DNA from: Perna viridis
Lineage: Eukaryota
Length of the DNA stretch: 64,000 bases
Direction: 5' to 3'
Assembly: GCA_037379345.1 (NCBI GenBank)
Contig: CM074516.1
Location: 18,910,001-18,974,000 of the forward strand
Shown: one piece after another, positions 1 through 64,000 of the stretch
Numbering within the stretch: position 1 is the first letter of the stretch
Layout: the number at the start of each line of letters is the position of its first letter
Program-made: the position numbers and the translations under genes
Notes under the pieces: generated by a model
Seen by the model: the letters and a program-made list of their open reading frames with translations, nothing else
Told to the model about the DNA's origin: nothing
Databases searched by the model: none

Positions 1-1193
1 TCTTTTTGGCTGATTTTTATGTCCTATCTTGTAAAAAGTGTAGAAAATTTAGTAAAAATATCAAATATTAAACTTTGAGGGCTATATTCACCTAAATATG
101 GTGGTAATAAGCACTTGAAATAAAGTTTTGTGTAGATTTGAGCAAAAATTAGGTTAGAAATGAGGAAAAACTCACTTTCATTACTGCGGTTAAGGCCATA
201 TCAGCATTCCCCTATGGCAACATGGAAAATCCATTATTGAGTACTTTTTTTGCTTTAAGTGCCCTTTACTGGTCATGTTTTAATGTGAAAACACTGTATT
301 TACAAATTTAAAGCCAAATATATCACCTTTTGTGAAAATTTAAAGATTTAGGATTTTTGACATGTGATCAAGAAAAAGGGGGAGGCATGTCAGAAATAAA
401 TTTTTAAAAATAGACCAATTTCTCAGAAAATGATTACTTTTAAAATTATTTCTTCATTAATATTGTTAAAAAACAAGTTGTGATTGATATTTTTTATTTG
501 AAAAGTCAGAAAAAGTTCTTTGCAAATATTTAATGCATTTAAGTATGGTAGAATATTGTCACTTTTTTGCTCGCACAACTTGGTTACCCTATATTTAAAA
601 ATCAAATATTTAAAAAAGTGCTTGTCACATTTCACTGAAACTTTGCAAATGCATTCAGTATGTGTGTAGGAAGATACCTGTATAGTTATTTATTTTTTTC
701 TAAGACAAAAAGTGACTCTTTAGGTTACAGACCACCAATTCAACCAATGAGCATTTGGAACGTACGCAAAAATAGTCCTACGCAGAAATTACCCCTGTTC
801 CTCATAGTGCTGTGAAAAAAGTGCTCATCTTATTTTAAAAATTTAAACAGTTTCTGAAAGGAAAAACATTTCTGTACATTTTATAGGTGCATTTTGCTTC
901 TTGTGATGTGAAGCCTAATCTCCATAATGATTTTTAAATATACCCCTATCTTGTGAAAACACTGGGATTTCCCATGCTATTTATAGACCCTTCACTTCCG
1001 GTGACCAGTACTGCACTGCAAGTCTGCTAACCCCACATGTCATTCTGAGGATTGTGAGCTGACATATGTAGAATCATGCTGATATATATTCCTCTGCAGG
1101 TTAAAGTTAAGGTAAAGTCCAGAGAAGCCATTGAATATTGTGAAATTAGCATAGAAGCCTATGGAAAGTGGAATTAGTGGTTTTTAGCCTGAA

Positions 1194-1369
1194 ATCAGTG
1201 ATATGTTTGTATCATATTCAATTTCACCAAAGCATATCAAGCTTTCATTTGAAACAGAATAAAATCAGTTCAAGTTACTTTGATGCTTACATGAAATTGA
1301 TATAAAATGCTGAATACAAACGTTCCAATGATTCGAAAGAGTTTTATCCCTTACCCTAGGTCTACCTCC
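1194..1369. mobile_element. Right end of a longer copy of the same TTAA-type element
   Basis: Matches ~2790-2964 and ends in CCCTTACCCTAGGTCTACCTCC; the element probably extends leftwards towards or beyond the window start. Confidence 0.7.
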
Positions 1370-2463
1370 ATAACTCATTATCTTATCACTTCAAATGAGA
1401 ATTTTTTTTTCAAAATGATGGTCTAAAATAATTGATCAAAAGAATCACCTTAGTAAAACTGAATTTTAAATCAAAAACTACACTAGCAGTTAAGTGGAAT
1501 TACATGTATCATTGGTACAAAACTTCGTGTCTTAAAGTCACAAATAATCAAATTACAGCGTCAAAATGGTTGACAGGATTTTTTATACCATATTGTCACA
1601 CTGCCTGATTTTCATGGAGACAAATACTTAACTGGAATAAAAAAAAAAACACTTTCCAATAGCTATTATACACAATAGATTAAAAATATAATCATTTGGA
1701 ATCATTGCAGTAATCAATGTTTGATTAATTTTCACCCCTGTAAAATGAAAATTAGTGAAAAGGTCAAAAAGCATTTTGTTGCAGAATGGCAAAAACACGG
1801 ACAAAGGTAAACAAATCGTTGCATGATCAATCATGTTGAAAAAAATAACAAGTTTATAAAACCGCACAATTATACGTGTTGAGATTTTCAGTGCATACAG
1901 GTAGCGTGTATTTATATGAAGTGATCCACACAGCCACGTTTACTGCTGTCGGCAAATGTTCAGTCTGCATTTCAAGTGCTTATTCAGTATCAAAATAAAT
2001 GACTAAAATAGCAACAGAACGGTGAATACCTATAGAAGCTAGCGTCACAAATATATTTTTTACTCTACTACGATGCCGAACAAGCAAGGAAAATGCTTTT
2101 CTTACTTGTAAATGCCATCTGTAATTCTAGATTTTATACCATATTTGGCATAAAATATTTAAATCTTCAGTATTCGAGGGAATTGCACGTGTAAATAATC
2201 ATAAGTAACAAATCGAAATCGCACGTGGATTTCACTATATACAAGTACTGTTTTTCTATAAGGCATACTAATTCCTTTAAATTGGTATTCCTACCATCAT
2301 CTATGAGTGATATTTTATTTCTCTAGAAACATGAATATTTTATTAAAAACTGTTCTTTATTTTTACCCAAATGTAATGGTAATTTTTTGTTTTGATTTGT
2401 TAAACGTGATTTTAAATTTGATCAAAGTTAAAAAGACAGAACTCCCGAAAATTTTCTTTACAG

Positions 2464-2655
2464 CAGAGTAATCAAGGGAACCAAGACTCTAGCGGTAATC
2501 AACAGAATGTAATCCAGGAGAAAGACCAGATATTGAAAACGGAAATACACAGCAAAGAACATGAAGTAGCTAAAAAATACATACAAAGTAACAAAAGCAA
2601 ACGAGCAACTCGGAAACCAATAAAGGCTGGGAGCATGGACCAGGTGCACCGTAGA
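2464..2655 (-). repeat. ~230 bp interspersed repeat family (copy)
   Basis: Shares CCGGTGCACCTGGTCCATGCTCCCAG...CCTGGATTACATTC...GATTACCGCT...GGTTCCCTTGATTACTCT with the other copies. Confidence 0.8.
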
Positions 2656-2752
2656 ATACTGTCGAGTCACCAACACGAAAGAGACGCGATGAAAAGATAC
2701 GATGAATTAATTTTACATAAACCCTCTTTTCGGCAAACTAATGTCTACTTAA

Positions 2753-2964
2753 GGAGGTAGACCTAGGGTAAGGGACATAACTGATGAAGTCAGTGATATG
2801 TTTGTACCACATTCAATTTCACTAAAGTCTTTCAAGCTTTCATTTGAAATAGAATGAAATCACACCAAGTTACTTTGATGCTTACATGAGATTGATGTAA
2901 AATGCTGAATACAAACGTTCCAATGATTTGTATGAGTTGTGTCCCTTACCCTAGGTTTACCTCC
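2753..2964. mobile_element. MITE with TTAA target duplication (Kolobok/piggyBac-type)
   Basis: ttaa|GGAGGTAGACCTAGGGTAAGGGACATAACT ... AGTTGTGTCCCTTACCCTAGGTTTACCTCC|ttaa: ~30 bp TIR with a TTAA TSD. Confidence 0.8.
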
Positions 2965-5094
2965 TTAATTAAGAACAAAAACAATATTTCTTTTGCTGTA
3001 TTATATTGTTGTGTTTTTGTCATGACTTGATCTATCATATGTAATATGCATTATTAAAGTATTATTTTAATTAGCTATATTGCTTATTCTGTTTCTAATT
3101 TCAGTAGCTAATACATTTTATTTTTGTGTACTTTTTGATGAATGTGATGAATACTCCTTCGTAACACTTTTTTACATAGTGATCTGTCAAGCATATATTT
3201 TTATTGCGCTGTTTTTTTTTTGTTTTTCTTTAACGTCTGAACTTTAATTGACCTTTGTCAATTTGAAATCCCATCATGCACATTATTTATACGGTAAGAG
3301 AAAAATGAATGGTAATTCAAAAACTAAATATAGAAGTAGAATGTATTTGACAACATTTTTGCAGTAATGGAATTCCCTTGTAAAAGTCATTAATAGTTTT
3401 TTTTAAATTGATGTCATTAGCTCCGTGTTAACAATTGACTACGTAAAAATGTAAAAAGAAAAAAAAAACTTTAAACAACGAATCCGCCCCCGCAATTTGA
3501 AATGTCCCTTTCAGATAAATTAGCTAGTAAAATCATCAATTCAACTAACAAACATAAATTAATTGCAGCATTTTCTTAGAATAATTAAAATAATGACGAT
3601 TATTTATAAATGACCTTGGTGTAACCGCACAAGTCTTTAATGGTCCTTTCGGATAAGCTAGAAAAAACAAAAGCAGTAATACAACCAACATAAATTAATT
3701 GCAGCATTTCTTTGAATAATGAAATTTATTAATAAATGACTTCAGAGTAACTACAAAAAATGTCAACGTCTTTGAAAAGATGTACACTTTATTTGGGTAT
3801 TGTTAGTGTCCTCTCTTGTCTGCGTGGTTTCACGAACATGGGTCCTAATCCACCATTAAAATGCATATGAGACGTTCTCATTGATGTGTTGCCATTGAAA
3901 AAAAATATTGGAGAAAATCAACCTTCCTAGATTTGAAAAAAAGGAGTACCACCTTGAATAAAGCATATAGGCGATCATTTTGTGTTCTAACATGGCGCGA
4001 CGCTCTCTAACTAGAATAAAACCTCTGCTCGCACTTGTGCAATCATTGTAATGAACGGGTCACTTTTCATTGTATTCATCAATTGCAATCGTTTACTTAT
4101 TATGAACGCAACAAAGTCAACGACACTTTTCAAGAAACGCCTCTATTCTATTATAATCTTAGCGTACTACATTAGAACACATAGAAATATCACCGTGTTC
4201 AAATTACCAGTTGGCTGTATGGCGCAGGTAAAATGATTTCATTGATTTCGGCCAAGCATTGAAGGACATGATCACGCTAGCAAATCAACATTGAAATGTT
4301 ATACACAAAGAATGAGATGTGTTTCAGAGGGTCGTGATTTGTTATACCCTAACGACATAGAGCGGCTTTTCCACCTTGATCGAATGACCTATATCTTCGT
4401 CATATGATGTGACGTCATGACACGATTCCGTTATTTTGTTTATTTATACATTTGTAAATGCGATTCATTTTTCGTTTCCTAATAATAAATGTTATTTCCT
4501 ATTACTATTACATTCATGTATAAAAATTTTATTGTTGAAAAAGAATAATTGAACTTTGTTGTAAAAAATGACATGGAGACCAAGTGTTTCGTATTCGTGA
4601 TAATTCCCGGATACCGGGCTTTATGCTTATTTTAACATTGGTAGGCACTATACAGCTCTTGAATGGTATTAACCATATACCAACCCCATTTTACCATTTC
4701 TCATTGTCCCCACCCCATTCCCAATAGAAAATTCCCATCCCCCATACAATCCCCATTGTATATTTCTTATCAAATATTTACATTATAAAATTAAATTTTA
4801 TATATTTAAATTCTTCAACATTTAAGCTACAAAAATCCCCCACTACCAGTTTACGGGGTCTATGAAACCGCACTTGATTTCTAATGCATACCAATTACCT
4901 TCATGACCAGCAACTAGAACGATACTTACAACACTTGTCTGTTTTCAACGTCTGGTCTTTGTCCCTGGATTACATTCTTCTGATTACCGCTGTAATCTTG
5001 GTTCCCCTCGATTACTCTTACAAACCGTGCTGGTCATAATAATGATCTTTCAAGTTCTTTCTCATATCTTACCAGTTACAACTTATCTACTTAA

Positions 5095-5489
5095 GTAGGA
5101 CTCCACCTAAGGATCATGCAAAATGTGATTCATGGGTAAAAACCTACATATTTTTATTTTTGATATTTTGTTTGAAATGTCATAGTTAATAGAAATTAAC
5201 ATGTGGTTTTTCATATAACCTGTGCTCTTAGGAGATAAAAATTATATAGAATGCACTGTAGATTTCAAAATTAAGGGAGATAACTCTGTAAAATGACGCT
5301 CAAATACAATAGAATCTACTGGATTTTCAATGTTGATTATCTCTTAAGAGCAGGCAGATTTGAATGAATAATTACACATTTCATAGCATAGACCCATAAA
5401 CAACTTAATTACAAAAATAAAAATATGTAGCCTTTTTTAGGATGTATCACATTTTTCAGATTTTGCATGATTTTTACAAAGACAGCTAC
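5095..5489. mobile_element. TTAA-flanked non-autonomous DNA transposon, family 2
   Basis: Flanked by TTAA on both sides, with subterminal inverted ATCATGCAAAAT / ATTTTGCATGAT; homologous to 10315-10630. Confidence 0.65.
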
Positions 5490-6279
5490 TTAAAATAATA
5501 TTTATTCCTTTTTCCAAGTTATGTTAACGACACCTTTTCATCTCAAACAATAAACAGGCTGGATATTATAATTCGTATAAATTATAGTTCTTGAAACTAT
5601 ATATTTTGTTTTCGTTTCTTTGTCAAATGCACGGTTATGATATCAGAGTCTTTCACCTTCATACGATTAGACTAATAATCCTATCTACAAAATTGTATCA
5701 ACGTGAAATTGACACCACAGGGTATGAGGCCAAGAGGACGACCAAATATAACTTGGTTAAAGACAGCAGAATAAAAACTCAAGGAACTGCAAACGACAAA
5801 GGGAGAGGCAGAGACAAAGGACGAGACGAACTGATTGGCGAGACCTTGTGTTGACCTTATACTTCGACCGGAGCGAAGAAGATGGGTAGGTAGGAAGGTA
5901 GGTGATATTGAATGTTTCTTCAATCTCCAAAACTGTGGCGACGTATTAGGCTGAATTTGCAACACAACGTCACCTCTGTTTCGGAGTTTGACCTTGCTTT
6001 TGACCTGATATTTTCTTTCATTATCTTGATTGTCTTGATTTGTGTAAAATATATGTGTGCTTTCTAAATATAGTACTTAGGTACATGTAGTTTTTAGGTT
6101 GCCTTGTTTAAGAATTTCTTTTTTGTATATTTCAATTTAGTTTTTTAGGTTGTTTGTAGATTTTGTCTTGGTCTGTAGCAAGTTCCGAACAGCGTATGAC
6201 GTTCGAAAAGAACTCTACACGCTGCAGCCAGCCCTCTCAGAAAATACCAGAATCATGCAAAATCGAGAAAAATTAAAGT

Positions 6280-7030
6280 TTTTAAGCGACATTATCCAAT
6301 TGTAAAACGACGTGTGATTTGAATTACGCCCGAGAATTTTGAAAGCCTTATCTGCATAGGGGTCAGACAGTAGTTTTTTGCATATATCTCCAAAATCGTT
6401 AAGTTTAGCCAAATTCTGACGGGGTAAAAGTGTTTAGCATGATGAGATCTATCTGTGGTCAAATTTTCATTTTGATTTGTTAAGCCATGTTGGAGTTATT
6501 GCCCTTTTTCGACGTGTTTTGCCCTTTTTAATGTTATTTCTTTCAAAAACCTTCTCCTCTGACACCACCTGACAAATTGGAACCAAACTTGGTGTGAATG
6601 TTTCTTGGGGTATTGTGCATAGAACTGATGTGGGGATTTTTGATCCGTCGAAAAACATGGCTGCTGGTACTAAAAATAGAACAAAGGGGTCAGACAATAG
6701 CTTTTCACAAGCATCTCCAAAACCGTTAGGTTTAGCAAAATTATTTATATAGATGAAATGAACCTTACTATAAGGCCTTCAAAAGTTGTCAGGTGACTCC
6801 TGTAAGAGTTACTGCCCTTATAAGATGAAAAAGTTTTTTGACAGTTTTTAGCCAATATCTTTAAAACTATAAAAGGAAGACACTTTCTATCACTGAAATG
6901 ATCTTTATGATAGTCCCACCAAAGTCTTCTCGAGTCAAAATTGTTGAACAACTCCATGTTAAAGTTATTGCCCTTGAAAGACAAACTTTAACCAGGTGAG
7001 CGATTCAGGCTCCTGGGAGTCTCTTGTTTC
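6280..7030 (+). mobile_element. Helentron/HINE-like non-autonomous repeat fragment
   Basis: Internal related repeats (CTCCAAAA.CGTTA.GTTTAGC.AAATT twice; CTTCTCCTCTGA.ACCAC...CCAAACTTGG) and a 3' end CAGGTGAGCGATTCAGGCTCCTGGGAGTCTCTTGTTT with a short hairpin, typical of mollusc HINE-type repeats. Related decayed pieces at ~29290-29780 and ~35400-35650. Confidence 0.45.
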
Positions 7031-7395
7031 GCATTTACTCCATGACCATAAATCTTTTGTAGATACATTAACGGGAATTGGGGTAGTCCAGGAGACATAG
7101 ATTTCATTTTGTTAGAAAATATAGATCAAACATATAGTCTCAAACCTCCATCCTTTTCTTTTCAACCTCTTATATCCAGTTATACAGAACTTGAATTATA
7201 CTTGATGATTAATTCAATAAAAACAAGTTTGTTTATACAAAAATATTTAATAAATATCCATATCATAAACAATTCACAATAATAAAAATTAATTTACTAG
7301 AGTTATCACAGACAAAAAAGCAATCCTCGAAACAAAGTCTTTATTGCTCCTTTCCCACTAAATTGGTATTTGACGAAGCTTGTAGTTTGGATTTC

Positions 7396-10300
7396 TTATT
7401 TAAAGATAGGAGGCGAAATTCCACTGATACATTTGACTTTGACACAACTGCAAGCTGTTGACACCTTTTCTTTGTAATATTCTAGACCTGTTGTTGGACA
7501 ATCGATCAGCATGGTTCGGTAAACGTAGTTGGTTGGTCGGCAAAAATATTCTTTGAAGGTTCCGTAGTCAAATCTGCAGTATTGGTTGTTTCTCCTTTTA
7601 TCACTGTAAGAAGAGAGAAAAAAAAAGAGATTAGTACATGTATTATATAAAATCATAAAGTTATTTTTTCAGTATTGTAAGTTTCAATATGTTAATGTTC
7701 AGTAGACGTACAGTCTTATATCATAGATTATTTATCGTTGTTTGCATTATCAAAAAAATCAAACCCTCAAAAAAACACTGAGGCTCTATTCCTCGTGTCG
7801 CACAAAAAAGAATGTCCCTGTACTGGATTTCAGTATTTTTATTTGTTTTGAGTATTTCTTGCAGGCTAATTCCTTTTAAATTTAGATCATCCCATTTATT
7901 TGGTTCTATTGATGCTGATATTAGGTTATTTACAGCATCCCGAAATTTGTAATATTCATATGAATAATATTTTTGAATTTTTAAGTAGCTGTAGTTTGTC
8001 AACAAAGAATACCAACATAAAAAATAATAAATAGATAATTAGATTACTCTATTGGTCGAAAGTAAAAAAAAAACACAACGACCACACACGGGTCATAAAA
8101 ATCGACCAAACGGAACATAATGTAGTTTATTCTCCGAAATCTGCATAAATCTGAAGTATTTACTAGTAAAGAAATAATGAACCCAACATAGAAGTAATAA
8201 ACACAACATATTAAGTATCATTCTGTGTAAGAATCAGGCAATGTGTGGCACATCATTTTTTCCAATGTAGTCATTTTTGCCTAAAATATATTCAGTACAT
8301 CTAGAAAACAACCAAAAAGCTATTTAAGTTTATCCTTAAGCATCTGTGACGTAGATATATTTTGACTGCTTATATAGTGCAAAAGTGCGGGGAAATTTTC
8401 CCGTAACTTTTTCGTAGTGCTTTTGAATAAATTTGACCTATCAATATCTTAAAAATGCAAATTTCACAAACACTTTGATAGTCATTTCTGGTGGTTATCA
8501 GGTATAATTAATTGGTTAATGCAACACAATCTCTATGTTTCTTTCCTTCATGTGACACACCTTATATATATTTTGCCCGATTCTTAGACGGAGAAGTACT
8601 TAAGAGACGGACAGAATACAACAAACATCAGTATTCGTAAGAAGACTGGAATTAATTATTTATATGCTACCTTGTATTAACTAGTTTTTTGTTAACCAAG
8701 ACATTTTACGGGATGACATTAATATCCTTCTTAACCAATTTATCAACAAGGGTTACCGTACAAAATTGTCTTCTATTCCGAACTGACCTTATTTTATATA
8801 AATAAATATATGGTTTATTTTAGTCCCAAACATGTTCATGATAAAAAAGAATGGACATAATGGAACAAAACAAATGCCCCAGCGTATAACCTCCAAAATA
8901 GTACTTTCAAAGATCACCGAAATGTCTTCAACAAGTGTAAAACACACCTCTAACAATTGTAGTAAGCTCTGAAAGGCCCCAATAGCGGAAAGCAAACATG
9001 ATAAAATCGGATATTAAACCGCTTTTTTTACTGATTTAATAATGTTAAGAATATACGCCTTAGCTTCCTGACCATCGCAAAAAAGTACGAAAGTAATTCT
9101 ATGCAAAATGAATGTAAGAATGTCTGCTCGAAACTTACCCATTAAAACAGTCTGTTCTGTAAATTTTTTGTATGTTTCTGTCTGGTCCGTTAAGAACGAC
9201 TTGACAAACTTCATATCCATATGGAAGTCCAGTTAATGGATCATAAATGGTCTTGTTTACAAACTCCACAGGTACTTTGACCTCACGACATACTGGTTTC
9301 TTGACATAATCAGCCGTTTCACTGAAGGATTTTAAATATAACATTTTTATATATATTACGAAAAATCACAATTATAAACTGGGAAAAAAAGTAAATCTAA
9401 TTCACTTACAAAAGTACATATATAAAAAAAAATGTTAATGTATCAATATGATAATAAAAGTTTGAAATGAAGTTTTGCCTTACAAAATGTATCATATCTC
9501 TATCAAAATATTACTAACCCTGAGATCGAAATATTAAGCACAATTCAAAAAGAAGTTTATCTATAGTTCTGTTTTATTATTTGACAAAGCAATTAAATAT
9601 ACATGTTTATGCATACCCGTGAAACCAAATGCTATTACACAAGTATTTCTCAAGATTTGAAAGGGCTATTGTGTATTGATGCAGGTATGTTATTTTTAGC
9701 AGCACGATTTGTATAACTTTACCTGTAAGGACCTGGCTCTCCCAAGCATTCACCGCAGGACTTAATGTAATGTATAAAAGAATCATCACTTTGTACCAAT
9801 TTTTGTCGCAAACCACGCCTGTAAATAAATAAGACAGTATTCACAACCTTGTATGACAACCGCGGCCTTATAAAAAAATGACACCATTACATAACAAATT
9901 GTTTACAATTTTTATCTGTCAACTGTTTTTAGTATCAAAATAGGAATATTAATTAAATCGTTATATGTGCAATATAAACAAAAAAACCAATTTGCATGAT
10001 ATGCAACAGAAAAATAAATTGCACGCATGACTATAAAATTAGAAATTTGCAAAGATGATTTTTCTTTATTCAAAATTATACGTTCTGCGTGGAACGAAAA
10101 AATGTAAAATTCCCTTTTTTGGTTGGGGGTTTATTTTTGAATATTTTTGCCAACAAATGCAGGAAATGTTAAATTGCTTTGTTTTGAAAAAGTAAGAAAT
10201 CTTGAATTTAATCTCATGTAAATTATCAAATTATTAAATAAATTTATGTTTCTATATTATGCTTGATAATTTACAGAAAACGAGTTAAGAATTCTGAAGC

Positions 10301-11200
10301 AGCTCAATAATTAAGGAGCACTTCTGATAAGAATCATGCAAAATGTGATTCATGGTTGGAAAGCCTACATATTTTTATTTGTGGTATTCTGTTTGAAATG
10401 TGAACATAAATTAACTTGGGGCTTTTCATACAACCCTTGTTCTTAGGAGATAAAAACTATATAGAATGTACTGTAAAATACAAAATTAAGGTAGATAACT
10501 CTGTTAATGGCACTAAATAAAATAGAAACTATTGAATTTTCATTGTGCATTATCTCCGAAGAGCAACTTAATAATCAAAAATGCGTATTTTTTTTTACAG
10601 AATTTGCATCATGTTTTACAAGACTGCTACTTAAATGATAAAAAATCATAGAATATTTGACTTACATATCAAGTGGTGTATAATCCAGTGGTTTATCACA
10701 AATCCAGCTATGTTTTGGCAAACATTGGTCATACAAATATTTATAATTTTTGCAGAAATTCATTGGCACTGCAGAAGTGACGGCTACAAAAGCGGCTAAC
10801 AGCATAACTTTCATCTGTAATGATGTAACGAAAATTTTAGTGAATATTACATGTATTTTTATAACCGATAAAAGCCTTTTAATTTCAGTCACGGAACATG
10901 GATATTTATATGAAATAAATGCATGCATCATTTGTTGAAAATCAAGATTGCTGTGCTTATGAATGGTGAAAATATTATTAAATTTAAATCAAGCGTTTTT
11001 GAAAAGATAGTCTAAACTGGAAGATAGAAACAGATATTTTGCTAGGTTAAATTTTTCCCTTTTTACTTACAAAATTCAATTAAATCCAAAAGAAAACATA
11101 TTATTTGTTATACGAATGAAAGTAAGATTAAAGAAAATTGCAAAACCTTTCATTTTCGGCTTAATTTTTTTCCCTTTTTGTTAGTTTCGAAACTTACCAT
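7396..11200 (-). CDS. Gene A1: secreted Spaetzle/neurotrophin-like cystine-knot protein, 212 aa, 5 coding exons
   Basis: Manually spliced exons 11200-11198 (ATG|gtaag), 10814-10666, 9818-9723, 9321-9139, 7603-7396, all GT-AG, 639 nt in frame. Protein: MMKVMLLAAFVAVTSAVPMNFCKNYKYLYDQCLPKHSWICDKPLDYTPLDMRGLRQKLVQSDDSFIHYIKSCGECLGEPGPYSETADYVKKPVCREVKVPVEFVNKTIYDPLTGLPYGYEVCQVVLNGPDRNIQKIYRTDCFNGDKRRNNQYCRFDYGTFKEYFCRPTNYVYRTMLIDCPTTGLEYYKEKVSTACSCVKVKCISGISPPIFK. Hydrophobic signal peptide and terminal CxC; homologous exon by exon to A2-A5. The family call rests on motif recognition only. Confidence 0.88.
10315..10630. mobile_element. TTAA-flanked non-autonomous DNA transposon, family 2 (A1 intron 2)
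   Basis: ttaa|GGAGCAC...ACTGCTAC|ttaa, colinear with 5095-5489. Confidence 0.65.
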
Positions 11201-11525
11201 TTTTGTTTTGTTTTTGAACTGGTCAGTTAGAAGGTTATCTCATCAATGAACTTGTTAGACAAACTACTGCTATATATAATATGGTCAACGACAATAGTAG
11301 TGTTATTTTTGACAGCAATGATGGACGATCTGACGTATTTGGACAGAAACGGTCAAAATGACGCGAGACCTTAGGTCATAGGCGAGACTTCTATTTGTTC
11401 ATTGGCTAGTTTGTTCTATTTCCGCAACTGTAGTCCGCGTCAATAATTTTATTGTGAAAATTGTATAAAACGAGCCATTTCTCTCGATATTCTCACAAGA
11501 AACATACAGATCTACAAAGAGAAAT
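11201..11525. promoter_or_regulatory. Bidirectional promoter and 5' UTRs, pair A1/B1
   Basis: 325 bp between the divergent ATGs. TATA-like run at ~11271-11278 for A and TATAAAA at 11464-11470 for B; ATTGG (CCAAT) at 11401; TGACG cores at 11331 and 11359. Confidence 0.7.
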
Positions 11526-14014
11526 ATGGTAAGAAAGCTTTCTTATTATCTTTTTGAAAAGCTTGTTTGCAATAAAACATTGTTCCTTTATAACTTAATT
11601 GAAAAATAACAAACATAGTTGCATACATGAATTCTGGATTTTACATTTGAAGAAAGTTTAGTTCAGTGTATACTGAATGTATTCCAAGCAAATGAATTAC
11701 TGTTTTTTTATGCTTGGCTAAATAGTGGTAAAACTTGCAAATAGAAAGTAACCAAACACTTTTCAAATCAATTAGAAAATTATATATAAATGAAAGGTCA
11801 TTTTTGATGTCCAAATAAACAATTACATACCCGTTCAATTATGATAAACATTTAATGTATATCTTTTTGCTTTAACTTCAGATCAGAAAAGTCATTGTAC
11901 TAATCGTCTTGGTGCCCTGTTGTTTTGGGCTTCTGTTTAATAAGAACAAATGCATCGTGGATCCTATCGAAAATAGATGGCCAGATATTGTCAAAGTTTG
12001 CAAGGAACCGTTAGAATATAACCAGTAAGTACATGCATAAAGCATTATAAAAGCAAGATAAGAAATTATGGGAAAAGACTGACTATTTGGTTTTTTTTTC
12101 TGTACATGTATTATCATTGGATAAATTGACTAGATTAGCCTTAGTTTTCTAAATAGATAGTTTCAAGATATTAAATAATCTAAAAATGTAAAGAGCATTT
12201 GATCGACAAAAAAATATATAAAATGACAAAGATATAAAAAAAAATTATATACAACTATTGTATGTACTATATTCTGTCTGTACATTTTTACGTGAATACA
12301 TTACAGTTTATACCTGTGTTCGATGCTCCTTTTTTCTTCGTCTCTCTCTTAAACGAAAATTCTGATAAAATTACAAAAAGTCATTCAAATGGAATAAGGT
12401 CAATATAAGCAACCAATCATTAATAATACATGTAGTTATATTCTTGTTTGACAATCATTTGTTCTGAAAAGGTATTTTTGGAGCGCCAGGGTAATCTTTA
12501 ATGATCGCAACATTATATTAATGAGTATAAATTGAAGTAATTTATCAACACTATTAATTTTTCAAAATTTTCAGTGCTGCGATAGAACAAGCCTTGAAAG
12601 ACGACCCAGAAATGTTGATGTTTGTCGAAGATGCCAGTAAGATATACAGACCTGCAGTTCCCTACTCTGATCCCCAGTAAGTACTTAAAATTGTAACAAC
12701 CTCAAAGGCATGCCAGATCATAAGCGGAACATACAGTCTTGAAGTTGAATTAACTCTGGCCTCAAACTGTAAAAAAAAAAATATGGGAATTTCACTACAA
12801 AAAATTGGTAGATAGAATTTTTATAAAGGATACTTAACAGACTGTCTTTCATAGTTTAAAAAAGAAAATTGGGGTCACCTACCTTTTTTTCTTGTAATAT
12901 TAAAATATAACCCTAAAACTCCTGTTACATTTCTATAGAATATATAACCGCCAATTGTCTCCCCTTAAAAGAGGCTTGATACACTGAATATTTGTAATTT
13001 TACCATACAATTTTTATGCTTACATTTCTTTTAAAATTCAAAAATACTGTTTTTACATCATTTCACACATTACTACTTCATCTAAAATATGTATGTCTGT
13101 ATGATTTTGTACGATGACAGTCTGATAGGTGTGATCTGACTGAATAGCACAATGTTTCCTATGTTCTGTGTCTGTTGAACTTCATCTTAATCTAGAAAAC
13201 ATAATTTCCTGTACAAGAACATTTTATAATACTTGTATGTATAATTATTGTTTTAAGTGTTATATACAGTCTGAGATGTATATACTGGTACATTTTCGCA
13301 AAAACAAAGCTTACCGCTGTTGATGTTTAACGTGTTGTCGTCAACTTAAATAATTGATCTATCAACACAATTACAACATATTCATTTAATTTTCAGTATT
13401 TGTCCTGTCGATATTGGAGATAGCGTCAACGGTCCCCAGATTGTCGAATGTGGCAGCATCTGCCCTAGTTCATACGCCAACCTGACCACAGTGTGGTACG
13501 AATATGAACCAGGAAGGACAACCATGTGCAACGTAATCCGTCCATGGCAACAAGTTGTATATTACATGCAGTGCGGGTAAGTTTCTATCTAGTGTATACT
13601 CTTCATACACAGGATTCCCAGTGTAAATACATTTTGAACTCATAATGTTGTTCTCTTGTACATCATTCTATGCAAAAATCTGACAAGATTACAAGAAAAA
13701 GACAAAAGACAACTTTGAACCGTTTTATATATTTGAATACTGAAAACTTGAAAATCCCACAAAATTTAAAATATTGATTTATTTTCAGAACCAAATACCC
13801 CTTGGTTGATGGAATGGACAGTTCTTTCCAGTGCGTCCCAGAAAACATAATCAGGCGCAGAATTGCTATTTACTGCCCAAACCTTCCATCACAGTGTCAG
13901 AAAATGGATATAGATTTACCACAACACTGTGCAGCTAGCAGCTTTCGATGCAGAAAGAAGAAGGTCTCAAGAAGTATGCAGTTAGACAATTTATTCTCAT
14001 CTTTCGGATGGTAG
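11526..14014 (+). CDS. Gene B1: secreted Spaetzle-like protein with a degenerate cystine knot, 217 aa, 5 coding exons
   Basis: Exons 11526-11528 (ATG|gtaag), 11882-12024, 12575-12676, 13397-13576, 13789-14014; GT-AG, 654 nt in frame. MIRKVIVLIVLVPCCFGLLFNKNKCIVDPIENRWPDIVKVCKEPLEYNHAAIEQALKDDPEMLMFVEDASKIYRPAVPYSDPHICPVDIGDSVNGPQIVECGSICPSSYANLTTVWYEYEPGRTTMCNVIRPWQQVVYYMQCGTKYPLVDGMDSSFQCVPENIIRRRIAIYCPNLPSQCQKMDIDLPQHCAASSFRCRKKKVSRSMQLDNLFSSFGW. AATAAA at 14118-14123. Confidence 0.88.
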
Positions 14015-14629
14015 AGAAATCCACGAAACATTCTTTATCTGTGATTTTGTTAATAATTGTTCAATATGTGAATGTTATTTATGATATGCCATGAATCACT
14101 CTAATTATTTTTTTTGTAATAAATATTAAATTAAAATACTTTTGTTTTGCATATTACTTGCCTGAGATTGTAGATAAATGTATCCATTGGAAATTTAAAC
14201 AATTAAGTGTGGGTCTGTCTAAAATTCAGGCAGGGGGTGATTCATTATATCTCAATGATAATCAATGAAATTATTCAAACACCTCTATGACATCTGTAAA
14301 AAATCTCATCCTGTGTTTATTTACCTAGATTTGCTTTATATCGTGAAATATTGTTTGACTGATTATAGAGTAGAAATTTGGTGTGATATTTTCCTGTTTC
14401 CTGCAGTAGAACGTAATAAAATTATAAAAAAGTAAATAAAAAGTATTTATATCTACAGTTACAAACTTACATTTGCGTTCCTACTGTCAAATTTTGTTTC
14501 TAGGAGGCCTACTCATGGATTCAAAACATTTTTTGAATTGAGAAAATGCAGGAATTGCTTATCATAAGCTTCTCTCCGGCTTTTATGCAGAGCTTAACTT
14601 AAAGAATACACACTCAAATATGATATAGC

Positions 14630-15200
14630 AATGACTGTCCCCAATATTTAAAAAAAAAATAAAACGATTTCTTGAACGTCTTAAAATCTAACTTTATTGA
14701 TTTTAAATGGCAAAATTGGGTTCGAAATACGTTCAATGTTAACAATATAAGAACGTCACATTGTAATTAATATCGTCCCTTTTACTTTCGTCCCAACTCA
14801 GTTCCGAAGACCAAAAATAATATGGACTATGCTTTGCCTTAAAGCGAGTACAGCATTTCTTTTTGACCAATTTCAGTTTTCAGTGTAAATGATAGATATA
14901 GGTAGACACAAACCTGAGCACTGCTTAGTCAGCAGATAATTTTTACTACCCACATTTGTTTGAAACAAATTATCATTAAAATATATATGACTTATATAAT
15001 TATTTATATGAATGTGTTTTGAAGCGCATGTGCCTTAAATTCTGTCATTTTAGTATTGTTTACCATGGCTCAGAATTAGGGACGAAAGTAAAGGGGACGA
15101 CATTAATTGCAATGTGACATTCTCCAGTTTCTGATTTATACTTTTAGGCGTTCAGAAAATCGTTTTAGTTTTTCAAATAAATATAAGGAGGGGCACTTAT
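14630..15200. mobile_element. Fold-back / long-TIR element
   Basis: GTCACATTGTAATTAATATCGTCCCTTTTACTTTCGTCCC (~14755-14794) is the reverse complement of GGGACGAAAGTAAAGGGGACGACATTAATTGCAATGTGAC (~15079-15118). The outer AAAACGATTTCTTGAACG / CGTTCAGAAAATCGTTTT are also inverted. Confidence 0.65.
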
Positions 15201-15827
15201 TGTTATCTAACTTGCTCTCAATGAATACAAGGGTATGAGATTATTACCATACACCTATATTTAAACACATGAAAAAGAAAAGAGCACTCATTGAAGAGCA
15301 AAAATTAAGAAAACACTGAAACAACGTCGAAATACTGATATGAAATGTTGCGTATACCTGTAAGTCGCAAAATGAAAACAGTGTCGCAACCATTTGTTTC
15401 AAAATTACATAAATGGTCCATTATTCATTATGATATATATATAACTGTAATGAAATCGAAATGTCGTCGTTTTTGTGTTTTCATTTAGAATTGTAATGAA
15501 AGGAAGTCTAATTCTCCACTTATGTAGTTCTTGAGTAGTGAAACTTTGTGCTTCCCCGCATTTCAAGCGAATATAATTTCTTTTTGTAGTAACATGACAT
15601 AAAATATATTGACTTATGTCCATTTACCGATTGTAATGGCTATAATCATATTAAATTATCCTTATCATCCATTGAGTAGTTAATTAGTAATTATGCTTAC
15701 GAGATTTTGGAATGTAAAACACCTACGTTCGATTTTTTACCATTGACAGGCTTCGGACTATATTTATCTATACCTGTTCAATAAAATGTATGGAATCAAT
15801 TTTAAGCGGTTCAGGGTGGTTGTGCTT

Positions 15828-16206
15828 ACAATACACGTGGACCGAAGAATGGACTGATGATAAACAAATTGATAGACAGATAAAGCGATTCCAGTTAAAC
15901 TCCAAACTTTGTGGGTGAAATATAATGAAATCTGACATGATCCATTCACAATGCAAATTTGAAACAAATCAGGATAAGGATGTGTATTTGATAACGGCTC
16001 TTTGAAGAATTACAATACATGTGGACCGAAGAACCGATTGATGCTGATGATAAGCAAACTGATAGACAGACAGATAAAGCGATTCCAGTAAAACTCCAAA
16101 CTTTGCGGGTGAAATACAATGAAATCTGACATGATCAATTCACATTGCATCAAATTTGCAAAAAATCAGACTTAAGATGTGTATTTGATAACGGCTCTTT
16201 GAAGAA
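15828..16206. repeat. Direct tandem repeat, 2 x ~185-195 bp
   Basis: CAATACA.GTGGACCGAAGAA...GATAACGGCTCTTTGAAGAA occurs twice head to tail. Confidence 0.85.
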
Positions 16207-17429
16207 CTTTTTTTAGCTCTGTTTTTATTTTTTTAAATATAGTCAACCTTGTATTTGTTTATAAAATAAAACTGTGGTTATACGTTTGAACCGTTACACA
16301 CCGAGTTAATTTTAACGTGTTTTAAATTTCTCTATCACAAACATTACCAGCACGTACCATTTATACACTTGGTATACCTTGTAATTAATGCATTGAGTTA
16401 AATGGGCATTTCAGTTTTTTGGCTTCGTTTTTTTTCGTAAAAACGTTTCATATATTTTGTTTGATTGAAAATTGCTTTGTTGTACAGAACCTTTTTGTTT
16501 GAAGTTCTCAATTATGTTTTTTTTAAATAAAAAAAGTATTTTTTTGTAATTGTTTTATTATTAATGACATAGAATACGTTGAAACAAAAATGTAAAAAGA
16601 AGAGATAAGTTATTAAATTATCCAATAGAATTAGTTTGTTTAAAATCAGAAGACCCAAAAATCTATTCCAATTTGATTTAAAACAACGCAACAATGACGG
16701 CACTACATAAATATCCATATAATACCAAAAGCAATCATGAGCAACTAGGATATATGCACAATCTGAGCAATAATCAAAATACACTGAGGTGATAAGCATT
16801 CATTACTCTTCTCGAAACACCAACTATTGAAAAACTGTGATGAACGGTATAAAGTCGGGCTTATGATTGAGACAGGGACAACACATTATTCAAAATGTGC
16901 AGATTTTTGAATGACAGTAATAAACGACACTGAACTGATTTAATACTGTTTTTGAATGAGGTTTACGTACAGGAAACTTCTTGTCAAACCAACAACATTT
17001 GCTTGTAGGCTGATTTTATTTAAATAACTTTCTAAAATTGTTTCCCCCGACACAGGTTTTGCTTCTGGATGTTGGACAAAAGACCGTTTTGTCATTATTA
17101 TGACCATTGATGTTTCAACTCATTACAGGTTATGAAGTACGCACTTGAAGGAACAAATAAGAATATGAATTGAATGCTTAAAAAAAGAAGAATTCTAAGA
17201 ATTAAAATTGGTGTTCTACCATGATTTCGTTTGATTTATAAAGTAAACCAACAAACTTTTCTCCGTTACCTTTTCCGAATTATACTCACTTGAATCTGAC
17301 GGACACCTTCCGAGACTCCTGATTTCAACCCCGAGTTTTGATCATTTTGCTAGTTCTTTAGTTTTGTGTAACTTCTTGTTTCTTCAGTTTTTTGTATGTC
17401 ATATATTTTATTCCATTAGATACATTGTG

Positions 17430-17636
17430 TACTCTAAACGTATTAATTTTCGCGGATTCTGTCAAGTGAACATATTTGCGGGTATCAATTTTCGCGGTTT
17501 AAAAAAAAAAAAAAATGATAAGCCTTATATAGTGTAGAAAATCAATTTCGCGTGTACTATTTTTCGCGGTTTTCTGTCCACCGCGAAAATAGCGAAAATA
17601 AATTAGTACACCGCGAAAATTAGTACGTTTACAGTA
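17430..17636. mobile_element. TA-target MITE (TACTGTAAACGTA.TAATTTTCGCGG termini)
   Basis: TACTCTAAACGTATTAATTTTCGCGG ... CCGCGAAAATTAGTACGTTTACAGTA inverted termini; related fragments at ~44090-44205 and ~54848-54965. Confidence 0.75.
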
Positions 17637-18372
17637 TGCAGATCGTCTTTGTTTCATATTTTCACATTTATGCCATGTTGCTGTACAAATCCAAAACGTA
17701 CATGTTTCAAGGTGACTTCCTTATTTGGGCTATGAAGATTAAAAAAAAAAAGGCCAATTTATCTGTGTTTATATTACATTAGGGTAATTAAGGTCTGTAC
17801 ATAAATGTCACACAGTTCATGAGGCGTTAACCCAGGTTTCGCACAACTTGATCGAATTCGAAATTATCTTACACAGGGGGATATACAAAACTTTACATAT
17901 TGAATTTTTGAATTTTTTGAAAAATGGATTATCAAAATAAAAGACGCAAAACTTATTCTTTGCATATGATATCATTCTGATAAACATTTTATTTTTGTTT
18001 GTAAAAGTATTAGTTTTGCTGGTATTGCCGAACAAAATATTTTTTTTTTGTTCTCGATCCTTTACCTGCTCTGTTCACGATCAGGCTGCAATACTTGACA
18101 TATAAAAAAAATCGATCTGTTTACAATCATTTCTCTTGCCTGACAGTGTGACGGATTGGTATTATATTATAACAATTGGACATTCAGATTTCTTCACTGT
18201 CGATGGTTTGTTATCTGATGATCCACAACTTACAGTGTTAGGTGCTATATGTATTTTCGTAAGCATAAACAATACAAGTACAGTTCATATATTTTACTAT
18301 TCAAGTTACTAGTAATAAAACATAAAAAATGAACATGTTAGATTGTTATTGCACAGGAAGAGTTATATATTT

Positions 18373-21300
18373 TTATTTAATGTTGCTTTGTTTACAGCCC
18401 ACTTTAACGCAGCTACAAGCAGTTGCAACATTTTTTGTCACGAATTGAAGTTTAGCAAATGGACAATAGACGACCATTTTCCTATTGACGAAATTGGTTG
18501 GTTTACAATAATAATCTGCTTTTGTTCCATAATCAAAAGAACACCTTTTACGGAATACTGCCTTTACTGAAGGATTACTGAAAGACAAAAGAAAACAATA
18601 TTTGAATGCAGTTGATAAGTAGCATATATATTCTAATCGAAAAATGTAATACTTTGTTTACTGGTGTTGTTTAATCCACATTAATCTTCTTTCCTTTTGA
18701 CCAAGCACAAATAATTCTTTTTTATTCAAGATGATGATATGGTCCCTGTTCTGCGTTCCTCAGACAAGCCACGTAGGGTGGTAGAAAAGTAGATAGGAAG
18801 GTAGGTAGATGTTGGTTGGTTGGTAGATAAATAATTATGACGAGAATGGATTGAAAAAAAAAGGAATAAAGATAGGTTGGTAAGTAGATAGGTAAATTGG
18901 AAGTTGTAGGTAGGTATGTAGATATGAAGTATAAGGAAAGGCGACAAAAATAGGTAGGTAGAAAGATATGTAGTTAGAGGGAGAAAGGTAGAGAAAGGTA
19001 GGCAGGTATGAGATGGCTTCATCTCAAATAATTTAATAAAAACATTTAAAGGTGAACTTATATTGAAGACCTTGAAAATATAGCAAGGGATGCAACAAGG
19101 TTGATGTTGCAGCTATTAAAAAATGCAGTATTATTGATAAACCGAAGTTGACAAATAAAAACTATTCCCCAATGTAACAAAATTGAAATGATATAGAAAC
19201 TTTCTTCTTAATATAACCATTGCTTGTTCCATTTTTTACCTCAACATCAAGCGTGAATGAAACATATCGGTTAAAGAAAGCGTTTTGTTGTTTTATACTT
19301 ACCCATGAAAACATTCTGTCTTGTAAACTTTCTGCACATTAAATTCTTCACTATTAAAGACAACCTGACAAACTTCATCTCCAAATTGTTGTGTGAAGAC
19401 ACGTACGAACTCAATCAGTGTTTTGACTTCTCGACATACTGGAAATTTATCATAAACTTTGGATGCACTACAATAGAATAGTAATAACAATGAAAATAGA
19501 ACAACATTAAAAAATACCAATCACGTTTATCTTTCGATATGCTGTACACGTGTTTCAAGGAGTAACCTCTCATCAGCAGCATTAGAATAAAAATATAAGT
19601 ATGAAGATGTTTAATCAAAACTTAATTGTATAAAGTAATCGAACTAAAAAAATATCGAAAAAGGAAGCCAAATATAGATTATTTTGTAGAATCATTGTCG
19701 AGCTCTTAGGGTAGTACAAATCATTTTAAGCCACATTTTGTCATGTTTTATCTGAATAGACAAAAACCAAACATGCATCATATGTTGTTCAATAAGTTGA
19801 TTTTATAAAATGTATATATTCATCGTGGTATCCGGTCAGTCTTGGTATGTAGTAGATCTGTCTAACCAGTTTATCCCTGAAGTCATATATCCCAATGTTA
19901 ATTTTGAATATTTTAATTTCTATGCTGAATAGTTCAATGTGATTGAGTCAAAATGTCAATATAACAATGTAGCTTATCTTAACCACAACCAATAACTAGG
20001 GAACTTCATTATTGGTACCCTAGTACACTAAATCGTGCAGGTAAATGACAAATGGCACTAACTATCGTTTCAAGAGGTTGGAAGTATTGATGCGCTTTTA
20101 AAATTTTATTTTTGTTTTCTTTAGTGTTTTTTGTTCCAAGGCAGTCGGTATAGTTTCGCTTTTTACCCTTTGACTTTAAGGACGCTCTGCTGTGGAAACG
20201 CAAGTCACCTGATCGTATTTCTTTTTCCCGATTGGCCAAATACTGATAACTTAATGGAGTTAAAAAAAACAGTATTGAAAAATTGAAATTGTGTTCGAAA
20301 AAAAAAAAAAATAACCAAAATTTTAATTTGCATGTCATGCGTTATTTTCTTGAAAGAAATATATACACCAAAAAGTAAAAGGTACAAAATTTTACTGCGT
20401 CGGCTATCTTTTTTTTTTTTAAAGATGTTACTTGTTTTTAATCAAACTGTAAGAGCTGTTTCCACGTTTTGGTTAGAATATTGGATAGAAACGATTTAGA
20501 GTCGGTGTATGCTGTGTTTAATTCTGCTTAAACCGACCCAAATTTCCATCTGTTTATGACTAATGAAACGTTGCAACAATACACATTAAATAAAACACCA
20601 CTAAAGCAATGTAATCATGTAATCATTTAAGAGCGATATTCTGCATTCACATTCTGCTAAGACTCCATGTTTGAATGAGGAATTAGATTGTCATGGAATA
20701 AGTGCAAACTGATGAATGGAACAAACCTATACATCGTATCAAGTAACTACACTTCCTAGAATCATGAAGGAGGCGATTAAGGAGAAATGTCATATATTTG
20801 AATTCATTTATCTTGTTAAGAAGAAAATTCTACAATGCTGAAAAAAAAATCTTCATATGTCTTTGAAGGGAAAAATATATGTTTTGCCTTCATACCTATT
20901 GTTATTTAACCTTAAATTTCTTTTTAGCAGAGGTCATTTCAGTACAAACATATATGACACATTAGATGATGATAGAAATCTCTTTTTGTGCAGATATATA
21001 CAAGCTTCCCCTACAAATATTGTTTTTATTTCTCGGTTGTTTAGGTGTCAGAACTAGAAGCGACTATTCTGACATTTAACTTAATATGCAATAAATGCCT
21101 TTGATCAACGTAAGTTCAAAACTGTTATTGATTTACTCATAATTTGTTTTTGAATCGGTCTATTCTCGAGCCAGAGCTCAGGGAGAGATCCAGACACTTT
21201 GAAAATGAGTGGTGCTAGCCGTAGTTTCTCTTAAAACGGGGGTAGGGGTGCTAGAATATTATTTATCATTTTTTAATCAATTTTACACATGAAAATGAGT

Positions 21301-21382
21301 AATTTTGCAACAAAAAAGGAGGGATGCTTACCCCCTGCACCCGCTGTAGTTACCTCTCATTTCATTTGTTTTGCGTTTATTT

Positions 21383-21454
<72 letters not shown>

Positions 21455-23722
21455 AACCAAATATCAGTACTGACATTTTAGATTACTTATTTAAAAATAA
21501 TTTTACAATTCCTTACATAACTGTGACATCTCCTTAATGTTCCGCCCTTTTAGCTGCTAAGCGTAAATTCTTAGTCATTGTAAAATGCACTTACCTTCTC
21601 TTATTAGCTGTGCCTATACATGCACCAGAAAGTAATTTTGAATACTCTATTGAACCGTTGTACAGTGCTGATTTAAGTGTATTTCTATCAATAGATAATA
21701 ATAATAAAAATACAATTAAGACACGTGGAACATTAAATGGATCCAGATAAATTGAAGTTTTAGCGTCTACAGAAACCGCTGGGAATTGTCTTGTTCTGGC
21801 ATTTATAAAATTGCAGGGAGGACCAGTGTTTAACCCAATTTTTGAGCAATAAAAATATTTTTCAATACTTCCTTTCTCTCATTTTTTTTGCTTTCTAAAT
21901 ATTATAATCCAATGTATTTTCAGAAAAACTACAAAATAACGTATTAATTTTTGCGGTCTACTAACTTTTGCTATTTTTATGATGGACGAAAAATACTGAA
22001 AATGAGTCCTCATAACATTGATTTTTAACACTAGATAGTTTTTTTTTAAACCGAAAAGTTTTACCGAAAAAAAATAACCTGATAAAACCAGCAGAAATTG
22101 GCAACTGCAAAAAATCATATATTAAAAATAACTTCTGGTGACATAATTACTCTATTGAACCAAATGACTGATTGATATGCATGTGTATATGTGTACATAC
22201 ATGTAGCCGTTCCTTTGAGGAACCCTACGAAAAGAAAATATCACATAGGTTTTCATAGTATTATTTCTGTAAAGGACTTCGTTTCACACGTACAAATGTA
22301 ACGTTTAAGGTATCAAGTTCAAAAATACTTCAAGGAAATAAGAATTTAAACATTATGAAAAGAATATAATACAAGGATAACAACTAGACTGGATAAATAG
22401 ACATTCACAAGAAAGGAAATGAAATAACTAAAGTAATAACACGTATAATGAAAAAAAAAAGAAATTGAGCAACTTGGAAACAACTGAAACTTAGAGAATG
22501 GACCAGGTGCACCGGTAAGGTAACTGTCCTTTGCTTTTCGAGAAATTACTACCGACCTTATACCGTGAAATTACTATTATTCGTGGGGTATAAATCTTCG
22601 TGGCAAAACTACGAAATTTGGTTCCCAACGAAAAGGAGATTTTCATTGATGTGGATACCGAAAACCTCAAAAACACCAATTCAAGAATCCACGAACTTTC
22701 TTCCCTAATCCGCATAAATTGGTATCCACGAATTAAAGTACTTTCACAGTATCTATGAAGTGTGATTGTACGTACCTATCAAGAACATCGTATACTGGTG
22801 GTTTGTCGCACATCCATTCTCTTGAGGGAAGACATTGATTGTACATTCCATTGTACTGTTCACATGCAGGTTTGCTCCTTTCGATAGAGGGAACAAAGTC
22901 AAGAAATCTTTGGAGAGGTGTTGATGTCAATTGTTCAGATTGAACTAAGGAGGCAGCCACAGATAAAACGACCAATGTCCTGAACTGAACAACATAATTT
23001 TGCATGGTTGAATTTATTTCTTTATTACATTAGACAATAAAAACATATTGTGCTGAAAGACACAAAAAATAATATACGTATAAAAAATAAAATATAGTTT
23101 TAAAAGTAATACAAAGTAGAATAGAAATCCTAAGTATAGTAATGAGATAATTAATTGTAAAATAGGATTACGTTTTACGAAAAACGCCTAGACTTGATAC
23201 GTAAGTACAACTTGTCCCGCAAAAGAAATCTTTAAGCTGTGTTGGCCCAAGTAATTATAACTTGATTATTTGCGATAAGCCATTGATAGTTCTGCTACAT
23301 TTATAGATTTTCAAACATACCCATTGTTTAAGAAGAAACTGAGTATTTTTCAACCAAGGAATGATTTCTAAAAAAAGAATTTAGTAGAGACCTTTTAAGA
23401 CGCATTTCCTCATAACCATGATTCAGGAGTCTGTTACTCAGATATTTATGGCGTTTTGGAAAATCAGATAAATTAGTATTTTCTCAAGCGTAGCGAATTG
23501 ATTGTGATATATAAACACCATATGCAGAAAATATTTTCCCAAACGTCAACTAAAAATCTAATATAAAAAAACAAAAACTTTGAATAAGACTTTTGAACCT
23601 GGTTATTTTCCCTCTATCAGTCATCAAATTTTGAATCTAGTGTAAAAGACGACTCTAAACACTCTGATCAACATTGATATCTTTTAGAAATATGAGTTAG
23701 ACTTAAAATGTTACCTTACCAT
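18373..23722 (-). CDS. Gene A2: secreted Spaetzle/neurotrophin-like cystine-knot protein, 223 aa
   Basis: Exons 23722-23720 (ATG|gtaag), 22984-22776, 21684-21595, 19467-19303, 18577-18373; 672 nt in frame. MFRTLVVLSVAASLVQS...LQRFLDFVP...CEQYNGMYNQCLPSREWMCDKPPVYDVLDRNTLKSALYNGSIEYSKLLSGACIGTANKRSASKVYDKFPVCREVK...EVCQVVFNSEEFNVQKVYKTECFHGNPSVKAVFRKRCSFDYGTKADYYCKPTNFVNRKMVVYCP...VATACSCVKVGCKQSNIK. Confidence 0.88.
18770..19015 (+). repeat. Degenerate (GTAG/GGTA)n purine-rich low-complexity tract (A2 intron 4)
   Basis: Repeated aggtag/gtagat units. Confidence 0.7.
21387..21452 (+). repeat. Poly(A) tract, 66 nt (A2 intron 3)
   Basis: Uninterrupted run of A. Confidence 0.95.
22561..22751. 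mobile_element. TA-target MITE (A2 intron 2)
   Basis: TACCGTGAAATTACTATTATTCGTGG ... CCACGAATTAAAGTACTTTCACAGTA imperfect TIRs. Confidence 0.7.
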
Positions 23723-24086
23723 TTTACTCATGCCTATTTAGTGCCCCGCAAGTCTTTATTCCAAATAATTGTCTCTTTCTTTTATAGTTGTACCCATAAG
23801 GAGAAAAAAAACCTTTGAAAATAATCTTCACAGCCAATCAGACTACGTCTTTTCAATTAATGAACCTGGGTCAAAGTCGTTATAACCAATCAGAGGTCGT
23901 CAAATTAATAAATGATCTAGGATCAAAGGTACCAACTTGTTATGAATTTGGACTTTTTTACGGCTTGTTTTTAAGCAGTATATCAAAGAATAAAAAACCG
24001 CAAATGTCACCACCTAGTATATATAAGTTCTTCATTTCTATGATTACATTAAATTTGAAAGAGCACATTGAAATAGTAGAAACAAA
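23723..24086. promoter_or_regulatory. Bidirectional promoter and 5' UTRs, pair A2/B2
   Basis: 364 bp; TATAAAA on the minus strand at ~23780-23786, TATATATAA at 24018-24026, two CCAATCA boxes (~23834, ~23886). Confidence 0.7.
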
Positions 24087-27000
24087 ATGGTAAGTTAAAT
24101 TATTTTTATCTCAACCTTTTTTTACCAGAAAATGTGTTTTTCCATAACTTTGCCTTACACAATTGTGTATAAACATCAAAAGTAGGAAGCGTGTTGGTTT
24201 CCTCTATTACTAGGCGCTCCAGACAGGCCTTTGGAAATTCTCGGATTTAATTCAAATTGTATGTCTTTTGACACTCCGATAGGGTAGCATAAAATCATTT
24301 AGTTTTTCCCGACTTTGCAAGATTCTTGCATTTTCCGAGAGGGTTGGCTGCAGTGTCTAGAGTGAATTTCAAACGTCAGATCTGTTTGGAGTTTGCAGAG
24401 TAATCAAGGGAATCAAGCTTATAGCGGTAATAAAAAAAATGCAATCCAGGGACAAAGACCAGACAGGGAAAACAAACATACACAACATAGAACACAAAGT
24501 AACTAAAATCATACATACAAAGTAACAAAGGCAAATGAGCAACGCGGACTCCACTAAAAACTGGGAGCATGGACCAGGTGCACCGGTAGGGTAAGCGTCC
24601 TCCGCTTTTCTAGAAACACCCGCCGAGGTGCTAATGCAGAAGTAGAAATAAATGAATCGTTCAATGTTCACTACTAGTAATTTAAATATAGTTTTGTGCT
24701 TATGCTAAATAATGGGAAGAGTCTTTTATTATAGTCCGTTTAATACTTTTATTTCCAAATTGATTACCTGAGCAAGTGCGAATTCAAAATTGCATACATT
24801 CAATTTTACTCGTAAAAAAATAATTAAAAAAAAATAATTATTATGAATACTTTATCGAATGAGTTATAAACATTTTCAATGTTTCAATCACTACAATGTT
24901 CCCTAGCAGGAATGTTTTCATCCAATTAAGTCCAGGTAAAAGCACGGCAATGGGTAGCACATGAAATTTGTTTGTTTGTTTTTTTTTTAAATTTCATCTT
25001 TTTAATAGCACAAATGCATCCTTTCTCAAAGTTGGATTTTAATTTTTATTAACTGCAACCGTTAAAAAGATATTTTTGTTCGCATAATTAGAGTTATTTA
25101 ATCACCTTTTTAAATTAAATTAACTTCTCTATCCCCGAAAAAAAAATTGGGCAGGTGGTTAAATATTTACGCATAAGCATTCATTCTTCTTGTTAAATCA
25201 TTAAACACAGCACAAAAATATATATAAATAATTGTGCTTAATTAACATTTTTAGACAAGCAAGTTTATCAGGTGACAAAGAAAATGTATAACATATACTT
25301 TAATCAATATTTTGATGTTTTAACAGTGCTTATCATCCTTGATCATTACTTTAAAGGATTTCGTTTGAAATGGGCAGTAAAACAAAAAAAAAAAAAAAAC
25401 CAAAAAAAAAAAAAAAAAAAAAACCAAACAAACAATCAAGAAAAAATAAACAATACAAAACAAAACAAAAAGACAATAGAATTATGGCAGAAAATTGACG
25501 ATCACCTTTTTCTCCACTTCTCATAGGGTAAGTGTCTCAGACACGTCTGATGAAAATATGTTTATTGAAAATATGTTTAATAATACTGTTTATATAGGAC
25601 GTAGCTGTTTCCCATATGGACCGGTATTTATATTGCAGATAAGAGTCTTAGTCAATGTATTGGTTCTCCATGCTGTTGTAAATGCCTCACCACAAACGTG
25701 TGTAATTAATCCAGATGAGCTTAAATGGTCCAATGATAAGATATGTAATCAAACAATGGAATATCCACAGTATGTAGATGGTTTAAATATGTTTTCATTC
25801 TTTCTTAAAATATTTTAATAACATTTTAAACATCCACACCAAAACCAAAGTACAATGTAATGCACTTTAACCAAAAAGAACGCAATAGTCTTTTGTTCAT
25901 ACTCCCGACCTTGACGTCGTTTTTTTTCAAAAAGATTTAAAACAAAGGGTAGTAACTTTATCCATTTTTGCTATCCGGTAGACTGGTTTACTGGCAGGTT
26001 GGAGCAATGCACAGCAGTCGAATTCAAATATTAAATTTCAGAGCCGCGGTAAATACTTGAATACTTTTAAATAACTTATTACAACCATTTAGGTACTTAA
26101 CGAAGTAAAAATAGTCTAAATCAAAAAAAATGTTTACTATGTTCCCTTTCGCCAATGAGACCGTTAACCAAGTTGTCGTGTATTGGTGGGTTATGACCTT
26201 TGAAAAACGTGATTCAACGGCATGCATTTCTTAAATATGAAAAACGGACTATTGCACAGGAAAGACCAAACAAATGTATAGACACTCAAAACAGAATTCC
26301 TGAAATAACTTAAATACTACCTAAAAGTAAAGGAGCAAAACAGACATTTTTAAAAACTTGGAGCACTGAGCTGGTGCAGTGGAAGTTTTGTGCTTTTCTA
26401 GGATCACCGGTCAAAACAAGTTTTTTTTTTTACATGTAAAATATATCATATCTTATATGATAATGAACTTGATAAACTTCATTTAAATACAAACAGAAAA
26501 ATGAAATTTAAGTTCTGAAAAAAGTTATCAAGCAAAAAAAAAATAATAGTCAATATACCAAGGTAGTTCCTTTACAGTGATACTATTGAAAAGGCATTAA
26601 TGGCTGATGCAGAAAAGTTGGCATTCGTGGAAAATGCGGCAGAGTTTTATAAACCACTACCTTACCAGAATGTAGAGTAAGTTTTTGCTAGAGGACTGTG
26701 ATGTTCTTTTATCATGTTCAGGATTTTGAAAATATATAGTCCACTACTTTTGTACATAATCTTTTGAGAAACATACACATGGGTTTGACTGGGTACTGCA
26801 ACACCTTACGGGTGCAATGGAAATATCAAAAGTAAGGGACACCGCTGCTGGTGGATTTTGTCCATGACGGATCATCAACCCAGTAATATAATTCATGGTT
26901 TTAACTAGAAGAATGCATGCAAAACTGGCTCGGACGTCGCCCAATATAAAAAGGTCCGAACCTGACAACAGACCAGACACCCTGTTGTCCTGCAAGACTG

Positions 27001-38939: not shown

Positions 38940-41739
38940 TTAAGCTTTGCAACTCATTTTAACACAGCTGCAGGCAGTAGCAACCTTATGTGTAGTGAGC
39001 ACAAAGCCGGACACTGGACAATGGACGACAATTTTCCTGGAGACGAAGTTTGTTGGTTTGCAATAGTAGTCTACCTTGGTTCCATAATCAAATGCACATC
39101 TTTGTCGGAATTCTGCCTTAACTGAAGGGTCACTGTAAATTATAAATATAAAAAAATAAATATTTTTGTTTCTTTGTATGTGTTATTTATTTTTTTCAAG
39201 ATCTTTGTTGAGTATGACTATTTCCTTTCTAGATTTTTACATACTTTTTATAACCGCTCGATTACCATTATATAAATATTAGGATAACAATGTATGCTAA
39301 ATACGAAATGAAAACAAAAATATATGGTCACTCCATAATCTATAACTACGGTCACCTGAAAAACAAGGACAAAGAGAGCTTTTTTTCAATACGTCATAGT
39401 AATTCATATAATCTGAAATATAAAGTTTTTTTGACTTTACACTTACCCGTTAAGACATTCTGTTCTGTAAAGTTTTTGAATATTGGCCTCCTCATTATTA
39501 AAGACAACCTGACAAACTTCATTTCCTAAATTTACGAATTCAATCAATGTTTTGACTTCTCTACACACTGGATGTTTTGTATAAACGTTTGATACACTAC
39601 AAAAAGAAAACAATAATGAACAAAGTGATACACGTGAGTAGATGGACCTTAGTGTCATGCAATGCATATAACAAAATAGTTATACCAAACATTTTAATGA
39701 ACTTGAAATGGACCAAATATTTTGAAATACTTTGAAAGATAATCAAGAAAATCATTTTAATGGTAGAACGAAACCTGACCAAGTCAAACACTTGGTGTTT
39801 TTTTAAAGCCAGTTCAAATGTATTCGAACATAAACCTTAAATGAACCAATTTGAAAGTACGAAAAGTTTCATTTTAGACGGGTTTCACAGTTATGAAAGA
39901 AAATTAATGTAAATATTGATTACAACAATTAATCTTTGCTGTTTTATTCCTGGTGTATAGGTATTTAATGATTTTCGTTTTTGTCATTTATAGAAGTAGG
40001 TATTTCATCATCGTGAATAAACGTTGTACACGCAACATTCTTAAAAATATATCTTACGTTTTATCCTTGGCATTGCCTAAACATGCTGCTGAAAGGTGGT
40101 TGACAATCACGTCAGGTGCATGGACCAGTTCTTGGATGAATGTAGCTCTAAACAAACATTTTAAGTATATGTATTGATTTAAAACATTACTTAATCATTT
40201 GATATAATAAATACCTTATAAGTATTCATTTTGCGATTTTTGTTGTACAACATGTTTGATGTACTAATTTGACTACATACATGTATGATTAACACGTGTT
40301 AACTATTTGGATAATAGAAAGAAATAGAATTAAGTACATTGTATATTTCAATAACTGGTAAATGTATCAATTGATTTTTGGCAATCAGCACTATATATAG
40401 TCTTTATGATAAAACAGAGTGAAATGAACATAAATGCAGAACTTAGTACATATACATTAAAGTATTAAATAATCGTACTTATTAAAAACTTTATAATCTG
40501 CTGGTTTTTCACACATCCAGTTTACTGGAGGAAGACACTGATTGTACATTCCATGGTACTGGTTACATGCTGCCAACGTCCGCTCTTTCAATGGAACAAA
40601 ATCGAGGAATCTCTGAAGACCTATATTTGGTGAACTTGAATGTCCATGTGGTATTATCAACGAAAAAACCCCGGAAAGAGAGGCTAACATAAAAACAGCA
40701 AACATTGACACCATCTGTAATAAAAGCAGATAGTTTTATTCAGTATAATGTGTTTCATTACATTCAAAATGCCATACGAACTAATTGCTGTTCTTAAGTA
40801 ACAAAAGTAATCAATTATATCCTCCATAATTTCAGGATCAACTATTTCGATAAATTCTGAATGATATGTTTTTGTGGAAGAAACTTCGTTTAAGTTTTAT
40901 TTTGTATCACAAATTGCTACCTTATACACTAAAAAAGGAAATCAATAAAACATTCATTTCAAGTTTTGCATGTTGTAAAATACTCTTTTCAATAATGACA
41001 GGAGATCATAAGTTTTATGCATAACAAGTTTTTAGCTTATAAATGGAAGAAAAAGTCATGATGCACCAAAAAAAGATGACATTATGTTGATATTCAATCC
41101 GAAAGCTACTGTAAAAAACAGTCCAGAATAGCCAGGTACATATTTACTTTTATACACAGACAAGGACAATGTATTGATTGGAAATAATAACAATATACAG
41201 ATGTGACCCAGAGTCGGGGTTACTCGAGACCATTTGCCGATTTCTTTTCTATTCGTGACTTGTATCTTATTTCTATTGATAATAACTATTTTTATAAGTT
41301 TCATTTAAATACAACGTATTTATAACATTTCCTTCCTACTACTGATTTCGTTGATCGTGACACATCGATATTCAGGTTGTTGAGGCAGCGATGGTAAAAT
41401 AGGCGGTGCCATATTTGTATATATTGTCAGTGACAGCACACTAGCATCTAGTATACTGTCAGTGCTTTTTAATTTTTCAAATAAGAAAACTGCTGTACAC
41501 AAAAAATACAACAGCGTTAAAGAAAGGTCAAATTTATCTTCTAATTGAAATTCGTTGATCAGGATTATAAAATTCGCAAACGCTAGTTTGTTTTGTTTTG
41601 GGAGAGGGGTGATAGATATAACAAAACAAGGATAATTTTAGTATATTAAACACAATGTAATAGCAAATAACGTATAGTCATTAAGTATACAAATAACAAA
41701 ATGGATGAACTTGTATATGTAAAAATTCGATCTTACCAT
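38940..41739 (-). CDS. Gene A3: secreted Spaetzle/neurotrophin-like cystine-knot protein, 223 aa
   Basis: Exons 41739-41737, 40714-40479, 40147-40058, 39596-39447, 39132-38940; 672 nt in frame. MMVSMFAVFMLASLSGVFSLIIPHGHSSSPNIGLQRFLDFVPLKERTLAACNQYHGMYNQCLPPVNWMCEKPADYKVFNKATFIQELVHAPDVIVNHLSAACLGNAKDKTVSNVYTKHPVCREVKTLIEFVNLGNEVCQVVFNNEEANIQKLYRTECLNGDPSVKAEFRQRCAFDYGTKVDYYCKPTNFVSRKIVVHCPVSGFVLTTHKVATACSCVKMSCKA. Confidence 0.9.
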
Positions 41740-42069
41740 TTTGTTTTGTTCCTGTACTTATCGGAGACTGTTCTTTATGATTCAAGTTTCACATTATCCT
41801 ACTTTTATAGTCGATTTTTCAGGAAATAAAAACATTTCTTGGAACCAAACTAAGAAATAAACTTAGACCCAATCAGCGATCTTTTTAAAATGGTCTTACG
41901 TCATGTGTATACACAGGTGTAATAACATGACGTTTTTAATGGTCTGTTGTTAAGTAGTCAATCACAACTTATAAAACCACAGATGTCAACATTTAGTATA
42001 TATATAACCTATGTAACTACAATTTCCAACATACAAACCATACACTTTGAACAGTTAAGATTCTTAAAA
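41740..42069. promoter_or_regulatory. Bidirectional promoter and 5' UTRs, pair A3/B3
   Basis: 330 bp; TATAAAA on the minus strand at 41803-41809, CCAAT at 41869, TTACGTCA at 41896-41903, TGACGT at 41928, TATATATATAA at ~41997. Confidence 0.7.
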
Positions 42070-44021
42070 ATGGTAAGTGAAATTAAACCTTTATATGATG
42101 TTGATATATGATATACACAGAAGGCAATATTCAGTAAGAAAAAATAATTCTATTCCCTTTAAAACAGCAAGAAAGACACCCTATTATTGAATTTTGATGT
42201 TAATACATGCTGTCTACGATTAAGTCAGTTTTTGCTGTGGAATAACAATGAATGTTTAAATCATTACGGAGGATGTCTTTAAACAATACGTGCCTCTATT
42301 TGATGATACTTTAAAAGGTTCAATTCTCTCTTTTTTAATTTTTAGATTAAGTATCTAGCTATTTGCTTTATCGCATTTACTGCAACTAGTGCCTTTAAGC
42401 AAACATGCAAAATTGATCCTGATGAACTGAAATGGTCAAGAGAAAAGATATGTGATCAACATATGGATTATCCACAGTAAGTGAAACTTTTCTTTTCTTT
42501 TTATAAGAAAATAAAGAAAACAAAATCTAAAACATAAGAAAATAAAAGAAAAAAAAATAACAAACTATAAACAAATAATCGAATACAAATAATCCAACAA
42601 AGACCAAAAAATACTTTAAGCAATATATCGTCATAACGACATACACAAGAGAAAAGGCTATTTCCATTTCTAATGTCATTTACTTCTATTTCTCGCAGTG
42701 ATACAATAGAAAAGGCGTTACGGAATGATAAAAAGATGTTGGACTTTGTTGAAAATGCTTCAGAATTCTACAATCCAGATTATTCTTACAGTAACACAGA
42801 GTGAGTATTATGAAAATAAGTTTATAAGACTGATGTGTAATAATTTCATATAACTTAAACTATTTCTTGCAGACATCGTTTAAATATGTATCTTAAACGT
42901 GCCCTAAGTACTTTCTTAATCTGAACAAATTTTCGTTGTTTCCATTTCTTGTCATTTTTCGTTTTAAGACCCGACACGAAAATGACATCAGTTTCATTTT
43001 AACTCCTGAAAATAGGAATAAAAAGCTTATAGCAAACTTACATTTTCTTATATGATTTTTAATTTTGTCTCATTTGAAAGACATTATATCTTACACCATA
43101 CAAAGTATTTTTTACTTAGAAATAGTAAAAAATAAATAAATTGCTAATTAATATAAAATAAATCTTAAGGTATATGACGAATTTCAGAACTTGTGATGCC
43201 TACCTAGGAACAGAACAAGATTTCGTACAAAAGAAGGTTGAATGTGGAAATATCTGCCCCGGTAGAAATGTAAATCTGACCACAGTCTGGTACGAATATG
43301 AAAACAGCCGTACTATGTGTAAAGTAATTCGTCCATGGCAACAAATTGTTTCCTACACCGAGTGCAAGTAAGTGCAGTGGTTTTGTTTGGTTCAGACATT
43401 ACATTTAATTGTGCCTACTTGATGTTTTACTAATTTTCATATAAAAATGATGCAATAACCGTTATGGTACTGTACATGAATTTATGTTTTGATTCGTCGC
43501 TTTTATATTAATATAGATTATGTATTAACCAAGGTAGATATATTTGAATTAATTTAATTTAAATATAACTGAGCACATTTTTTGAACGTCGGATTGATGG
43601 TTCCGGTATTCCATTTTGCGATTTGGAAATCTAACCAATCCGAACCATACATAAACGGGACACTTTATGATAATATTGTTATCTAAAGTCTTTTTAAAGT
43701 AACTACTGATGATGTAAAACCTGCCTAATCCGAAAACATATTAATGAATTTAATTTTCATTTCTTTGTATTTTTTTTTTATTTTAGTGAAAAAACTCCGA
43801 ACGTACCAAGAATGGATAAATCGTTCCGATGTCTACCAGAGAACCCTCTGAGAAGGAAAATTGCAGTCTACTGTCCAGATATCATCCCTCAGTGTAAATT
43901 GATGGAAATTGAACTTCCACAACATTGTGCCGCCAGTCAACTCAAATGTATAAAGAAGAAAGAAACCAAAATGGCCATACTTGATTCACTTTTTGCTAAT
44001 TGGGGTAGTAGTTTCTTTTAA
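42070..44021 (+). CDS. Gene B3: secreted Spaetzle-like protein with a degenerate knot, 216 aa
   Basis: Exons 42070-42072, 42346-42476, 42699-42800, 43188-43367, 43787-44021; 651 nt in frame. MIKYLAICFIAFTATSAFKQTCKIDPDELKWSREKICDQHMDYPHDTIEKALRNDKKMLDFVENASEFYNPDYSYSNTETCDAYLGTEQDFVQKKVECGNICPGRNVNLTTVWYEYENSRTMCKVIRPWQQIVSYTECNEKTPNVPRMDKSFRCLPENPLRRKIAVYCPDIIPQCKLMEIELPQHCAASQLKCIKKKETKMAILDSLFANWGSSFF. Confidence 0.9.
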
Positions 44022-46339
44022 ATTTTAAAGTATCGTATTAGTATTTGCTGTTGATCTTTGTTGAAGATTTTGTTTAGTGAACAAATTTACAGGTATCAAT
44101 TTTCACGGTTACCGAAATTGATAAACGTATATATTGTGAACTACCAGTTTCGAAGGTACCACCGCAAAAATAGCGAAAGTTGGTACACCGCGAAAATTAA
44201 TACATTGAAATATTATTATTGCACAAGAATTCAGCAATATTTTTTACGAAAGAAAAATGAAAAATGTAAAATCAAACGTTTGTTATGTTATCACAAGTTA
44301 TGATTAATTTTCCAAAATGACATTTTAACTTTTGAACTAAATCAACAGCAATTGAAACAATGTTAAAAATCTTCAGTTCTAATTTCAAATGTTAAATATA
44401 GAAAAGATATAATCCGAAGTTTCCTTGATACAATTAATGTCTCCAGCTTCAATTACAGTCATGGTATAAAGTGTCTAGTAAGAGAAGTGAGTTAAAGAGG
44501 AAGGAAGTTTCAATCATTGTGAAAATATGGGAGAAATGAAATCTATGAACTGTTGTACTGTGATATGATGTATTTGTGTATGCGTAAAACAGAAAGTGGT
44601 TTAAAAGTGCAATATTATGTCTTCTGTGTTGATGTTATTTATTTTGTATGCTCATTCATTATCATCATTGACTTGCCTTTTCCTGATTATTAAAATGATT
44701 TCTTCTAATTAATCTTGTGTATTTAACTATCGACTGTAAAATCGAGAGAAAAATTTTCCCTTGAAAAAAAAAGCAAACAAACAAGCACAAACAAACAAAC
44801 ATAAAAAAAAACGGAAAAATAAAATTTACAACAACAAAAACAAAATCAACAAAATAACAACAAAAGGAAGACAAAGACAACACAGAATCATTGGAATATA
44901 AAGTAGTGTCATATCTACAAATAAACACTGAAAATCTGGGTTTTTCTCGATTAAGAATTCAAAAATATGATTAAAAAAATAAATATTTCTACAAAAAACG
45001 TTAGTCGAAATTTGGTTTTATACTCTTATCATTAAAGGTAAGCCCTAATTACGTCTATTTCGGCTGACACCTTAGTCATTACAAGAATGTTGATATTATT
45101 GTAAATTGATTATGCGACTTTAACTAGGATGCTGAATATAACCATAGACTGATATAAAATTGTTATTCAATTTTATTTAGACTTTCATATTTAAGCTTTA
45201 AAAATAATCATATAAGAGTTTCATGTAAATATGTGCATTAATTTTCTATTCGAGTTTAACATGAGTAGGAAAATCAGCCGTAGACATTGGAATAGCAATT
45301 GAAAAAATTAAGATATTAAAATATATTCCATTCCATTAGTCATGTTTCAATTCGATGTACCCGTCTTGGTGGTTCCAGGGCAGCATGCTTGTCAGGAGTG
45401 CGAAAGTTTGTCGATCCAAGACTGAGTTACATTGAAGTATTAATTGTATCTCCGCGAAGTACACGGAAATTAAGTGACGATTGTTCGGCTTGGAGTCAGT
45501 ATGGTGTGCCCGACTGAAAATGAATAGCATACATGTATACCTATGAGTCAGAATTAAGATCCCAGTTAGGCTGTCAGGCTAAAACAAGGCATTGTTTGAT
45601 CGATTGGTCAATTGTTATCATCCTGAGATGGATTAAATATCCGTTACAGACATTAAAGCATAATCAAACGCCCATTTACACAATCATTTGGTGAAGCCCA
45701 GATATAGTGTTCTATCTTCAAGTTTATACCTTATTTATACTATTTATTGATGTATGTCATAGTTGACTACTTAGGAATGTAAAAGAATACGTTTTTTTTC
45801 TAAATACAAGTCTCATTTAAGTTTTGGGTTGCACTGGATTGTTTTACATGAATGTAAGTCATTTCAATTTGCTACTATTATAAATGGAGGCAGAAACGCT
45901 ATATCAAGTTTGAACATAACTGACAAACATGCATTTACAACTGGCCACCTGTCAATACATGTGCAAGTTTCCGATTAGCAAAGCAGAGACCGTTCCGTGG
46001 GCATACCTTTATAGGTTGATGGATTTTCAGTCAGAATTGTCAACTATCCTTTCATCTGTAGCAACATCCCTTCAGCACCTGCGTATAGAAATTTTATATC
46101 ATATCTCCAACATTATGCCTTAGCTTGCCGTTATTAAGCAGAAGTTTTGTATCGCACTAGACTTCTTACAATTTGGATTCTGTAACAGAGTTATGTTTCT
46201 AAATCATTGGAGTAATCACTACAGAAGTTTAATTATCATTATGAACTCGGGGATCGTTACGGTCCATTCATATGCACAATAAAAAACTGATTAGTACAAT
46301 ATGTAAATCTTTTCCTTTCCTCTTTCGTTTACCTGAATT

Positions 46340-46575
46340 TGACTTGTTATGGTCAACTCGACTGGGGTTTCTAGAAAAGCAGAGGACGCTTACTCTACCG
46401 GTGCACATGGTCCACGCTCCCAGTTTTTAGTGGAGTCCGCCGAGTTGCTTATTTACTCTTGTTACGTTGTATGTATTATTTTAGTTAATATATTGTCTTG
46501 GTAGTGTTTGTATATTTCTCTTGTCTGGTGTTGTACCTGGATTACATTCTTTTGATTTCCGCTATCATCTTGGTA
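46340..46575 (+). repeat. ~230 bp interspersed repeat family
   Basis: Copy, duplicated at ~57220-57455. Another 5'-truncated copy lies at 47433-47597, with partial copies at ~4935-5020 and ~22490-22540. Confidence 0.8.
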
Positions 46576-49500
46576 ATCCGACTAGTTTGAAGGAAGAATA
46601 ATAAAATAATCAATTGGTTATCATGAATAACCAAAATATGACAACGAGTGCCGAAGATAGTTGTTCCACGGTCGAATTAAATCTCAATGTATTCCTCCAT
46701 TATTCGTACTGTCAACATTGGTTTTAGTTTTGTGAATGGCGGATTGTTTTTTTTCTGACGTTTTATCTAGTAAAAGTCCGAGAGTGAAATTACCTTTTTT
46801 GGCCCACAGTGTGAAATATTGGAATTTTTTAAACTTAGAATATTCGGGAAAAACACTGCATTTATATAATAAAATATGATAAAAGCATTGCTACCTGAAC
46901 TATATCTTGTCTACTATTACATGTTGATAGAGTATGTCCTGGAATTTCACCTTGCTTGCATTTGGTTTATTGGACGATTGTTGTCGTTGTTGTAGTTGTA
47001 AAATGAAGAATTTGACAAACAGCTATCTATGAGGATGAAACTAAAATTTCGTACTTTAAACTCATATTTTGGGATCGTTCGCATGTCATGGGGTTGGTAT
47101 CCTTCCATAATTTACTGAAAAATCAAATTATAAATTTATTTTATTAGCGCTTATATATCCCATTTGTTTTTGAAAAAGAAAAAGAAAAACAAATAAAGCA
47201 AGTACTGAAAACATAAAAAAATTTTAAAAAAATTTAGGTATTGGTCTGTTTAAAAACCAAGCGTGATGTTAATTCATATCTATAGATAACCGAAGAAACT
47301 GCTCAAATACAATTTTACGTCCTAAATAACTCTTACTGCTTTCATTTTCTTGATCTCCTTTACATCATGAAGTATTTGTTTGACTGGTTACAGTGCAAAA
47401 AGTTTTCACAGGGAATTTCCACGTACATTCCAGTCCCAGTTTTTAGTGGAGTCCGAGTTGCTCATTCACTTTTGTTACTTAGTAGGTATGATTTTAGTTA
47501 CTTTACGTTCTTTGTTGTGTATATTTTCCATGTCTGGTTGTTGTCCCTGGATTACATTCTTTTGATTACCGCTATAACCTTGGTTCCCTTGATTACAAGA
47601 GTAAACGCGACCACATTTTGATTACTAATATCTTCAGTGACAATAATATTTCCTCCTTCTGAATAATTTCCAATCTTACAATTTTAGGATTAATAAATGC
47701 ATCAATAATTGGCATTAAACTTCTGCGTTATTTTAAAACTGATCAGTATTTAAAGAATGAAAAAAATATTCATAACAGTTGACACGCGTCAATTTATTGT
47801 TTGTCTGATTTTCTATACCAATATAAGTTAGATATATTATTTTAGAACTATATAAAATAATCTCTACTTTTATATGAAAGTAAAATTTCGTTTTTTTAAA
47901 GTGTGTAACAAACTTTACCTTATCATCAATTAATAAATCAACCGTAAAATCACAATATACAGGTAAACAAAAATCTATTTTCAAAAGAAGATAATGTTTT
48001 CTATTGAAGTGGACATGAACACGTAAAAGTTTTCCAAAACTGTTAATTGTTGCAGTTTTAAAGCGGCGGACCATCGAACAATTTGCCCAGTCTTTGAATC
48101 ACATTATGGCGTTTTAAAGCTATGAACGGGTTACTTTCTAGCATACACGTAGCTTTTGACATACATTGCCCTATGTTATAATACAAACGTTGAATATAAA
48201 AGCGCGAATAAACTTCTGCTGCTTTGAGTCTGTTCTAAATGGACCTGTCTGATATAAATGTTGCATAGAGTTGGTGAGAAAGGGTCCATATGAAGTACTC
48301 ATCAGAGACCATGTGAAAGTGGTTACTCAATCCACATTCATTTGATATTCGTTTGAAATTCATTTGACATACATTGGATTTTTTTGAAAATACAATAATG
48401 TTTTTTTCAGCTACATTTGCAGAAACGGAATCAATGTTTTTTTTTTTTTTTTTAAAGCGAACAGCCAATTTATTCAAGCTAGATCTTTAGATCGGCGAGA
48501 GACTTAACATGTAGGACCAAACATATATGTTTCTAACTTTCTCTTTTCCAGTTTTGCCTCAATTTTGTAAAGCGTTTTTATTATTGATAGATGTACTTGT
48601 GTTTTTTTCACTACATCTTTAAATCTCCAAATCACGTGGTTTTATAAATCATCCAATTTAACACAACAGGAAATAAAAGAGTACAAGATGTTATCCCGTT
48701 GTTACTATAACAAATATTTGTGAATCACTACGAAATCTTAAGAAAATCATTCTAATCTGTATGGAGATCAACATCCCGACTAATTCTGCGTCCTCTATTG
48801 AACAGCCAAGTTTACACCCTCGTGAAAACATTTAACAGAGGACTACTAAAATATAACACTGATTTTGAGTCTGCCTTGCTTCAATTATTGTTTTCAGTAA
48901 AATGAATTAACTGGATGAAGGGTTCATGGGATGTAGTTTGGTATATTTTTGAATGCATACCAGAAAGAGGATATTTAATAAATCGAGTTGATCCATCCCT
49001 GGTTTTCAGTAGTTTATATCTAACACTTTAAGCATCAGACTACTCCCCTCTACCAAATTCGTACCCGTACTATTATACAAACACGATGAAAATGACGGAT
49101 AATTCCTAGCATGAGGGATTACACCAAATCACCAATTTGGAGATTATATCGCCACATATTACTAGAAATGTTTTCAATCGCGTCAAGGAGGGCGAATTCC
49201 TTGAATTGCCAGTCGTTCAACTATCGACAACAAGTCTTTCAAAACTATGATGCATTGACTTGTAACTTTTAGTATTTTTAAAACATTTTCACGTGCACAG
49301 GAATTTATACAGCTTAATTTAGAAGCTGTTATCAATCATTATGTGTGTCATAAGGATGAAATATTTACTTCATATATTCTAGTTAAAACTACAAGGAAAA
49401 TACACGCCTTTAGGTTAACTGATCTTTTAATGATGCAGGATAAAAATGTGTTCCCTATTTTCTTGTACGCCTTTTCTTAGATGTTAACATCAATATTGTA

Positions 49501-50392
49501 GTATCGTTTACGAGAAGTTGTGAAAGACAATCATCAAAGCTGGCCTAAAAAGCGTCTTGACTGGCATCAACCCTTTATTTACGCATAGTCAATTAAACAA
49601 CCTAAATGTAGACTAGAATTGCCCAGTATTCGTCATACTATGGATACTAACATTTACATGGTTTGAAAGACTAAAACATCTTGGTTTGTCACACATCTAT
49701 GGTATTGATTACATGCTGTCTAATTTTCGTGAATTTTAGTTACAATAACATTTATTGTTGCATATTGGATGCGAATTCATCGGAGGAAATTAATGGCGAT
49801 AAAAACTTATTTTCATATCATAAGACCCATGTTTTGTATAAGTCATATTTACCTTAGACTTCATTTCAACATAAAACATTACGTTACACACATTCAACAT
49901 TGATATGATTTAGGTTCATTAATTTAAATAAGGAGCAAATAAAAGTGATAAGACACATAAATTTGAATACTTAAAGATTGAATACTGAAGATTTATTTTC
50001 AAAATTCTGCTATGAAAATGTACCAATGGCGCAATCTATGGTAGCTTTTTTGTTACTTCTAAATTTAACATGATTTTTATATAAAAGCGTAAGAGAGATT
50101 AATCTATGTTTTGAATTTGCCCTGTTATAAGATTTTCAAATTATAAGAGCATTTGTTCTATAATGTAAACAAATTAAGACATTTTGTGTTTACATTCCAA
50201 AAATTTATCTTCGCTACTTCAAGTAAAACGAAAAACAGATATTAATACAAGTTTATATTTATTACATCGAATCATTAACATCAATACAATACTTTAGTAC
50301 AAAAAATGACACATGGAATGATATTGCACTTGCCTTTTCGTGAAAATTATATCACAGATTTTGAAAGTATGGATTTATTGGTATTTTTTACT

Positions 50393-52485
50393 TTAAGCTT
50401 TGCAACTCATTTTAACACAGCTGCAGGCAGTAGCAACCTTATGTGTAGTGAGCACAAAGCCGGACACTGGACAATGAACGGCGATTTTCCTGGAGACGAA
50501 GTTTGTTGGTTTGCAATAGTAGTCTACCTTTGTTCCATAATCAAATGCACACCTTTGTTGGAATTCTGCCTTAACTGAAGGGTCACTGTAAATGAAAATA
50601 TAAAAAAAATAAATACATTTGTTTCTATGTATATATTATTTATTTTGTTCATGATCATTGTTGAGTGTGACTATTTTCCCTTTCTAGTCTTTAGCGTTAG
50701 AATATATACTTTTAATAACCGTTCGAATCTGGGGTCTTTTGATTACACTTATATAAATGCATCCTAAAGACGAAATTAAAAAAAAGACACGGATATTTCA
50801 TAAAGGAACGACACATATCTTCGACTACTGTCACCACAAAAACAAAGACAATGATAGATGTTCTGTACATTAAGTGAATCATGAATCGGAAATATGATTT
50901 ATTCCAAAAAAAAAGTAACACTTACCCATTAAGACATTCTGTTCTGTAAAGTTTTTGAATATTGGCCTCTTCATTATTAAAGACAACCTGACAAACTTCA
51001 TTTCCCAAATTTACGAATTCAATCAATGTTTTGACTTCTCTACACACTGGATGTTTTGTATAAACTTTTGATACACTACAAAAAGAAAACATTTATGAAC
51101 AAAGTGATACACGTGAGTAGATGGACCTGAGTGTCGTGTAATGCATATGACAAAAGTTGCATTTTAGATGGGTATAACAGTTTAGAAATAATTAATGTAA
51201 GTATTGATTACAACAATTAATCTTTACTTTTTAATTCCTGGTGTATAGGTATTTAATGGTTTTCGTTATTGTCATTTATTGATTACTGAAAAGTACAGAA
51301 GTAGGTATTTCATCATCGTGAATAAACGTTGTACACGCAACATCTTTAAAAAATATATATCTTACGTTTTATCCTTGGCATTGCCTAAACATGCTGCTGA
51401 AAGGTGGTTGACAATCACATCAGGTGCATGGACTAGTTCTTGGATGAAGGTAGCTCTAAATAAACATTTTAAATATATGTATTATTTTAATAAATTACTT
51501 AATTATTTGATATCAAATACCTTATAAAAATTCATTTTGCGATTTTGTTGTACATCTTTTTTGATGTACTAATTACTACATATATGATTAACATGTGTTA
51601 ACTATTTTGATAGAACTAACTACACTGTATATTCCAATAACTGATACATGTATCAATTGATTTTTTGCAATCAGCACTATATGTTCTCTATGATAAAACA
51701 TAGTGAAATGAAAATAAATGCAGAACTTGGTGCATATTCATTAAAATGTTAAATAATCGTACTTATTAAAAACTTTGTAATCTGCTGGTTTATCACACAT
51801 CCAGTTTACTGGAGGAAGACACTGATTGTACATTCCATGGTACTGGTTACATGCTGCCAACGTTCGTTCTTTCAATGGAACAAAATCGAGGAATCTCTGA
51901 AGACCTATATTTGGTGAACTTGAATGTCCATGTGGTATTATCAAGGAAAATGCCCCGGAAAGAGAGGCTAACATAAAAACAGCAAACAATGGCATCATCT
52001 GTAATAAAAGCAGATAGTTTCATTCAGTATAATGTGTTTCATTACATTCAAAATTCCATAAAACGTATTTATTACATTTCCTTCCTACTACTGATTTCGT
52101 TGATGGTGACACATCGATATTCAGGTTGTTGATGCAGCGATGATAAAATAGGTGGTGCCATATTTGTATATATTGTCAGTGACAGCATATCAGCATCTAG
52201 TATACTGTCAGTGCATTTTAATTTTTCAAATAACAAAACTGCTGTACGCAAAAAATAAAATAGCTTTTAAGAAAGGTCAAATTTATCAAATTTGTTGATC
52301 AGGATTATACAATTGTCAGACGCTAGTTTGTTTTGTTTTCGTTTTGGGAGAGGGGTGACAGATATAACGAAACATGGATAATTTTAGTATATTAAACACG
52401 AATTAATAGCAAATACCGTATAGTCATTAAGTATACAAATAACAAAATGGATGAACTTGTATATGTAAAAATTCGATCTTACCAT
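50393..52485 (-). CDS. Gene A4: near-identical paralog of A3/A5, 223 aa
   Basis: Exons 52485-52483, 51998-51763, 51455-51366, 51075-50926, 50585-50393; exon lengths (3/236/90/150/193) match A3 and the frame is intact. Confidence 0.9.
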
Positions 52486-52816
52486 TTTGTTTTGTTCCTG
52501 TACTTATCGGAGACTGTTCTTTATGTTTCCAGTTTTACATTATCCTACTTTTATAGTCGATTTTTCAGGAAATAAAAAACATTTCTTGGAACCAAACTAA
52601 GAAATAAACTTAGACCCAATCAGCGATCTTTTTTAAATGGTCTTACGTCATGTATATACACAGGTGTAATAACATGACGTTTTTAATGGTCTGTTGTTAA
52701 GTAGTTAATCACAACTTATAAAACCACAGATGTCAACATTTAGTATATATATAACCTCTGTAACTACAATTTCCAACATACAAACCATACACTTTGAACA
52801 GTTAAGATTATTGAAA
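52486..52816. promoter_or_regulatory. Bidirectional promoter and 5' UTRs, pair A4/B4
   Basis: 331 bp, nearly identical to the pair 3 promoter with the same motifs. Confidence 0.7.
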
Positions 52817-54779
52817 ATGGTAAGTGAAATTAAACTTTTATATGATGCAGATATAGGATATACACAGAAGGCAATATTCAGTAAGAAAAAAAAATTCTAT
52901 TCCCTTTAAAACAGCAAGAAAGACACCCTATTATTGAATTTTGATGTTAATACACGCTGTCTACGATTAAGTCAGTTTTTGCTGTGGAATAACAATGAAT
53001 GTTTAAATCATTATGTAGGATGTCTTTAAACAATACGTGCCTCTATTTGATGATACTTTAAAAGGTTCAATTCTCTTTTTTTTTATTTTTAGATTAAGTA
53101 TCTAGCTATTTGCTTTATCGCATTTACTGCAACTAGTGCCTTTAAGCAAACATGCAAAATTGATCCTGACGAACTGAAATGGTCAAGAGAAAAGATATGT
53201 GATCAACATATGGATTATCCACAGTAAGTGAAACTTTATTTTCTTTTCTTTTTATAAGAAAATAAACAAATAAAGAAAACAAAATCTAAAACATAAGAAA
53301 ATAAAAGAAAAAAAAAAACAAACTTGAAACAAATAATCGAATACAAATAATCCAACAAAGACCAAAAAATACTTTAAGCAATATATCGTCATAACGACAT
53401 ACACAAGAGAAAAGGCTATTTCTATTTCTAATGTCATTTACTTCTATTTTTCGCAGTGATACCATAGAAAAGGCGTTACAGAATGATAAAAAGATGTTGG
53501 ACTTTGTTGAAAATGCTTCAGAATTCTTCAATCCAGATTATACTTACAGTAACACAGAGTGAGTATTATGAAAATAAGTTTATAAGACTGATGTGTAATA
53601 ATTTCATATAACTTAAACTATTTCTTGCAGACATCGTTTAAATATGTATCCTAAAAGTGCCCTGAGTACTTTCTTAATCTGAATAAATTTTCGTTGTTTC
53701 CATTTCTTGTCATTTTCCGTTTTAAGACCCGACACGAAAATGACATCAGTTTCATTTTAACTCCTGAAGATAGGAATAAAAAGCTTATAGCAAACTTACA
53801 TTTTCTTATATGATTTTTAATTTTGTCTCATTTATTTGCACGACATTATATCTTACACCATACAAAGTATTTTTTACTTAGAATAGTAAAAAATAAATAA
53901 ATTGCTAATTAATATAAAAGAAATCTTAAGGTATATGACGAATTTCAGAACTTGTGATGCCTACCTAGGAACAGAACAAGATTTCGTACAAAAGAAGGTT
54001 GAATGTGGAAATATCTGCCCCGGTAGAAATGTAAATCTGACCACAGTCTGGTACGAATATGAAAACATCCGTACTATGTGTAAAGTAATTCGTCCATGGC
54101 AACAAATTGTTTCCTACACCGAGTGCAAGTAAGTGCAGTGGTTTTGTTTGGTTCAGACATTACATTTAATTGTGCCTACTTGATGTTTTACTAATTTTCA
54201 TATAAAAATGATGCAATAACCGTTATGGTACTGTACATGAATTTATGTTTTGATTCGTCGCTTTTATATTAATATAGATTATGTATTAACCAAGGTAGAT
54301 ATATTTGAATTAATTTAATTTAAATATAACTGAGCACATTTTTTGAACGTCGGATTGATGGTTCCGGTATTCCATTTTCGATTTGGAAATCTAACCAAAC
54401 CGAACCATACATAAACGGGACACTTTATGATAATATTGTTATCTAAAGTCTTTTTAAAGTAACTACTGATGATGTAAAACCTGCCTAATCCGAAAACATA
54501 ATAATTAATTTAATTTTCATTTGTTTGTATTTTTTTTATTTTAGTGAAAAAACTCCGAACGTACCAAGAATGGATAAATCGTTCCGATGTCTACCAGAGA
54601 ACCCCCTGAGAAGGAAAATTGCAGTCTACTGTCCAGATATCATCCCTCAGTGTAAATTGATGGAAATTGAACTTCCACAACATTGTGCCGCCAGTCAACT
54701 CAAATGTATAAAGAAGAAAGAAACCAAAATGGCCATACTTGATTCACTTTTTTCTAATTGGGGTAGTAGTTTCTTTTAA
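52817..54779 (+). CDS. Gene B4: near-identical paralog of B3, 216 aa
   Basis: Exons 52817-52819, 53093-53223, 53457-53558, 53949-54128, 54545-54779; exon lengths (3/131/102/180/235) match B3 and the frame is intact. Confidence 0.9.
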
Positions 54780-57700
54780 ATTTTAAAGTAACGTATTAGT
54801 ATTTGCTGTTGATCTTTGTTGAAGATTTTTGTTTAGTGAACAAATTTACAGGTATCAATTTTCACGGTTACCGAAATTGATAAACGTATATATTGTGAAC
54901 TACCAGTTTCGAAGGTACCACCGCAAAAATAGCGAAAGTTGGTACACCGCGAAAATTAATACATTGAAATATTATTATTGCACAAGAATTCAGCAATATT
55001 TTTTACGAAAAAAAAATGAAAAATGTAAAATCAAACGTTTGTTATGTTATCACAAGTTATGATTAATTTTCCAAAATGACATTTTAACTTTTGAACTAAA
55101 TCAACAGCAATTGAAACAATGTAAAAAATCTTCAGTTCTAATTTCAAATGTTAAATATAGAAAAGATATAATCCGAAGTTTCCTTGATACAATTACTGTC
55201 TCCAGCTTCAATTACAGTCATGGTATAAAGTGTCTAGTAAGTGAAGTGAGTTAAAGAGGAAGAAAGTTTCAACCATTGTGAAAATATGGGAGAAATGAAA
55301 TCTATAAACTGTTGTGCTGTGATAGGATGTATTTTTGTATGTGTAAAACAGAAAGTGGTTTAAAAGTGCAATATTATGTCTTCTGTGTTGATGTTATTTA
55401 TTTTGTATGCTCATTCATTATCATCATTGACTTGCCTTTTCTTGATTATTAAAATGATTTCTTCTAATTAATCTTGTATATTTAACTACCGACTGTAAAA
55501 TCCAGAGAAAAAGTTTCCCTTGAAAAAAATGCAAACAAATAAGCACAAACAAACAAACATAAAAAAAAACGGAAAAATAAAATTTACAACAACAAAAACA
55601 AAATCAACAAAAGGAAGACAAAGACAACACAGAATCTTTTGAATATATAGTAGTGTCATATCTACAAATAAACACTGAAAATCTGGGTTTTTCTCGATTA
55701 AGAATTCAAAAATATGATTAAAAAATAAACATTTCTATAAAAAACGTTAGTCGAAATTTGGTTTTATACTCTTATAATTAAAGGTAAGTCCAAGTTCAGT
55801 CTATTTCTGGTGACAACTTAGTCATTACAAGAATTTTGATATTATTGTAAATTGATTACGCGACTTTAACTAGGATGCTGAATATAACCATAGACTGATA
55901 TAAAATTGTTATTCAATTTTATTTAGACTTTCATATTTAAGCTTTAAAAATAATCATATAAGAGCTTCATGTAAATATGTGCATTAATTTTCTATTCGAG
56001 TTTAACATGAGTAGGAAAATCAACCGTAGACATTGGAATAGCAATTGAAAAAAATAAGATATTAAAATATATTAATGTACATAATTAACATAACGGTGAA
56101 ACGTGGTACAATTGGACTTTATCTAATTTAATTTACCTTTTGATAACTTCTACATTGATTATTACAAAAAAGTAAATAACATGATAAAAGTATTTATTAA
56201 TGGAATATATGATTCCTTAGTGTCCTTCCATTAGTCATGTTTCAATTCGATGTACCCGTCTCGGTGGTTCCAGGGCAGCATGCTTGTCAGGAGTGCGAAA
56301 GTTCTTCGATCCATGACTGAGTTACATTGAAGTATTAATAGTATCTCCGCGAACTACACGGAAATTGAGTGACGATTGTTCGGCTTGGAGTCAGAATGGT
56401 GTGCCCGATTGAAAATGGATAGCATGCATGTATACCTATGTGTGAGAATTAAGATCCCAGTTAGGCTGTCAGACTAAAACAAGGCAATGTTTGATCAATT
56501 GGTCAATTGTTATCATCCTGAGATGGATTAAATATCCGTTACAGACATTAAAGCATAATCAAACGCCCATTTAAACAATCATTTGGTGAAGCCGAGATAT
56601 ATTGTTCTATCTTCAAGTTTATATCTTATTTACACTATTTATTGATGTATTTCATAGATGACTACTTAGGAATGTTAAAGAATACTTTTTTTTCTAAATA
56701 CAAGTCTCTTTTAAGTTTTGGGTTGCACTGGATTGTTTTACATAAATGTAAGTCATTTCAATTTGCTACTATTATAAATTGAGGCAGAAACGCTATCAAG
56801 TTTGAACATAACTGACAAACATGTATTTACAACTGGCCACCCGTCAATACATGTGCAAGTTTCCGATTAGCAAAGTAGAGACCGTTCCGTGGGCATACCT
56901 TTATAGGTTGATGGATTTTCAGTCAGAATTGTCAACTATCCTTTCATCTGTGGCAACATCCCTTCAGCACCTGCGCATAGAAATTTCATATCATATCTCC
57001 AACATTATGCCTTAGATTGCTGTTATTAACATTGTTAAACTAGACTTCTTACAATTTGGCTTCTGTAACATAGTTATGTTTCTAAATCATTGGAGTAATC
57101 ACTAAAGAAGTTTAATTATCATTATGAACTCGGGGATCGTTACGGTCTATCCATATGCACCATAAAAAACTGATTTGTACAATATGTAAATCTTTTCCTT
57201 TCCTCTTTCGTCTACCCGAATTTGACTTGTTATGGTCAACTCGACTGGGGTTTATAGAAAAGCAGAGGACGCTTACTCTACCGGTGCACATGGTCCACGC
57301 TCCCAGTTTTTAGTGGAGTCCGCTGAGTTTCTTATTTACTCTTGTTACGTTGTATGTATTATTTTATTTAATATATGGTCTTGGTAGTGTTTGTCTATTT
57401 CCATTGTCTGGTGTTGTACCTGGATTACATTCTTTTGATTTCCGCTGTCATCTTGATAATCCGACTAGTTTGAAGGAAGAATAATAAGATAATCAATTGG
57501 TTATCATGAATAACCAAAATATGACAACGAGTGCCGAAGATAGTTGTTTTACGGTCGAATTAAATCTCAGTGTATTCCTCCATTATTTGTACTGTCAATA
57601 TTGATTTTAGTTTTGTGAACGGCGGATTGTTTATTTGTTTTTTTTCTGACGTTTTATCTAGTAAAAGTCCGAGAGTGAAATTACCTTTTTTGGCTCACAG

Positions 57701-58616
57701 TGTGAAATATTTGATTTTTTTTAACTGAGAATATTCGGGAAAAACACTGCATTTATATAATAAAATATGATAAAAGCATTGCTACTTCAACTAGATATTG
57801 TCTAATATTACATGTTGATAGAGTATGTCCTAGAATTTCACCTTGCTTGCATTTGGTTTATTGGACGATTGTTGTTGTTGTTGTAGTTGTAAAATGGAGA
57901 ATTTGACAAACAGCTATCTATGAGGATGAAACTAAAATTTAGTACTTTAAACTCATATTTTGGGATCGTTCGCATGTCATGGGGTTGGTATCCTTCCATA
58001 ATTTACTGAAAAATCAAAATGATTTTCCACGTTTCCACGTAAAAATTTTCCAGAACTGTTAATTGTTGCAGTTTTAAAGCGGAGGACCATCGAACAATTT
58101 GCCCAGTCTTTGAATCACATTATGGCGTTTTAAAGCTATGAACGGGTTACTTTCTAGCATACACGTAGCTTTTGACATACATTGCCCTATGTTATAATAC
58201 AAACGTTGAATATAAAAGCGCGAATAAACTTCTGCTGCTTTGAGTCTGTTCTAAATGGACCTGTCTGATATAAATGTTGCATAGAGTTGGTAGGAAAGGG
58301 TGCACATGAAGTACTCATCAGAGACCGTGTGAAAGTGATTACTCAATCCACATTCATTTGATATTCATTTGAAATACATTGGATTTGTTTTAAAATACAG
58401 TAATGTTTTTTTCAGCTACATTTGCAGAAAAGGAATCAATGTTTTTTTAAAGCGAACAGCTAATGTATTCAAGCTTGATCTTTAGATTAGCAAGAGACTT
58501 AACATGTAGGACCAAAAATATATGTTTCTAACTTTCCAGTTTTGCCTAAAGTTTGTAACACGTTTTTATTATTGATAGAAGTACTTGTGTTTCTTTCACT
58601 ACCTCTTTAAATCTCC

Positions 58617-59085
58617 GAAGAAATGATCAGAATTTTCAACAGCAATGTTAAGTCTGTCCTGTTATTCGGTTGCGAGACCTGGAGAGAAACAGAAAACACC
58701 ATGAAATCTATACAAGTCTTTGTTAACAAGTGCCTAAGGAATATACTGAATATCAGATGGCCAGAAAAAATAACAAACAAGAAACTCTGGCAAAGAACAA
58801 AACAACAACCAATAGAAAACACCATTCGAACCCGAAAATGGAAATGGATTGGTCATACTTTAAGGAAGAACAATAAAAACACTACAAAACAAGCTTTAGA
58901 TTGGAATCCCCAAGGGCAAAGAAAAAGAGGAAGACCAAAGAACACCTGGAGGAGGGGTTTGAACTCTGAACTGAAGAGAGTAGGACTAACGTGGAAGAAT
59001 TGTAACACCATCGCCTAAAACCGAAGCGAATGGAGAAAAACTGTAGTCGCCCTATGTCCACCCATGGACGAAATGGAATAAATCA
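58617..59085 (+). mobile_element. 5'-truncated RTE-clade non-LTR retrotransposon with a 10 bp TSD
   Basis: ORF 58623-59018 (IFNSNVKSVLLFGCETW...WKWIGHTLRK...ALDWNPQGQRKRGRPKNTWRR) matches the RTE C-terminal region, and NRSEWRKTVVALCP continues after an in-frame stop. TSD TTAAATCTCC at 58607-58616 and 59086-59095; absent at the paralogous site ~48620. Confidence 0.9.
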
Positions 59086-60279
59086 TTAAATCTCCACGTG
59101 GTTTTATGAATCATCCAATTTAAGACAACAGGAAATAAAAGAGTACAAGATGTTATCCCATTGTTACTATAACAAATATTTGTGAATCACTACGAAATCT
59201 TAAGAAACTCATTCTGATCAGTATGGAGATCAACATCCCCGACTAATTCTGCGTCCTCTATGGAACAGCCAAGTTTACACACTCGTGAAAACATTTAACA
59301 CAGGACTACTAAAATATAACACTGATTTTAGTCTTCCTTGCTTCAATTATTGTTTTCAATAAAATCAATTAACTGGATGAAAGGTTCATGGGATGTAGTT
59401 TGGTATATGTTTGAATGCATACCAGAAAGAGGACATTTAATAAATCGAGTTGATCCATCCCTGGTTTTCAGTAGTTTAAATCTAACACTTTAGGCATTAG
59501 ACTACTTTCCTCTATCAAATTCGTACCCGTACTATTATACAAACACGATGAGAATAACGGATGATTCCTAGCATGAGGGATTACACCAAATCACCAATTT
59601 GAAGATTATATCGCCACATATTACTAGAAATGTTTTCAATCGCGTCAAAGAGGGCGAATTCCTTGAATTGCTAGTAGTTCAACTATCGACAACAAGTCTT
59701 TCAAAACTATGATGCATTGACTTGTAACTTTTAGTATTTTAAAAACATTTCCACGTGCACAGGAATTTATATAGCTTAATTTAGAAGCTGTTATCAATCA
59801 TTATGTGTGTCATAAGGATGAAATACTTCATATATTTTAGTTCAAACTACATGCAAAATACACGCCTTTAGGTTAATTGATCTTTTAATGATGGAGGACA
59901 AAATGGCCCAATCTATGGTAGCCTTTTTGTTACCTCTAAATTTATTATGATTTTTATATAAAAAACGTAAGAGAGATTTATCTATGTTTTGAATTTGCCC
60001 TGTTATAAGATTTTCAAATTATAAGAGGATTTGTTTTATAATGTAAACAAATAAAGACATTTTGTGTTTACATTCCAAACAATTATCTTCGCTGGTTCAA
60101 GTATAACGAAAAACAGATATTAATACAAGTTTATATTTTATTACATCGAATCATTAACATCAATACAATACTTTAGTACAAAAAACGACACATGGAATGA
60201 TATTGCACTTGCCTTTTCGTGAAAATTATATCACAGATTTCGATAGTATGGATTTATTGTTTTTTTGTTTGTTTTTACT

Positions 60280-60793
60280 TTAAGCTTTGCAACTCATTTT
60301 AACACAGCTGCAGGCAGTAGCAACCTTATGTGTAGTGAGCACAAAGCCGGACACTGGACAATGAACGGCGATTTTCCTGGAGACGAAGTTTGTTGGTTTG
60401 CAGTAGTAGTCTATCTTGGTTCCATAATCAAATGCACACCTTTGTCGGAATTCTGCCTTTACTGAAGGGTCACTGTAAATTAAAATAAAACAAAAAATAA
60501 ATACATTTGTTTCTTTGTATATATTATTTATTTTGTTCATGATCATTGTTGAGTGTGACTAGTTTCCCTTCCTAGTTTTTAGCCTTAAAATATATACATT
60601 TAATAACCGTTCGAATCTGGGGTCTTTTGATTACACTTATATATATGCATCCTAAAGACGAAATTAAAAAAAAAGAATACGGATATTTCATAAAGGAACG
60701 ACACAAATCTTCGACTACGGTCACCACAAAAACAAAGACAATGATAGCTTTTCTGTACATTAAGTGAATCATCAATCGGAAATATGATGTATT

Positions 60794-60829
<36 letters not shown>

Positions 60830-63163
60830 TAACACTTACCCGTTAAGACATTCTGTTCTGTAAAGTTTTTGAATATTGGCCTCTTCATTATTAAAGACAA
60901 CCTGACAAACTTCATTTCCCAAATTTACGAATTCAATCAATGTTTTGACTTCTCTACACACTGGATGTTTTGTATAAACTTTTGATACACTACAATAAGA
61001 AAACAATTATGAACAAAGTGATACACGTGAGTAGATGGACCTGAGTGTCGTGTAATGCATATAATAAAAGAGTTATACCAAACATTTTAATGAACTTGAA
61101 ATGGACCAAATATATGTTGAACATTTAGAAAGATAATCAAGAAAATCATTTAAATTGTACAACGAAACCTGACCAAGTCAAACACTTGATGAATTCTTTT
61201 AAACCGGTTCAAATGTATTAATGTATTCGAACATAAATCTTAACTGAACCAATTTGAAATTACGAAAACTTTCATTTTAGATGGGTATAACAGTTTAGAA
61301 ATAATTAATGTAAGTATTGATTACAACAATTAATCTTTATTTTTTAATTCCTGGTGTATAGATATTTAATGGTTTTCGTTATTATCATTAATTGATTACT
61401 GAAAAGTACATAAGTAGGTATTTCATCATCGTGAATAAACGTTGTACATGCAACATCTTTAAAAAAATATATATCTTACGTTTTATCCTTGGCATTGCCT
61501 AAACATGCTGCTGAAAGGTGGTTGACAATCACGTCAGGTGCATAGACCAGTTCTTGGATGAATGTAGCTCTAAATAAACATTTTAAATATATGTATTAAT
61601 TTAATAAACTACTTAATTATTTAATATCAAATACCTTATAGAAATTAATTTTGCGATTTTGTTGTACATCTTTTTTGATGTACTAATTTGACTTACATGT
61701 ATGATTAACACGTGTTAACTATTTTGATAATAGAAAGAAATAGAACTAACTACATTGTATATTCCAATAACTGATAAATGTATCAATTGATTTTTGCAAT
61801 CAGCACTATATATTTTCTATGATAAAACAGAGTGAAATGAAAATAAATGCAGAACTTGGTACATATTCATTAAAATGTTAAATAATCGTACTTATTAAAA
61901 ACTTTGTAATCGGCTGGTTTATCACACATCCAGTTTACTGGAGGAAGACACTGATTGTACATTCCATGGTACTGGTTACATGCTGCCAACGTTCGTTCTT
62001 TCAATGGAACAAAATCGAGGAATCTCTGAAGACCTATATTTGGTGAACTTGAATGTCCATGTGGTATTATCAAAGAAAAGGCCCCGGAAAGAGAGGCTAA
62101 CATAAAAACAGCAAACAATGGCATCATCTGTAATAAAAGCAGATAGTTTCATTCAGTATAATGTGTTTCATTACATTCAAAATGCCATACGAACTAATTG
62201 CTGTTCTTAAGTAACAAAAGTAATCAATTGTATCCTCCATAATTTCAGGATCAACTATTTCGATAAATTCTGAACGATATGTTCTTGTGGAAGAAACTTC
62301 GTTTTAGTTTTATTTTGTATTAATATATGTTAGCTTATATTTCAGAAAAGGAAATCAATAGAACATTCATTTCAAGTTTTGCATGTTGTAAAATTCTCGT
62401 TTTGAATAATCACAGGAGATCATAAGTTGTATCCATTACAGGTCATTTATCTTATAAATGGAAGAAAAAGTCATGATGCATAAAAAAGAATGATACAATG
62501 TTATTATTCAATCCGAAGGCTATTGTAAAAAAAACCAATCCATACTAGCCAGATACATATTTACTTTTATACACAGACAAGGACAATGTATTGATTGGAA
62601 ATAATAAAAATATACAGATGTGACCCAGAGTCGGGGTTACTCAAGACCATTTGCCGATTTCTTTTCTATTCGTGACTTGTATCTTATTTCTATTGATAAT
62701 AACTATTTTTATCAGTTTAATTTAAATACAACGTATTTATTACATTTCCTTCCTACTACTGATTTCGTTGATGGTGACACATCGATATTTAGATTGTTGA
62801 TTCAGCGATTGTAAAATAGGCGGTGCCATATTTGTATATAGGGTCAATGACAGCATATCAGCATCTAGTATACTGTCAGTGCATTTTAATTTTTCAAATA
62901 AGAAAACTGCTGTACACAAAAAATAAAATAGCTTTTAAGAAAGGTCAAATTTATCTTCTTATTCAAATTCGTTGATCAGGATTATAAAATTCTCAAACGC
63001 TAGTTTGTTGTGTTTTCGTTTTGGGAGAGGGGTGATAGATATAGCAAAACATGGACAATTTTAGTATATTAAACAGTATGTAATAGCAAATACCATATAG
63101 TCATTAAGTATACAAAAAAACAAAATGGATGAACATGTATATGTAAAACTTCGATCTTACCAT
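60280..63163 (-). CDS. Gene A5: near-identical paralog of A4, 223 aa
   Basis: Exons 63163-63161, 62127-61892, 61569-61480, 60989-60840, 60472-60280; frame intact. Confidence 0.9.
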
Positions 63164-63497
63164 TTTGTTCTGTTCCTGTACTAATTGGAGACTGATTGCT
63201 CTTTATGATTCCAGTTTTACATTATCCTACTTTTATAGTCGATTTTTCAGGAAATAAAAACATTTCCTTGAACTGAACTAAAAAATAAACTAAGACCCAA
63301 TCAGCGATCTTTTTAAAATGGTCTTACGTCATGTGTATACACAGGTGTAATAACATGACGTTTTTAATGGTCTGTTGTTAAGTAGTTAATCACAACTTAT
63401 AAAACCACAGATGTCAACATTTAGTATATATATAACCTCTGTAACTACAATTTGCAACATACTAACCATATACTTTGAACAGTTAAGATTATTAAAA
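63164..63497. promoter_or_regulatory. Bidirectional promoter and 5' UTRs, pair A5/B5
   Basis: 334 bp; the same TATA/CCAAT/TTACGTCA/TGACGT motifs are retained despite flanking substitutions. Confidence 0.7.
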
Positions 63498-63908
63498 ATG
63501 GTAAGTGAAGTTAAACTTTTAGATGATGAAGATATAGAATATACACAGAAGGCAATTTTCAGTAATGGAAAGAGAAGCTTTTCTATTCCCTTTAAAACAG
63601 CAACAAAGACACCCTATTTTTAATTGTTGATGTTAATACATGCTGTCTACGATTAAGTCAGTTGTTCTTGTGTAATTACAATGAATGTTCAACATCATTA
63701 CGGAGGATGTCTTTGAGCAATACGTGCCTCTCTTTGATGATACTTTAAAAGGTTCAATTCTTATTTTTAATTTTTAGAATAAGTATCTAGCAATTTGCTT
63801 TGTCGCATTTACTGCAACTAGTGCCTTTAAGCAAAAATGCAAAATTGATCCTGATGAACTGAAATGGTCAAGAGAAAAGATATGTGATCAACATATGGAT
63901 TATCCACA
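63498..63908 (+). CDS. Gene B5, 5' part only (continues beyond the window)
   Basis: Exons 63498-63500 (ATG|gtaag) and 63778-63908: MNKYLAICFVAFTATSAFKQKCKIDPDELKWSREKICDQHMDYP|gtaag, homologous to B3/B4. Confidence 0.85.
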
Positions 63909-64000
63909 GTAAGTGAAACTTTATTTTCTTTTTTTTTTTTTATAAGAAAATAAACAAATAAAGAAAACAAAATCTAAAACATAAGAAAATAAAAGAAAAA

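Follow-up and report, generated by a model that had tools for sequence, protein, structure and literature searches.

Divergent pairs of genes for small secreted proteins with a predicted cystine-knot fold in the mussel Perna viridis

Five divergent gene pairs in a 64-kb window

The stretch of Perna viridis DNA analysed here, referred to as the window, covers 64,000 nucleotides (contig CM074516.1, positions 18,910,001 to 18,974,000). Using self-comparison of the sequence together with frame and splice analysis, we found five A genes on the - strand, each placed head to head with a B gene on the + strand. Both genes encode small secreted proteins. No other member of the family lies in the window and all coding exons are open. 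The sequence-only reading had reported five head-to-head A/B pairs with no unpaired gene, and this observation is confirmed, including the A1 stop codon at 7396.

The general plan of the genes was established from pair 3, where RNA contigs and stranded reads confirm all six internal junctions. Gene A3 (38940..41739, -) consists of exons e3 38940-39132, e2 39447-39596, e1b 40058-40147 and e1 40479-40714, with the exon 0 ATG at 41737-41739. Junctions 39132|39447, 39596|40058 and 40147|40479 were seen in the contigs of RNA runs X1 and X3 and in raw reads of run X10, with GT..AG ends on the - strand, and a loose end shows the upstream exon. Gene B3 (42070..44021, +) has its exon 0 ATG at 42070-42072, followed by e1 42346-42476, e2 42699-42800, e3 43188-43367 and e4 43787-44021. 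Its junctions 42476|42699, 42800|43188 and 43367|43787 were seen in RNA contigs, and the loose end before 42345 ends in ...AAAAATG, matching 42056-42072. The RNA data add the 90-nt exon e1b to A, so that A and B share one plan: a first exon ending exactly at the ATG, and then four coding exons joined by phase-2 introns. Homologues of e1b are present in A1, A4 and A5.

In pair 1, gene A1 (7396..11200, -) comprises e3 7396-7603 (with stop), e2 9139-9321, e1b 9723-9818, e1 10666-10814 and an exon 0 ending in ATG at 11198-11200, and encodes 211 aa in an open frame. Its closest database protein is the M. galloprovincialis A-type protein P0034, with 74% identity over the 192 columns kept in the tree alignment and 84% in exon e1b. 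Gene B1 (11526..14014, +) comprises an exon 0 ending with ATG 11526-11528, e1 11882-12024, e2 12575-12676, e3 13397-13576 and e4 13789-14014, and is about 80% identical to the Mytilus B proteins P0004 and P0038. In pair 2, gene A2 (18373..23722, -) comprises e3 18373-18577, e2 19303-19467, e1 22776-23005 and a candidate exon 0 ATG at 23720-23722, a model inferred from sequence alone. The A2 counterpart of e1b is a decayed relic at about 19792-19876, with an in-frame TGA and no donor site, and the frame is open without it. Gene B2 (24087..31085, +) comprises the exon 0 ATG 24087-24089, e1 25639-25769, e2 26578-26676, e3 30013-30195 and e4 30851-31085.

In pair 4, gene A4 (50393..52485, -) comprises e3 50393-50585, e2 50926-51075, e1b 51366-51455, e1 51763-51998 and the exon 0 ATG 52483-52485, and exon by exon shows 94-100% amino-acid identity to A3. 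Gene B4 (52817..54779, +) comprises the exon 0 ATG 52817-52819, e1 53093-53223, e2 53457-53558, e3 53949-54128 and e4 54545-54779. In pair 5, gene A5 (60280..63163, -) comprises e3 60280-60472, e2 60840-60989, e1b 61480-61569, e1 61892-62127 and the exon 0 ATG 63161-63163. Only the 5' part of B5 (63498..64000, +) lies in the window, with the exon 0 ATG 63498-63500 and e1 63778-63908; its exons e2-e4 lie just past the window end and are intact.

The array continues outside the window to eight pairs. Pair 8 is inverted but still divergent, and all 16 copies in this genome are paired. However, pairs 3-8 represent a ~10.7-kb cassette that was duplicated as a unit, and consequently they are not independent cases of pairing; independent support comes from pairs 1, 2 and the ancestor of 3-8, and from other species.

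A shared short promoter, and linkage in other molluscs

The two start codons of a pair are separated by 325 bp in pair 1 (11201..11525), 364 bp in pair 2 (23723..24086), 330 bp in pair 3 (41740..42069), 331 bp in pair 4 (52486..52816) and 334 bp in pair 5 (63164..63497), and the range of 325-364 bp holds in seven of the eight pairs, with outward-facing TATA boxes and CCAAT and TGACG motifs. Pair 7, outside the window, has lost its promoter. The pair 1 interval has outward TATA-like boxes and TGACG motifs. That of pair 3 holds a TATA box for A on the - strand (~41800-41810), a TATA box for B (~41998-42008), a CCAAT box and two inverted TGACG motifs. Both genes are transcribed in the same RNA runs: in stranded run X10 both are covered on the expected strands (A exon 1 at a depth of ~8, B last exon ~4), in run X11 both are nearly absent, and both appear in contig runs X1 and X3. 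This evidence for co-expression rests on four runs and low depth.

The abalone Haliotis has the same design, with 311 bp between the start codons, first exons of ATG plus 3-6 nt, and CCAAT and TGACGTCA motifs. Furthermore, an A-like and a B-like gene are linked at three Mytilus loci, in Saccostrea and Crassostrea gigas, in Solemya and in Gigantopelta, so that two distinct paralogous genes are kept adjacent across lineages. Pairing is nevertheless not universal. A scallop (Pecten) gene and a unionid (Potamilus) gene are single within 10 kb, Saccostrea has an extra unpaired B, and in C. gigas and Gigantopelta the two genes are linked but convergent.

Joined spliced models of the window's genes were used only for alignment, counting, dN/dS and the tree, whereas searches were made exon by exon and full-length work used the database orthologues P0034, P0004 and P0038. 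A and B are distant paralogs that duplicated together, and their trees broadly mirror each other. The deep nodes of the tree are unsupported (41/37), and the AU test could not reject a Solemya-specific duplication (p 0.235), so that an origin of the pair before the bivalve radiation rests on shared layout and not on the tree. Among the young copies dN/dS is 0.06-0.27 for A and mostly 0.25-0.54 for B, which is purifying selection; the only comparison not below 1 is a near-identical B pair with a single synonymous difference, which gives 1.46. The suggestion of the sequence-only reading that cross-pairing among paralogs could diversify a repertoire is not supported for the young copies, which look like dosage amplification.

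Predicted fold and family relationships

AlphaFold2 models of the Mytilus orthologues (pLDDT 70 and 77) match almost only cystine-knot growth factors, although disulfide connectivity could not be read out from them. The best structural match, over nearly the whole mature chain and including the N-terminal helices as well as the knot, is horseshoe-crab coagulogen (PDB 1aoc), with Z 6.5 and 131 aligned residues for B and Z 5.2 and 136 aligned residues for A, below the guide value of Z 8. Solved Spätzle scores only Z 3.0-3.4. Foldseek returned no hit at E up to 0.001 for either model, and the family ranking among NGF, IL-17 and sclerostin is a tie. A profile of 25 relatives searched against PDB sequences returned only sclerostin, at E 0.002 over the last finger, which is not decisive. 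A Pfam search with single exons gave no hit except a weak DAN match (E 0.011), but exon splitting makes this search uninformative.

The label "Spaetzle-like" used in the sequence-only reading is only loosely supported, as a superfamily label and not as membership. The proteins are secreted, with an N-terminal region followed by a C-terminal cystine knot, and show motif-level likeness (C...Q.(V/I)...(E/D)C, then C...C, then CxC at the end). Pfam PF16077 is the commonest Pfam hit among relatives, and UniProt labels the oyster and scallop A-like members "Spaetzle domain-containing". However, only 5 of 25 relatives hit this model, all below its curated cut-off of 27 bits (best E 2.1e-4), and there was no hit for the Mytilus orthologues P0034 and P0004, in a six-frame genome search at this locus, or for the window's exons, where exon splitting lowers sensitivity. 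By sequence inspection only, no RXXR or dibasic site precedes the first knot cysteine in A1-A8 or B1-B8, unlike Spätzle and NGF, while the scallop relatives have RHRR or RTR there. Extra cysteines are present in the mussel proteins, and Spätzle is described as a homodimer and is not known to be encoded in divergent paralog pairs.

An IL-17 identity was considered from the C-terminal CxC motif and the fold matches, IL-17A being among the top ones, and was rejected. PF06083 finds 24 matches elsewhere in this genome, 23 of them above its cut-off on their own and mostly on contig 9, but none at this locus (contig 6, 18.9-19.0 Mb) and none among the 25 relatives at E up to 1. Invertebrate IL-17 shares with this family expansion in molluscs, and loss of the 3/6 disulfide is described for IL-17 type T1C (PMC11087794), as it is in B here.

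The coagulogen match raises the possibility, which we consider unlikely, that these are structural proteins that polymerise in haemolymph clotting, wound plugs or a secreted matrix, and are not signalling ligands. High copy number with purifying selection fits a need for dosage. Against this, the Z scores are below the level at which trust is advised for the alignment method, there is no sequence-level match and no Pfam Coagulin hit at E up to 1, no clotting-enzyme-type Arg cleavage sites were identified, and expression depth in the runs seen is low. Coagulogen, regarded as structurally related to Spätzle and NGF, is a clottable monomer that is cleaved twice, and no paired genes are known for it.

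A two-subunit ligand as a hypothesis

The sequence-only reading interpreted A and B as co-expressed partners, possibly an obligate heterodimer or a ligand plus modulator, amplified as a cassette, and this is partly supported by our results. The gene models, splicing, shared promoter, transcription of both genes, paralogy, co-duplication, purifying selection, fold class and conservation of linkage across molluscs are established by the analysis, whereas the physical pairing of A with B and a signalling role, for which a Toll-like receptor is one guess, are inferred. In the explanation that we favour, with a probability of about 0.5, A and B are ancient paralogs from an inverted duplication, both encoding secreted proteins of about 200 residues with a disulfide-tethered helical N-terminal part followed by a cystine-knot domain of the Spätzle/NGF/coagulogen superfamily. 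Each pair is transcribed outwards from one ~330-bp bidirectional promoter, so that the two proteins would be made in the same cells at the same time, and they would most likely act together as a non-covalent A:B heteromer, a two-subunit ligand. A keeps the full knot, whereas B has lost the CysIII-CysVI bridge, a correlated loss of two cysteines seen in mytilid and oyster B proteins. In this view the ~10.7-kb cassette was amplified recently as a unit, mainly raising dosage.

There is no direct evidence of binding, and the inference is supported by the shared promoter, the presence of both transcripts in the same RNA runs, the conserved linkage and a weak complex prediction. The complex prediction for A and B gave 0.50 against 0.00, 0.27 and 0.00 for the controls, with runs agreeing in at least 71% of contacts and a partner pLDDT of at least 69; this is only weak support, since by the method's own calibration such a score is more often wrong than right unless the guess was already likely, and it cannot separate A:B from A:A or B:B. 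Cysteine counts (13 in A3-A8, 14 in A1, 12 in B) do not point to a single A-B disulfide.

A shared promoter and cassette duplication could also keep the genes together without any protein contact. A and B might be co-regulated but independent, each forming its own homodimer as Spätzle, NGF and noggin do, homodimers being the rule in this superfamily. The single genes of Pecten and Potamilus, the extra B of Saccostrea, the orientation broken in C. gigas and Gigantopelta without loss of either gene, the origin of pairs 3-8 from one young cassette and the weak complex prediction all fit this alternative. We regard it as less likely, because linkage of one A-like and one B-like gene is kept from abalone to mussels, no copy has lost its partner in this genome's three old pairs, and B has lost a knot disulfide while A never has, which suggests unequal roles.

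In another reading A is the ligand and B a modulator (a decoy, antagonist or chaperone with a weakened knot) made in step with A to tune its activity, and B is not an equal subunit. B lacks CysIII and CysVI; it also carries an extra conserved amphipathic C-terminal tail and evolves faster, and the structural matches include the cystine-knot antagonists noggin, sclerostin and gremlin. However, these matches are weak (Z below 7) and do not discriminate between families, and B-side genes in Solemya and gastropods keep the full knot, so that the broken knot is a later pteriomorph feature. In the absence of functional data this reading appears improbable.

Heterodimeric cystine-knot hormones encoded by linked genes (GPA2/GPB5, bursicon alpha/beta; also IL-17A/IL-17F) offer a parallel, with two paralogous subunits whose genes are adjacent in some lineages, and C. 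elegans alpha2/beta5 appears among the weak fold matches. They belong to a different branch of the knot superfamily (glycoprotein-hormone type) and have no N-terminal helical domain, and neither tandem amplification of the pair nor a conserved ~0.3-kb bidirectional promoter has, to our knowledge, been reported for them. Head-to-head genes for obligate heterodimers, such as ABCG5/ABCG8 or paired plant NLRs, are likewise divergent paralogs that share a short bidirectional promoter and function together (PMC6824678, 10.1101/2022.12.20.521344), but these are unrelated protein families and the analogy is one of genomic logic only.

A more speculative and rather unlikely extension, not excluded by the evidence, is that the A/B unit is a two-gene module more than 450 million years old, shared by gastropods and bivalves, whose conserved ~0.3-kb bidirectional promoter and mirrored ATG-terminal first exons serve to make equal amounts of two subunits of an obligate heterodimeric Spätzle/coagulogen-type ligand. 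That ligand could be the missing endogenous ligand class for the greatly expanded molluscan Toll-like receptors.

Molluscs have very large Toll-like receptor repertoires, yet endogenous Spätzle-type ligands are almost undescribed, and a 2020 mussel immunology paper states that a spaetzle homolog had been described outside arthropods only in one clam (PMC7773633). The family described here is mollusc-wide and is annotated "uncharacterized" in every NCBI record seen, and we found no description of it or of its pairing in the literature searched, from which most subscription journals were missing. Its genome layout, two putative subunits and one promoter, gives a concrete hypothesis that is cheap to test. 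If A and B do pair, this would be a heterodimeric ligand in a branch of the knot superfamily that is usually treated as homodimeric, and it would also be an unusually old example of a bidirectional promoter that keeps two partners in step.

Organization, transcripts and shared promoter of the A/B array

The window, at contig 6, 18,910,001-18,974,000, is AT-rich (about 31% GC) and belongs to a genome of 723 Mb. Comparison of the window with itself showed three copies of a ~10.7-kb unit, 82-96% identical, at about 38.6-49.4, 50.0-59.9 and 59.9-64.0 kb, and older repeats of the same exons, recognizable at the protein level, at 7.4-14.0 and 18.4-31.1 kb. Frame and splice-site analysis gave five A genes on the - strand, each facing a B gene on the + strand. 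The head-to-head arrangement proposed by the sequence-only reading was therefore confirmed, and is extended below; position 7396, with which that reading opened the array, is the stop codon of A1.

Two RNA contig sets and two raw stranded RNA-seq runs were aligned to pair 3 (window 38900-44100). All three internal junctions of A3 (39132|39447, 39596|40058 and 40147|40479) and of B3 (42476|42699, 42800|43188 and 43367|43787) were present with canonical intron ends, and this revealed a 90-nt exon of A (40058-40147) that exon-by-exon similarity had missed. Furthermore, loose ends of the alignments showed that both transcripts start in an upstream exon that ends exactly in ATG. A and B therefore share one plan, in which exon 0 consists of the 5' UTR plus ATG and is followed by a phase-0 intron, and then by four coding exons all separated by phase-2 introns. 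In one stranded run (X10) reads lay on the expected strand for each gene, with a depth of about 8 on A exon 1 and about 4 on the last exon of B, whereas in the other (X11) both genes were nearly absent; this evidence is thin, but it fits co-expression.

The A protein is about 211-223 aa and the B protein about 215 aa, and both have signal peptides. They align along their whole length, including a shared L(D/N)FV motif in the N-terminal part, the segment RKI(A/V)V(H/Y)CP, and the same intron position after the second knot strand, so that they are distant paralogs, which fits an inverted duplication. Mytilid and oyster B proteins lack two cysteines that A always keeps, the one before the (F/L)(D/G)YG motif and the second Cys of the terminal CxC, a correlated loss that is best read as the loss of one knot bridge. 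The last ~15 residues of the B proteins (for example window 43970-44018) form a conserved amphipathic C-terminal tail of the D-S-L-F-x-N-W-G type, which is present in mytilid B proteins and in scallop A-like proteins, is absent from mytilid A, and is predicted to be helical in the B model (residues 200-210).

A profile of the last exons found 18 matches in the whole genome, of which sixteen make up eight pairs on contig 6. Pairs 1-7 share one orientation, and pair 8 is inverted as a unit and is still divergent. The other two matches are weak, one lying just past pair 8, beside A- and B-type exon fragments, and one on contig 10 (30 bits). All 16 genes have open coding exons. However, pair 7, outside the window, carries a ~300-bp deletion at 84,300-84,620 in window-extended coordinates (positions 300-620 of locus L009) that joins the 5' UTR of A7 directly to the first intron of B7, so that the A TATA region and the rest of the shared intergenic promoter, with both TATA boxes, and B exon 0 with its ATG are gone; this pair is probably silent. 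In A2 the counterpart of the extra A exon, at 19792-19876 on the - strand, is a decayed relic that is recognizably homologous to the A1 exon (DEYIHFIKS vs DSFIHYIKSC) but ends in an in-frame TGA and has no donor site. A2 is in frame only if that exon is skipped, and either skips it or is impaired.

The two start codons of a pair are 325, 364, 330, 331, 334, 334 and 334 bp apart in pairs 1-6 and 8. The interval holds outward-facing TATA boxes about 200 bp apart, a CCAAT box and two inverted TGACG motifs.

Introns and spacers in the window also carry other repeated DNA. A short interspersed repeat of about 160-230 bp, with copies 75-88% identical, occurs in both orientations at 2465-2650, 4936-5022, 24397-24630, 27897-28119, 28781-28994, 46354-46577, 47434-47596 and 57237-57457, and two tandem copies of a ~190-bp unit (85% identical) lie at 15826-16206, in the spacer between pairs 1 and 2. 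An open frame of 131 aa at 58623-59018 (+) looks like the C-terminal part of a LINE-type reverse transcriptase, and the aligned blocks between the cassette copies break at this point (58036-58619, then 59079-59903), which fits an insertion in this copy.

Relatives, linkage in other molluscs and history of the pairs

A profile search of 1.8 billion representatives found 33 proteins. The relatives that carry a source name are all molluscan, from Mytilus species, oysters, scallops, unionids, Solemya, abalone and Gigantopelta. NCBI calls every one of them 'uncharacterized' or 'hypothetical', and UniProt labels the oyster and scallop A-like members 'Spaetzle domain-containing'. The closest database proteins are only 60-80% identical to pair 1 and 40-50% identical to pairs 2-5, so that the species of the window is not among the annotated Mytilus genomes. 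In the literature searched, we found no paper that describes the family or its pairing.

We next asked whether an A-type and a B-type gene are linked in other genomes. In M. californianus and M. galloprovincialis an A-type and a B-type gene lie head to head, and a second locus on the same chromosome of M. galloprovincialis carries another array of such pairs, with 403 bp between coding starts. In Saccostrea echinata A(-) and B(+) are head to head, both with ATG-terminal first exons, and there is one extra B, while in Crassostrea gigas A and B are 9 kb apart but convergent. Solemya velum has two family members head to head; in the locus examined (L004), tandem 50-bp repeats at positions 4615-5042, inside or next to the first coding exon of the - strand gene, give repeated partial matches to residues 25-54 of protein P0019. 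Haliotis cracherodii has two divergent paralog types in tandem head-to-head pairs, and in Gigantopelta the same two types are adjacent but convergent. Pairing is not found everywhere, since the one gene examined in Pecten maximus and the one in Potamilus have no partner within 10 kb. In Haliotis the start codons are 311 bp apart, each at the end of a tiny first exon (ATG plus 3 or 6 nt), and outward TATA boxes, a CCAAT box and a perfect TGACGTCA lie between them.

In a maximum-likelihood tree the mytilid A genes (support 100/100) and B genes (96/91) form separate clades whose inner topologies broadly mirror each other, as pair 1 groups with its Mytilus orthologues and pair 2 is sister to pairs 3-8. 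The cassette therefore duplicated as a unit. Two details differ: the second Mytilus array sits with the pair-1 clade on the A side but is sister to all other B genes, and pairs 7 and 8 group together only on the B side. Oyster B groups with mytilid B (93/84), but deeper nodes are unresolved, and an AU test cannot exclude that the Solemya pair arose independently (p 0.235).

Among the young copies dN/dS is 0.06-0.27 for A and mostly 0.25-0.54 for B, where one near-identical pair, B5/B6, with a single synonymous difference, gives 1.46. This indicates purifying selection, so that the young copies look like dosage amplification rather than the repertoire diversification that the sequence-only reading had considered possible. 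The two halves of the young cassette (38622-41300 compared with 50075-52060, and 41309-45327 compared with 52058-56073) differ in divergence, the A half being 82-89% identical and the B half 96% (dS 0.116 for A3/A4 vs 0.025 for B3/B4), which suggests gene conversion or unequal crossing-over inside the array.

Predicted fold and possible association of A and B

Searches with the window's own sequences were made exon by exon and full-length analyses used database orthologues, the joined spliced models being used only in local computations. AlphaFold2 models of the Mytilus orthologues of A (P0034, pLDDT 70) and of B (P0004, pLDDT 77) show N-terminal helices followed by long paired strands. Foldseek returned neurotrophins, IL-17A and sclerostin at E around 0.004-0.01, and a Foldseek-independent structural aligner listed almost only cystine-knot proteins. 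Coagulogen was first for both models (Z 5.2 and 6.5, with 131-136 residues aligned, including the helical part), followed by noggin, IL-17A, gremlin, sclerostin and NGF (Z 4-5.6), and by Spätzle at Z 3.0-3.4. All these Z values are below the aligner's guide value of 8, so they fix the fold class, not the family.

Pfam gave no hit above threshold. Spaetzle was the commonest sub-threshold hit (5 of 25 relatives, best E 2e-4), followed by Sclerostin and DAN, and language-model neighbours carry the Spaetzle, NGF, IL17 or Noggin families. The Spaetzle model PF16077 found nothing above threshold anywhere in this genome. The IL-17 model PF06083 found 24 matches elsewhere in the genome, 23 of them above its cut-off on their own, and none at this locus; at least 20 canonical IL-17 domain loci cluster on contig 9 (about 12.7-37.0 Mb), several in close groups (for example 36.89-36.98 Mb). 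Furthermore, the mussel proteins have no basic processing site before the knot, although the scallop relatives do. The label 'Spätzle-like' of the sequence-only reading should be read as 'Spätzle/NGF/coagulogen superfamily'.

Whether A and B bind was addressed by one complex prediction, using M. galloprovincialis A residues 17-215 with M. californianus B residues 20-213. The score was 0.50 in three runs, against controls of 0.00, 0.27 and 0.00, which is rated as weak support; the runs agree in at least 71% of contacts, and the partner's pLDDT is at least 69. However, in the calibration of the method a pass at 0.60 or under was reached by only 5 of 78 solved complexes and by all 4 mismatches that passed, and the prediction cannot tell A:B from A:A, so that we count it as a small push only.

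Together, these data support in part the interpretation of the sequence-only reading, which took A and B for co-expressed partners and possibly an obligate heterodimer. The head-to-head pairing of the genes, their co-duplication and their linkage in other molluscs are shown by the data, whereas the formation of a heterodimer is inferred: it is the most economical reading, but it is unproven. A and B are co-regulated, co-duplicated, secreted paralogs of predicted cystine-knot fold, linked to each other in gastropods and in several bivalve orders, and the abalone and mussel promoters share a design that is hard to ascribe to chance.

Follow-up and report, generated by a model that had tools for sequence, protein, structure and literature searches.

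Genes A and B stand head to head in the green mussel Perna viridis, and the arrangement is repeated along the chromosome. A preliminary description proposed that one ancestral gene was duplicated in inverted orientation, that the copies specialised, and that the resulting pair was then amplified in tandem. We asked whether the two genes are paralogues of this kind, and why they have been copied together. The window is the whole 64,000-nucleotide stretch analysed (GCA_037379345.1, CM074516.1, positions 18,910,001 to 18,974,000), and neighbouring sequence was included where the array runs past its end.

The paired array and its spacer

Eight head-to-head A/B pairs were found within about 93 kb, with A on the minus and B on the plus strand (Table 1). 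Beyond B5, three more pairs (6, 7 and 8, the last of them inverted) lie within about 37 kb, and the array contained no full-length A or B without a partner. Amplification thus involved the pair rather than single genes, as had been proposed. The A and B trees were both (1,(2,(3-8))), reproducing the anticipated mirrored subtrees in which pair 1 splits first. Pairs 3-8 are six near-identical recent copies. The dN matrices of A and B were correlated (rho 0.91 over 28 non-independent comparisons), and for all pairs in which dS was defined, dN was the smaller of the two, in a comparison that used B models carrying 18 extra nt before exon 4. Both genes are under purifying selection.

Table 1. Features of the A/B array, in window coordinates.
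Feature	Position	Strand	Description	Evidence
Gene A1	7394..11200	-	212 aa; orthologous to A1 of Mytilus	RNA joint 7603/9139
Gene B1	11526..14014	+	217 aa; orthologous to B1 of Mytilus	
Gene A2	18373..23722	-	223 aa	gene model only
Gene B2	24087..31085	+	216 aa	gene model only
Gene A3	38940..41739	-	223 aa, 5 coding exons	RNA joints 39132/39447, 39596/40058, 40147/40479
A3 exons	41737-41739 (ATG only), 40479-40714, 40058-40147, 39447-39596, 38940-39132	-		
Pair-3 spacer	41740..42069	.	330 bp between the two ATG exons, holding both 5' leaders	
Gene B3	42070..44021	+	216 aa, 5 coding exons	RNA joints 42476/42699, 42800/43188, 43367/43787
B3 exons	42070-42072 (ATG only), 42346-42476, 42699-42800, 43188-43367, 43787-44021	+		
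Gene A4	50393..52485	-		
Gene B4	52817..54779	+		
Gene A5	60280..63163	-		
Gene B5	63498..64000	+	first two coding exons; runs beyond window end	

The five coding exons with intron phases 0,2,2,2 reported for both gene types were present in all ten genes that start in the window. The paired C-terminal motifs were likewise all found at the positions given for them, the prodomains of A3 and B3 both carried C-x4-DY, and exon 3 measured 90-102 nt. The last intron had been placed just after the TEC motif in both; its phase of 2 held, and its offset from the TEC cysteine was three codons in A and one in B. Profiles of A1-3 and B1-3, built from window sequences with corrected B models, aligned above chance in hhalign (score 37.8, E 5e-5, probability 67%; 200 column shuffles gave 14.8 ± 2.9, maximum 27.5). 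A and B are therefore homologous five-exon genes, and at the nucleotide level neither similarity nor a palindrome was found between them.

RNA joints supported three of the four introns in A3 and likewise in B3. Reads from copies 3-8 cannot be told apart, so these joints are those of A3-type and B3-type genes. They set the B exon-4 acceptor at 43188 rather than 43170, and the ATG exon of B was matched by a loose read end. Stranded reads showed divergent transcription of A3/B3-type copies. A3-type and B3-type RNA occurred together in three of four runs (X1, X3 and X10), and in X11 neither type had exon joints or real exon coverage. Pair 1 behaved differently: the last A1 joint was covered by 4, 17 and 3 reads in runs X10, X11 and X12, and the B1 exon-4 bin had depth 0 in these runs and in X1, all at low read depth. 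A1 was thus transcribed without B1 in all three raw-read runs, so co-expression is not obligatory for pair 1. Across the array, A and B are probably co-regulated in part.

The distance from ATG to ATG was 325-364 bp in seven pairs, while intron lengths varied several-fold; synonymous sites are saturated between some pairs, yet the spacing of ~330 bp has been kept. The pair-3 spacer could be aligned with those of pairs 2, 4 and 5, and contains what we take to be CCAAT-, TGACGT- and TATA-like words. The spacer is likely to be a shared promoter. It has been lost in pair 7, which offers a natural test of this idea.

Predicted fold and family membership

AlphaFold models of the Mytilus A1 and B1 orthologues retrieved almost exclusively knot proteins at the top of the Foldseek and VIA lists, with modest match scores (Z 4.8 and 6.4), and on these models A and B are predicted to fold like cystine-knot growth factors. 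The A chain has all six knot cysteines, C-x-C included, and the A3 protein combines a hydrophobic N-terminus and a prodomain with a complete six-cysteine knot and three extra cysteines. The B chain is without knot Cys III and VI, its 'QHCAAS' containing no CxC. Both cysteines were absent in 9 of 37 aligned rows, namely all B-types of mussels, oysters and pearl oysters, and both were present in the other 28. As read from its cysteines, B is a putative open knot. Secretion of A and B and the presence of a prodomain are likely, given the hydrophobic N-terminus recognised by eye.

We compared A and B with known systems. In PMC2772990, Spätzle is laid out as signal peptide, prodomain and C-terminal knot, and Spz1 and Spz2 have an extra cysteine beside knot Cys V. 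In their gene models and predicted folds, A and B appear to resemble Spätzle and the neurotrophins, with a hydrophobic N-terminus, a putative helical prodomain and a C-terminal knot. They differ from Spätzle in that A and B have no cysteine beside Cys V (the unlinked relatives C8a and C8b have one), the fingers hold two additional cysteines and the C-terminus one more, and B is without Cys III and VI. No clear furin site was seen in A3 or B3. We know of no head-to-head Spätzle subunit pair. Sclerostin, of the DAN group, gave the best PDB sequence matches (E 0.009 and 0.05) and ranked first in Foldseek searches with both models; the finger-2 'C-P...R...CP...C-x-C' stretch and the finger-1 cysteine line up, and A and B have cysteines at both places of the DAN finger 1-finger 2 pair, judged by position. 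However, the C-x-G-x-C ring is absent: the Cys II-III interval in A is 11-14 residues long, and B has no Cys III. The CxGxC motif was present only in some clam and abalone relatives, and the Pfam DAN match fell under the cut-off. Thyrostimulin, bursicon and horseshoe-crab coagulogen are taken up below with the possible functions.

Pfam gave no significant family for single window exons (PF16077 in 0 of 16, the knot being split by an intron), and full-length Mytilus A1 and B1 did not match PF16077 either. The best Spaetzle match among 38 related proteins scored 22.3 bits (E 2e-4) against a cut-off of 27 bits, so that no member tested passed. For NGF (PF00243) there was no match at E up to 1-10 in window exons, relatives or Mytilus A1/B1. 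UniRef labels some members 'Spaetzle domain-containing', and ESM Atlas neighbours carried Spaetzle, NGF or IL17 in a minority of their members. We read A and B as deeply diverged representatives of a single mollusc-wide, uncharacterised family, whose likely secreted products are Spätzle/neurotrophin-like cystine-knot pro-proteins.

Members were collected with a HMMER profile search, in which 8 of 44 matches were off-family (seven long repeat proteins and a 281-aa Sushi protein); a word-indexed search for homologues that used only exon 5 of B3 gave no match. Genome matches at C13:16.7M, C13:28.1M, C10:42.06M, C5:13.4M, C1:28.1M, C7:33.3M, C11:0.61M and C6:5.04M were judged chance on reading, the last presumably an LDL-receptor-type repeat. 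The match at C6:1.31M (E 3e-4) was also judged chance, as the closing CxC is absent, and that at C9:42.5M was screened by tblastn only.

Relatives and the origin of the pair

Three unlinked singleton relatives in the genome carry the family motifs and the same three phase-2 introns, with no second family member in the 40 kb read around each. A canonical Spätzle-like gene of the genome has the same phase-2 last intron, after knot Cys II. Since these genes share the introns, the motifs and introns of A and B prove no special A-B duplication. The preliminary description was thus right on homology and on amplification of the pair, and its use of shared motifs and introns as proof of such a duplication did not stand.

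Similarity within the family was not highest between A and B. The best match of B3 to any A had only E 2e-4, against E 1e-10 for B3 and the unlinked C8a, in a comparison that used the B models with 18 extra nt. In profile comparisons, mussel A scored 42 against mussel B, 113 against other bivalve A-types, and mussel B scored 110-123 against oyster B-types and gastropod proteins, placing A versus B among the weakest matches inside the mollusc-wide family. A comparison of the profiles labelled A3 and A4 (99.8%) was discarded as a test of A against B, because their alignments share row P0018 and hold intermediate members.

An A+B clade appeared in neither of two free trees. The first omitted 5 rows that were shortened or near-duplicate, and the second, from which long branches had been removed, omitted 12. 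All trees were unrooted, without a Spätzle or neurotrophin root, only two exons having been recovered for the Spätzle-like gene (C11a) of the genome. An A+B clade was rejected on the full set (AU p=0.0097) and survived once seven long branches were dropped (p=0.17); monophyly of the broad A-type and B-type groups also survived (p=0.19). The first tree and the tests giving p=0.0097 and p=0.19 used B models with 18 extra nt before exon 4, and the long-branch-free tree (p=0.17) used corrected ones.

A1 grouped with Mytilus proteins (support 100/98), as did B1 (98/96). Mytilus orthologues of A1 and B1 have neighbouring accession numbers in five species, consecutive on one record: loci in M. galloprovincialis (LOC143048457/458), M. 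trossulus (LOC134688212/213) and M. californianus (LOC127725547/548), and proteins in M. coruscus (CAC5402868/869 and CAC5424281-283) and M. edulis (XP_071133946/947 and CAG2248089/090). Several Mytilus accession series have A-A or B-B neighbours instead. We infer a head-to-head orientation in Mytilus from the consecutive numbers. The A/B split is older than the split of mussels and oysters, whereas the age that can be demonstrated for the A/B pairing reaches back only to the split of Perna viridis from Mytilus.

How the pair was formed can be read in two ways. A direct inverted duplication of one ancestral gene, early in bivalves or molluscs, is a serious candidate at somewhat less than even odds. 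A local flip is the simplest way to obtain head-to-head paralogues 330 bp apart that each have an ATG-only first coding exon, and besides the two surviving AU tests, unrooted trees permit a root on the path joining A and B. On this history the singletons, and the genes of gastropods and clams, would be A or B copies that later moved or lost their partner. Against it stand the rejection on the full set, the low A-B profile score, the family-wide introns and motifs, the lack of nucleotide similarity or a palindrome, and evidence for pairing that comes from mussels only. In the other history, which we regard as a reasonable but less probable contender, two genes of an old tandem cluster, already diverged, were set head to head by a local inversion, sharing regulatory DNA passively and forming separate homodimers. 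Inversion does occur in the array, as in pair 8, singletons exist, A1 is expressed alone, and one-type tandem clusters are found in abalone, unionids and oysters, as judged by close runs of accession numbers. However, passive juxtaposition fits poorly with a spacing maintained across saturated pairs, with the carriage of both genes in every amplification, and with the weakly supported A+B complex described below. A and B are deep paralogues, for which origin by one local flip is not demonstrated. They may go back to an ancient inverted duplication, with the singletons derived later from its descendants as well.

A candidate heterodimer and its possible roles

The predicted complex of Mytilus A1 and B1 reached an ipSAE of 0.56, against 0.03 for the best of three controls (A+A and B+B not among them), in a test where most passes at or below 0.60 are wrong and close cousins pass too. 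The runs agreed in at least 74% of contacts, with a partner pLDDT of at least 70. The verdict of the test was weak support; its pass mark is reached by 51 of the 78 solved pairs and by 2 of the 108 mismatched ones.

According to PMC4079206, paralogous cystine-knot genes lying close together can encode heterodimer subunits, as in GPA2/GPB5 and bursicon. A and B resemble thyrostimulin (GPA2/GPB5) and bursicon alpha/beta in being closely linked paralogues that both encode cystine-knot proteins. They differ in belonging to another knot family, without the CxGxC ring and with a long prodomain; moreover, the A/B dimer is weakly predicted, the pair is present eightfold, and A1 is expressed alone.

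We favour, with a probability of roughly 0.55, the explanation that A and B are a head-to-head pair with a likely shared promoter, copied as a unit eight times, whose products are weakly predicted to act as an A+B dimer. Shared regulatory DNA would lock the two genes together, and we propose that any viable duplication would then carry both. Where both genes are on, the A chain with its closed knot would dimerise outside the cell with the open-knot B chain, in the manner of thyrostimulin or bursicon, and A1 could also be made alone. It is rather doubtful whether this extends to an undescribed bivalve two-subunit system of Spätzle class, in which the heterodimer is made from one bidirectional promoter, the Cys III-VI bond was lost before the mussel-oyster split, and whole-pair copies supply mussels with several A/B combinations that can replace one another, serving as an extracellular ligand or forming a coagulogen-like matrix.

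It is unlikely that A and B are instead structural or gel-forming extracellular matrix proteins (of shell, periostracum, byssus or clot), coagulogen-like rather than receptor ligands and amplified for dosage. The best structural match of B was horseshoe-crab coagulogen, over an alignment spanning the N-terminal prodomain helices as well as the knot (Z 6.4, 132 residues, rmsd 5.0), and the six near-identical recent copies suggest dosage. One unionid family member was deposited as 'hic23', the hic series presumably being Hyriopsis shell-matrix proteins. However, the coagulogen match, at 11% identity, was tied with IL-17 (Z 5.5), barely exceeded NGF (5.4) and lay below the tool threshold of 8; for A, coagulogen came only tenth (Z 3.7). 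Any cleavage or polymerisation of A and B would be hypothetical, and their RNA read depth is low in the runs examined. The abalone shell proteins UP1 and UP2 were rejected as family members, being disordered A/Q/L- or A/L/P-rich proteins according to PMC6003135.

Apart from 'hic23', family records read 'uncharacterized', 'hypothetical' or carry automatic 'Spaetzle domain' labels. A literature search, which did not extend to supplements, returned no description of the family and no paper for hic23 or for six oyster and scallop identifiers. In Wilson 2009 (PMC2772990), Spz genes were not recovered from lophotrochozoans. An undescribed mollusc-wide Spätzle-like family therefore provides candidates for the missing bivalve Toll/Trk-type ligands, or else for a new matrix protein of shell or clot. 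If A and B form no dimer, the locus would be a tandem array of the ordinary sort, encoding secreted orphan proteins. If they do, the conserved head-to-head arrangement of two genes, one of them encoding a subunit without one of the knot disulfides, would represent a new, independently evolved heterodimerisation in the superfamily.

Organization and amplification of the gene pairs

Exon searches of the 723-Mb genome and 100 kb of flanking DNA mapped an array of eight A and eight B genes, all in pairs, with two A fragments besides. The window spans G000:C6:18,910,001-18,974,000, and the preliminary description dealt with pair 3 of the array. Pairs 1–7 were oriented alike and pair 8 was inverted, with gaps of 325–364 bp between the start codons in seven pairs. 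An incomplete copy of exon 2 of an A gene lay directly upstream of A7 exon 2, and a broken A last-exon fragment lay 3.4 kb beyond pair 8. The L005–L006 side of the array was empty.

The A and B trees both had the topology (1,(2,(3–8))), mirroring each other with pair 1 basal as the preliminary description expected; branching inside 3–8 differed between them, with weak support. Over 28 non-independent comparisons, the dN values of A and B were correlated with a rho of 0.91; dN was lower than dS in all comparisons with defined dS. A1 and B1 each grouped with Mytilus proteins, the nearest named proteins (about 75% identity over trimmed columns). Their Mytilus relatives had consecutive accession numbers on one record in five species, which concerns the numbers only and not orientation. 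Because of the pairing in all copies, the matching trees, and the consecutive Mytilus accessions, we conclude that the duplication unit was the pair, amplified in tandem as previously claimed (probability about 95%), and that the pair is older than the split from Mytilus.

The same Mytilus records also contained a second, divergent A-type and B-type (P0005 and P0006 clusters), for which exon searches found no counterpart in the array. Other elements in the window included an open frame of 135 codons between pairs 4 and 5, which we take to resemble the 3′ end of a reverse-transcriptase gene from a non-LTR retrotransposon, and an interspersed repeat of ~200–330 bp with many copies on both strands, abundant among RNA reads.

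Locations of array features, other elements and related genes (G000, genome; C6, C8, C10, C11, contigs)
Feature	Location	Remarks
Pair 7 deletion	G000:C6:18994300-18994620	most of shared spacer and B7 ATG exon lost
Pair 8	G000:C6:19004826-19010384	inverted
Open frame	window 58611-59018 (+)	135 codons
Repeat copies	window 2463-2658, 4935-5022, 22355-22545, 24395-24630, 27777-28119, 28783-28994, 46238-46574, 47434-47596, 57121-57457	~200-330 bp
B exon-4 acceptor	window 43188	placed by RNA
C8a, unlinked member	C8:5.23M	three phase-2 introns, helical exon, cysteine pattern; 5′ end uncertain
C8b, unlinked member	C8:29.55M	three phase-2 introns, helical exon, cysteine pattern
C10a, unlinked member	C10:8.04M	three phase-2 introns, helical exon, cysteine pattern; 5′ end uncertain
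C11a, Spätzle-like gene	C11:22.19M	

In motif searches and self-BLAST of the window, A recurred on the minus strand and B on the plus strand, and self-BLAST showed the two to have no similarity to each other at the nucleotide level. Splice-site models gave A1–A5 and B1–B5 five coding exons with phases 0,2,2,2, the first being the ATG only. Three introns each in A3 and B3 were confirmed by RNA, and A and B reads fell on opposite strands in the stranded RNA run X10. Exon 3 measured 90–102 nt in both types, and the last intron (phase 2) followed the second knot cysteine, by 3 codons in A and by 1 codon in B. The exon count, the phases, and the helical exon were as first described.

Relationship of A and B

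Profiles built from the window genes only aligned A with B at a score of 37.8 (E = 5e-5, probability 67%), compared to 14.8 ± 2.9 and a maximum of 27.5 for 200 shuffles. This significant profile match argues that A and B are almost certainly true, though distant, homologues, and the observations of the preliminary description were confirmed as a whole.

A last-exon profile search of 1.84 billion proteins yielded 44 matches, 36 of which were family members. Named members came from bivalves (mussels, oysters, pearl oyster, scallops, unionids, Solemya, Mercenaria, and Dreissena) and gastropods (abalone and Gigantopelta). They were annotated as uncharacterised, save for automatic 'Spaetzle domain' labels and the sole non-generic name, 'hic23' (Sinohyriopsis cumingii QXO74908.1), for which no paper was found in the literature. 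No description of the A/B family was found in the literature searched, supplements and subscription journals being outside its scope.

Three unlinked members in the same genome matched A and B in their introns and cysteine pattern, with helical exons of 90–96 nt; no second member was found in the 40 kb read around each. Their third exons are basic and helical, C8a and C8b retain the Spätzle-type C-C-x-C, and basic motifs seen by eye in C8a and C10a are candidate furin sites. The canonical Spätzle-like gene matched Pfam Spaetzle on one exon, the last (E = 9e-5), and its last intron position was identical to that of B; its upstream exons were not found in the sequence searched. The features on which the preliminary description drew are therefore family-wide.

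B3 matched C8a at E = 1e-10 and its best A at E = 2e-4. In a profile matrix, whose scores are affected by rate differences, mussel A versus mussel B scored 42, versus 113 for A against other bivalve A-types and 110–123 for B against oyster B-types or gastropod proteins. In a 32-row tree, A joined proteins of scallops, oysters, and unionids (98/97), while B joined those of oysters and pearl oysters (88/82); constraining A and B together was rejected (p = 0.0097). Constraining a broad A-type and B-type set was not rejected (p = 0.19), nor was constraining A and B after removal of seven long branches (p = 0.17), when the deep tree collapsed and neither wider grouping was recovered. A discrete character independent of the tree is the loss of knot cysteines III and VI: of 37 rows, the 9 that lack both are all the B-types of mussels, oysters, and pearl oysters and no others, and the remaining 28 have both. 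This common loss suggests that the B lineage is older than the mussel–oyster split. The interpretation in the preliminary description was supported in part: homology and amplification of the pair stood, while an origin by direct inverted duplication, though compatible with the data, is unproven, at somewhat less than even odds.

Fold, expression and possible role

AlphaFold models of an adjacent M. galloprovincialis pair, orthologues of A1 and B1 (mean pLDDT 75 and 70), contained helices in the prodomain and a beta domain with two fingers. With these models, Foldseek gave no match at E 0.001, sclerostin, neurotrophins, IL-17, and PDGF topping its list. The VIA matches, IL-17 for A (Z 4.8) and coagulogen for B (Z 6.4, 132 residues, rmsd 5.0), were tied with other knot proteins. 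Sclerostin was the best PDB sequence match (E = 0.009), and among the ESM Atlas neighbours a minority of members bore Spaetzle, NGF or IL17; none of the family members tested passed the cut-off of a Pfam knot family. The A/B family probably resembles the Spätzle/neurotrophin/coagulogen group in its way of working, yet lies outside every named family. The proteins may instead have a matrix role rather than a ligand role, an idea based on the coagulogen match of B and on the name 'hic', used for a series of Hyriopsis shell-matrix proteins.

Thyrostimulin and bursicon are described as heterodimers of linked cystine-knot paralogues in PMC4079206. The predicted A+B complex scored 0.56, and the highest of three controls, homodimers not among them, reached 0.03; contact agreement was at least 74% and partner pLDDT at least 70, and the tool rated it weak. 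RNA runs X1, X3, and X10 each contained both A3-type and B3-type transcripts, and X11 contained neither type. A1 was spliced (4, 17, and 3 joint reads in X10, X11, and X12), and the depth of B1 exon 4 was zero in these three runs. Given the mixed RNA and the weak complex score, we favor partial co-regulation of A and B, and a non-obligate heterodimer is a tentative possibility from the modeling.

Tight spacing and joint duplication suggest that A and B share regulatory DNA across the spacer. In pair 7, which lacks most of its spacer, the reading frames still present in A7 and B7 were open, and this pair would represent a natural promoter-deletion copy.
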